Shown: positions 1 to 64,000, counted from the stretch's first letter. The stretch is 64,000 nucleotides of DNA from Azolla caroliniana (GCA_043228905.1 JBHGNT010000003.1:13950001-14014000); one strand, 5' to 3'. Notes: generated by a model from the letters alone, not told the origin. Made by a program: numbers and translations.

Positions 1-1985
1 CTTTCGACTTCCTCTTATCATTGAATTGACGATTTCATTGTCGATTGACATCATTCTTCCTGTGATTATTGGACCTTCTATCGTCTTGATATCTACCACC
101 CCTATAAGGTTGGTTATTATTGTTATCCCATCGGAGTGAGTAATCCCGATCATAATTGTTCCGACTATCATGGCAGTCATCTTCCCGATGACACTCATCA
201 TATCAGTCATTACGCTGATAGTCGTCGCGTCGAGAATCATCCCTCTGATTATCATCCCCGCAGCCCTCATCTCTGCGGCGATCATCGTGCAGAGTATCAT
301 TACCCTGGTCTTATCTATACCGATCATCATAACTTGGTCGATCTTCTTCTTGCGACCAATATGCTGACTAATTCCGATCCTCATGAAAATTCGTCTCAAG
401 ATGAATCCGTCAAACTAGTGCGGTTGTTTTGTTGAGCAAATTATACTCACATTGCTCGACCGAATAAGCCTTGGAATGGTAGATCGTACAATGAGTGTGT
501 AAACTGCATTTCATCGTCGAATGCTCTATGTTGAGACAAGTGGTACATTTCACCGCTTGTTGGAACCTCAACTCCTCTAATGTAGGTAAATTTTTGTGCA
601 ATACTGACATGTTCATACTATTATTATTGTGAGTACGATCCATTGCCAAAGCTTTGTCCATCACTTGCTCCAGTGATTAATTTCGTAAATCGCGTAACAC
701 GAGAGTTGTTTGGAAAGGCTCACATATTGCTTCCAAGAAGATATCCTTCAGTTCTCCTTCTGGAATTGGGCATGAAATTTGGAGTCGCAAATTTTTAAAC
801 CTAATCACAAATTGCGACATCGTTTCATGAGGCTCCTTATATGCCACATAAAATTGGCTAATGAGATCCTTCTATGGGATTTACCGATGAAATAATTGTG
901 TAAACTTTGTAGATAATTGTTCAAATGTGCCGAACGCCTTTGGCCTGTTCTGGGCATACCAATTCACCGACGGTCCGTCGAGCGATAATACGAACTCATC
1001 GATTTTAGATTTTTCTTCAGAAGTAGCCGACAGCCGTTGTGCCACATGGTTCACTTCCCATGTCGTCAGAAAATCACGCACATGTGCTTTCGCATCGGCT
1101 CCCTCCCGATACTTTGAATAATGGTATGGCATTGTCACCTCCTCCCAAATCTCAAAAGAATATGGTTGATCGGACTGCTCCTCGTCCGAGTGACTATCTT
1201 TTAGATCGGGAATTTCACTTCTCTCCATTTTAACTTCTTGTTGGATTTAGTTAAGAACTTCCGAACCCTCCGCAATCCCACCTTCTACACTTCGTGTTTC
1301 TGATCTCGTGTGTGGTCTTTTGCGGCTTACAGGTGTCTCCGGACTAGATGACATCCATTCCCCTGGATTGTTACCTATAGCAGATGTAACCGGGCGTGCC
1401 AAAATATTGTGTCGATCTGCCGACAACTGACTACTGTAACCGACTAGCACAATATGTCCAACGTTCTTTCTCGAACGTTCTATCAAGATAATTGTGGTAG
1501 AAAATTGGATGGCTAGTAATAGTCTATACCCATACTTGACCTATAGAGACGCTGCTCTGTTTACATTGTACCTGTGATCGTCTATTTATCTTAATATAAT
1601 TAATTAGCAAACATCATACTCAAAGTTTGACACAGATAGGAATACAAAATAGTAATAGTAAAATCGACACAGTGATATACCCTAACCACTAACTTATATT
1701 AATTCAAAATAGAACAATAGGATTACAATGCTCTCGGTCACTTTTTATAGATGATCCAAGTGTCTGTATTCAAGATTTACACTTGCCATGTTCTGCAAGA
1801 ACTACGACAAAACTGTCGAACCTAAATAACTCTACTATTTTTTCCTACTTGGCAAAATTATATTTCATTTCTGATTCCTCGATCCGACTCCGACACTTCC
1901 ACACTTTGTTCGACTCGGAACCTTGCTGACTCCAACTTCCTTTCACATCTATCTGACTCCGACCCTGGTAGTCAACCGGCTAACA
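1..1985 (-). mobile_element. 5' part of a Ty3/Gypsy LTR retrotransposon (G0), running off the left window edge and inserted into a Copia RT
   Basis: Candidate LTR 1567-1985 (TGTAC..TAACA). Its right end interrupts the Copia RT exactly at GVD|C*. Retrotransposon-gag-like ORF 881-1228 (HVRDFL..FVLSLDGPSVNWY..FTQLF) and tandem CCHC-like knuckles at 410-664. A degenerate PBS-like TGTAAACAGAGC lies next to the LTR. Confidence 0.7.
410..1228 (-). pseudogene. gag: Degenerate Gypsy gag (capsid domain plus two Zn-knuckle-like motifs)
   Basis: ORFs 881-1228 and 410-664 (CTTCLNIEHSTMKC; CTIYHSKAYSVEQC), broken by stops. Confidence 0.75.
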
Positions 1986-2264
1986 ATCGACCCCATGTTC
2001 TTGCTTGAATCCTTTCGCGACTAGCCGAGCTTTGTATTTGGGCTTCTTTGAGTGACATACATATTTGTATCTGAAGACCCATTTGCAAGGCAGCGGCTTT
2101 CTTGCAGCTAGTAATTCAACCATCTTCCATGTTTGATTCTGATGAATCGAATCCATCTCAGATTTCATGGCTTGTAGCCATGTGTCGGCATCCAGCGCGG
2201 TTATGGTTTCCTTGTAGGAGCTCGGTTTACGTACATCTGCGTAGTTGACAAAGTCGAGGCCCGG
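1986..2264 (-). pseudogene. Host Copia H, RT N-terminal fragment
   Basis: KPSSYKE..WLQAMKSEMDSI..TW..CKWVFR..KYKARLVAKGF, a typical Ty1/copia RT start. Confidence 0.9.
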
Positions 2265-3312
2265 TGTCATGAAGATCTGTCACTAGGTGAAGATCGTGAG
2301 GTGGAATCGTCGGGGTTCTAGACCGGAAGGATTCGAAGTTTATGTTAGTTTTAGCAAGAAAGTATTTAAGATAGATTGAGAGAGATTGATATGGCAAGAG
2401 AGAGAGATACTGAAATAAAGATTTAACTCTTGATTTTAGATTTGAGAGAGAAGATACATCAACAATAGGGTTACAAGTCTCTTATTTGATCATCCAAAAA
2501 TTTTACATTAGTCCTTTCATCTTTTTCCTCCCCTCTTTTATAGATGCCCTCATGCATTTGAGGGTACAAGACATGCATAAAATGCATGTTTGCCATTTCG
2601 CGCTCATGTATTACATGTGGTGCATGATAACCATGTCACTCATTTTAGCTCTCATGTATAAGAAGTTACATGTAAAGTTACAATGATAAAAATATAATTC
2701 CAAGAAAATGTGTTGGCTTAGTTAGTGGTAAGCCTATTGACTCTCAATTTGGAGGTGCAAGGTTCAAATCCTTACTTTCCCTCCTTGTGTATATGTATAA
2801 ATATTTATTTATTTATCCTAGCCGTCGGTTGCCGATTGCCAGATGTCGATTACCGTTGGGTTTCCGATTGCCGCCGGCTCACCGGCTCCGTCGTCGGTCC
2901 GGTTTTGGTTGGCCAAAACCGTTGCAAGTAGCCAAGCCACACCCATTCATCCACTAGCTTAGTTCAAATCACCTTGACCTCTCTATGCTCCACACATAGA
3001 CACAAGGATAATAGCTTTTGCCCTACCTTATATATGGTGAGATCCTTATTTATCCTGTCCATGTGGGATATCTCACAATTTTTTTTTTCTCTTTGTCTTT
3101 GCAAACTTCCTACCCACATAAGTTGACACTTAGATGTTTGTTTCTTATGTAGTAAAGTGCATCCGAAAGCTCTTCAAGACCTCCATCTTTTTGTACTAAG
3201 ATATTAAACTTACTTAAAATTAGTATCTTCACTATTATTGTTTTATATGAATCGCACTCGATTTCGTACGTTTTATGTGATTTTCACACCATTCCCGAAA
3301 ATCTTCACGACA
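2265..3312 (-). repeat. 3' LTR of element P
   Basis: Near-identical to 14187-15064 plus 20766-20929; TG..CA ends; adjacent PPT. Confidence 0.93.
2708..2780 (+). ncRNA. tRNA-derived Pol III A-box/B-box cassette in the P LTR (second copy 14628-14695)
   Basis: TGGCTTAG(TTAG)TGGTAAG..CTCTCA..GAGGTGCAAGGTTCAAATCCTT; B box 2761-2771; T-stem AAGG/CCTT. Confidence 0.7.
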
Positions 3313-3859
3313 TCCACCCCCACCAAACCGCACGTCCTCTAGTACGTGCCAAGTACAGAGAGTGTGAGATTTCAGCTATGGTGATCATTAAGATTCCTCC
3401 ACTTCCTCATTCACATCCATCGTAGTATCTTTATCTTCGAGGTGATCGAGGTCAGGATCCTCGTCTTGTCTTTTCTTGAAAACCTTTACTCTTTTTCCCG
3501 CGATGGGTATGGCCAACCTTGATCCAACTAGCTCCGCAAGGTGGTATGTGGCATTGTCGTTGGCACTTATCACCACATACGGTCTGAAACAACTTCTTGC
3601 GAACTTTCTTGTTGTACTGTGTTGATTGTCAAGGCTGCTATCGTAGACCAATACCCAATCGCCTTCTTCGATCTTCTTGGGACGCGCAGTCGATGTGTCT
3701 TGTTGAACCGAATTTTGTTCTTCACTCAGGCTGCCTCCATCATTTGTCGCGCATGTTCTAGATCTACAGGTCTCCTTTCAAGTTGCCTTATCCGTGCTGC
3801 TAATAATTCTTCTCGGCTCATCTCGTTCTCCCATGGTATCGCTACCCATGAGGCGATCG

Positions 3860-4489
3860 TGTTAGGAAACAGGTCCCTCCAGATGGGAAGTGAGAAGAAC
3901 AGTGTTGATGAGCAACTCGTTCGAGGCCGAATCCGGATGTGGAGTACCCGGCAACGGAAGACCCGGTGAGAACCGGATGTTGCAGGCCCGGTGAGAACCT
4001 CTCATCGGATGGAAGGGACATACATGTTAATATGTTCCAGAGAGCCCACTAGGGCTATATTTGTGAATAGCCCGAAATTCATATTAGTATGAATATGACC
4101 TAGGGCAAACTTAATAGCATTGATGTAGAGCTGGTTGTATTATTATCGTTGTTGCAATAATTCAGAGTGTCACTGCGTAAAGAGAAGAGAGAGAGAGAGA
4201 GAGAGGAAGAGGTCGTTGCCTCTGTTGTAACCGCCTGGTGGCGAAGTGAGGGAGCAAGAGGTCGTTGCCTCTGTGCCGCATTGTTGTAATCTTGATATAG
4301 GGATATTTTGCAGTCTAAGGGTTGCCGTGGTTTTTCCCAGATTTGAGTTTTCCACGTTAACATCCACTGCACTCTCTTCCTTACTGTTTCGTGTGTAGAT
4401 ACATCTCACCACATCCCTGTTTTTCTGTGCTTGATCCGACGTCTCGGTTGTGGCCGAGCATAGCTAAGGAAACCATATTCCTTTCAACA
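3860..4489. mobile_element. Solo LTR S1 inserted in the integrase of P
   Basis: TGTTAGG..TTCAACA ends; 5-bp TSD GATCG; homologous to the solo LTR at 23390-24105. Confidence 0.9.
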
Positions 4490-6899
4490 GATCGTCCTTT
4501 CGATGGGCATCACCGGCTTTTGTCCATACATAAGCTTCGTTGGCATATACCCTATCATCGAGTTGTGTGTCGTTCTGTCGGCCCACAAGGCATAGGGCAA
4601 TAGTCGTGGCCAATTCCCGACTCGACCATTGCATGCTCGTACGATGGCTTTGACGATGGGTCCATGCCCTCGCTCGATCTTCCCATTCGCTTCTGGATTG
4701 TAGGCAGTCTTGAGGGAGAGCTTCATGCCTAGTTGTTCGAAAAGCTCCATTGCTTCGTGTGCGTCCAACTCCCCTCGGTCGACGACTATCTTCCCCACAC
4801 ATCCGTATCGGCAAACAACCTGTTCAAGTAGAAATTTGCAAACAGTTGACGTCGTCTTATTTGTCAAGGCCCGCTGCCCTTCCACTTGATTTGTCAAGTC
4901 TTCTCTTGCCAGCACTAAGTACTTCATTTGTCCCACCCCCATTGGCATTGAGACCAGATCAACCATCCATTTGAAGTGTATGGTGAGCGGGTATGTCGAT
5001 CATAGCTCATCACGATGACGTATGTTGGAATGTACTTGGCAAGTTTCGCATGTGGACACGAAATGGAGTACATCTTTGTACATGCTTGGCCACCAGTACT
5101 TTTCCTTCAACTTTTCAAACGTCGCCCATGTTCCTCTATGATCTGCCCAAGCACTCTCGTGGAATTCGGTCATCAACATCACTTGCTCTTCTTTCTTCAC
5201 CACCACTCGGCGTGGTATTCCCGTCCTTCTTTTTGGGTGTCGCCAAAGGAAGCCTCCCTTCAGGAAGTATCGATAAGCTTTCTTCCAGATTTGTAGAGCC
5301 TCCTCCTTTGTCAACGAAGCATCCATCATCATTGTTCTTCAGAATCTACCGATCAGTAACCACGCTCCTTCATACTCGTCCTCGTTGAAGGCGTGGAGGG
5401 TTAGCGTGTCCTTGTCTTCCACCGATAATCGAGCCATCTTGAAGAAGTCGAGGGTAACGTCTTCATCTTCCAAAACCATGTCACTTTCACTTTCAAATCT
5501 TGCCCTTGACAGCATATCAGCCATGACGTTCTTCTTGCCTACAACGTGGCGGATCTCTGGGCATAAAGACTTGATATAGGCGATCCACCTTAGCATAGCT
5601 AAATCTGGGGTCGCACATCCCAATATCATTCCAAGGATTGGGAGAAAATCTATCTCTATTATCACTTCCGACCCGATCAGGTAATCTTTGTCCGTCTTCA
5701 TTGCCGACACAATACCCCAAAGTTCCTGCTTGACTTGGGCGTATATTTGTTGCCGTTTGCTAAGAAATTTTTCTCTGAACCGGATGGCATACCGCGCATT
5801 ATCTTCTCCTTCTTGGTTGATGACCCACCCGATTCCGGTTGGGCTCGTATCTATAGTCACATAAATCGGCTTTCCTTCGGTATAGTCGGCCTTTCTTAGT
5901 GTTGGAGCTTCAAGAAGTGGTTTCTTTAATCTTCGCATCGCGTTCGTGTGCTCGTCTCGCCATTCGAACTTCATTCTTTTCTTTAGCAATCCATATAAAG
6001 GCTCGGCGACATGGGCGTAGTGTGGAATCCAAATATGGTAAAATGCGCATGCTCCAAGGAACCTTCGAACCTCCGTTTGGTTTACGCAATCTTCTTTCAT
6101 GTCCTGGATCGCATTCACCTTTGATGGCGAAGGCTTCCGGCCGTATGCTCCACATAAGTGACCTACCACCAAGATCTTTGGTTGCCTGAATGCGGATTTT
6201 CTCTCCCGAAAATGTCAAATTCGTGTCTTCGAGCCTTTGGAGCACCTTCTCGCAATCGCGACGAACTTTCTACACCCTTCCTTATCTTTTGATTCATTCT
6301 TCTCTTCATCCGAACATCCTTTCATTTGAATATCACCCAAGAATGGCATCGTGATGTCCGGGATGCAATCCTTTAAGACCTTGTTCATGGCATTCACCAT
6401 ATGAGCCACCGAGTTCGTTGCACCTTGAGGTAAGGTACACATCCACACGAGCCCGATCGGAGTCCTCATGGTTGTAATGTCACGACTGTCAATCGCCAAT
6501 AGGAATTGGTCATATCCGGAGTAGAGATCACCAATGGAGTACATGGACCGGCCCGCAAACGCCTCGGCAAATTCGTCCACGCTGTCGTGTGAATCTTCAC
6601 ACACTATGTAAAAAAAATAATGAAATAATTATTATAGATTAGATTAGTAGCTTACTATAGAAAGATGGATATACTCAAGAGCTTCAAAATGTATTTTACT
6701 ATATACAAAATGGAGAAATACATATCAAGTTATGAGAAAATAAAGTTTAAGAAGATAGGGAAATTAGAACTATCCCACATAGATAGGAAAGTTAAGGCCC
6801 TGGCTATATAAACACCTTGAGCTCCCTAATTTTTCATTTGTGCTAAGAGCACTTTGGCCACTTTGTCTTGATGGATGATGGTGGCCAAATTCCCTAAAT

Positions 6900-7180
6900 C
6901 CGGAAACTGGCCGGTATGCAATCCGGAAACCGGTCGGTATGCAAAACCGGAACCGGCGGCAAGCAAACCGAAATCGGAACCGGCCGGCGAGAAAAACCGG
7001 AACCGGAACGGGTAAGCAAAACCGGAACTGGAACCGGCTAGCAAACTGGAACCGACCGGCAAGCAAAACCGGACCGGAACTGGCAAGCAAACCGGAACCG
7101 GCCGGCAAGCAAAATCGGAACCGGAACCGGCAAGCAAACTGGAACCGACCGGCAAGCAAAATGGAACCGGCTACCGGACG
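6900..7180. repeat. CCGG-rich minisatellite in the N LTRs (longer copy 9910-10325)
   Basis: Imperfect units of CCGGCAAGCAAA(A)CCGGAA; source of many spurious ORFs. Confidence 0.95.
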
Positions 7181-7483
7181 AGGTTGGACGCGGACGGACG
7201 AAAGATTGGATCATGCAACAAACTAAAGTAAAGTGAAGAGAACTAAAGTAAAGGCCATGTGGACACAAGCAACTAAAGGAGTGCATGGAAAAAGTAAAGG
7301 TCATGTGGACAGTCACATGCAACCAAAAGAAAAAGCTAGGCAACTAAAAGTAGAGGCCATGCAACAAAAAGTGGAAAAGTTATGATCAAGGGAGAACTCC
7401 ATATTTATTCCATTTTTTTCTTACACTAGGGCACTCTCCATATTATCTGAATTATATTTTCCTTCTCAACTCCCTTATCTGAG

Positions 7484-7630
7484 GGAAGCCATATCTCTCA
7501 AAAACCCTAAAATTCCCTACGGAAGCCATAACACTCAAAAACCCTAATCTTCACTACGGAAGCCATAATACTCATATAACCTAATCCTAATTTTCCCTAC
7601 GGAAGCCATATCTACCAAAACCCCTAATTT
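7484..7630. repeat. Four ~37-43 bp repeats containing telo-box-like AAACCCTAA in the N LTR (second copy 10638-10783)
   Basis: GGAAGCCATA..AAAACCCTAA..CCCTAC repeated. Confidence 0.85.
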
Positions 7631-7844
7631 TTCTTTTCTATTATTCTTAGTAAATCTAAAACTTCTAAATCCCAATCTTGGGACATATTGTAATTTCTTT
7701 TTCCTTTGTTAATGAAAATTATTAAATTTCTTCTTTCTGTTATTTGTTAAAAATATAAACGCATAAATGTGATTATCCTCTGGTCGAAGGCCTCGGGGTC
7801 CTGCCTCAAGTTCGCGTATCCTCGTCGTATTTTCGCGACATCTT

Positions 7845-7862
7845 TGGTGAACCCGACGTGAA
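7845..7862 (+). promoter_or_regulatory. Primer-binding site complementary to the 3' end of tRNA-Trp
   Basis: TGGTGAACCCGACGTGAA is the reverse complement of the plant tRNA-Trp 3' end TTCACGTCGGGTTCA-CCA. Confidence 0.88.
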
Positions 7863-7885
7863 ACGAGGCAGTAGGAGGATATCTC

Positions 7886-9479
7886 ATGGAGGCATATAAA
7901 CTATACGCGTTCGATCAATGGCTATCATCATTAAAGACCCACCAAAGTGCCATGCATGCTTTCGTTGAGTTCGAGTGTCGCTTTGCACAACTCTCGGAGC
8001 GGGATCAAAGATTGGTGGGGGTGGAAAAATTCCTAATGTTTGTGAAATCGATAGACCGGAAGGAAAGGAATGCCATTGGAGGCATATAAACTATACGAGT
8101 TCGATCAATGGCTATCATCATTAAAGACCCACCAAAGTGCCATGCATGCTTTCGTTGAGTTCGAGTGTCACTTTGCACAACTCTCGGAGCGGGATCAAAG
8201 ATTGGTGGGGGTGGAAAAATTCCTAATGTTTGTGAAATCGATAGACCGGAAGGAAAGGAATGCCATTGGAATCCGACTTGAAGATGACGATGGTGCAAAT
8301 GGCCTCACAGAAGATTGGACGAAAGTGGAAAGAGTATATCGACTTCACGATGAGAGGAAGGCAAGATTCTCATCCGTGACAACACAACGTACTAGGGATG
8401 GTGAAAAAAGGACGGGAAGCAACTACAAACTACCACCTAAAGAAGAAAACTTGAAGAGGGAAGGTTCAACAATACTCGACATAGAAGTCTTGATGGAAGA
8501 GGCATTCGAGAACTTAAAGGCGCAAGTTGAGGCTGAAGAGAAGCTTCAAAGGGAGCAAAAACTGAAGCAAATGATGAGCGAGGAAGTGAAGGCCAAAACT
8601 AACACATGCAAAGAAGAGGGAAGAATAATCGAGGATTGCTCGATTGAGAAGTTCAATGGGTATGAGGCCGATGAATTTGAAGAGATGGCCACAGATAACG
8701 AATTAGAGATAGAGGTGGCTATGGACAACACAATGAAGGAGGATGGTAAGTGTGCCGAGACTTCTTCCCCACTATTTCAAGATATTTTGGCAATGGTAGA
8801 TGGGAACATATCTGTTGGTGGAGAAAGGGCCATCACCGAAGAGACATACCTGAACCAAATAAAGACCCAAGAGATGGAAGGTGGTAACGAGGAAGTGAAG
8901 GTCAATGTTGATATATACGATGAAGAGGTCAAACAAAGCACAATGGTGCATGACAATGGCCAAGTGAGCCAAGTGAAGTCTAAGGGTATTCCGCGAGATA
9001 TGATTCCATGCTCCGACTCAAAAGGGGATTCTAGTGTGAAGATCAAACAAACGATGGTCAACTGTCACACGAGAGCATACCATGAAAAAGGTGGATGTGG
9101 GAAACATGAAATGTGGTCATCTGAGATTTTGAAAGTGAGCGTGGACTTGAATCATGGGCTACAAGGAGTAGTTAAAGTCAATGTTCAAGTGAGGTCTAAT
9201 GAAGACAAACCTAGATTGATGAAAGAAGGAAGACTAAATTGCGTTAACCATGGCAATGGTCGAAATGAAGGTAGCACTTGCATGATGCATAAAGGGTTAT
9301 GCTTCGGGAAGGCAGAAGAGGACATGAAAACCAAATATGGCAATGCAAAGCTCAGACAAAGGATTTGGTGGTTTGGATGGTCTCCATGGTTATGGTGGAA
9401 AGAATGGTCATGGTGGCATTGGAAGAAGAAAGATAAGGAACCAACGAGTTGGTTCAAGGTCAATCTCTATCATAGATAG
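7886..9479 (+). pseudogene. Truncated Gag-like protein of element N (~467 aa before a 190-bp frameshifting duplication)
   Basis: The N-terminus SAMHAFVEFE..FVKSID..LEDDDGANGLTEDW aligns by eye to P Gag SASRVYDEFE..FLKAVD..LEDDTQAKGLVADW. It is followed by an acidic/coiled-coil region and a W-rich tail. Confidence 0.8.
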
Positions 9480-11880
9480 TTAGCTTATGAAGGAAAGAAA
9501 ATATTACGACAAGGATTAAAGATTTCAACTAGGAGGATACAACTCAATAACACAATTGGCACATACCGGTGGATGTGCAGGTTTGGTGGGGGTGAATGTC
9601 GTGTGAATCTTCACACACAATGTAAAAAAATAATGAAATAATTATTATAGATTAGATTAGTATCTTACTATAGAAAGATAGATATACTCATGAGCTTCAA
9701 AACGTATTTTACTATATACAAAATGGAGAAATACATATCAAGTTATGAGAAAATAAAGTTTGATTAGAGAAATTAGAACTATCCCACATAGATAGGAAAG
9801 TTAAGGCCATGGCTATATAAACACCTTGAGCTCCCTCATTTTTCATTTGTGCTAAGAGCACTTTGGCCACTTTGTCTTGATGGATGATGGTGGCCAAATT
9901 CCCCAAATTCGGAAACCGGCCAGTATGCAATCCGGAAACCGGCCGGTATGCAAAACCAGAACCGGCCGGCAAGCAAACCGGAATCGGAACCGGCCGGCAA
10001 GCAAAACCGGAACCGGAACGGGTATGCAAACCGGCCGGTAAGCAAAACTGGAAATCGGTCGGCAAGCAAAATTGGAACCGGAACGGGTATGCAAACCAGA
10101 AACCGGTTGGCAAGCAAAACCGGAAACCGGCCGATAAGCAAAACCAGAACAGGCCGGCAAGCAAAACCGGAACCGGAACCGGCAAGCAAACTGGAACCGG
10201 CCGGCAAGCAAAACCGGAAACCGGCTGGTAAGCAAAACCGGAACCGGCAAGCAAACCGAAAACGGCCGGCAAGCAAAATCGGAACCGGAACCGACCGGCA
10301 AGCAAAATGGAACCGGCTACCGGACGAGGTTGGACGCGGACGGACGAAAGATTGGATCATGCAACAAACTAAAGTAAAGTGAAGAGAACTAAAGTAAAGG
10401 CCATGTGGACACAAGCAACTAAAGAAGGGAGTGCATGGAAAAAGTAAAGGTCATGTGGACAGTCACATGCAACCAAAAGAAAAAGCTAGGCAACTAAAAG
10501 TAGAGGCCATGCAACAAAAAGTGGAAAGGCTATGATCAAGGGAGAACTCCATATTTATTCCATTTTTTTTCCTACACTAGGACTCACTCTCCATATTATC
10601 TTAATTTTCTTGTCCTTCTCAACGCCCTTATCTTAGGGAAGCCATAACTCTCATAAACCCTAAAATTCCCTACGGAAGCCATAACACTCAAAAACCCTAA
10701 TCTTCCCTACGGAAGCTATAATACTCATATAACCTAATCCTAATCTTCCCTACGGAAGCCATATCTCTCAAAACCCCTAATTTTTCTTTTCTATTAATCT
10801 TAGTAAACCTAAAAGTTCTAAATCCCAATCTTGGGACATATTGTAATTTCTTTTTCCTTTGTTAATGAAAATTATTAAATTTCTTCTTTCTGTTAATTGT
10901 TAAAAATATAAACGCACAAATGTGATTATCCTCTGGTCGGAGGCCCCGGGGTCTTGCCTCAAAGTTCACGTATCCTCGTTGTATTTTCGCGACAACGCTC
11001 GGACCGATTCCAGCATTTCTAATTGTCACCTTGTTGACGGGTTGAAGATCTTTGATGAATCACAATCATCCATTTCTCTTCGGCACCGTGAACCACCTAT
11101 TAGAGTAAGGAGCATTCAACAGTTCTAGAATACCCATATTCACTTTCTCCTTTAATAGCTCGATCAGCTTCGGAAGGTGCGCTCTTGGAACTGGTATCGG
11201 TTTCAAATTCCAAGGCACATGTGGCACCGTGAAGATCACCATCAACTCTATAATCTTTGGGTCGGCACATCCGATTTCCTGGGCAGAGAACGTGAAGGCT
11301 TTCCCATGCCTTTCAAGCATTTCACGAAACTTTCGCTCCTCTTCAGGGAGGAGGAAATCCTCCTTTCCAACTCATAGCTTTCTTTTCGTCTCTTTAGTGA
11401 AGACATGACCTATTGTCTTTGGATCCCTTAAGCTTGGATCATTAGCGACTTCCTTCATCTTTTGCCAGCTATCTTCCGGTAGCGGAACCACAACTGGCTT
11501 GATCTTCTTATCCACCATTTTATATTTTGTGTTGACTTCAGCTTCCTCCATCAGGATGCCACGATAGTATTCATCGTTGATAGCGTACATGTTGACGGAG
11601 TTAACCGAAATCACACATTGGTCGTGAAGATAGCTCAAGTCCACGACGTCCTCAATTTCGCCGATGGTGTCGTTAAATGAGGCTTCTTCCATAATATGAG
11701 TCATGAACTCTTCTTCTTCTATTATGTTTTCTTCTTTCAGCATCTTCGTGAATTCTTGTATCCGACGCTTGTCCTTCTTGTCAGGTAGTACTAGTTTACA
11801 TGCGCCACTAGGTGTGACACATGTTGCTTCTCCTCGCAATCCACGTGCTCTATTTTCTTGTGGGAACTTGTGATTGCTCG

Positions 11881-11923
11881 GACTATTTGTGCCCCATGCT
11901 CCAATAGTCTGTTCTAAAAATCC
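11881..11923 (-). promoter_or_regulatory. Putative -1 programmed ribosomal frameshift signal between gag-PR and pol
   Basis: G GAT TTT followed by TAG, a 7-nt spacer and stem GACTATT..AATAGTC; the -1 frame stays open into ORF 11372-11839. Confidence 0.7.
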
Positions 11924-14114
11924 GAGGATTCGCCTCCAAGACTATCTAGATTTCTTTCATGATTAGCTCGCACCGTTAGGAATTGAACAGATCTTTGGTT
12001 GTCAAGACTCTTTATTCGAGCAAATGCCGCACCATTGTCGAACACTTTGGTTTCCATCCGAGATGATGTGATATACAGTTGTCCTAGGATGATAGGATGC
12101 GACGCCGATTCTTGCAAGAAGAAGTGTTGATCCATCTCCACATCCCCGATCGCGACTTTAACATTGGGACAAGCTCCGTACAAGTCCTCCGTAGTCTTTG
12201 TTGCCGTGCGAATCTTCCATCCGTGATTTGTATTGATTGGCCATCTTCCTTTTTTGTAGAAGTCGGTTGACATCAGGTTGATCTCCGAGCCATGGTCGAT
12301 CAAGGCTACCACGGTCTCTTTCTTCTCCCCGATCTTCACCGGCGTCTCCGTTGTCGCTCATACCCAATGAGGTCGAGTATAGTGGTTGTCCACCATTTCT
12401 TCATCGACTTCGTCTCTTGCCATCGTTATGGTATTTGCATTCGCTTTTAGTGGCTTCTCTTCTTCTTCGTCCGATTGTTGCCTTTTTCGCTTTACAAGGT
12501 CCACGATCGTGTCGTGGAACTCCTTCTTCATAATGCCAAGTAATTCCCTCAAGGACAAAGTCACGTGGCTGTCAAGAACGCGTTCCTCGAGAATCTTCTT
12601 CAGGTCTGTCATCTACTCTATGTCCGACCTTAGCTTATAAGTAGGCATAGTCCTTGTCTTTCGAGCGGGGTCTTCAACACCAATCTTCCCGGGCCAAACC
12701 GTTTCTTCGACTCGTTTTCTCGACTCCGCTTTTCGGCTAGCGTCTCCTTCCTCCATTTGTAAAGATCGAGTCGTTTCTGCATCTTCTTTCTTTTTCACGT
12801 TCCTTGTTTCATGTCTTTTTGATGGGCTTTGCTCTTCTATTCTTTTTCTCTTTTCTTCGACGAACACCTCGTGGTTGTCGCACATCACTGCCGCGAGTAT
12901 GGTGTTGTCATCCACCGGATCCAACCACCCGGTTATGCTTTCCACGCTTCGGTCCGCAAGCTCTATCTCATTCGATGTGACCTTCCCCATCTTCTCATAC
13001 TCGAGAACGGAAGACCAAAACTTTGCTCCCACTTTCGCAACTTCATTTCTGTCTTTCCCAACTCTTATTCCGGCCGTTGCAGCATAGTGCATCGCATCCA
13101 CATGAGTCGCCTCACCATCTTCCATAGATTTCTTCATTCCCCCTCTTCCGAAATTCACCCGTAGGGGTCTTCGAGTTTCAGTCGAGTAGATCATGTTGTC
13201 ATCTATGTATACGATATTTTGTCGGATCGCCTCTAGAAAGCTCGCGCAATCCCTTCTCATGGGGTCCATGCTATCGTACCACATGCATCTAAAGGGTGTT
13301 CTTTTCCTTTGGGGCCCTGACGATTCATGTTGGCTAGCGTGACCATCTCGAACTTCTTCACTAGCTCTTCGATAATGTCCTCATCAATCTTCCTTTCTTC
13401 CGGGCTGCTTTGTTTGGACGGCTTAGCTACTTTCGGTTGTCTTGTTTTCTCCGCCACATTCGATCCCGCCAAGTCTGTGTCATCAACCCACTGACAACGC
13501 TTGTCGAGCCTATTATATGCTCACTTCACCACAACCCAGTCCGCCACAAGCCCTTTCGCTTGGGTATCATCTTCGAGAAGAGTACCCAGTTCTTGTCTAT
13601 CCTTTATATCCACAGCCTTTAGGAAGTACAAAGTTTTGTCCTCCTCAAGTAGCACTTGGTCTGTGGCGGGGAGACGATAAAACATTTGTTCGAATTCGTC
13701 ATACACCCTCGAGGCGCTCATCTTCTTATTCTTCTTTTCTATCCACTTCATCAAGGCATGTCGAGTCATCCTCGACAAATCTTCTGTCGCGAACTCCGTT
13801 AATATTGCTTTCTCGAACTTTGACCACGTTGTCTTCCCTTCTTGAAGCTCGATGACACGCCTTTGGATGTTCTTGGCGACCACTCTCTTGAAACTTGTGA
13901 TTTGACGCGTTTTAGACATGTCCCTCTGATTCATCTCCCTTCTATATGCATCAAGGAACTTCGTAATGTTCCTTCCCTCAAATTGACCCTCGAGCTCAAC
14001 GACACGGTCAACAGCCTTCTCCATGCTCACATCGTTGTCTCAAGATCTCATCATTTGTTCGACGATTATCATCATCCTTTCGAATTCTCCCGCTTGATTG
14101 CTTGAGGATGCCAT
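11914..14114 (-). pseudogene. gag: gag-protease of element P
   Basis: ORFs 13521-14030, 13257-13472, 12613-13284 (decayed knuckle), 12358-12612 and 11914-12339 (retropepsin ALIDHGSEIN..IILG). They are joined by in-frame TGA/TAG stops (probable C-to-T changes) and one indel. Confidence 0.88.
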
Positions 14115-15064
14115 CTCCAAGTTTTGGTCGATCCTCTACTTGATCCTTCCTACTGCCTCTTTCACATCGGGTTCACCACTTAATTATGTCGTGAAGATCC
14201 GTCACTAGGCACGGATCGTGAGGCGGAACCGTTGGGGTTCTGGACCGGAAGGATTCGAAGTTTATGTTAGTTTTAGCAAGAAAGTATTTAAGATAGATTG
14301 AGAGAGATTGATATGGCAAGAGAGAGATACTCAAAAAAAGATTTAACTCTTGATTTTAGATTTGAGAGAGAAGATACATCAACAATAGGGTTACAAGTCT
14401 CTTATTTGATCATCCAAAAATTTTACATTAGTCCTTTCATCTTTTTCCTCCCCTCTTTTATAGATGCCCTCATGCATTTGAGGGTACAAGACATGCATAA
14501 AATTCATGTTTGCCATTTCGCGCTCATGTATTACATGTGGTGCATGATAACCATGTCACTCATTTTAGCTCTCATGTATGAGAATTTACATGTAAAGTTA
14601 CAATGATAAAAATATAATTCCAAGAAAATGTGTTGGCTTAGTGTTAACCTTATTGACTCTCAACTTGGAGGTACAAGGTTCAAATCCTTACTTTCTCTCC
14701 TTGTATATATGTACAAATATTTGTTTATTTATTTATCCATCTAGTCGCCGGATGTCGGTTACCATCCGGTCGTCGGATACCGTTTGCAGCCGGCTCACCG
14801 GCTCTGTCGCCGGTCCGGTTTTGGTTGGCCAAAACCGTTGCAAGTAGCCAAGCCACACCCATTTATCCAATAGCTTAGTTCAGGTCACCTTGACCTCTCT
14901 ATGCTCCACACATAAATACAAAGATAATAGCTTTTGCCCTACCTTATATATGATGAGATCCTTATTTGTCCTATCTATGTGGGATATCTCACAAATTTAT
15001 TTTTCTCTTTGTCTTTGCCAACTTCCTACCCACATAAGTTGACACTTAGGTATTTGTTTCTTAT

Positions 15065-18000
15065 TGTTGAGAGACAAGCTCAACATCGGCCGGATCGGCT
15101 AAAGAAGCTGAGGACCGGATCGGTTGGGACCGATCGGTTAGGCCGAGTGCGTAAACCGGGAGGTCGTTAGGAAAGATATTCCGTGAGGAATATATTTGGG
15201 AGTTAGTGTAGGAGCTCTTGATGAGCATTGAAGTACTGTCAGTACTTCGGTCAGTCTTTCTAGGACTTGTATAAAAGTGTTCACTGAGCACGTCTTATGT
15301 ACAGACTGAGTATTATTGTTGAATATATTTTTTGTGTCTTCTCTCTCACTCTCTCTGTCTCTCCTGCGTATACCGTGTAAGCACAAGCTCTCCATTGAAC
15401 CTGAGTTTCCTTCCTTCTGTTTGGTCTTCATACCTGCTTCCGCACGTTACTTCTTACATGGTATCAGAGCGCGAGGGTTGAGAACCTCTCTGCAGCCGAC
15501 ACAACTTGACGAAGAAGAACAAGAAGAACAATGGATAGAGGCATGGCGAGCTCGCTTCCAATAGAGAAGCTCGACCAAACCAACTACGCGTCTTGGTCCT
15601 ACCAGATGCACTAGTACCTACTCGGGCACGACTACTGGAGCTATGTCGAAGGAGCTAATGAGGCGGCACCCGAATCGACACACAGAGACTTCCCGTCGTG
15701 GGAGCAATCGGCGAGCAGGGTATTATACTGCTTCGCGTCGTGTGTGGGCGAACAGTTATTGAGCTATGTTCGGGATGCAAAGACGCCGAAGGGTGCGTGG
15801 GAAAATCAGAAGAAGATTTTCGCCGCGAGCACCACAGCCAAGAAGCTTCAGCTCCGACAGGAGTTGAGCAACCTACGACAACGCGACTTGTCGGTGGCGA
15901 ACTATACCTCGAACATCAAGGATATCTGCGACTCCCTCGCCTCCATAGAGGTGAACATCGAGGAGAGCGAGATGGTCCAGATCTGTCTCGGAGGTTTGGC
16001 ATCGAAGTTCGAAGCGTTCCGAACGGTTGTGTGTACCCGGGAGAATATGTCGTCCTTTTTCGACTTACAGTCGATGCTCCTGGTAGAGGAGAACCACGCG
16101 GGTGCGTCAACGAGCACACACACCGATAGCAAGATGTTGTACACGGAGGGAGAAAGGCCCCCTGGTCGTGGCGGACGAGGCAACTCGGTACGCAATGGAA
16201 GCGGCCGACGAGATCAAGGAAGATGGCACCGAAGTGATGCCGACAGCAACTCCGAACCCTCCAGAAACAGGGGGAGTCGAAGCGATGAGAACCGGCAAGG
16301 GAAGGCCATCGCCGAGTGCTGGTATTGTGGCAAGAAAGGCCACAGGGAAAGTGAGTGCTGGAAGAAGCGCGCCGATTCGGAGGGAACTGGTTCCGAAAAC
16401 GGCTCTGGACATACCGACAAGGGAAATCGGCAGCGATCGCACTAAGCCAAAGACTCTGGGTGAGTCGGAGAAGGGTCTGTCTTCGTGACGAGACACAAAG
16501 CAAACTCAATGAAACAGAGCACCCCGAGATCGGACGAGGTGTGGTACGTAGACTCCGGCGCGTCAAACCACATAACGAGCCATAAGGAGTGGTTCTCGTA
16601 CCTTGAAAAACCGATACAACTTGGAGTAGTCGCAACAGGAGACGACACTCCGCATCCGATCACGAATGTCGGAGAAGTCCCCCTTAGCCATGTCGGGCAG
16701 AAAGGGAAACTCATGAACGTGTTGCACGTCCCGACAATCACGAAAAACTTGGTCTCAATCGGACAGATCGTCGACCAAGGGATGGAGGTTCGGTTTACAC
16801 ACCTCGGGTGCTTCATTGAGGAAGAAGGCCGTGTGATTGCGCAAGGGCGCAGAGACGGGAGGATGTTCATCCTCGACTCCACTGACGGCGGCACCGCAAT
16901 GTTCGCGAAGGGACAAAAATCCGAGTCGGACATCGACTTGTGGCACAAGCGGATAGGCCACATCAACTACCAGCGGCTTCAAGATCTGCAATCGAAACAG
17001 GTAGTGTTCGGATTGCCCAAATTTAGTGGCCGAAAGGCACAAATTTGTGAAGCCTGCCAGCTCGGGAAGCAACACCGACTTCCTTTCCCAAACGAGCGAA
17101 ACCGGAACCGGAACAAGCTCGACCTTATACACTCCGATGTATGGGGGCCGGCACAAAATGTTAGTCTTGGCGGGAGCCGATATTTCGTCTCCTTCATCGA
17201 CGACCACACGTGGCACACATGGATCTACCTCATTGAGAGGAAGAGCGAAGTCTTCGACTGTTTTCGGAACCTCAAAGGGTTCGTGGAAACGGAAACGGGA
17301 CGAAAGATCAAGTGCCTACGGTCGGATGGCGGGAAAGAGTACTTTTCCGGTGAATTCAACGGTTATCTACAACAAATGGGAATTCGGCGCGAATTCAGTT
17401 GTAGATACACGCAGGAGCAGAACGGCGTGGCCGAGAGGAAGAATCGGTCAGTTGTGGAAGCGGCACGGGCAATGCTGGAGGAAAAGAGCTTGCCCAAGTT
17501 CTACTGGGCTGAGGCGGTAAGGACCGCGGTATACATCCAGAACCGGATCGGAGACAAAGTTTCGGCGCATGAGCTATATTTCGGAACGAAGCCGAACTTG
17601 CGACACTTGAGGGTGTTCGGTAGCATCGCGTATGTGCATGTACCGAAGGAGAAAAGGAGGAAGCTGGACACAAAGGCCGAGAAATGCATCTTGGTCGGTT
17701 ACTCGGACGAGCAGAAGGGTTATAAGTGCTATAACCCTCACACTAAACAAGCGCGTGTCAGCCATGACGTTGTGTTTGACGAGTCCGCGTCCTGGTACCT
17801 GCCCCCGACTCCGAACACCGACTCAAATCCGAGTTCTGACGATGAGGTCAGCGAGGCCGAGATGCCTCCGGATGAGCCCGAAATCGAGACCCACGAAGAG
17901 AGTCCGATTTCACTCCGGTTAAGTGGACCGATTGGACGACTGAGTCGGTACGACCAGTCCGATGAAGAGTCGGCGAGTAGTGGAGACTCCGCCATGCATT

Positions 18001-20760
18001 CCCTGCGCAGGAAGCCGAGGAGACGGCTTATGTGCAAAGAGAAAGGGAAGAAGAAGGTGTCGGATTCCGGCACGGATAGGAATGTGTCAGACCGATGCGA
18101 GTCCAACTTCGAGGGAACCGGTGACGGGTCTTTGAAGGTGAAGTCCACGTCGACCGAGAAGGTCTCGACATCGGCTAATATGAGATTACGCCGATCTACC
18201 CACCAGAAGAATCCTGTTTTGCGGTTCGGATACAACGAGTACATGGCGCATCATTATGCGTACATGACCCGTGTAGCGGAAGTGCGTGAGCCGGAGAGCT
18301 ACGCAGAAGCGGCTAAAGACGCGACTTGGCGTGCCGCGATGGAGGAAGAGATGCACGCATTGGCGGAGAACGAGACCTGGGACCTGGTTGACGCACCAAG
18401 AGGGGTAAAACCGATCGGGTGTAGGTGGGTGTACAAGGTCAAGTACAACACCGATGGCTCGGTCAACCGGTAGAAGGCTCGGCTGGTGCCAAAGGGCTAC
18501 ACACAGAAACACAGCATCGACTACGATGAGACGTTTGCGCCGGTCGCGAAAATGACGACCGTCCGTGTTTTGCTCGCAGTAGCCGCGGCCAAGGGGTGGC
18601 ACTTACATCAGATGGATGTAAAGAATGTGTTCCTACAAGGTGACCTTGAGGAACAGGTGTACATGGTACAGCCCCCCGGATTTCACTCCGGAACGAACTC
18701 CTCGGCAGTATGCCAACTGAAGAAGTCCCTTTACGGACTGAAGCAAGCCCCGCGTGCCTGGAAGGCGAAGATCACGCAACAACTGCGTCGGATGGGCTTC
18801 GTCACGTCAAAATCGGACTCTTCCCTGTTCATCCGGAAAGGTCGACTCGGACCGGTTAGTATTTTACGATATGTTGATGACTTGGTCATCACCGGCGCCG
18901 ACCTAGGTGAAATCGACCGCGTGAAGCTCCAGCTTGCGGCATCGTTCGACATGAAGGATCTGGGGGATCTTCATTACTTCCTCGGGATTGAAGTGATCCG
19001 TACCCCCGAAGGCATATTGATCAGCCAATGCCATTACGTGTTGAGTATGCTCTTCAAACTTGGGATGGCCGACTGTAAGACCGTCTCGACTCCTCTGGAC
19101 AAAACCGTCAAGCTTTGTCCCGATACGGGAAAGGTATGCGACCCGACGAGGTTCCGACAAATTGTCGGAAGCCTCATATACTTGACCATCACCCGACCCG
19201 ACCTTAGTTATCCGGTCGGAGTGATCAGTCAGTTCATGGCGCGACCTACCGAGGAGCACCTTCAGTGTGCGCAACGCATACTTCGATATGCCAACGGCAC
19301 TAAGGACCGGGGACTGCTATATCGGACCGGTGCAGCCGCGCGGTTAGTTGGCTACACCGATGTTGATTGGGCTGGCAATGCCGCCGATCGCCGATCCACG
19401 TCCGGATACGCGTTTTCCCTCGTTAGTGCCTCAATCGCGTGGAGCAGTAAGAAGCAGCCGACAGTTGTACTGTCGAGCACCGAAGCTGAGTACCGAGGAG
19501 CGGCTGTTGCGACATGCGAAGCCATATGGTTGAAGCGGCTACTTAAGGACCTGCAGGAGGAGGTGTCAGATCCGACGACGATCTACTGCGACAACCTCAG
19601 CAGCATCCAACTTGCGAAGAACCCCGTTTTCCATGCACGGACCAAGCACATTGAGGTGCACTACCATTTCGTCCGTGAGCGTGTCCTTTCCGGTGAAGTC
19701 GAACTTCAGTACGTTCCGACGGATCGGCAGACTGCCGACATCTTCACCAAGCCTCTTGGTCTGGACAAGTTGCAGCAATTCTCAGGTGCGCTCGGATTGC
19801 GTCACCTCGACGTGCCAAACTTGAGGGGGAGAACAGTCCCGAACAACCAAGCAAGGCAGCAGGAAAGGAGCGGAGACCGCGACACCGAGTCCGAGTCGGT
19901 AGACTCGGTTGTCGAGTTCGAGTTCGGATCGGCTGAAGAAGCCGAGGGCGGACCCACGGAAAAGTCCGAAAGCGGACAGAAGGGGAGCAACCGAAGGAGA
20001 GAGCCGAAGCCAACCACGCATGGGGGAGATGACGCAATCAAGGACGAGAAGACCGAAGACGAGTTGGAGACAGCCAATTCGGACGAGAGCGAAAACCGAT
20101 CGAAGGTAGCCGAGTCGGTTCGGATGTTTGATTCAGACACGCTGAATCAACCGAGGCCCAAGCGGAAGAAAAGGCAGCAGGAGAAGCGTCAACACCGCAA
20201 CAGCAGAAGAGCTTATAAGGGCCGCATGAGCAGACAAGCCGACCGGAAGGGTCGAAGCGCGCGGAGTCGAACAGGTCGAGGAGCGCGAGCGAGGCGTGAA
20301 GCCAGGAGGAACCGGAGCTGTGAGCCCGAGGATCCCGAAGAGCCTCAAGTTGAGCTTGAGGGGGAGTGTTGAGAGACAAGCTCAACATCGGCCGGATCGG
20401 CTGAAGAAGCCGAGGACCGGATCGGTTGGGACCGATCGGTTAGGCCGAGCGCGTAAACCGGGAGGTCGTTAGGAAAGATATTCCGTGAGGAATATATTTG
20501 GGAGTTAGTGTAGGAGCTCTTGATGAGCATTGAAGTACTGTTAGTACTTCGGTCAGTCCTTCTAGGACTTGTATAAAAGTGTTCACTGAGCACGTCTTAT
20601 GTACAGACTGAGTATTATTGTTGAATATATTTTTTGTGTCTTCTCTCTCACTCTCTCTGTCTCTCCTGCGTATACCGTGTAAGCACAAGCTCTCCATTGA
20701 ACCTGAGTTTCCTTCCTTCTGTTCGGTCTTCATACCTGCTTCCGCACGTTACTTCTTACA
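15065..20760 (+). mobile_element. Full-length Ty1/Copia element C1 inserted in the 5' LTR of P
   Basis: 394-bp LTRs 15065-15458 and 20367-20760 with 6 differences; TSD CTTAT; iMet PBS TGGTATCAGAGC 15459-15470; PPT GAGGGGGAG 20358-20366. Confidence 0.97.
15531..20372 (+). pseudogene. Copia gag-pol polyprotein with three premature stops and a ~180-aa C-terminal extension
   Basis: Gag, CWYCGKKGHRESEC knuckle, WYVDSGA protease, rve (IHSDVWGP, RSDGGKEY, QNGVAERKN), RT (MDVKN, YVDD), RNase H (ADIFTK). Confidence 0.95.
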
Positions 20761-20929
20761 CTTATGTAGTAAAGTGCATCCGAAAGCTCTTTAAGACCTC
20801 CATCTTTTTGTTCTAAGATATTAAACTTACTTAAAATTAGTATCTTCATTATTATTGTTTTATATGAATCACACTCGATTTCGTACGTTTTATGTGATTT
20901 TCACACCATTGCTGAAAATCTTCACAATA

Positions 20930-21177
20930 TCGCTTGATAAAACTCTATCGGCCTCCGAACTCCTTTTCAGCGTGGGTATATACCAGACTTCATTCAAAGT
21001 GATAGTATTGCCATCTGGCAATTGGATGGAGAACTCTCTGATCCTTGCGATTGCGCACTCTTGCCCGTTGCCTAGTCGAATTGTGTCGCTGGCACGTGAA
21101 ATGTGACACCGGAGTCCAGTAGCCAGGTTTGTGTGTCTTGCACACTATCTAGGACTTCTTCGATCATCAAGTCCTCT
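20930..21177 (-). pseudogene. Host Copia H, protease fragment joined to the pre-RT linker
   Basis: The minus strand reads WLLDSGVTFH and RLGNGQEC..EVWYIPTLKRS, then RRPIEFYQ, which continues into PGLDFVNY at 2264. Confidence 0.75.
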
Positions 21178-21199
21178 TGTCATAGACATATGCCACAAA

Positions 21200-21272
21200 G
21201 GAAGGTAGGGATCGAACCCAAGACCTCATGGTCTCTATTGGGCAAACCCTACCACTTAAGCTACATATGCAT
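21200..21272 (-). ncRNA. tRNA-derived A/B-box cassette in the LTR of A (second copy 32580-32648)
   Basis: Minus strand: TAGCTTAAGTGGTAG..GAGGTCTTGGGTTCGATCCCTA. Confidence 0.78.
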
Positions 21273-21434
21273 CCTTGTATTTAATTCAACTTCATATAGT
21301 GTAGATTGAAGATGGGAAGTTCCTAGCTTACATATATTCTCATTCTCTAGCTTGCATGCATCCTCATGCATTCTCTATTGCATGCATCCTCATGCACTCT
21401 ATTTCTAGCTGGCTTACATACCCCTACCCTCTTG

Positions 21435-21588
21435 TATAAATACTCATGTGCACCTTGATTCTAATAAAGGTGAACAACACAAGTTACGGATTCTATAAGT
21501 TGAGTTCTTGTTCTTTTCCTCTCTCTTGTTCTCCAGTCTTATCTTCGTTCTACTCTATTATACTTGTCCATGATAATTTGTTCACCTT
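21435..21588 (+). promoter_or_regulatory. LTR TATA box, predicted transcript start and self-priming PBS
   Basis: TATAAATA at 21435; AAGGTGAACAA 21467-21477 is complementary to TTGTTCACCTT 21578-21588, just past the LTR end. Confidence 0.85.
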
Positions 21589-21636
21589 CCTTTTCTTGCT
21601 ACCATGTCCGGCTTCATTGACAACCTAAACCAAATC

Positions 21637-22630
21637 ATGGCAACTTTGCAACAACTTCAACTGGAGAATGAAATCCTTCGGGAATCATTATGAGAGTTGC
21701 TATCCGGCACTTCAAGAAATCCACTAGCCACCGAGTCACAACCATCCTCGACACCTAGGCCGACCATGTCCTCTTCTCATCCATATTTCCTTGAACCAAC
21801 CATCAGCCTATCCGACAAATTCAATGGCACGAGGGCGCATCTTCGCGGCTTCATCAACCAAATTCGGCTTATCATCCGACTACAGCCCCAACGGTATGCT
21901 AGCGACTTTTCTCGGTTTGGGCTTGTCGGCATGCTTCTCTCTGGGCCGACGCAAGCGTGGTTTGCACCCTTCCTCATCCCCTCTCTTGGAGGACTTCACC
22001 GCTTTCATGGAGGAGCTCGAAGCGACATTTGGCGAGACAGATCGGCGACGAACGGCACTCACAAAGCTTTATTCTGTCCAACAAGGTTCACGTCCAGCCT
22101 CGATCTACACCTCAGAGTTCCGCCAGATTGCCTACGATGTTAGTTGGGATGATCAAGCCATATGCGACCATTTCCGTCGTGGTCTCCGAAATGACATCAA
22201 TACTTTTCTCTTAAACTTCCCAGAGCCCACATCGTTGTCTCAGGTAATCTCCCAAGCTGTCCAGTGTGACAATCGTCTTTTCGAACTTCGTCAAGAAGAA
22301 CGGGGGACTCGCGGGTCTCAGGATTCTTCTCGGAACGCAGCAATCACCAGGCCCTACTTTTCTCCCGCGCCAACCTTACCATCAGCCAGTGAAAACCATA
22401 CCACAATGGAGGTCGATTCTCATACCCCAATGGAGATCGACCATGCTCGGTTCCAACCACAAACTGAAGCCCAACGCAAACATTGTCGCAACAATGGACT
22501 CTGACTCTATTGTGGCCACCCCAGCCATGTCATTCGCCACTGCCCTGTGCGAGGCCCTCGACAGCAATTCCATCGTGCACGTCTTGCGGAGGTTCCTTGA
22601 CAACAAGAAAATGACCAAGTCCGGTTGTAG
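21637..22630 (+). pseudogene. gag: Gag of element A (DUF4939/retrotransposon-gag-like)
   Basis: DKFNGTRAHLRGFINQ, QQGSRPASIY..FRRGLRNDI, PMEID, GL*LYCG..H..C. Confidence 0.88.
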
Positions 22631-23389
22631 TAGGAGCCATGCCACTGGACGCTTCCCGTTACTCACCTTCTCCATCCTCCTACAAGTCTGAACCGCCATT
22701 AGGAGGGTTTTCTTTGCAAGTAAGTCTTTGTTTTGGTTTGTTGAGAATCAAGCTCAACTTGGTCTAGTGTGTGAACTAGTGTCAACATGAGCAGTATTTA
22801 TCTGGCTCGGAACCCGGTGTTCCACACGCGGACAAAGCACATCGAAGTGCACTATCACTTCATCCGAGAGTGCGTTCTAGCTAGCGATGTCGACCTACAA
22901 CACATTAGCACCAATCTTCAAACGGCTGACATCTTCACTAAGGCCTTAGGAGCCAACAAGCTATGGCAATTCATGACCGATCTCGGATTGACGATCCCTG
23001 ACCTGCCAAAGCTTGAGGGGGAGTACTGAAGATATTACGCAATAACGAGTGGATTACGCAACCACGCAACAAAGCCGCGAAGAATGACGCAAGCCGAAGC
23101 ACAGACTTCGTAACTACGCACAACACAAGCTGGATCACGGATTCCGCAACTCCGCATAAAGCGAGTCGACGCGGACTCCGGAACGTGAGTTGAAGCGGAT
23201 TTCGGATACCGTCTGAAACCGACCCGACTTGAGCTTGAGGGGGCATGTTGAGAATCAAGCTCAACTTGGTCTAGTGTGTGAACTCACCTTGAGAGTGAAG
23301 AGACACTCCAACGGTCAAGAGTCACCATTATGTCACCACTTTGTATTCTAGCATTTAGTATGAGTCATAGAATCATATTCTATGACACA

Positions 23390-24105
23390 TGTTGGTAGAC
23401 AGGTCCCTCCGGATGGGAAGGGAGAAGAACAGTGCCGACGAACAAACTCGGCCGAGGCCGAAACGGTATGAACCGGATGGGGAGAACCCGACTTCGGAGA
23501 GTCGGATGGTGTAGGCCCGGTATGAACCGGATGAGGAGTACCCGACTGCAGAGAGTCGGATGGTGTAGGCCCGGTATGAACCGGATGAGGAGTACCCGAC
23601 TGCAGAGAGTCGGATAGAGCCCATCGAGGCTACATTTGTAAATAGCCGAAGAGTCATATTAGTATAAATATGACTTAGGGCAAACTTTTAGTTTTGGTGT
23701 AGTAGTTATATGTGTGTGTTGTTGTTTTGTACAGTCATTCTAGTTGTGATTTTTCTTCCTTGTTGGTGCAAGAAGAAATCAGAGCGCGTAACTGTACAGA
23801 GAGAGAGAGAGAGAGAGAGACGAGGTCGTTGCCTGCCTCTGTTGTAACCGCCGCCTGTGGCGAAGATCTGAGAGCACGAGGTCATTGCCTCAGTGATCTC
23901 ACTGTTGTATACTTCTGCATAGTGACAGTTTGCAGCTTGTGGGCTGCCGTGGTTTTTCCCCCTAATTTTTGGGGTTTTCCACGTATACCTCCTGTGCACC
24001 ATTTCTCCTCTTTTGTGTCGCGTTTTAATTACCTGTTTTGCTGTGTATGTAAAGAATCTCGGTTGTGGCCGAGCGTCGGACATAAGGAACGTCTATTTCC
24101 CAACA
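23390..24105. mobile_element. Solo LTR S2 (same family as S1) inside the C2 5' LTR
   Basis: TGTTGG..CCCAACA ends; TSD ACACA; the empty site is visible in the 3' LTR (~29135); internal 54-bp repeat x~2.8 at 23466-23615. Confidence 0.95.
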
Positions 24106-24258
24106 ACACATAACTTATGAGCTTTCACATTCCCCATGCTCCATGAGTCTTGTAGTTAATGAAGAGAGAGGGTGACTACATAAAGCACCCTCCTCCCACC
24201 TTGTATAATGTTGAGTCTTTCTCCTTTGTCAATATACTTTTACCTTGCGTATTCTCTG

Positions 24259-24295
<37 letters not shown>

Positions 24296-24512
24296 CACAG
24301 ACATAACTCACATCTCTTCCGCTTCACAAGAATCCATCTCTTGATTCTTTACATGGTATCAGAGCGATTTGGTAGCTCGATCTAGCCCATTCGCCTCATC
24401 GTGATCGTGTGTTGTGCTCTACACCAACGACTAAGAACCGGCTCATAGCTATTGTAGCTTCACTACATAGCTTGCATTCGAAGAGAGAAGAAGAAGAAGA
24501 AGAATCGACATA

Positions 24513-27500
24513 ATGAATACTCAAATGGGGAGTGCTCTCCCTACCGAGAAGTTGGATCGAAACAACTTCGCATCTTGGGAGTACAAGATGCACCAATACC
24601 TTGTCGGACAAGGTTATTGGAGCTACATCAAAGGAGCGCATGAAGACCGACCCGCCGAAGCGGCTCCCGAATACGCAACATGGGAGCAAGCCGCAAGCCG
24701 CGTGATGTATTGTTTGGCGACATGTGTTCACGACCACATGCTCGGTTACATTCAAGAAGCTAAGACGCCGAAGGAAGCGTGGGAAAATCTACGAAACATT
24801 TTCGCCGCCAACACGACCGCAAGGAAGCTTCAACTCCGCCAAGAGTTGAACAACATTCAACAAAGGGACATGTCCATCACGACATACACCTTGAAGATCA
24901 AGGAGCTTTGCGACTCGCTCGGCTCAATAAGCGTAAGTATAGATGATGATGAGATGGTGCAAATATGCCTCAACGGCCTCGCACCACGGTTCGGCGTGAT
25001 GCGAACCACCGTTCTAGCACGTGAGAAATCTCCCTCCTTCTTCGAGCTCCAATCAATGCTATTGGTCGAAGAAAACCACGTGCGTACAAGGAGCAATGAG
25101 TCGGAAGGCCACATGCTCTACACGCACTCTAATGGAGGAAGAGGACGCGGACGAGTGAGAGGCCGATTCGGCCAAGGACAAGGCGGACGAGGTCCGACCT
25201 ACGACAACAACTCCCAATTTCGGCCGCAAAACGAAGGCCAACGAGGAACCTTCGCAAGAAGGGGGAGCTTCCACTCCGGCCCGAGCCGTCAAAATGCAAC
25301 CGAATGTGGATATTGCGGAAAGCTCGGCCACCACGAAGAAGAGTGCCGAAAGAAGATGCGTGAATCGGCTTCCACAAGCCGACAACTCACGAATTACGCA
25401 CACAACTCCGACTACGAAGATCGTGGCGGAATGTATGCACACAACTCCGACCGTGGCAAAATGTACGGGCACAACTCCGACTACGAAGATCGTGGCGGAA
25501 TGTATGCGCACAACTCCGACCGTGGCGGAATGTTCATGATGAAACATAGAGCAAACTCTATGCCGGCCGCTACCTCAACTAGTGCCTCTAGTCCGGAAGA
25601 CATATGGTTCGTCGATTCCGGTGCCTCAAACCATATGACATCGCATCAAGAATGGTTCCGAGAACTTCGAGAGCTGGACCGACCCGGCTATGTCGAAACC
25701 GAAGACGACACTATGCACCCGATTCGGCACATTGGCAATGTTCCGTTCGGAAAAGAAGGTAAGCAAAATTACATTAAAAATGTCTTGCATGTACCGACCA
25801 TTACGAAGAATTTGGTCTCCGTCGGCCAAATTGTAGAGCAAGGGATGCAAGTTCGATTTAATCAAGGCGGTTGCTTCATCGAAAAAGAGGGCCGACTCAT
25901 CGCACGCGGACGAAGAGAGGGCCGGATGTTCATTCTCGATTCATGCGAGATTAAATCTGCCATGTTCATGAAAAACAAGAAAGCCGACTCCGACATAGAG
26001 CTATGGCACAAGCAAATCGGCCACATCAATCTCCACAAACTCAAAGCAATGAAATCGAAAGGAGTCGTCATCGGACTCCCGACATTCAAAGAGAAGGAGA
26101 TTGAAGGTGTATGCGAAGCCTACCAATTCGGCAAGCAACACCGACACCCATTCCTGAAAGAGCGAAATGTGAGCAAAGGTCTACTCGACGTATTCCATTC
26201 CGACGTATGGGGACCGGCGGAAACGGCTACATTTGGCGGATGCCGATATTACGTGCTCTTCATCGACAACTTCTCTAGGCACACTTGGACCTACCCGATG
26301 TGGCAAAAGTGCGAAGTGTTCGGACACTTCCAAAATTTCAAGAATGAAGTCGAGAAACCCACGGGCCAACATGTACGATGCCTTCAATTGGATGGCGGCA
26401 AGGAGTACTTCTCGGACGATTTCACGGCGTATCTCCGAAAGGAAGGAATTCGATGAGAATTCACTTGCCGACATACTCTACAACAAAATAGAGTAGCCGA
26501 GCGCAAAAATCGGCACATCCTCGAAGTAGCGCGGGCCATGATGAACGAGAAGCAAATGCCCAAGTCATATTGGGCCGAAGCTACAAATACAGTCGTCTAC
26601 CTAATGAACCGCTGCACATCCGGCGTCCACGAGGTCACTCCGCACGAAAAATACTTCGGAAAGAAGTCGGACTTATCGCACATCCGGATATTCGGCGTGA
26701 TAGCGTACGTGCACATCCCCAACAAGAAGCGTCAAAAGCGTGACCCGAAGTCGGAGAAATGTATCCTCGTAAGATACTCATTGGAGCAAAAGGGGTACAA
26801 GTGCTACAACCCCTCAACTCGAAAATCTCGAGTAAGTCGAGACGTCGTTTTTAACAAGTCTGCATCCTGGTACGCACCAGAGACAACTCCAACTCTGACT
26901 CCGCTTGACCCGGAATTCGCCGAACAAGAGATCGAGGATGAAGATCGCCTTATTGAGCGGACCACAAGAGCCTTTGAGCGATCAAAGCACATCACGGCCT
27001 AGCCCGAAGATGGACAAAGGCAAGGCGAAAATGTCGGAATATGAAGACGATCGCTTCAACGACGATGAGTCGACTCACTCACTCAACAGTGAGTTCGACG
27101 GTTTCGAGGTACCAATCGGAGCCAAGAAAGCCCTCATCTCTGCAAATGAAAAGCTCCACCGATCCACTCGTGAAAAGAACCCCGTAAGCCGATTCAGCTA
27201 CAATGATTATATAGCGTACCATTACGCCTTTATGATGAAGGTAGCGACAGTACGGGAGCCGGAAACCTTTTCAGAAGCCGCGAAGGACCCGCAATGGATC
27301 GAAGCAATGAACGAGGAGATGCAGGCACTACGGAAGAACGAGACGTGCGATCTCATTCCCACCTCACCACAAAAAAAGGCAATTGGATGCAAATGGATCT
27401 ACAAGGTGAAGTATAACATTGATGGCTCCGTAAACCGCTACAAAGCTCGACTCGTAGCAAAAGGATACGCTTAGACCCATGGCGTCGACTACGAAGAGAC

Positions 27501-28794
27501 CTTTGCCCCGGTGGCAAAGATGACAACGGTGCGGACCGTAATTGCGATTGCCGCAGCGAAAGGGTGGCACCTCTATCAAATGGACGTCAAGAACGCCTTT
27601 CTACAAGGCGAATTAGAAGAGGAGGTGTACATGATCCAACCACCCGACTTCAACTCGAGCACCCATTCGAAAGTTGTTTGCCGACTCAAGAAGCCACTCT
27701 ACGGCCTCAAGCAAGCACCACGTGCTTGGCATTCGAAGATAACGCAATATCTTCATCAAATCGGCTTCCGTATGTCAAAATCGGACAACTCCCTCTACAT
27801 ACGAAGTGATTCCGCAAGTCCGATCGTCATCATTTTATATGTGGATGACCTAGTAATTGGCGGTGAGCATCTCGTCGACATCAATAAGGTCAAATCCCTC
27901 CTTTCCGACAAGTTCGGGATGACGGACATGAAGGAGCTCCACTACTTCCTTGGCATCGAGGTAATTCGAACTCCGGCTGGAATCATGATCTCTCAACGGT
28001 ACTACATCCTCAACTTGTTATACAAGTTCAGTATGGCTGAGTGCAAATCCGCGGCAACCCCGCTCGATCGCAATCTCAAACTGGATGCATGCAAACTCCG
28101 GCACCAAAGCGTGTGAGCCGACTCAGTATCGGCAACTCATTGGCAGTCTCATCTACCTCACGATCACTCGACCCGATCTCAATTATCCGGTCAGTCTCCT
28201 TAGCCAATTCATGCAAACACCACGTGATACTCACTTGGATTGCGTTAAGCGAGTTCTACGATACGTGAGCGGCACAATGGATTGCGGCATCCTCTACAAG
28301 ACCGCGATGCCAATACGACTCGAGGGGTACACAGATGCCAATTGGGCCGGCTACAAAGCCAGGTACACAGAGCAATATCCTGGAGTAGCAAGAAGCAGCC
28401 TACCGTCGCTCTTTCGAGTACGGAGGCGGAATATAAGGGCGCAGCCGTAGTTGCATGTGAAGCCGTATGGCTTAAGAGGATTTTGAAGGATTTGGGCATT
28501 CCCATCAAGGATCCGACTCCCCTTTACTGCGACAACATGAGCAGTATTTATCTAGCTCGGAACCCGGTGTTCCACACGCGGACAAAGCACATCGAAGTGC
28601 ACTATCACTTCATCCGAGAGTGCGTTCTAGCTAGCGATGTCGACCTACAACACATTAGCACCAATCTTCAAACGGCTGACATCTTCACTAAAGCCTTAGG
28701 AGCCAACAAGCTATGGCAATTCATGACCGATCTCGGATTGACGATCCCTGACCTGCCAAGCTTGAGGGGGAGTACTGAAGATATTACGCAATAA
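24513..28794 (+). pseudogene. Copia C2 gag-pol, fragmented
   Basis: ORFs 24513-26456 (gag, CGYCGKLGHHEEEC, WFVDSGA, INT), 26538-27002, 26905-27474, 27511-28116 (YVDD), 28282-28794 (RNase H). Confidence 0.95.
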
Positions 28795-29297
28795 CGAGTG
28801 GATTACGCAACCACGCAACAAAGCCGCAAAGAATGACGCAAGCCGAAGCACAGACTTCGTAACTACGCACAACGCAAGCTGGAGCACGGATTCCGCAACT
28901 CCGCATAAAGCGAGTTGACGTGGACTCCGGAACGTGAGTTGAAGAGGATTTCGGATACCGTCTGAAACCGACCTGACTTGAGCTTGAGGGGGCGTGTTGA
29001 GAATCAAGCTCAACTTGGTCTAGTGTGTGAACTCACCTTGAGAGTGAAGAGACACTCCAACGGTCAAGAGTCACCATTATGTCACCACTTTGTATTCTAG
29101 CATTTAGTATGAGTCATAGAATCATATTCTATGACACATAACTTATGAGCTTTCACATTCCCCATGCTCCATGAGTCTTGTAGTTAATGAAGAGAGAGGG
29201 TGACTACATAAAGCACCCTCCTCCCACCTTGTATAATGTTGAGTCTTTCTCCTTTGTCAATATACTTTTACCTTGCGTATTCTCTGTGTTTCACACA

Positions 29298-29337
<40 letters not shown>

Positions 29338-29400
29338 CACAAACATAACTCACATCTCTTCCGCTTCACAAGAATCCATCTCTTGATTCTTTACATGGTT

Positions 29401-32400
29401 CGACTTCAATACATTCGCATGCCTTGCTCGACTCCAGAGCATCTACTTGCTTTATCGATAAATCGTTTGTATGCGCACATAATATCCCCACCGTCCGCAC
29501 ATCACAACCCATATCCGTTGAAGCGATCCACGGTCGGATTCTCTCATCGGAGGCGGTTACCGAAGCCACTATCCCATTGGTACTTCAAATCGGGGCACAC
29601 CAGGAGGAACTGACGTTCTACCTCATCGCGACCCCCTGACATCCGATTGTGTTGGGGCTATCTTGGTTGCAGACACACAATCCGACGGTGGATTGGTGTA
29701 GCTGCTCCATCTATTTTCCAACAACGCCAATTCCTGCTCGGTCACGACATTCTCTTGATTCTGTTACGGTCGAGTCCGGTTTGGTCACTACACTGGCCGT
29801 TGTGTCGGGGAACGTCACCGTTCCTGTCACCAATTTACCCATCGGATATAGCGACTTTTCCAACATCTTCGAAAAGCGGAATGCCGATCGATTACCGGCT
29901 CATCGCCCCTACGATGGCCCAATTTAACTCCAAGCTGGCAAGCATCCCCCATTCAGTCCTATCTATGGGTTATCCGAACCCGAACTTGAGGCTCTCCGCA
30001 CATATTTGGCTGAGAATCTTGCGAAGGGCTTCATTCAACCCTCCAAATCACCGGCCGAGGCACCAATCTTATTTGTCAAAAAGGACGGCTCCTTACGCTT
30101 ATGTGTCGATTATCGGGGTCTCAACAAAGTTACGGTACATAATCGTTACCCCCTGCCCTTAATTCCAGCACTCCTCGATCGACTCCAAACGCGGCATATC
30201 TTCTCGAAAATCGACCTTCGGGGCGCCTACAATTTGGTGCGCATCAAGCCTGGGGACGAGTGGAAAACAGCTTTTCGGGCATGCTATGGACATTTCGAGT
30301 ACAAAGTGATGCCTTTCGGCCTTACCAACGCTCCGGCCATCTTCCAACACATGATGAACAATATTTTTCGAGAGTATCTCGATCATTTCGTGGTCATCTT
30401 CCTTGACGACATCCTATTTTTTTCTTCCAACTGGTAGGAGCACACACACCACGTCCAGCTGGTTCTCACCAAACTCCGAGAATATGGGCTCTTCGCCAAA
30501 AATGAGAAATGTGAATTCGATCGGACCTCTGTGGAATTCCTGAGTTACATGATCTCACCTACCGGGATCACAATGGATAAACGCAAGGTCGCCGCAATCA
30601 CTGATTGGCCTCTCCCGACTTGGCTAAAAGAGGTACAATCGTTTCTTGGTTTTGCAAACTTTTATAGAAGATTTATAGACGGGTTCTCATCCCTAGTCCA
30701 ACCTCTCATCCAACTTACCTGAAAAGATACTCCATTTCTTTGGACCCCCACAGCACATAATGCTTTTAATGCCCTCAAAGCAGCTTTTCTCTCCGCCCCC
30801 CTGTTAGTCCACCCAGACCCCACCCGCCCTTTCCGGGTTGAAACAGACGCCTCCGACTTTGCCATAGGTGTGGTCTTGTCCCAACCTGATGACGATGGCA
30901 CCCTACATCCGGTCTCCTTCTACTCTCAAAAGTTTACAAGCCCGAAAATCAATTATCCGGTCTACAACAAAGAGCTCGCAGCTCTCATCTCGGCCTTCGT
31001 TGAATGGCGACCCTATCTGGTTGGGGTGCAACATCGTATTCAGGTGGTGACCGACCACAAGAATGTCATCTACTTCACCACCACTCATACATTGAATCGG
31101 AGGCAGGCTCGTTGGTCATCTTTTCTTGCCGACTACGACTTCGAAATCTTGTTCCGACCCGGCATTCAACATGGAAAAGTGGATGCTCTCTCTCGGCAGC
31201 CCTATTTTGCATTGCGCCCAGGCAACGACGCTTATTCTCAGCAATCACATTGTTTATTGCGGCCCGATCAACTCCACATGTTCGCAACCTATCTATTGCA
31301 CGATGATTCCTTGCTCAACGAGATTGCCCAAGCAACCACGTCGGACCCTTTCGCTACTGACATCATGGCGCGCCTCAACAACCCATCCCAGGAACGGCAA
31401 AGCTCGGATCTCAATCACTTTACAACTCACGATGGGCTACTCTATCGTAATCACGATGGCCCATATCGCCTCCGAGTTCTACAATATTGCCATGATGATC
31501 CTCTTGTCGGCCACTTTGGGGTCACCAAAACGCTGGCATTGCTTTCTTGGGGGTTTTGGTGGCCTCAACCTTGGAAATTGGTCAAAGAATTTATCAAAAC
31601 TTATGACGTCTGTGCTCACTCCAAAGCGGCTCACCATCGTCCATATGGCCTTCTACACCCACTTCCAATCCCCAGTCGACCTTAAGCATCTCTCTCCATG
31701 GACTTTATCATCGACCTTCCTCGAGTCGGTGACCATGACACGTGAAAAAGATGGCTCACTTCTTCCCATGTTCGAAAACCATTTCGGGGGAGGAGACAGC
31801 TGCCCTTTTTCTGAAAAATGTTGTCCATTTACATGGTTTGCCTGAGGATGTCACTTCTGATCGAGGTCCTCAATTTATCTCCCACTTTTGGCGCCGACTG
31901 CTACAAACATTCGGGACTTCTGTGAACTTGTCAACCGCACACCACCCTCAAACTGATGGCCAAACCGAAAGAGTCAACCAAATCCTCGAACAATACCTCC
32001 ATTGTCCAATTAGCTACCAACAAGACGATTGGGTGGACCTCCTTGCCATGGCGGAATTTTCCAACAATAACAGTATCCATGCCTCAACTAAAGTTTCCCC
32101 ATTCTTTGCAAATTACGGTTTCCACCCTCGTTTCAGCATTTCCATTCCGGAGATATCCATCAATCCGTCGGCCGAGAAGCGTGCCCACACCTTACAAGAT
32201 GTCCACCGTGACCTCTCCCTCGAGCTCCGTGCCGCTGGCAAACAGTATAAAGCTCACGCTGACCGACATCGCTTAGTCGCGCCGACCTTCGCAGTCGGTG
32301 TCATGGTTTGGTTGCTACGTCGGCATATCGCAACCACCCGTCCCTGCGTGAAGCTCAACTACAAAAAGCTAGGCCCCTTTCGTATCCTCGAGCGCGTTAA

Positions 32401-32515
32401 CCCAGTCGCCTTCTGGTTAGCGCTTCCCCCCACATTTCAGCTCCACAATGTTTTCCACGTCTCTCTCCTCGAAATCTATCATCCTTCGCGCTTTTCACCA
32501 ACGATACCCCCATAA
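29401..32515 (+). pseudogene. pol: pol of element A (PR-RT-RH-INT)
   Basis: LLDSRASTCFID; [20 protein letters not shown]; TDASD/TDHKN; rve TSDRGPQF..QTDGQTER; FHVSLL. Confidence 0.95.
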
Positions 32516-32942
32516 ACCGGTCGCGGGTGTTAGGAGGCGACCTTAGAGGGAGGATAATGTCATAGACATATGCCACAAAGGGTAGGGATTGAACCCAAGA
32601 CCTCATGGTCTCTATTGAGCAAACCCTACCACTTGAGCTACATGTGCATCCTTATATTTAAGGATTCATAAATAACTTCATATAGTGTAGATTGAACATT
32701 GGAAGTTCCTAGCTTACATGCATCCTCATGCATTCTCTATTGCGTGCATCCTCATGCACTCTATTTCTAGCTAGATTACATACCCCTACCCTCTTGTATA
32801 AATACTCATGTGCACCTTGATTCTAATCAAGGTGAACAACACAAGTTACAGATTCTATAAGTTGAGTTCTTGTTCTTTTCCTCTCTCTTGTTCTCCAATC
32901 TTATCTTCATTCTACTCTATTATACTTGTCTGTGACACCTCT

Positions 32943-33460
32943 AGAGAGAGAATTTCTCCTGATCAAGAGTCAACAACATTGATTTGGTTGCCAGCTACAA
33001 AACAGTTCGAGTCGGATCATCCTAAGTTCCGCTTGAATCGCCTACCACTCTCCTTCCACTTGAGTGACCAATAGTCGGAAACGTTGTGACCAGTTTTTCT
33101 GCAATGAGTGCAGAAGTCACTTGATCGACTATTCCTCGACTTCGACCGTTGTCGGTACCCCCATTTTCTTGGTTGTCTAGAGTTTTGACCGTTCTTCCAA
33201 CTTATTCTCTCGATTGGCTCGATCGCTCGATTGATTCTATCGAGTGGTGGGCTTTTGCCAACTCGTCGATGGTGAGTCCCATCCATTTTCGCCCAATGTC
33301 CTCAGTGAGGACTTGCCTGATCATCTCATCTAGATTTAGATTTGGGCAACTAGGAAAGGAGGGCAAGGGTTTTCACTTTGTCTTCGAAGTTAATCCCTAG
33401 GCTTGGGAGAAGAGTTCGGATAACACCCGGTTGAATGTGTTGATGTGAGGGGTTGTTGGA
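32943..33460 (-). pseudogene. Host Copia H, gag fragment
   Basis: GINFEDKVKTLALLS and knuckle CTHCRKTGHNVSD; contiguous with the 21177 flank across TSD CCTCT. Confidence 0.75.
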
Positions 33461-35164
33461 AGGAGTCGGTCTTTTATGCCAACAGTGAGGTATCGGTGTC
33501 GGTTTCGACAACCCCCGGCCGATCCAGCTTCTCAAGATATGAAAACCACTCTTCATGGCTTGTCATGTGATTTGATGCTCTGGAATCAACATACCACACC
33601 TCGTTTGGTTTCAAGGTGCTCATCTTCATCGAGTTGGCTTTGTGCTTCATTACGAAGGCAAAATCCATTCTATCTTGCGTCGTGCCTTCAGTGAAGTGCG
33701 ATCACTACCGACTTCCATGTGCTTTGCCTGACTCGGCCTTCTTCTTCTAGCACTCGCTTCCCTTGTGACCTTCTGGCCACAGTACTAGTTGTCGATAGCT
33801 TTGTTTTGCCCACCTCTGGCACCACCCTGACTTCCCCTACTTGTGGAGGGTCCACTACTGTCAACACTTCCTTTGTGCCTCTGCTTCTGCTTTTTGTCAC
33901 CCCCCCCCCCATTGCGTGCCAATCCACAGCGTTCTCCAAGACCAAGGGACGTATCTATCTTCGTGTACAGCATCTAGTTGTCTGACCGTGTGCTCCTTGA
34001 CGCACTTGTTCGGTTTTCTTCGACCATATGCATTGATTGCAGGTCAAAGAATGACGATGTTTTTTCCCTCTTGCAAATAGCCGTTCGAATTGGCCTATAC
34101 CTCGTAGATAGACCACCAAGGCATATTTGTACCATTTCTTCCTCGTCCACCAACACATTGATGGACCCTAAGACATCGAAAATCTCCTTGATCTTCGTGG
34201 TGTAGTCGGTCACGGACATATCCTTCTGTCGGATATTGTTGAGCTCTTGGCGAAGCTACAACTTCTGAGTCATGGTACTTGCGGCGAAAATCTTCTTTAG
34301 ATTTCCCCATGCCGCCTTCGGTGTCTTTGCATTCCGAAGTCCAACATCTAATCATGCACACAACATGCAAGGCAGTACAAGACTCTACTTGCGCCTTGCT
34401 CCCAAGCCGGAAAATCCCTGTGTCCCGACTCCGGTGCTACTTCATTTTCTCCTTGGATGTAACTCCAGTAGTCATGCCCGAGCAGGTACTGGTGCATCTT
34501 GTATTCCCAAGATGCGTAGTTGCTTCTCTCCAACTTCATTGTCAAAAGAGCACCACCCATGCCTCTGTCCATGTTTGTGTTCTTCCTTTTTTGAGATAAC
34601 TACTCATGTCAACTCGTCTCAGTAAGCTACGTCGACTGGGGAGGATCTTCTCAACCCTCACACTCTTATACCATTTTAAAAAATGAGATGCGGAAGCTTG
34701 TGACTGATAGTCGGTTAGTTATCTGGAGGATGGACAATTCGTTAACAAAGAACACTGAGTACAAGAGAGACAGTGAGGCTGAGAGAGAGCAGACAACAAA
34801 AAAATATATTACAAAAAATGCTCAATTCCTTACATAGTGCTTATGTGCACCTTATATATACAAGCCCATCTGTCAAGGCCGTTAAGAAGTACTGACATGT
34901 CCTTCAATGCTCTTAAAAGAGCATCTGACACTAATTATCTACATTGGACCTATTTAATAACATAGGTCTACTCGGCAGGTGTGACGTTCCGGATGGCTTC
35001 CGTAACCGCTCTATCATCTGGTCTAGATCTGTTATTCGGCTTCTTCACCCAATCTAGAGCTTACGCTTATCAACCTAAGTGGGCCTAGACAACTGGATCA
35101 AATCTGGTCTGGCCTACCCTCTTGTCTAACTGGTCAAGCCCATGTTGAGCTTGCTCACTCAACA
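33461..35164 (-). mobile_element. Truncated Copia C4 (C1-related): 5' LTR, PBS, gag, PR
   Basis: LTR ~34674-35164; degenerate iMet PBS 34663-34673; MDRGMGG..YASWEYKMHQYLLG; WYVDSRASNHMT. Confidence 0.85.
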
Positions 35165-35690
35165 CCATTGAACATGTCCAAGAAGCTGTAGATTTCGTGG
35201 CCTGCCACTACGTCCAAAACGCCACCAGTGAATGGCATAGGAAAACCATTTGTCATAGTGGCAGCGTTGACTTTCCGGTAATCGACGTAGACCCAAATTT
35301 TGTCATTCTTCTTCGGCACTACAACAATTGAACTGAGCCATGTGGCTTGCTTTACTGGCGGAATAAAACCGACTCGCAACACCTTGTTGATTTCTTCCGT
35401 CACCTTGACTGCGTAGTTGAGGATAATTCGGTATAGGTGGTCACCTACTGAACCTCCGTCGTGATTGTATTGACAGACGGGGCCTTCCCTCAATCATTTT
35501 CTGGGCATCGAGTTGCGTAATACCCTAGTTTGTGACAGTTGTAGCATATGATGGGTATCGCATGACTCGATTCTTGTTTGGGGTGGCGGGGGTTTCTAGG
35601 TAGGTTCATCCTGTGGCCAAGGATTATAATTTTGTGTCGAGCGGGGACGTCACTCGTCTCTTTGATTCCCATTTGTCTGAAACCAGTGAT
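35165..35690 (-). pseudogene. Gypsy fragment: Zn knuckle fused to the RT N-terminus
   Basis: CYNCHKLGYYATRC; WLSSIVVVPKKN..VDYRKVN..YSFLD. Confidence 0.8.
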
Positions 35691-35778
35691 TGCCTGTCAT
35701 GATATAGCGTGGTATGGCTTCAAAAGGATTTGAACCCATGACCTTATGTCACATAGGTTGAGGTCCTACCATTAAGCT

Positions 35779-38700
35779 TGTTAAGGATTAGGTAATTAAT
35801 TAAGGAATAATTATTTCCTAATTATGTGATTAAGTTAAGCGATTACGTAGCGGAAGATTAAGTGATAAGTGTGTGTATGTGTGCGTGAGAGGAAGAGAGA
35901 GAGAAGTACACTTATGAACTCAAAACAAGATGGGGGATGATAAAGTATATTAAAAGGTAAATATCATCAACTATCATCAAAATACAAAAATACCTTCAAT
36001 GAGGTATATATAGGTTTCATGTGCAAGGGTGCACATGTGCTAGGAGAATATAGGTACAACGTGTAAGTCCTATATTAAATGAGCATGAGGTGGTGAATCT
36101 ACAATGTATCCCACTCAAGTACAAAATCCTATTTAAGGCTTTATGGTCAACACACTAACAAGATTCTATCTAGGTAACTACTAAGTTGCATGTGTTGACT
36201 AACTAACTAAACTAAGTTGAGCTTGATCTCTCAACACCCCCCTCAAGCTCAAGTGTGAGGCGTCCGGCTTCCGATGTCGGCTTCTGTGCAGCTTCCGTCC
36301 GGCCTTCGGCTTTCCTCGCCGTGGCAATCTCAGTTCCTCCCCCTCAAGCCGATGACGAAGGCTTGTAGTGTGTGGGTGAAGGTCGAGTACTTCCACCCAT
36401 CATGGGTGACGAGCCGCTTTGGTGGAGCTCTTGGGCTCTTGTTCGGCTGCTACCTTCATCGTGAAGGCGTAATGATGGGCCATATACTCGTTGTAGCCGA
36501 GCCGAGTGACGGGATTCTTCTCTCTAGAAGAGCGTCGAAGTTTTTCGCTCGCCGATGTGAGCGCCTTCTTTACTCCGGGTGTACGCATGATGGGTACACC
36601 AAATTCACTGTCTACTGAGGGAGCCGATCCATCCGAATCATTGTCGTCGGGGTGGTCAACTTCGTATCCGGGCATCTTACCTTTGCCTTTGTCCAAGTTC
36701 ATACTTGGTCGCGACGTGCTTGGGTCGTGTGGGGGCTCTTGTGGCCCACTAGGCTTTGTCGTAATCGGACTTTCTTCGTTCATATGCGTGAGTTGATCTT
36801 CGGCTTCTACCTCTTGTTCAGCGTAATCCACATCGAGTGTAGTCCGAGTCGAAGAGGTGTCTGGTGCGTACCATGATGCGTACTCGTCGAAGACTATGTC
36901 TCGACCTACGCAAACTTCTCGCGTCGACGGTTTGTAGCACTTGTACGCCTTCTTCTCGGACACGTATCCTACGAGGATACATTTCTCTGACTTCGCGTCG
37001 GGCTTCAGTCGTTGTTTGTTCAGGATGCATACATTCGCAATGCTTCCGAACACTCTGAGATGCGACAGGATCGGCTTCCTTCCGATGAGGAGCTCGTAGG
37101 GAGTTAGCTCATGGACTCCATTGGTGGTGCACCAGTTCATGAGATAGACGGTTGTGGATGCCGCTTCGGCCCAATAGAAATTCGGCATGTGCTTCTCATG
37201 CATCATGGCGCGTGCTACCTCAAGTATTTGCCGATTCTTCCTTTCGGCGACTCCATTTTGTTGGGGTGTGTGTCGGCATGAGAATTCTCTACGAATGCCT
37301 CCACTTTGGAGGTAGGAGATGAATTCTTCGGAGAAGTACTCCTTGCCTCCATCCGATCGTAGGCATCGAATGTGCCGACCGGTTTCTTTTTCGACTTGCC
37401 CCTTGAGCTTTTGGAAGTGGGAGAACACTTCGCTCTTCTTCTTCATCGGGTAGATCCACGCGTATTGCGAGTAGTCGTCGATGAAGGTGACGTAGAATCG
37501 GCATCCGCCGATCGTCGGCGTTTGAGCTGGTACCCATACATCCGAGTGTATGACGTCGAGGAGGCCTTTGCTTGCAGAGCTCTCCTTCGGGAATGGGAGT
37601 CGATGTTGTTTGCCGAGTTAACACGCTTCGCATACTCGGTCGACTCGTTTCGACTCGAATGTCGGAAGTCCGATGATGACTCCCTTGGTTTGCATCGCTC
37701 GAAGCCGTTGGAGGTTTATGTAGTCGATTCTCTTGTGCCACAACTCGATGCTTGTCTCGGTTTTGAGACCTTTACCGTACATTGTTGATTTCACCTCGTT
37801 CGAATCGAGGATGAACATTCGGCCTTCTCTCCACCCCTTAGCTACGACTCGACCATCTTTCTCGATGAAGCATCCTTCTTTGTTGAAGCGGACTTGCATG
37901 CCTTGCTCCACGATATGGAGAACCAAAACCAAATTCTTTGTTATTGTGGGCACGTGCAAGACATTCTTGATGCAAGTTTGGAAGCTCCCCCTTCTTGGAA
38001 GCTCCCCCTTCTTTCAAAGGTTCCTCAATGGCTTCCTCTTCTACCGCCACAACCTCTTCCTCAACCACCGTCTGAATTCGAGAAGAACATTTGTCCTTAT
38101 GGTGCCTTGCTTTTGGTTCGGACGTGGTTTTCTTCGACCAATAACATTGATTGGAGGTCGAAGAATGAAGGAGGGTTTTCTCTCGCCAAGATTTCCGTTC
38201 GTAGTGGATCAAATCGTTGTGTGAGGCCGCCCAAGCATACTTGAACCATCTCGTCTTCGTCGACGTTTATGTTGATGGAGCCAAGTGAGTCACAAATGCT
38301 CTTGATTTTGGTTGTGTAGTCTGACACGGACATGTCTTTTTGCCGAATGTTATTCAACTCTTGCCGGAGTTAAAGTTTGCGGGCGGTCGTGTTGGCGGCG
38401 AACATTTCCTTTAAGTTCTCCCACGCCTCTTTAGGCGTCTTGGCATCTCGAATGTGGCTAAGCATATGGTCGTGGACACATGTTGCCAAGCAATACATTA
38501 CCCGACTCGCTCCTTGCTCCCACGTTGGGTAGTTGGCGTTTGTGTTATCGGGCTTTTTCTTGAGTGCATCGTTGATGTAGATCCAATACCCTTGGCCAAC
38601 GAGGTATTGGGTCATCTTGTACTCCCAAGATGAATAATTGCTCCGGTCTAGCTTTTCGCTAGGGAGCGAGTTACCCATTTGTGTGTTCATGTTGTTTTGT

Positions 38701-39321
38701 GTCTTCCATGTTGGCTCTTCTTTCTTCGATCACGTACTTGTGCTATGTAGCGGCACTACGGTAACGGATGGCCGGAATTTGTCGTCAGCGTTTTGAACAC
38801 ACAATCACGAAGTCGGGTGGGCTTAGTGGATTTTCTAAACCGCATGCTCTGATACCATGTTAAGGATTAGGTAATTAATTAAGGAATAATTATTACCTAA
38901 TTATGTGATTAAGTTAAGCGATTGCGTAGTAGAAGATTAAGTGATAAGTGCGTGTATGTGTGCGTGAGAGGAAGCGAGAGAGAGAGAGAAGTACACTTAT
39001 GAACTCAAAACAAGATGGGGGATGATAAAGTATATTAAAAGGTAAATATCATCAACTATCATCAAAATACAAAAATACCTTCAATGAGGTATATATAGGT
39101 TTCATGTGCAAGGGTGCACATGTGCTAGGAGAATATAGGTACAACGTGTAAGTCCTATATTAAATGAGCATGGAGTGGTGGATCTACAATATATCCCACT
39201 CAAGTACAAAATCCTATTTAAGGCTTTATGGTCAACACACTAACAAGATTCTATCTAGGTAACTACTAAGTTACATGTGTTGACTAACTAACTAAACTAA
39301 GTTGAGCTTGATCTCTCAACA
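35779..39321 (-). mobile_element. Internally deleted Copia C3 (gag plus integrase only)
   Basis: LTRs 35779-36236 and 38858-39321; TSD AAGCT/AAGTT; iMet PBS 38846-38857; gag 38690-38040; INT 37959-36400; PR core and RT/RH missing. Confidence 0.92.
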
Positions 39322-39556
39322 AAGTTATATATTGTAATACAAAAAATATTTTTTCCATTTATTATTTCACTTAGGACATCCATGTATATTCTAGATTTCT
39401 CTAAAACATTCTAAAAATGTCAAGAGTACTCCTAAGCATACTGTAAAAAGAGGCACATGGCATTATTGAGAACCAATTCGGTTCAATGCCAGTGTTAAGC
39501 CTTCTAGTTATTCTTGTATATTCTCTTCATATAATATAATATATCATTTGTTATCA

Positions 39557-39560
<4 letters not shown>

Positions 39561-39628
<68 letters not shown>
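39561..39628. repeat. (TC)n microsatellite in the LTR of B
   Basis: About 34 dinucleotide units. Confidence 0.97.
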
Positions 39629-39629
<1 letters not shown>

Positions 39630-42039
39630 AATTCTACACCCTTTTTTCCTCTTAGTACTAATCCTCATCTCTAGTACTAATTCCCTCTCTGTCTTAGTAC
39701 CATTCCTAACCGTTTGAACCGAATGCTTCGTTCTCATCTTCGTACCCCTCATTCCCTTCATACAAATCTTCTTATCCTTCCTTCCTCCAATACTATGGCA
39801 ATTGTTAGCGTTCAAGAATACCAATTTGTCCTCTCGGAGTTGTAGTGCTTGAAAGAAAAGTTTGTAGCAGTAGGTAGAACAGGAAAATCAACGGTTGTTG
39901 GGGGATCTTCAACAAATCTCTCTAGAGAAGCAGCAAACGCAACAACACAGAGAGTTGGCGTTACGTGTATAACAGCTTGAGGCAACCATTGTGTCCTTAC
40001 AACAACAAGGACCAAGTACTCAAGGAATTCATAAAGAACGCAAGATCGGTCTTCCTACAAAATTCGACGGAATGCGATCACAATTCAGAGGATTCCTTAA
40101 TCAAGTACATCTTGTAGTTCAAATGCATTCTTCCCAAAATTCCCCCAATGGATCACGAGTGGGATTAGTAGGCACGTTGCTTAGTGGCCCATCTTTTGCA
40201 TGGTTCGCACCTTTATTAGAACAAAGATCTCCATTGTTAAATAATTTTGAGGAATTTATTAGCAAGTTTAAAGACGGTTTTGGGGACACCAATAGCGCTA
40301 GGACGGCAATCAATAAAATCTGAAGATTGCATCAAGGTGATCGTCCAACCTCAGCCTATGTTGCGGATTTCCATCTACTCGCCGTCGATATTCCCTAGGT
40401 TGATCTAGCATTGATAGAGCAGTTTCGATATGGCCTTTGAAATGATGTCAAAGATTTACTCCTGACTTTTCCCAAAGAACCAAAGTCGCTCACAGAGGCA
40501 ATTAGTTGAACGGTGCGTTGCAATAACAAACTTTTCAAACGACGTTCGGAACGTCAATTACAAATGCCAAGAACAAGGTCAGAGCCCACATATGCCTCAG
40601 TTGTAGCGAAACCATTTGCAAGGGAGTCATATAATGTGTTCCAACAAATACTCCAACCGCGATGGAAATCGACATTACATGTCGTCGCAGACCATTATCG
40701 GAAAAGGAAAAGCAGCGACGTCGAGCAAATGGACTATATCTTTATTGCGGTGGACCAGGGCATATTGCAGACTATCCCCATACGCCAAGAAGACATGTAA
40801 ATCAAATAGACGCTAGTACTAATAGTATTAAGTTTGAATCTATTTCATTAGGAGTGTCTGATAGTTCTAATAGCCCAAGCCTATCAAACAAATTTGAAGT
40901 CCTTAGTCAACTGGAAGAAGCGTTAAACGACTAAGTCCAACCAAAATAGGAGTCGTTTAGTTGGACAACCCTAGATCTGTGCAACCCATTAGTCATTCCA
41001 TTCCCACTAAGCAAATTCACAATGTCTTCCTAGCTCAAGTAACAATTAGTACTAAAAGTACTCCTCCAATACATGTCTTGGCACTCCTAGATTGCGGAGC
41101 TAATTCTTGCTTCATTTATAAGAATTTTTCCCAAGCTCATCAGATATCCGAAATCCATGGTTCGAGTTAAACAATCCGAACATAGATTGGAAAACAAGAG
41201 AAATTCAGTATCAACAACCCCAAGAATCTACTCATAAGGTTTCAACCATTTCGCTACATTAACTACATGAGGAAAGAACAAGGAATCAATGTTTGTATTC
41301 ACATTATCTATGAAACCTTCTAGCACCACTAAAAAGGAATCCATAGACCATAGTTCAACTTCTAGAGAAGTATTATCATTATGCTGACATGTTTAATAAG
41401 ATACAAGCCAGTACTCTTCCTCACCATCGATAGTATGATTGTCCATTGATTTACAACCAGGGAAAGATACACCGTGGGGACCGATCTACAACTTGTCACC
41501 AACCGAGCTAGAAGTCCTTCGAGCCTACATAGAGGAGAATTTGGAAAACGGGTTCATTTGACATTCGAAATCTCCAGCCAATGCACCCATTTTCTTTGTG
41601 TCTATTTCTGAATCCTTTGGTACCTCTTGAGGTGGGCGGCTATCTTCGGGGTGTTCGAGCTCGGAACTACTATCGTTGGTCAATATTGGATCAAGAAGCA
41701 CTACTGGTTGGGCTTCTGATTTCGAGAGAGGTAGCTCAATGAGTGCAAATTTGGTAACACTCTCTTCTTGTTCTGCACGTCGGGATTCTTTTCAAGTGCA
41801 TAGTCCCTTGGGGCACACGTTTATTGAGACTGGATCTTCCTCCTTTGCTTCTTCTTTGGCAGCATTGCATACATGCATTATTACAATGAGAAGCGAAGGA
41901 ATGCTAGAGACAAGCGAGTACATGGCACTTCATTATCCATTCATGATGGACACTCGACCAAGAACCCGAAACTTACTTAGAAGTTACCTATTACGGGCAT
42001 GACCATAATTTATCACGTGGTAAGTTGTACCGTAGTATT

Positions 42040-42180
42040 CTATACAAGAGGACATGACCATAATTTTATCCAAGATCCCCAATGATACTCGGGATTTAGT
42101 TCCAACCTCAAAAACCAACAAAAAGCCAATTGGTTATAATTGGGTGTTCAAGTACAGCACAACATTCATGGACAGTGACA
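42040..42180 (+). pseudogene. Short Copia RT remnant
   Basis: DLVPTSKTNKKPIGYNWVFK. Confidence 0.6.
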
Positions 42181-42183
42181 TTG

Positions 42184-42234
<51 letters not shown>

Positions 42235-42856
42235 AGATCAACCTCATTGTTTTGATCCCACCTTTTATTTAAATGTGTGGGTCAACTATATAGAGGTCAA
42301 TCCTACTAAGTAAATAATGAGAATTAAGCATAATTCATTTAAACAAACAAACAAAAAAGAGTGTTGGCACCCAATAAGCCACATCCAACGTTGAAAAGCA
42401 TATATCGTCATCTCTTTCTTTCTTTGTCACACAAGAGTGGGGTGGATGTCTCAAATGTTATGAGTGCACCCCTCAAAGACTTCCTAAACTTTGTCTACCT
42501 AACTAAATGGAGGGAAGACAGAAAATGCCCAAAAGACCCCACCCCACCCCTCTCAACTAGTAACAAACAAACATGAATGATGTTGGCGTGGGTACCCCTC
42601 TCTGCAAAACGAGAAGAATGTTTTCTTTACCAAACCCAACAAAAACATGATTACAAGAGTAGAGTTAAAAGTTGTGTTTGCAAAAGCTAGTTCATTGGTT
42701 GGTTGGTTGGTTAGTAGCCAGCAGGCCATCGTCAAGTTGATGATCAGCCACGGCCAGCCTCCTCCTTCTCCTCTCCTTCCTTCATCAATCTCACAAAGAC
42801 ATGCCATGAGCAGTTTTTCTTCTTCTTCTTCTTCTTCTTCTTCTTCTTCTTCTTCC

Positions 42857-45800
42857 CTACTCAGAGGATTCATCGTCGTCTTCTGCTGCGAAATCAGACT
42901 CCTCCTGGACATCGCTGCCCTCGTCCTCGTCCTCCTTATCCTCATTCTCATGCTTGTCGTCGTCGTCATCGTCACTGATAACGTAATGGACAGCCGTGCG
43001 ATTGGCTCGTTTCGGGCGGCTCACAGCAGTAGCATTATTAGCATTCCCAGATTCATTGACCTCCATTTCCTGCTGCTGCTCATCTGCAATCCTCCGGGAG
43101 AGTACAGAGCCACTCTTCTTGCTGAATGGGGAGGGACGCATACGCCTCACCTTCTGAGCATGAATGGGGAGGGGCGATTCTTCTTGGATCTCCAAAGCAG
43201 AAACAGCCGGCGCCAGCACCTCATCAATGAGCTTCTGTCCTTTGGACTTGGCATTGGCAGCCTCGTTACCACCACCCCTCCTCTTCCTTGCCGCCTTCCT
43301 GCCATCCTCAACTTTTGTACCTCTTGTTCTGCTGCTGCTTCCTTTCTTCTTCGCCCCATCAGCTGCTGCTCTACCTCCTGCTTTCTTGGCTTGTGCCGGC
43401 TTCCCAGTGTCCCAGTCAGAGCTGCCTTCCTCCTCACTCTTACTCTCACTCTCACTCTCACTCTCACTCTCTATCACCAGCCTTTTGGACATTCCCCTAC
43501 TTGATCCAGCCTTGGGCTTAAATTCTATGCTTTCTTGCTCATCCATCACTTCGTCCAGACCAGAGATTGCTTCCGCTGAAGCTGCTGATGTTGTCTTCTC
43601 AGCAGCTTTGGTGTGTGCTGGCACTGAAACTAGTCATCAACACCAATAATAAATCAGAGGAAGAAGAGACAGTCAGTGTCTTACTAAATATAAAAAGCAT
43701 GCTTAGACGCAAGCAAAGCCAATGGTAGTGCATTCCATCCTATTCACACAAACCTAGACATGAAATTACTGCCAGGAAGTCATGCCAAATCTATACAAAC
43801 TGTCATGAACAATAACTAAACATGATCACAACGTGACATATTATTATACTAAGACAGGTGGAAAGCATACTACTACTGCTGCTGCTGCTGCTGCTACTGC
43901 TACTACGCACTCTGTTCTTTCCCCCACATTACGTATTCATGTTTCAAAAACAAAAATAGATGGCCATATATTCTAATAACATACGATGATGCAGGATAAA
44001 CAATTGTCGTTACCTCCATTATTATACGCTGCCAAGCGCTGACGCAGGCTCAAGCCAAGACCTTCTTCATCATCGCTTTCAACAGACTGCAAGACAAACA
44101 ACAGAGAAGTCAAGGCAGGGTAAAAAGCAGAAGAACGTCTATCTAAACACCGTAACCGTTACCATGCATTTACTCCCATTTATAAATAAAACTCACCACG
44201 GGAGGAGCTACAGGTGGTGGTGGGTTGGAAGCAGCTTGTGCTTTCTTGGATGCGGGAGCAGCTCTCGACTGTCCAGAGGGTTTTGCTGCGCAGCACAATT
44301 AATTGAACTCACACTTTTAGCTTAATGATGATAATAATAATACTAATAGCGATTTGTAACGTTTCAATTGATAATAACAGATTTTCCCACCAGCATGAGC
44401 GGTTGTGGTTGCAGCCGCTTTCTTAGCAGGAGCCCGCTTTGTTGGCGGCCTCCCGCCTTCTTTGGACATATGCTTCATCTCATATTCCTCCTCCTTGGCT
44501 TCCTCCAATTCTTGAGCCTGTTTTACATAAACCCCAATGTTAGACAGATAGAAGATGAAGAAACTCATGTTTGACACCAGGTTTGTTTCTGGTGGAGCTT
44601 TTTAACAGAAGAAGAAGCAGGCATAGGCATACATCTAATTGCTGAAGGAAAGCGTCAAGGTCCTTCTTCCACAGTGACTTGGGGGTAGCTCGTCTCATCT
44701 CTTCCACATCACCCTCCAACTTATCCCGTTCGTTGCACAGGCTTTGCACTTTCTCCAAAGTTAAGCTGGCTATGGCCATGGACAGTAGGTACTCATAGTC
44801 CGCCGCTGCTATCACGCCTTTCCCTGCGTCATCTGCGTCATCCCCTTCCTCTGCGTCAGCATTTTCCGTCCCAGCCACTACGGGTTCCGAAGACTTTGAC
44901 TTCTTTGGGAAAGGGGTGAATCCCTTGAGCTTCAACTCCGCCAGAAGTTCTGCTCGTTTCCTATTGTTCACAATTATCTCACCTTCAACCACACCAAGCA
45001 CAAACCGCACCCTGTTATCCAGCTTAAGAAGCTCCAGCTGCAGGTTCTCCAGCAAGATTTTCTTTCGTTTCACATACAACTCAAGACGGATGGAATAAAA
45101 CGCCTCCAGGACTATGCTTTCGTCAAGGAGCACAGCTAATTAATATAGAACAGAAAATTCGAATGAACAAAAGGATACTTTGCTCTGGAGTTTCATATTT
45201 TTGGATGACGCCACGAGCATCAAACAGATGCATGTTGCTCGTGCTTATCGATGTCGTTAACTTGAACTTCTTGGGGATACCCTCCGCAATCGCAATAGCC
45301 ATGTTGCTCTCAGTTAGCTGCACTTCGAAGTTGACTTGCGTGTCCGTGTTGTGTTCGCGATAGTCCTGCAATGTTGCAATGCAAACGTTTGGATCTTCGC
45401 TGCTTTCCTAGTGACATTATGGGATAAAAAAAAAACAGAATGGCACCTTAATGAATGGTTCTTTGGTCTTATCTGTGGGGGCCATCATTCCTTCAAGGAA
45501 TTCCTTATAATCCTGAGTCCATCTCCGAACAGGAAGCTCGGTGATCCTTATTGTAGTGTCATCAACTAGTTCGTACACACCAGTAAGTGTATAAGTTCTC
45601 CCTGACTCTTTGGTAACAGTGTGCTCGATCGTCCCCTAGAAAATTTCACAAACAAAGAACCGTCCACTCACATGTTGGTTGCCCACCCCCAACCCCCGAA
45701 AAAAACAAAAAACAGAATGCAAAAAGAAACCGCCCAAAGATACCTGGAATCGTTTGTACCATGGATCCATTGGTTCCACAGGCTCTCCATCAAGAAGCCG

Positions 45801-48800
45801 ATGAATATTGGACACAATGTCTCTCGGGTTATAGTTTGGAACGAACGTGCTCCATCCAGTGCCAATTCCTTCACTCCCATTCACAAGCACCAGAGGTATA
45901 ATGGGACAGTACCTGGAAATAGTTGGATATGTCAAAACCTTGAATAACAGAATCATCATATAGATTGAATTTAGTACACTTACCAGATGGGCTCAATAGA
46001 TTGACCATCTTCTTTAAGATAATCCAGGAGAATGTCATCCTCTTTGGGGAAGAGGAAACGTGTGATTGGAGAGAGGCACGTAAAAATATATCGACCACTT
46101 GCATGATCTTTACCACCCTGAGTAGAAAATCAACAGTCAAATTTTGAATTTGGCAGAAACAAATGGGAAGCCTATCTTTTCGAGTGGGAATGTTACCTGA
46201 CTTCTCGTTCCAAACTGACCAAGAGGGGCTAGCAAATTGATATTATTGCTACCAACATAATTCTGTGCCATTCCTATGATGGTGCTTACAAGACTCTGTT
46301 CACCATGGTGGTAGGCAGAATGCTCTGAAACATAACCTGAAAATTGTGCTACCTATGGAAACAGACACCACTCAACTATTGGCAACCAACAAGATACAAA
46401 ATGATGTAAAAATAATTAATGGCAGTATACCTTCGCCTGAGTAACGAAATTGCGCTTGAAAGAACAGAAAAGGATCTTCCGCTGTCCTGGCTTTAATCCA
46501 TCCACCATTGATGGAATGGACCTCGATAGATCAGCCATGGAGAACAGGATCAACTCCTTATTAACAAAGTCACTATATTTGATGACCTTAACTGATTGAT
46601 CAAGGTAAGTTCCAGGCTACATGAAAATATTCCCTCCGTTAGCTACCTTACAACAACAGAGTTAACCGATAAGACAACCACCTCTTACTTCAAAGTTGCG
46701 CAGCCAGCTCTTGCGAGCATCAATCTTTTTCTTGCTGAATGCCATTTCAATGGACTCCCCATCTTCCTCTGTCTCCCATGCGAATTTCTTCCTGTTTTTA
46801 TCCAGATCTCTGAAGTATTCTTTACCTTCTTTGGCAGTACTGGTACCCAGACCCTATGACGTGGGAAAGGTGAAGAGTGGTAAGCAATTAATTAGGCGAA
46901 TCAACCAACGGAAGGCCCCACCCTCTCATGTATATGTTTAAGCAAACCTTATAGTACTTGATACTCCAGCCTGATGTTCTCCCATCCAGGGATTCTTTCC
47001 ATGTCTCATATTCTGGCATTGTATAGAAGGATAGAACCTTTCCATTTTTATGTGTAGCCTGAACCAATAATCAACGTTTAATACGATAGAACAGACCATT
47101 GTTTCAGTCTAAAAGAGCGGCTTTGAAACAGACCTTCACAATAGGTGTGATGAACTCCACAAGAAAATCTGGAACTTTCAAGAGGGATGGCCAGAAGGAA
47201 TGGATGAAGTTGATGAGCAAGCCTTTGATGTGAGAACCATCATGATCCTGCACTTATTCTTGATTAGAGAGCCAAGTAGACAGACACACATAAGTCAGCT
47301 CGCAATATTTTAATTTGAGGCCACACCTGATCTGTCATTATCATCAAATGACCATATCGAAGAGACTTAACACTGGTGTACTCTTTCCCATGCTGCAGCC
47401 CTAGAATCTGTTTGATGTAATTTATTTCCATGTTTTCCATGATTTGCTTGTGACTGGCCTCCCTAACATTCAACAGCTTTCCTCGAAGTGGGAATACGCC
47501 ATATCGGTTACGTCCAACTACGCTGATACCACTCATCTGCACAAACCAGAAACAACACAATCGATGAATAAACAAATCAATGTGAATCACCGATGTATCC
47601 CCAGAATGGAAGGTAAACAAAGCAGCGTACCGCAAGCGCTTTTGCTGAATCTCCTTCGGTCAATATCAAGGTACAGTCATCCGAGTATCTGCCACCAGCA
47701 TCATTCGCATCGTCGAGCTTAGTGATGCCTGTAAGCCTTTGTCTCTTTGCACCGTCGTTTTTCTTTAGCTCTTTGCTTTGCTTGAAGTCAGCCCAGGTCA
47801 AAACATTCTCAACTACACCACATTTGGCAACTGTTCACGAGCACCCAATGATTAAGAAGCCCTGAAAAATCTCTAGTGCTGCCATTATAAGTGAATCAGA
47901 TGCAGTGCACAGAAATTTCTACTTACATTTCTTCATGAAATCTGGCGAGAGTTCACACTTTGAGCCAAAGCTACTTTGCCTCGTAGTTAACGTTTCTTTT
48001 GTTTGTGAATCGAAGGCCGGATTATCAATAAGAGAGTTCACAAAGACCCACATGTGATTCTTAATTTGGAATGGTTTCACCCCCGCATTCTTGTTCTTCT
48101 TATTCACAATACTCATGACATGATTCACAATCTGATCAGTTACATACTGCACGTGAGTGCCTCCTTTGATTGTGGCAATTGAATTAGCAAAGCTCACCTG
48201 AGGAACGGATTTTAGGTGAGAGATTAGATATGAATAGTATATTTAACCCAAAAATTTAAAGGAGGCTGAATCTTACTTGTTGAAATTGACCATCACTTAG
48301 GCTGACACAGACTTCCCACCGATCATTAACACGCTCATAAATTCTAAGGCCGCAAAGAAAAAACGGATAAAGGTCAGATACCTTGAAAACGGAAGATAGA
48401 TTATACCAGCAAATGTAACCCATGATCTTCAGCTTAATAAAGTCAAACTCTAAAATTGTCTTAGTAGGTCTTCACACCTGGGAAGTGGCTCTTCTCGCTT
48501 CTTATTTACAGTGTCAAGATAGAGGCCAACATAATCCTGAAACGATTTGACCGGCAACCGCTGACCGTTCAGCTCTACCTTGACTGATTTCCCAAGACAA
48601 CCAGCTATATCAAGTACTCGCTTACTCATTAGAGCCACGACGTCATCCTCCAGCTTTTCCATGTGAAACTTGGCAAGGTCTGGCCTGAACGTAACCTTTG
48701 TCCAATTTTCACTGGCCTTGCAAGCTGTAATTATAGGTTCCGACTTCGAGCTCATGTTATCCCTGAAAACCTGTTTTACAAGTCCAATTATATAAGATAG

Positions 48801-50033
48801 GGACCATTATGGAGATAGCTGGGATCTAAACAATGATGGGATGGCAAAAAACAGTGAGCCTACCTGTTTATATTTTCTCAAACGTCTTCCATCAGCTGTC
48901 TCAATGATAAATTCTGTAGAAAAAATGTTTGCCAACTTTGCTCCATAACCATTTCTTCCACCGGTTGTCTTCTTCTGTGTATCATCATAGTTGCTACTTG
49001 TCAGAAGATGCCCAAATATCATCTCAGGGACATACACCCCTTCTTCTCCATGAATCTCAACTGGGACACCATCTCCATTGTTGTATACACTTATGAAGTT
49101 TTGTTCTACATTTATCTCCACTTTCACAGAATCCATGGAAGGATCTCTTTGTTTGTTGTCTGCTGCATTAACCAGGATCTCATCAAATATTTTATACAAC
49201 CCTGGCACATAGGTTATATTCCGACAAACCAATGTCTGATCTTCATAAACCCAAAGAGCCTGAGTGTGCTTCTCTATGGAACCAACATAAGTATCAGGTC
49301 TGAGCAAAATATGTTCCAGCTGCGTCTTCTTCTGATACATTTCCTCGATAGTCTTTTCCTGGTTGCCTCCAGCAACATTAGAAACGGAGCTGGACTGAAG
49401 AGGCTTGACCGAAGACTTCTTGGCCGCATTTTCACTGGAAGCTTTGGATTTGGAGGCCTGTACATAAGCAGGAAATATCCAAATATTAAAGAGAAAGGGA
49501 TATTAACGACATCTATTAAATTCTGATGATATACATATGTGATCTACAACGATTCAGAAAATATAAAAGATCTCCATGAAAATGGCAGGAAGGAAAAGCG
49601 CGTGTAGGAACATGTGGAGGGAAAAAACACATTGCATTTACTGCAATGGAAAAAAACATATAGAAAGACCAAACGAAATCAAGGAAAGACAACGCACGAT
49701 GAGACCATCGAGGAAATTATAAAAATCAAGCCAAAAGTGCGCAAAAATGGGAGGGCTGGAATGTTGTCTGCCGGGAAGAAACGCAAAAACTTTGGGTGGA
49801 ACAGGGGCATATCCAAAGTGAAATCGAAAGAAGGTTCTCTCTTGTGAGAGAGAGAGAGAGAGAGAGAGCGCGAGAGAGAACATGCCTAAGTTGTAACGTT
49901 GAGGTAGAAGGCGTGTCCAATAAGAAGGAAAAACTGGCAAAGGAAGCCAGGAAAAAACTGCGAGTGTAAGAAAGATTAAAGCGCTAACCTTCTTCTTGGG
50001 GAGGATGTCCACGTTTTCCCGGTCAGTTTCCAT
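42857..50033 (-). CDS. TOP2: DNA topoisomerase II (type IIA), 21 predicted exons
   Basis: Motifs [79 protein letters not shown] and catalytic ASGRY. GT-AG exons traced in frame at approx. 50033-49989, 49457-48864, 48770-48478, 48343-48277, 48197-47927, 47830-47631, 47536-47327, 47247-47133, 47058-46948, 46853-46689, 46615-46430, 46351-46196, 46117-45984, 45912-45743, 45635-45447, 45365-45179, 45110-44632, 44518-44391, 44284-44197, 44086-44014, 43623-42857. Confidence 0.97.
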
Positions 50034-50507
50034 GGGAGCTTGGTTGGTTTGAGCGGGCTTGAGTATTTCACAGACAGACACTCTCTCGCTCGCTCTCTCT
50101 CTCTGTCTCTCTCGGCTCTGTTGCTCTCTGTGGGTGGGTGACCCAGTAGCTCTGTGCGTGCGTGTGTGTGTGTGTGTAGAAAGGCGGGAACACAAATTTC
50201 AAATGGGAGGGGGAGGATTTGGTTTTTCTTTTTTGGTGGAGGCTCTCACAATTTACAAACATCAACGCGCGCGCATGGAGAAGGAAGGAGAAAAGAGTGT
50301 GCTTTTTTATGTATCATTCATTGACACATACACATTCGTGATATTCGCCATGCATGATATTCGTGTCGTAATATTCGAGAATAAGAAATAGCCCCAAGAA
50401 TATTATAAAACCATTCGTTTTGCAAAATAAATTTACGCAGTAAGGATTAATTAATTCACTAGAAAACAACAAACACTCATTCTTCTTCTTTTTCGTATAT
50501 TGTTCAT

Positions 50508-50620
50508 TGTTAAGTATGTATAGTAGGGAGTTTAGTATAATGTTAAGGTATAGTCTATAATAGGGAGTTTAGTATATTCTATACCTTAGCATTATATTAA
50601 ACTCCCTACTATACTTAACA
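50508..50620. repeat. Fold-back inverted repeat upstream of TOP2
   Basis: 50518-50553 pairs with 50579-50614 (36 bp, 2 mismatches). Confidence 0.9.
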
Positions 50621-51329
50621 CTATATTATAACAATACTACTACATATACCTAAACACCATACTACTTAGTACTAATACAAACCACATGCTAATACTAATA
50701 CTACCACTATACTATATATTTATACACTATTTACGCTTCTTATCCTACTCTACTATCCTATCATTTCCATTTCCACACCACCACCACCACTCTCTCCCTC
50801 TCTCACACAACCATCTTTGTGTCGGTTCCTTTGACGATGACCCATCGCCTTATTTTATGCCACCAGTGACTCTCTTCTTCTTCTTCTTTCTTCCTTTTGT
50901 TTTAATCCAAATTAAGTCACACTTTACTTTGTATACCCAACATTACTAGGCCATCTATAGGGGAACAAACTCTCATACTTATTTGTTAACTAATTATTAT
51001 GATAACTTCCCATCGAAACGATTAACATGAAATATCCAATCATCAAGAGCTTGATCCAACTTACTTAAGAAATCCCCCAAGATTTAGCCTTGAATCATCA
51101 TCATCAATAATATATCCTCACCATTAACAACTTGTTCTAGCTATGCTAATTCTAGTGCTTATTAATCATGGCATTAACATTATGGTGATTAATTGAGCCA
51201 TGGCTCAACACATGGGCAACTCATTGAAAGCTTATAATAATGAATTTTAGGTCTAAACTTCTCAAGAAATTGCTGAACTACATGGCTCCACTGGGGTAAT
51301 TTCCCCTAATTAGCCTAATCAATGGGCAA

Positions 51330-51540
51330 ACCATCAATGACTACTACAGAATTTGGGCAAGGAAGTTTTCTTAGAGATACATGATGAAGTCGAGCAAAAT
51401 CTTTGTCCATGAAGCAAGATTGAGCTCCACTCCAATACTTAGGAGTGTTGGGACATGAACTAGATGATTACTTGTAATACCAACTTCCACTTGAGTTTAG
51501 AACACCTTGCTACCTTGCTTAGAAGAAATGGAACCACTAA
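51330..51540 (-). pseudogene. Decayed chromovirus protease remnant
   Basis: Minus strand SGAQSCFMDKDFA..VVVIDG resembles the proteases of A and B. Confidence 0.55.
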
Positions 51541-51544
51541 TGGG

Positions 51545-53173
51545 ATAATGCACCTCAATGTGCTTCGTGCGAGCGTGGAAGACGAGGTTCTTCGCTAATT
51601 GGATGTTGTTGAGGTTGTCACAGTATATGATTGTCTGCTTGGACATCTCCATCTGCAAATCCTTCAAGAGCCTTTTGAGCCATATGGCTTCGCATGTCGC
51701 GATAGCCACTCCTCGATACTCGGCCCTAGTGCTCGATAATGCCACTATTGGCTGCTTTTTACTATGCCAGGCAATCACTGTGCTTCCCAATGAAAACGCA
51801 AAACCGGATGTAGACCTACGATCGTCGGCATTTCCGGCCCAATCAGCATCCGTGTAACCGACTAGTTGTTCAACCACACCTGCCCGATAAGCAACCCTCT
51901 ATCCTTTGTGCCACTCACATATCACAAGATTTGATGCGCGCAGTAAAGGTGGTCTAACGTCGGTTGCGACATAAATTAACTAATCAGTCTAATCGGATAG
52001 TTGAGGTCTGACTGGGTGATGGTCAAATATATAAGGCTTCCGACAATATATCAGAACCATGTTGCATCATAGGTCAACCCCAATCTGAGGCAAAGCTTGA
52101 TGTTCCTATCAAGAGGAGTTGAGACGAATTTACAATTCGCCATGCCGAATTTGAAGAGCATATTCAGCACATAATGGCGTTGACTGATCAATATGCCTTC
52201 CGGAGTTCAGATCATTTCCATCATGAGGAAGTAATGAAGGTCTCCCAAATCCTTCATCTCGAACGATCTCATTAGTTGAGACTTGACTCGACCGATTTCC
52301 TTCAGGTCGGCGCCGGTGATGACTAAATCATCGACATATGGCAGTACATTAACCAGTTCGGTTCGACTCTACCGAATGAACAAGGAATAGTCTGATATTG
52401 ACAGTTGAAACCCCATTCGATGCAAACTTTGTGTTCCAAGCTCGAGGGGCTTATTTCAATCCATAGAGGGACTTCTTCAATTGGCAAACTGCCGATGTGT
52501 TCAATTCGAATAAAAATCCGCGGGGTTGTACCATGTACACATGTTCCTCAAGCTCGCCTTGCAGGAACACATTCTTTACTTCCATCTGTTGTAGATGCCA
52601 CCCCTTTGTCGTTGCTACAACCAACAACACTCGAACGATTGTCATCTTTGCGACCGGTGCGAATGTCTCGTCATAGTCGATGTCATGTGTATGCGCATAT
52701 CCCTTGGCCACCAGTCAGGGCTTGTACCTGTTGATTGAGCCATCAGTGTTGTATTTTACCTTATATACACCCACTTTCATCTGATCGGCTTTACTCCCTT
52801 GGGAGCATCAACCAGGTCCCAAGTCTCATTTTCGGCCAATGCGCGCATCTCTTCCTCCATTGCAGCATGCCAATTGGCCTCTTTTGTCACCGATGGTAGC
52901 TCACGCACTTCTACCACCTTCGCCATATACGCATAGTGATGCGCCATGTATTCATTGTACCCGTACTGGGTTACGGGATTCGTATGGCAGGTGGATCAAT
53001 GTAAGTTCTAGTTCGTTGATTTTATGGCCCTCTTAACCGACTCTGACCTCACTTTCAGAGGTCCATCTTTCCTCTTAGCCGCATCGGATTCACTCCGGTC
53101 CGATGTGCCGACCTCTGTGTCATATTTCGGCATCTTCATCTTCCCCTTCTCCTTGCGCGTAAATCATCTCCTT
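51545..53173 (-). pseudogene. Copia RT/RNase H fragment (C1-related)
   Basis: AKGYAHTHDIDYDETFAPVAK, GYTDADWAG, FHARTKHIEVHY. Confidence 0.92.
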
Positions 53174-53902
53174 TGTTACCCAATGGGACAAGTGTGAAAC
53201 GAACCAAAGGGAGTCAAGCACTAATAGCCAAAACAAGGGAAGCCAAATATCAAAGAAGGAATAGGTGGAAAGCACCAAGCTGAAGGAAGTTGTATATATC
53301 GGGGATTAGCGAACACATAAGAGGGGGAGATATAGAGGAACGATAGGAATAGACTGACAGAGAGTGAGTGAGTGTTACTGAATATACTCGGTACTTGTAT
53401 TTGTATGCTACACTTTAATCGAATATATATAGATCTTGTGGGTAACTTCAATGTTCTATCTCGTCTCTATTTCGTATATACATATATCTATACCAAGTTT
53501 GGTATGTGTAAAGAACATATATAAGGATCATATTGTAAGCAATTGTCTAGGTGCATAATGATATCTCAACACTCTTTGTGATAAAGATCGTCAGAGAGAA
53601 GACAAAAACAGATTCAGAGTAATATACAACTAAATCGTGTTACAAGAACAACAGGGTTCCAAGGAGAAAAGAACACGGTGATGGCACAATCACAATGTAA
53701 CTATATTATTTGAACTATGAGTTACAAAACGAATGGAAACAACTATAACCACAACAACAACAACGTAAACTAGGTTACAAAGCCCATTATATACTAACTG
53801 GGCTAGGGCAACTACCCTTTGACATATTTACAGAATTGTCCTAAACCTAGTTTGTCCAAGAGACTTGATGTGAATGCGGCCATTATATACTCATATTTGA
53901 CA
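53174..53902. repeat. Two adjacent LTR-like segments (53174-53571 and 53577-53902)
   Basis: TG..CA ends; the second is bordered by a minus-strand PPT-like CAGGGGAG at 53903-53910; no clean TSD and no partner LTR in the window. Confidence 0.45.
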
Positions 53903-53923
53903 CTCCCCTGTGATTATACAAAG

Positions 53924-54702
53924 TTATTGAACATATCGGCTTTGTTCGAGTCGGCAAAATCCGAGAACTGGGAATGAGTTCAATCTTATGGTCCACATTA
54001 CGTTGTGTGGTAAAGTAAGTGACAATTCGTTAGGAAACATGTCTTGAAAATAATCTAAAATAGACTCGAGTAATTGTTGTTCATAATGTGGTAATTGCGT
54101 GCCATCACGATTAAAATAATAAAATTGAAGCGTTGGATCAATTACACATGAATCAATTGATGAACTAGAACATTCACTTAAAGATTTATAAGACACAAGT
54201 GAACGAGAAGGAAGTTTGGAACATTTAATAAAATGTTTATAATTATTAAGTTCAAATGTGATTGAGTGATTAACCCAATCAATGGACAAAGAACCATGGG
54301 TATCCTAAAATAACATCTATGGATTGTAGCTTCATAACATGAAAGTCAAGCTTCTCCATATAGGTATCTACTTGAATTGGTAGTTGACAAACAATGCCAC
54401 TGATGTATTGAACGCCTCCATTTGCCATGTGAACTTCATATATATGATCATTTGCATTTACGTGGAGTTGCATTTGTTGCACCAAGTGATAATTAAGAAA
54501 ATTGTGAGAACTACCGGAATCAAACAAGAAATGTGCTTGTGTTCCATTGATATACCCGACTGCTCAGAGTAAATCATTAGGTTCAAGTAAATGTGAAGGA
54601 AATGTGCATTCACATGAACTTCAATAACATAAAAAGACTCGCATGTGTGACTCGTAGATTTGTCTTGAGGGGTGTTCATTGACTTCCTCTCAAGACGACA
54701 AC
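53924..54702 (-). pseudogene. Gypsy retropepsin region
   Basis: FDSGSSHNF..MANGG..DVILGYPW; IDWVNHSITF. Confidence 0.85.
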
Positions 54703-54800
54703 TGTCACGGACATAGACGAGGGCAAGGACAAGTAGGCAAGCTCAATATTAAGAAAGAGAGAAAGATAGATATATAGATAGAGAGGAGCATGGACAAGAG

Positions 54801-54844
<44 letters not shown>

Positions 54845-56430
54845 CAAAAGAGTGAGAACTAAATTATGCTTCCGTAACTGGTGTTGTTCACCTTGATTGT
54901 AATCAAGGTACACCGAAGTATTTATACAAGAATGTGGTGGTATGCATGTAAGCTAGGAAACTTCTAGAGAATGCATGGAAACTTCTAGAGAGTGCATGTC
55001 TATGCATTTTCTAGAAGTTTCTTGAAAGTTCTAGTGATTAACTTATAATGTAATAAGTTGAAACTTATACAATACAATAATGCATAGATGGAATGTAGCT
55101 CAATCGGTAAGGTTTCCCAATAAGACCAAGAGGTCATGGGTTCAACCCCCTACATTCCATCGTGTCTATGACATTATCCTCCCTCTAAGGCTACCTCCCG
55201 GGACTTGCGGTTGGCTTGTGTGGGTATCGTTGATGAAAATTGCGAATGACCTTCAGAGCATTTTGTAAATGTGTAATTGGTTCCCATGTGGCGTCCGAAA
55301 TGGGGTACCCTTTCCATAAGACCAAATATTGGAGCTGTCGATGACGATATCGAGAGTCGAGGATTTGGTCAACCTCATATTCTTCGCCCGTCGACAATTC
55401 CACAGGTGGCGGTGGAGGAGGGTGTCATCTTGGAATTCGAGAAGGATGGTAGAGTTCGAGGAGGGAAACGTGAAAGACATCATGAATCCTGAATGTTGGA
55501 GGAAGTGCTAACCGGAAGGCGACTGGGTTGATCCACTCGATGACATGAAAGGGGCCTAATATTTTGTAGTTCAATTTTGCACAAGGACATGTGGTGGCGA
55601 TGTGACGACATAACAACCAAACCATGTCCCTGATTGCAAACGTCGGTGCAGCTAAGCGATGTCGGTTTGCTTGATCTTTATAGTGGTCACTAGCAACACG
55701 GAGCTCCAAGGAGAGGTCACGATGGACATCGTGTAAAGCACGGGCACGCGTCTCTGCCGAAGGATTGACTGAAGTTGCAGGTATGGAAATGCTTAAACGA
55801 GGGTGAAATCCATAGTTTGCAAAGAAGGGGGAAACCTTAGTCGAAACATGGATACTATTATTGTAAGCAAATTCCGCCATTGCAAGGAAGTCCACCCAAT
55901 CCTCCTGTTGGTAACTCACGGTACACCGAAGGTATTGTTCGAGGATTTGGTTGACTCGCTCCGTTTGTCCATCAGTTTGAGGATGGTATACTGAGGACAA
56001 GTTGATAGAAGTCTCAAATGTTTGTAGAATTCGTTGCCAAAAGTGGGAAATGAACTGAGAACCTCGATCAGAGGTGATATCCTTAGGTAAGCCATGTAAT
56101 CGAACAAGATTTTTAAGAAAAAGATCAGCAGTCTCTTCCCCGGAAATGGTTTTGGAACATGGAACAAAGTGAGCCATCTTCGAAAACTGATCGACAATGA
56201 CTAGCATCGTGTCATGTCCACCAACTAGAGGGAGGTCGGTGATAAAGTCCATGGATAGAGAGACCCATGGTCGACGTGGAATGGGGAGCGGGTTAAGAAG
56301 ACCATATGGCCGATGGTGAGGCGTTTTGGACCGAGCACATACATCACATGTCTTGATAAATTCCTTGACGAATTTCCAAGGTTGGGGCCACCAAAACCCT
56401 CGAGATAGCAATTCTAGGGTTTTCGTAACA
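54703..56430 (-). mobile_element. 3' part of Tcn1-like chromovirus D: integrase, chromodomain, PPT and 3' LTR
   Basis: LTR 54703-55173; PPT identical to that of A; chromodomain 55191-55403 (YEVDQIL..YLVLWKGY..TWEP); rve in 55425-56430. Confidence 0.92.
55088..55161 (+). ncRNA. tRNA-derived A/B-box cassette in the D LTR
   Basis: TAGCTCAATCGGTAAG..GAGGTCATGGGTTCAACCCCC, enclosed by the 12-bp inverted repeat GATGGAATGTAG/CTACATTCCATC. Confidence 0.8.
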
Positions 56431-59400
56431 AATATCCTTTGTGTGGCCTCACTTCTTGCAATATGCACAAAAGAGGTTTGGTTTCTTTGAGTCGCGGTCA
56501 AGAGTGTCAATGGATTGCATACATGTCCCAATGAGCTTGACATTCGGAGTTTTGGTGAACTCAGGTTTATTGTGGTATTTCTTAGAAGTCCTATGGTACC
56601 GAAGTACAATGTTGACCGTTTCCTCGAAAGTTGTGGGGTCGTTGTCATGGACAATCCAATGGTAATCCCCATTGGGAATACCATTAAAAAAACAAGCGAA
56701 AAACAAGTCTTGATTTTTGGATCTGGGTCCGAGCATGATGCACATAATACTCGAGAGAGGTAAATGGCTTGCTTGACAACGTGAGCATGTTTTGCGCTTG
56801 TTCGGTTTGAGAAGGTAGCTACAAGAACTGTTTCTAAAAAACATCGACGAAAGCTTCCCAAGTTGTGGGTAAGTTCTTTGTAGTCTCTAGGCTGTGCCAC
56901 CAAGTGGCAGCTCGGCCACCTAACTCACGACCAACATAACCAATTTTTATAGCATCGGGCTTGGGATGGAGCTCAAAGTGAGACTCCCAACGACCAAGCC
57001 AAGTGCTAATGGCCTCCTCGATTCTTTCTTTCTTATCTCCCTTGAATGGCGTGACTACGAAAGAAGGTTCACCTTCTTTCTTGAACTCAATAGTCAATTC
57101 TTGGAATTTCTTTTCCAAAGCCATATTGGTTTGCATCATTTCGGCCAATTGATTCAAGGTAGTAGTGAGCAATTGCTTAATAGTGATCTTAGCTTATGTG
57201 CGAGGTTTGGATTGGAGTTGAGAGGTCTCGGATGGAGAGATCACTCCAACTGTGTTCAAAACTTGTTCCATGATGCAAGCTATGGGTATGCAATATAAAT
57301 AAGGAAGTTTAGAAAATACACAAGCAAAATGAATGCTTGAAATTTTGATTGGAAGAACTTTATCCAAGAAAGCATTTCACGTCTTTACCCCTCTAGACAT
57401 ATGAGATGTGATTCGAGATCCGATAACTATGGTAACACTATGGTATTTTAAAAACAAACATATCAAAGATGTCTTTCTCGAATCTCTATCTTGAATAATC
57501 ATGGCAGCTCCCCGAGGCTCAACCATGGTTCCAGCATCAATGTAATTTCCTAGTTAGCCTTGTATTAAAATGCCAACTCAACATGTATTGATATGGTCGA
57601 GAAAGTGTATTGCGTGAAAAAACAAGCTCACTCGCAAGTAATATTCTAGTCTTGCAAGTAACAAGAAAATGTTATGACAAAAACGATAAAATAAGGCACT
57701 ACCCATAAGAGTTAAGCACTGACGAAAACAAGGGTAAAAAACCCCATGTGCTACCTACTAAAAAAAATGTCCCAAATAAATGGATGGTGCGAGGTATGCA
57801 CATATACATCCCAATATGGTGGTTGTAATTTGCACAATTGTGACATAAGCCACAAATTGATACAAATGGTAGTGGTGTTGTGCGCAAAGATGTTGTACTT
57901 AAATTTATGAGTAAAACATCAATAGTGGAACTCATGTGTTTTTAGACGAGTTCTAAGGCTCGATTACATGAGTTAAACCTAGAGACCACTTTGGAAAAAA
58001 TGTTCAAAAAGCAGCATGATGCCCACTCAATATGAACAAATAGTCTACATGAATCATTACACCATTAAACATACGTAAATAGTGTAGATGAACTTAAAAT
58101 AAGGGTAAGAAAGAGAGTTAATTGTGAGTGGGTAAATGACAATTATGAGAAAATCATCAAAAAGTGAAAAGACAATTTGTGTAATTAAAAAATAAGTAGA
58201 ATAATATAATCAATTAGGTGTATGAAACATTAAGCATGCCATAAGGTAAGAAACCCTAGGGTAGTCAACATGCACCTCCTCAAGACCACCACATCCCATA
58301 GAATCGGCCAAGTGATGGCTCAATAGATAGTAGAGTGGCATAGGTAGTGTCGAGACTCGTGGGTAGGAGATAGAGTGAGAGCGATAGCGATAGCGAAAGA
58401 GAGAGGGTGTGTGTGTGTGCGTGAGAGAGAGTGAGAGAGATAAGACTTGAAATAGAAATGAGATCATTTATATTATGATGAAACAAGATTACAATGAGAT
58501 TATAAGGGCTAAAGACTGGTGTTGAACCGAACGAGTTGAAATGAATGTATGGACACTTATTTATAGATCCTTATGGAGTATTCTAGAATGTTCTAGAATA
58601 TTTTAGATTTTTATTATAAGAAACATAATCATGAAATATTAAAGGATGTTCTAGAATATTCTAATATCTCGTAATAACTAAAAATATAATTATTATAATC
58701 ACACAACATATATGTTATTTCAATGGTTAAGGGTTCAACACATAGACCAATAAGTCGTGGATTCGATTCTTTATAAGCCAAAATGTTGTCTTCATGACAG
58801 GTAGGCGACATACACCTCGTCAATGCCACAACATCCCATAGAATCGGTCAAATGATGGCTCAATAAAGGGAAGAGTGGCATATGCAACATCATATGGAAA
58901 AGGGCCATGAGGTGAGCATGTGCGATTAGGGCAAACACACTCGACCTGATGCACAAGAATAATTATTATTGTAAAAGATAGCTCAAGAGAGAGGAGAGTG
59001 GGAGATACATCGCAATATGCAAAAGGGCCATGAGTTGAGCATGTGCGATTAGTGGAAACACGCTCGGCCTGATGCACAATAATAATTAAAATCGTAGCAT
59101 GGTAGAAAGAAGAAAGAAAGAAAAGAAAAAGTAATACAAATTTAATTCAACCAAGAAGAACACGTCATAGAAAAGAAGAGAGAGATCAAGAAAGAAGAAT
59201 ATCGGGTAAAGAATGATGTTTTGATCCTATGAAGAGCATGACGAGCCTTGTTAGATCCCCATTGCTCACACGTAAAAAACATCAAAACAACAAAAAAAAT
59301 TGTTAGTAAATGCTCTGATACCACTGTTAAGAGTCTATTACTAATCAATAGACCAAAATAAAGTAAAAAGAAGGAAATAGATTGGATAGAAGAACCCGTT

Positions 59401-59729
59401 CCACCCGACCACCCCTGAACTATGATCTAGACATAACCAGCCTACCACCAACGTCCCATACCGCCGGATATTAGGATGACTAATACCTTGGAAGAGATAA
59501 ACACAATCGTCGAGACGAAAGCCTAGCCTACACCACCGGTGTCTAAGACAACAGCCTTCCGACGTAATGTCCTTATGAGGGTAGCTAAGCCTCATATTTA
59601 TACATTTTCTTAGGCCCCTTTAATAGATGTGCCTTTCTAAAAGGCTCTCCATTCATTGGTTGACCAAATCATGATAGTGCGTGCACATTTCATTCCTTCT
59701 ATCTAGTCACATTAGTCCCCTCTTTAACA
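56431..59729 (-). mobile_element. 5' part of an iMet-primed Gypsy element: LTR, long leader with tandem repeats, gag
   Basis: LTR 59325-59729 (TGTTAAG..TTAACA); PBS 59312-59323; gag 57172-56449 (PFKGD..WLGRWE..AATWW; CAYCKK). Confidence 0.7.
58348..58799 (-). mobile_element. Solo LTR related to the LTR of element B
   Basis: TGTCG..TGACA ends; TSD GGTAG; minus-strand TATAAATA followed by GTTCGGTTCAA; decayed tRNA-like cassette 58712-58775. Confidence 0.88.
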
Positions 59730-60095
59730 CTAGTGAACATACCCTTCACTTATGTAAATATTAGTGACCTACCCTCACCTACGTAATGTGCACATAACAC
59801 ATATGTTTATGAATCCATGATGTATTGCTCACAATGGATCCTAGATTCTTGATTGCAAACTTGTATGGCCTCCTTCAATGGAGTCCATTGATGGGGATGA
59901 GTAGAAAGTCGAAGAAAATTTGAGTTTGAAGCGAGCAAGACTAAAACTACAACATCTAGTCTTATAGAAATGTTATTGATTTTCTAACACAACTTTTGGA
60001 ATAATCCACGAACTCATCTCTTGAAAGTCAACACTCGAAGATATGATGTTATGATCACCAAGGAGTATAGGACTCTAATGTCATAGAGTATAAGT

Positions 60096-60420
60096 TTGTA
60101 TTGTGAAGTCCCGTATAAGGTTGTAGAAGTGGTGTGTTGTAGTCTTGCATTAAATATCCCACATGGCAAATATTGCAAGGTTATAAAGGGGTTGTTTACC
60201 ATCATGCATTAGGCAAATATTATACGGTTATAAAGGTTTTGTTTACATTCATGCACTAGGTACCTCAAATCTCAATGATTGTATTGTGAAGTCTCTTATG
60301 AGGTTGTACAAGTGGTGTGCCATAGTCTTGCATTAACTACCCCACATGGCAAATATTTTAAGGTTATAAAGATGGTGTTTATACATAGTCTTGTATTAGG
60401 TATCTCAAATCTCAAATCAT
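60096..60420. repeat. ~183-bp imperfect tandem duplication
   Basis: TTGTATTGTGAAGTC..CCCACATGGCAAATATT..GGTTATAAAG at 60096 and 60279. Confidence 0.85.
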
Positions 60421-60887
60421 CTCACCCATTCAATCATCTACCACATTTGTGAGATTTTCTTGCATATCCTCCTCCATTCCCATTACAATGCTTTATGGAT
60501 TTTTTATTCTGATGGTTACCACTTCCTCCGACATTAATTCAGCCATGATCTCTTCGGTCTCTACTTTCATTTGAATGCAACAATTGATAATAGTTTGCAA
60601 TATTTGTTGGAAATTTGGGATGATAAAGTCCCATATGGGAAACGGATATTTGGGAATTCATTTAGGGAGAGCAAGAGAGGCCCACCATAGTTGCAAGATT
60701 GTAATGCAACCCTTGACGAAGTAAGGGCATTTAAATAAAGCTCGGACACTAGGTTCAAGAAAGTATTGGCTACTGATGAACATTCTTGACAAATGACTAA
60801 GCTAATTTAGAGTGTCTTAAAATGTAAATCAAATAGTTGCAACGATGTCTGTAACTGGTTACCACCAAAATGTTGCATGCCAAATAT

Positions 60888-61125
60888 TGCAAACTAAGCT
60901 TGGTTTCTCAACAAACAAGTGGATGGGGGTGGGGGCCGAATGGGAGTTCAGACGGGAATCAACAACCATTGCATTGAATTGATCGAATGAGGCAGGAGGT
61001 TGGCAAACTAAGTTCAATTTCTCAACAAACACATGGATGGGGGATGACCAAACAATAGCTCAGAAGGGAATCAATCAATCAATCAATCATTGCATTGAAT
61101 TGATGGGATATGAGGCAAGCGGTTG
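60888..61125. repeat. ~115-bp tandem duplication upstream of the PPR gene
   Basis: GCAAACTAAG..TCTCAACAAAC..GGATGGGGG..GGGAATCAA..CATTGCATTGAATTGAT..TGAGGCA occurs twice. Confidence 0.8.
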
Positions 61126-61353
61126 GCATTGATAGCACGCACCCATCGTTACGTTCGGGTATTGGGCAGAGGATCGGCCGAATACCTCCGTCGCGGGAAC
61201 TAATACAACAACAACAACATAATAATAATACATATGTAGAGGAGGAGGAGGAGGAGGAGGAGGTCGGAGGAAGAAGAAGAAGAAGAAGAAGAAGAAGAAG
61301 AAGAAAGAAAATAGAGAGGATAAATTTTTGGAGAGGAGAATTAAAAAAGAAGC

Positions 61354-63989
61354 ATGCAAATGGGTATGGGTGTGTGTGGTCTTCTCTCCTTGCAAGAAGC
61401 CCTGCTGCCCTTGTCTCACCCCAACCCCAACCCCAGCCACAGCCACAGCCACAGCGACAGGGGAAGACGACGAAGAAACCATGACTCTTGCCCTGTTCAC
61501 GCTTCTTCTTCTTCTTCTGATGACCCACCTCCCACAACTCTCTCAGAAATTGGAAAACAGCAGCATGAGCTTGTCTTCGTCAAAAGACCTCCCTTCCCCT
61601 CCGATCACAATGGTGGGATTCTATCCACCATAGCAACCGACAAAACAGAGTTTTCTAGAAGCAGAGACTGTATCCCTGAGAAAGATGATGAAGCAGAAGG
61701 TATGTTAAAAGGTATCTAGCATCGTTTAAAGATGGTAACTTTTGCATAGAGGAAAGAAAGCATTGAAACCCTAAAATTTATATCAGGGGGTTGTTTGGCA
61801 CAGGAAGAAAAATGCCTCTTCAACATGGTGATCTTGACGGCGATAATGATCATGGATGCTTCACTCTGCAGAGACTCAGAAAAGAGCTTGCAAATGGAAG
61901 GTTGGAGAAAGCCATGGCAGAGCTCGAAGGACTGTCAAGAGCTGAGTTCTGCATTGATTCCAGCACGTATTCTATGCTTCTAAAGCAATGTGGCAAGGTG
62001 AAATCTCTAGTCTATGGGAAGCAAGTTCATAACCACATGATGAAGCATGATCTTGATCACCAAACATTTCTGGGAAATCATCTTATGGATATGTATAGGC
62101 GTTGTGGAGACCTCGATTCTGCCATTTTGGTATTTGATGGTCTGTATAATAAGAATGTGTTCTCCTGGACTATTATGATATCTTCTTATACAGAGCAAGG
62201 TTACCCTGAGAAAGCTCTTCGGCTTTTTAAGCAAATGCAGGATGAGAATGTGAAACCTGATAAGGTCACAATTAGTACTGTCGTCGGTGCTTGCTCTGCC
62301 ATTTGTGCACTGGAAGAAGGTAGAGAGATCCATCTAAAGATCAAAGATGGTGTATTAGAATCAGATATTTTTGTGGAGAGCACTCTTGTCAATATGTACG
62401 CGAAATGTGGATGCTTGGCTGAAGCACGAACAGTTTTTGAAAGCATGAGGTTGAGAAATGTAGTGGCATGGACGGTCATGATCACATCTTATGCACAACA
62501 TGATAACGGAGAGGAGGCTTTGATTCTTTTTAGAAGAATGGTCTCAGATGGTGTGAAACCAAACCCCTATACACTTGTTGGAGCTTTGACTGCATGTTCG
62601 AGTTTGCGGTCATTGGGGAGTGGCCGGAATATTCATGTTGCTGTGCTCCGACATGGGTTTGACTGTAATCTAACACTTGGAAATGCTCTCATTCACATGT
62701 ATGGCAAGTGTGGAAGCTGGGAATCATCATGGAATGTCTTCTGCAAGATGCATGATAAAGACGTAATCTCATGGACTTCCATGTTTGATGTCTATACAAT
62801 GCATGGGCGGACTAAAGATACCCTTCAGCTATTTGAGGAGATGCAATGGGAAGGTATAATTCCAGACAAAGTCACATTTTTGAGCATTCTCGCTGCATGT
62901 GCTGACCTTTCTGCCCATGAACAAGGCAAGAGAATACATGCATCGATCATCTCAAGAAAATTACACACGGATGAAATGCTGGGGAGTGCACTCATTCATA
63001 TGTATGGAAGATGTGGAGATGTTGAGGGTGCTCGTGAGGTTTTTGATAACATCCATGAACATAATGCGCATACATGGACCACGATGTTAACCGTATACTC
63101 TCAACATGGTCTCGGAAGGATGGCCCTTTCCCTATTTGATGAAATGCTCCATAAGCAAGTGAAGCCCAATGAAATCACTTTTGTGAGTGTTCTCTCAGCA
63201 TGTAGTCATGCGGGTTTAGTGACCGAGGGTTGGCACCATTTTGATTCGATTAGCAAAGTTTATGGCATGAGCCCGACATCTGAGCACTATGCATGTATGG
63301 TTGATTTGCTTGGGAGAGGTGGATTCTTGAAAGAGGCAGAAGATTTTATTCAACAAATGCCAATAGAACCTGATGTGCTTGTCTGGAGGACGATGCTTAG
63401 CGCATGTACAGTTTTTAATGATATTGAAAGAGGTAAAAGGGCAGCTGAAAAATGCATTGTTTTGGATCCAGGTTATGGTGCCCCCTACGTGTTGTTGTCC
63501 AACATCTATGCATTACGTGGTCAATGGAAAGAAGTGGCCAAAGTGAGAGAGCTTATGCAAGAGAATGGAGCAAAGAAACAACCTGGAAAGAGCTCGATTG
63601 AAATAAACGATAAGGTTCATGAATTTTTGGTGGATGATCATGTACATCCCCGAATACCAGAGATACGAGTGGAGCTTGATAAGTTATATAAAAAAATGGA
63701 AGAGGAAGGTTGCATTACAGAGATAAATGTAGTGTTGCATGATGTTGAGGAGGAAATTGATGTATCATTGATGAAATACCATAGTGAGAGACTGGCTATT
63801 GTATTTGGTCAGATCATGACACCTCCGAAGACAGTCATCCGCATACGAAAAAATCTGCGTGTATGTACCGATTGCCATGCGACCATTAAGAATATGTCGA
63901 AAATCCTGGATCGGGAAATAATTGTACGAGATTCTCATTATTTCCATCATTTCAAAGATGGAATCTGTTCATGCAAGGATTATTGGTGA
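61354..63989 (+). CDS. PLS-class PPR protein with E1-E2-DYW cytidine-deaminase domain (organellar RNA editing factor), ~843 aa
   Basis: The 732-aa ORF has ~14 P/L/S motifs, a PG box, HSERLA, CTDCH and a terminal DYW. Predicted exon 1 (61354-61699, transit-peptide-like) joins 61804 in frame through a GT-AG intron at 61700-61803; exon 1 is less certain. Confidence 0.93.
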
Positions 63990-64000
63990 GTGTTGCATAA

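Follow-up and report, generated by a model that had tools for sequence, protein, structure and literature searches.

A tRNA-derived module with Pol III promoter boxes in the LTRs of Ty3/gypsy retrotransposons of the fern Azolla caroliniana

Results

Retrotransposons of the window and their modules

The window, by which is meant the whole 64-kb stretch of Azolla caroliniana DNA that was analysed, contains a tRNA-derived module at seven sites, all in LTRs, and in a profile scan with filters off no further copy is found in these 64 kb, free-standing copies outside LTRs included. The profile (R1) is built from sequence only, was trained on 24 modules and spans only the 77-nt non-coding module; it scores 55.3 to 25.7 bits at the seven sites, whereas the best hit elsewhere in the window reaches only 7.8 bits. 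Each module has an A box (TAGCTCAAnnGGTA or a variant), followed by the variable-loop sequence AGGTC and a B box (GGTTCRAnnCC), and is antisense to its host element at 7/7 sites. These are the same seven tRNA-like sites, with the same antisense orientation, as were reported in a preliminary description of this DNA.

The first host element, P, is a non-chromovirus Ty3/gypsy element on the minus strand, as set by its RT, RNase H and IN ORFs. Its LTRs are defined by these ORFs and by the self-BLAST repeat pairs 2265–3148 with 14187–15064 and 3144–3308 with 20761–20925. The 3' LTR (2265–3308, minus strand) has its U3 start near 3307, after the purine tract GGGGGTGGATG, and its TATA box, TATAAAAG, at 2542–2535. 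The 5' LTR (first part 14187–15064, minus strand) is broken at 15064/15065 by a copia element (15065–20760, plus strand) and resumes at 20761–20925. The module of the 3' LTR (2708–2784, plus strand, 35.5 bits) has its A box, TGGCTTAGTTAGTGG, at 2714–2728 and its B box, GGTTCAAATCC, at 2761–2771; in the module of the 5' LTR (14628–14699, plus strand, 37.2 bits) the A box is damaged by a 5-nt deletion.

Element A is a chromovirus on the plus strand, flanked by the target duplication CCTCT (21173–21177 and 32938–32942). Its 5' LTR (21178–21575, from self-BLAST), which begins with TGTCATAG and ends with CCATGATA, has the TATA box TATAAATA at 21435–21442, and its 3' LTR (32558–32937), which follows the polypurine tract AGAGGGAGGATAA, has it at 32797–32804. 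Both modules are on the minus strand, at 21197–21271 (50.3 bits), with the module 3' end about 20 nt from the 5' terminus of the LTR, and at 32576–32648 (45.3 bits).

The 5' LTR of the third host element (B-host, chromovirus-type) starts at 35695, where it begins with TGTCATGATATAGCG, as found by alignment with the related locus L030 and the solo LTR described below. This first part (35695–35778) is on the plus strand; the LTR resumes at 39327 and reaches about 39790, and the gag-like sequence that follows sets the strand. The module (35716–35778, minus strand) comprises the B box together with the greater part of the A box; the remainder of its 5' end lies at 39322–39335, across an inserted copia element. 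Although it had been left out of the profile training, this module is still found, at 25.7 bits (E 5e-7). The copia element, which is not part of the feature, is internally deleted (35779–39321, minus strand) and is recognised by its LTRs (35779–36236 and 38858–39321), an SH3_retrovirus domain, its junction sequences and the target duplication AAGCT/AAGTT. The repeat pair at the B site of the preliminary description is thus the LTR pair of this insertion.

Element D is a chromovirus on the minus strand. Its 3' LTR (54703–55173) is preceded by AGAGGGAGGATAA and by a chromodomain coding region at about 55420–55240 (a Chromo domain is found in P0001), and has TATAAATA at 54926–54919. The module (55088–55162, plus strand, antisense, 55.3 bits) is the most tRNA-like copy and has a 7-bp acceptor stem. 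A solo LTR (58348–58799, minus strand, from self-BLAST) of a chromovirus family related to B-host and L030 has TATAAATA at 58565–58558 and the target duplication CTACC at 58804–58800 and 58347–58343; its module (58712–58779, plus strand, antisense, 37.7 bits) has degenerate boxes. The solo LTR is embedded in a 123-nt tandem array.

Coding sequence for gag, RT, RNase H and IN is present in P, A and D, with a chromodomain in addition in the relatives of D. Since A belongs to a family related to that of D (about 79% identity internally) and B-host to one related to that of the solo LTR, the window holds three independent lineages, not five, and four of the five families have one LTR architecture and one ancestry. 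The description of the LTRs as dissimilar overstates the independence of the families. The occurrence of the module in a non-chromovirus (P) and in chromoviruses alike is borne out. The presence of the module in both LTRs of P and in both of A makes it older than the last transposition of each.

The distances from A box to TATA box in the window (172, 172, 172, 157, 170, 151 and 115 nt) are exactly those given before. The similarity of these distances is, however, not what is constrained: across more families the distance from B box to TATA box ranges from 165 to 256 nt, and the fixed A-box distance is a by-product of U3 length. The chromovirus clade (A, D, B-host and the solo LTR) is constant in where the module sits, namely at the 5' terminus of U3, 0–45 nt from the U3 5' end and always antisense. 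In 4/5 window families it lies at the extreme 5' edge of U3, adjoining the polypurine tract; in P it lies mid-LTR, about 530 nt in.

Self-priming of the host chromoviruses

The PBS, 2 nt past the 5' LTR, is complementary to an 11-nt sequence, AAGGTGAACAA, whose start is 32 nt downstream of the TATA box. In the 5' LTR of A this self-primer is at about 21467–21477 and the complementary PBS at about 21578–21588; the 11-nt self-complement is also seen in four further loci (L005, L016, L025 and L010), and 8 nt of it in L071. L010 has a compensatory double change in self-primer and PBS (AAGGCGAACAA with TTGTTCGCCTT). By their sequences, A, D, the B-host LTR and the solo LTR are placed in one self-priming chromovirus clade that appears Tf1-like. 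The best protein hits of the host chromoviruses are vertebrate sushi-like, fungal and moss-metagenome relatives, at 44–60% identity, and the probable Tf1/sushi/Tcn1-type placement of A, D and their relatives rests on these hits and on the self-priming hallmark. Elements of that type also have a PBS complementary to 11 nt at the predicted start of the transcript, and an IN-SH3-chromodomain C-terminus, as in A, D and their relatives. To our knowledge, no tRNA-like U3 module has been described for this group. Galahad and Mordred are examples of fern clades (PMC2864245). The PBS region of P reads TGGTGAACCCGATGTG and has no match to the 3' end of P's own module.

Loss of the tRNA fold

No functional tRNA gene is found in the window, with no hit in ARAGORN and no Rfam match at gathering score. 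Two D-like copies approach the Rfam tRNA threshold of 29 bits, with 25.2 (window D, the best window copy) and 27.8 bits, and both parts of the preliminary view, that the module is tRNA-derived and that the copies are not working tRNAs, agree with this. The remaining copies, solo LTR included, have no Rfam tRNA match even in 201-nt scans, and the sole match of the P 3' module in an Rfam small-region scan is the tRNA-like mascRNA model (17.6 bits). ARAGORN relaxed to 85% gives 13 hits, 3/13 of them at modules, and is not discriminating. In fern annotations, relic modules of this kind can inflate tRNA pseudogene counts.

Cloverleaf pairing is 51.5%, against 51.2% in shuffles, the anticodon helix is paired in 12–27% of cells, and covariation in the cloverleaf and the T-stem gives no signal above shuffles. 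The T-stem had been described as retained; this is true of its inner 3 bp, a portion of the B box, and not of the rest of the stem. Boxes that are kept without a cloverleaf fit a constraint on a DNA promoter, as in SINE heads. A conserved T4+ terminator is not present, the first run lying 57–137 nt downstream or being absent within 160 nt. Plant tRNA genes have A+T-rich, CAA-bearing upstream elements; in the tRNA sense, the 5' flank of the modules is 64–82% A+T, and CAA is often present. No similarity to 5S rRNA is detected in Rfam at gathering score, nor with E values up to 10 allowed.

Conservation of the boxes within U3

A type-2 Pol III promoter has an A box like TRGCNNAGTGG and a B box, GGTTCGANNCC, on the same strand and 30–60 nt apart. 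The module has, as judged from its sequence, an A box and a B box on one strand at the right spacing, with 35–48 nt between the A-box TGG and the B box. When 24 modules, representing about 10 families, are aligned, variation is absent or nearly so at G53, T54, T55, C56, A58 and C61 (B box), at G18, G19 and A21 (A box) and at AGGTC, but these modules had been excised with a B-box pattern, so part of this invariance comes from selection. The profile scans and a count of shared 8-mers are free of this bias. The only 8-mers in U3 shared by at least 8 of 9 families are those of the LTR terminus, a TTCTAGA motif and the reverse-complement B box TCGAACCC; shuffled U3 gives 0.1 such 8-mers per run. 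Families F1 and F2 have an identity of 0.67 over the module, compared with 0.53 over mid-U3. Every family has a B box with no more than one mismatch, and the A box is partial in several, GG and A21 persisting and TRGC frequently being gone. Conservation above that of the flanking U3, the test put forward in the preliminary description, thus holds for the B box and, to a lesser degree, for the A box.

By BLAST coverage between family LTRs, the module is no more alignable than mid-U3. This null result arises because repeated TTCTAGAA motifs, which with CATGCA are conserved Pol II motifs of U3, chain into alignments, and BLAST coverage was replaced by the 8-mer sharing and the segment identities. 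Module identity and IN identity are only weakly correlated, with rho 0.17 (93/2000 permutations); since the families are star-like at about 76% IN identity, this correlation does not separate one acquisition from several. The families are paralogous and come from one or two genomes, and some of the conservation is shared ancestry.

Occurrence in related loci

The module is found in the same place and orientation in 21 further loci of about nine families, in fern DNA in metagenome assemblies, and the window and further modules are all antisense, directly 3' of the IN-chromodomain gene. It is absent from the moss and fungal relatives examined; two unrelated gypsy lineages of one host carry it, and their moss, fungal or other relatives do not. 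Related loci without a recognisable module are L052, L024 and L021; L007 has the B box alone, L017 a duplicated B box, and L102 3–4 B-box repeats without an A box. The B-box motif is between 9 and about 65 nt from the LTR terminus, except in P, where this distance is about 530 nt; in families F5 and F6 it falls in the LTR's first 20 nt, within a terminal inverted repeat, TGTCAAGATTCGAACTCTTGACA.

BLAST of the P LTR gives no match among all loci, and most P relatives are on contigs too short to reach the LTR. A P-type LTR that does carry the module, in L083, was recovered by profile search only; the island it has in common with P is only AGGATTyGAACCTTGyACCTCCA, around the B box. The module is missing from the more distant P-like loci L099 and L100 and from the chromovirus-like loci L001, L002, L101 and L103.

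Discussion

The module is of tRNA origin, has a characteristic position and orientation in U3 and is spread across a chromovirus clade, and its boxes are preferentially conserved without the cloverleaf. We see about an even chance that it is a relic of a tRNA gene kept for its Pol III promoter boxes, as a TFIIIC/Pol III site. A tRNA gene, with its internal type-2 promoter of A and B box, would have been incorporated into the U3 of fern Ty3/gypsy elements, and the boxes would then have been retained for their promoter role as the tRNA function was lost. Because the module is on the opposite strand and at the extreme 5' edge of U3, it is at the outer border of the element in the chromovirus 5' LTR and faces outward; in the 3' LTR it faces back over the polypurine tract into the chromodomain coding region. 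It would most likely act at the DNA level, the B box, aided by the weaker A box, binding TFIIIC. The bound TFIIIC might mark a boundary in the chromatin, protecting the Pol II promoter downstream, with its heat-shock-element-like repeats and TATA box, or Pol III might be recruited, giving a short outward or antisense transcript.

The duplicated B box of L017 and the A-box-less repeats of L102 fit a TFIIIC site as the functional unit. Boundaries formed by tDNAs, by extra-TFIIIC (ETC/COC) sites and by mouse B2 SINEs have been shown by ChIP and genetics in yeast and mammals; they have a B box, accompanied or not by an A box, and act via TFIIIC, independently of tRNA function. The B-box-only repeats of L102 resemble ETC sites, a likeness in sequence only. 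Yeast tRNA genes can also repress nearby Pol II promoters, and by analogy such repression would seem to have no obvious benefit for the element.

The conservation could instead reflect descent and sampling, if an ancestral LTR took up a tRNA gene or SINE head a single time and this was then inherited as a neutral passenger. The common architecture and ancestry of 4/5 window families, the decayed cloverleaf, the unconserved terminator and the related loci with the B box alone or no recognisable module all agree with this. It is nevertheless fairly unlikely, as the B box is invariant between families with otherwise unalignable U3 and is among three motifs in at least 8 of 9 families, the module is conserved above mid-U3, only the B-box island is common to the P-type LTRs, the B box is multiplied in L017 and L102, and a second, unrelated gypsy lineage also bears the module.

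A Pol II cis-element or an integration or replication signal, such as a U3 enhancer site or integrase attachment region, might merely resemble a B box. The core TTCGAA is short and palindromic, U3 has other conserved Pol II motifs, and the motif of F5 and F6 is within the terminal inverted repeat. An attachment site is, however, hard to square with the variable distance to the terminus, the motif is accompanied by AGGTC and, at tRNA spacing, by an A-box-like element, and the D-like family sequence is a near-complete tRNA, which makes a signal of this kind unlikely. The sequence GGTTCGAACC is short and nearly palindromic, and against the TFIIIC reading it may be said that another DNA-binding factor could be its real reader.

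Since the module is always antisense, the element transcript carries a tRNA complement, located in the transcribed 3' U3 next to the polypurine tract, and this complement might pair with a cellular tRNA or tRNA fragment, either in strand transfer or as a target or decoy of tRNA-derived small RNA. The tRNA3Lys-gene-like sequence of the HIV-1 U3-R region reportedly promotes minus-strand transfer. In this precedent (Piekna-Przybylska et al. 2010), a tRNA-gene-like sequence lies in U3, as in the fern elements, but it reportedly matches the primer tRNA, whereas the fern chromoviruses self-prime and the PBS of P differs from its module. The HIV-like primer-tRNA idea is rejected in view of the self-priming of the chromoviruses. 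An RNA-level role in general is decidedly improbable, covariation and pairing being at chance level and conservation being confined to loop-forming boxes, without long complementarity.

[quoted passage not shown]

A tRNA-gene relic kept for its promoter boxes can be compared with known Pol III modules in LTRs. Helenus (TRIMp3) elements are TRIMs having LTRs with tRNA-derived sequence, and "not a few" Repbase LTRs contain tRNA-like pieces (Kojima 2024, PMC10886601). Helenus is like the fern elements in that boxes A and B are conserved in the LTR, tRNA function is lost and target duplications in plants are 5 bp. It is non-autonomous and 311–1263 bp long, whereas the fern elements are autonomous, with gag-pol and, in the LTR that bears the module, a Pol II promoter with a TATA box; its tRNA-like part is its own proposed Pol III promoter, whereas the fern module is antisense and thus unable to drive the element's RNA; and its sole reported plant example is from Selaginella. 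The fern module is common to a chromovirus clade and a non-chromovirus. The fern elements differ from Helenus/TRIMp3 in being coding, in the antisense orientation of all 7 window and 21 locus copies, and in the downstream TATA box and TSS-proximal self-primer. Cassandra TRIMs, like the fern LTRs, have a conserved Pol III promoter of small-RNA-gene origin in a plant LTR, but that promoter is a 5S type-1 promoter, in sense orientation, in a non-autonomous TRIM and with a conserved terminator, none of which applies to the fern module. No description of such a module in autonomous plant gypsy elements was found in the literature, in agreement with the preliminary description, which knew of none for these lineages.

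Pol III modules in LTRs are otherwise known only from the miniature, non-autonomous Cassandra and Helenus, where they are thought to transcribe the element itself. A module that stands backward in autonomous elements equipped with a Pol II promoter of their own must have some other role, or none. As a target for mutation the B box is small and well understood, which makes the idea directly testable. If TFIIIC is bound, a boundary or Pol III site would arrive with each new insertion, chromatin domains, the spread of methylation and antisense RNA would be affected across a large, repeat-rich fern genome, and this would be a clear case of a transposon co-opting the architecture of host tRNA genes. 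More tentatively, two unrelated fern Ty3/gypsy lineages may keep a portable TFIIIC/Pol III module at the LTR border, gained independently or by LTR exchange, that would act as a chromatin barrier or an outward Pol III unit and so guard the Pol II promoter of the element against silencing from adjacent sequence in transposon nests. We regard this wider proposal, drawn from the sequences, as possible rather than probable; if true, it would reveal a counter-silencing device of retrotransposons made from a tRNA gene.

Organization of the window

The window is fern nuclear DNA, and its nest of LTR retrotransposons was sorted out by self-BLAST, Pfam scans and reading of the junctions. The Ty3/gypsy element P, which has no chromodomain, lies on the minus strand, with LTRs at 2265-3308 and at 14187-15064 plus 20761-20925, the second LTR being split by a copia element (15065-20760). 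The chromovirus-type element A is on the plus strand (LTRs 21178-21575 and 32558-32937), has the target duplication CCTCT and harbors a nested copia element (22783-29399). Its chromodomain is lost through an in-frame-looking deletion, by which ...YHPSR runs straight into AFHQRYPHKP (32470-32515); the chromovirus D, on the minus strand with its 3' LTR at 54703-55173, has the full domain (55420-55240). The 5' LTR of the element named B-host starts at 35695 (plus strand), and a solo LTR (58348-58799, minus strand) has the target duplication CTACC.

The solo LTR is surrounded by a tandem array of approximately 123-nt units, with the same unit of about 85 nt on both flanks (58260-58342 and 58800-59095). 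Inside P there is a nested element (6583-10994) whose LTR-like repeats, each about 1.3 kb long (6583-7840 and 9597-10994), are approximately 90% identical and are themselves packed with sub-repeats of about 25 nt; this element further contains a tandem duplication of 190 nt (7887-8266) and a 469-residue ORF (8070-9479) without a Pfam match. Between the transposon nests, two minus-strand ORF fragments (44540-45133 and 48807-49340) encode the C-terminal domain of topoisomerase IV/gyrase A and a HATPase_c domain, which suggests that a host gene for DNA topoisomerase II has exons here on that strand. A near-perfect 85-nt inverted repeat (50523-50609) is matched on both strands by Rfam mir-3047 (34 and 30 bits versus a threshold of 53; E 0.0055) and is probably not a miRNA gene but a MITE-like hairpin. 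An intact PPR-DYW ORF is present at 61791-63989, its best named relatives being from Adiantum (65-66%) and Ceratopteris (62%).

The tRNA-derived modules of the window

The presence of a tRNA-derived module of about 75 nt in the U3 region of these LTRs is confirmed, and it extends well beyond the window. At all seven sites listed in the preliminary description, inspection by eye and alignment both show an A-box-like element, followed in tRNA order by AGGTC as the variable loop and by a B box, and every module in the window is indeed antisense to its element. A sequence-only profile of the 77-nt module (R1), trained on 24 modules and run across the window with filters off, finds exactly these seven sites, with scores from 55 down to 26 bits and everything else at or below 7.8 bits; the B-host module, which was left out of the training set, is detected with an E value of 5e-7. 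The statement that these are not working tRNAs is also borne out, as no tRNA is reported by ARAGORN or by Rfam at the gathering score. The D module, whose 7-bp acceptor stem is complete, reaches 25.2 bits with the Rfam tRNA model (threshold 29), and the P, A and solo LTR modules give no tRNA match, even in 201-nt scans.

The repeat pair that had been named B has to be reassigned. It represents the LTRs (35779-36236 and 38858-39321) of a minus-strand copia element that landed inside the B-host module, generating the target duplication AAGCT/AAGTT. This copia element (35779-39321) is internally deleted, to about 3.5 kb, and its LTRs are 96.5% identical. Its landing within the module is a single event, too little to suggest targeting.

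Position of the module in the LTR

In A, D, B-host and the solo LTR, the TGTCAT start of the LTR directly follows the polypurine tract, which in A and D is AGAGGGAGGATAA. The tRNA-like 3' end is only 14-25 nt inside the LTR start, and the module is therefore at the extreme 5' edge of U3. The same architecture is found in all four of these LTRs: after TGTCA come the module and an AT-rich stretch, then TTCTAGAA repeats and CATGCA motifs, then TATAAATA and a hairpin, and finally a (CT)n tract and the terminal TGACA. Two pairs of related families can be recognized among them, A with D (about 79% internal identity) and B-host with the solo LTR. In P, the module is about 530 nt into the 1044-nt LTR, and no similarity is detectable between its promoter region and those of the other LTRs.

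The TTCTAGAA repeats and CATGCA motifs of U3 are seen in the window at 54960-55050, 21300-21420, 39380-39420 and 58590-58680, as well as in the metagenome loci L003-L030. Heat-shock elements have the form nGAAnnTTCn, which the TTCTAGAA motifs resemble, and CATGCA is RY-like. Together with a TTCTAGA motif in eight of nine families, these motifs suggest a stress- or seed-type Pol II regulation.

Related elements in metagenome contigs

The integrase (IN) ORF of D identifies a 91% identical protein with an IN-SH3-chromodomain organization (P0001), and a scan of metagenome contigs with this protein gives 80 loci. The loci from one ENA study (ERZ10343xx to ERZ10344xx) have IN identities of 59-100% at high coverage and evidently derive from this fern or one closely related to it. 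At their LTR start, the polypurine tract is followed by TGTCA, by a reverse-complement B box within 0-45 nt and, beyond it, by a reverse-complement A box. R1 matches 21 of these loci, always on the minus strand and immediately after the IN-chromodomain gene; they represent approximately nine families, between which module identity is merely 40-50%. In L017 the B box is doubled. L102, from a different metagenome sample (66% IN identity), has three to four reverse-complement B-box-like repeats, CTCGAAC, without an A box at the 5' end of U3 (2350-2470). The moss-associated, soil and fungal metagenomes yield relatives of at most 58% identity that have TGTCAC after the polypurine tract, as in the fern loci, but no module. 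In one distant chromovirus relative (56% identical), a B-box-like GGGGATCGAACCC is present in the 3' UTR, upstream of the polypurine tract (L001:9515-9545); it may be a chance occurrence, or a hint of how such a sequence might enter U3 were the polypurine tract to shift.

The A-box-to-TATA distances of the preliminary description are reproduced to the base. As for the similar distance described there, the B-box-to-TATA distance ranges from 165 to 256 nt in the wider sample, and the similarity within the window is thus a consequence of U3 length. The constant feature in the chromovirus clade is the position of the module at the 5' end of U3.

Conservation of the boxes

In the alignment of 24 modules, the invariant or nearly invariant columns are G53, T54, T55, C56, A58 and C61 of the B box, G18, G19 and A21 of the A box, and AGGTC; because the modules were excised by a B-box pattern, this column invariance alone is partly circular. 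An unbiased 8-mer comparison was made of U3, from the LTR start to the TATA box, in nine family representatives, allowing one mismatch. The only 8-mers common to at least eight families are the LTR terminus TGTCATAA (9/9), the TTCTAGA group (8/9) and the reverse-complement B box TCGAACCC (8/9), compared with 0.1 such 8-mers per run in shuffled U3. Between the D-like family F1 and the A-like family F2, identity is 0.74 for the LTR end, 0.67 for the module, 0.53 for mid-U3 and 0.86 for the TATA-R core; among F1 subfamilies it is 0.88 for the module and 0.80 for mid-U3. This 8-mer sharing and these segment identities agree with the proposal that the boxes are more conserved than the flanking U3.

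In the P lineage, the profile search brought up another LTR-like sequence (L083:1 to approximately 640), which lies within a P-like RNase H region and has a U5 resembling that of P. Essentially the only island that it has in common with the P LTR is AGGATTyGAACCTTGyACCTCCA. The occurrence of the module in two gypsy lineages, P and the chromovirus clade, is borne out.

Cloverleaf pairing is not maintained: 51.5% of cells are paired versus 51.2% in shuffles, the anticodon helix is at 12-27%, and T-stem pairing is not above shuffles. Boxes kept without a cloverleaf are the pattern that would be expected of a DNA-level promoter, like SINE heads, and not of a structured RNA.

Proposed role of the module

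From the earlier interpretation, the tRNA origin, the orientation, the non-functional tRNA, the box conservation and the two gypsy lineages stand, and the TATA-distance argument falls. The module has the sequence that defines a type-2 Pol III promoter, and the evidence favours a tRNA-gene relic that would be kept for this internal promoter, above all for the B box, which is a high-affinity TFIIIC site. The copy in the 5' LTR is at the outer border of the element, faces outward and precedes the Pol II enhancer and the TATA box; the copy in the 3' LTR is directed toward the polypurine tract and the sequence that codes for the chromodomain. From this sequence evidence we infer a TFIIIC/Pol III or boundary function.

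Plant tRNA genes have A+T-rich and CAA upstream elements. The 5' flank of the module (tRNA sense) is 64-82% A+T, often with CAA, which is an argument for Pol III use; no run of at least four T is conserved near the module, which is an argument against a small, discrete gene. The B-box-only repeats of L102 would fit a TFIIIC-only, ETC-like boundary role at least as well as they fit transcription.

Self-priming and comparison with known systems

A primer-tRNA-like copy has reportedly been seen in the U3-R region of HIV-1. In the chromoviruses, nucleotides 2-13 after the 5' LTR (TTGTTCACCTT) are complementary to AAGGTGAACAA, which begins 32 nt past the first T of the TATA box TATAAATA, where the transcript should begin. 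The match is 11 nt in L005, L016, L025 and A of the window (21435-21588) and 8 nt in L071; in L010 a compensatory double change makes the partners AAGGCGAACAA and TTGTTCGCCTT. This complementarity indicates that the chromovirus clade uses Tf1-type self-priming, and the best protein hits include sushi-like and fungal elements. Since chromoviruses that prime themselves cannot carry the module as a primer-tRNA copy of the HIV-1 kind, this origin is ruled out. The PBS region of P reads TGGTGAACCCGATGTG, from which P may use a tRNA primer, and it does not match P's own module.

The tests that define a tRNA gene, a SINE insertion and Cassandra each reject the module, and those that define Helenus reject both the module and its elements. 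Cassandra has a 5S sequence within the LTRs of TRIMs, and Helenus has a tRNA-like sequence within TRIM LTRs, interpreted as a Pol III promoter of the element itself, Selaginella being the only plant case reported (PMC10886601); the fern module is instead antisense in the LTRs of autonomous Ty3/gypsy elements. Kojima (PMC10886601) notes that "not a few" Repbase LTRs hold tRNA-like pieces. In full-text literature searches, no report came up of a tRNA-derived module that lies antisense, throughout a clade, in the LTRs of autonomous plant Ty3/gypsy elements.

Among plant chromoviruses, Neumann et al. (2019) ascribe self-priming to the Tcn1 clade alone, which they report from mosses and club-mosses, and given this restriction a fern clade with a self-priming signature may merit a report of its own. 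The module would be of greater interest if TFIIIC binding or a boundary effect proved to be true.
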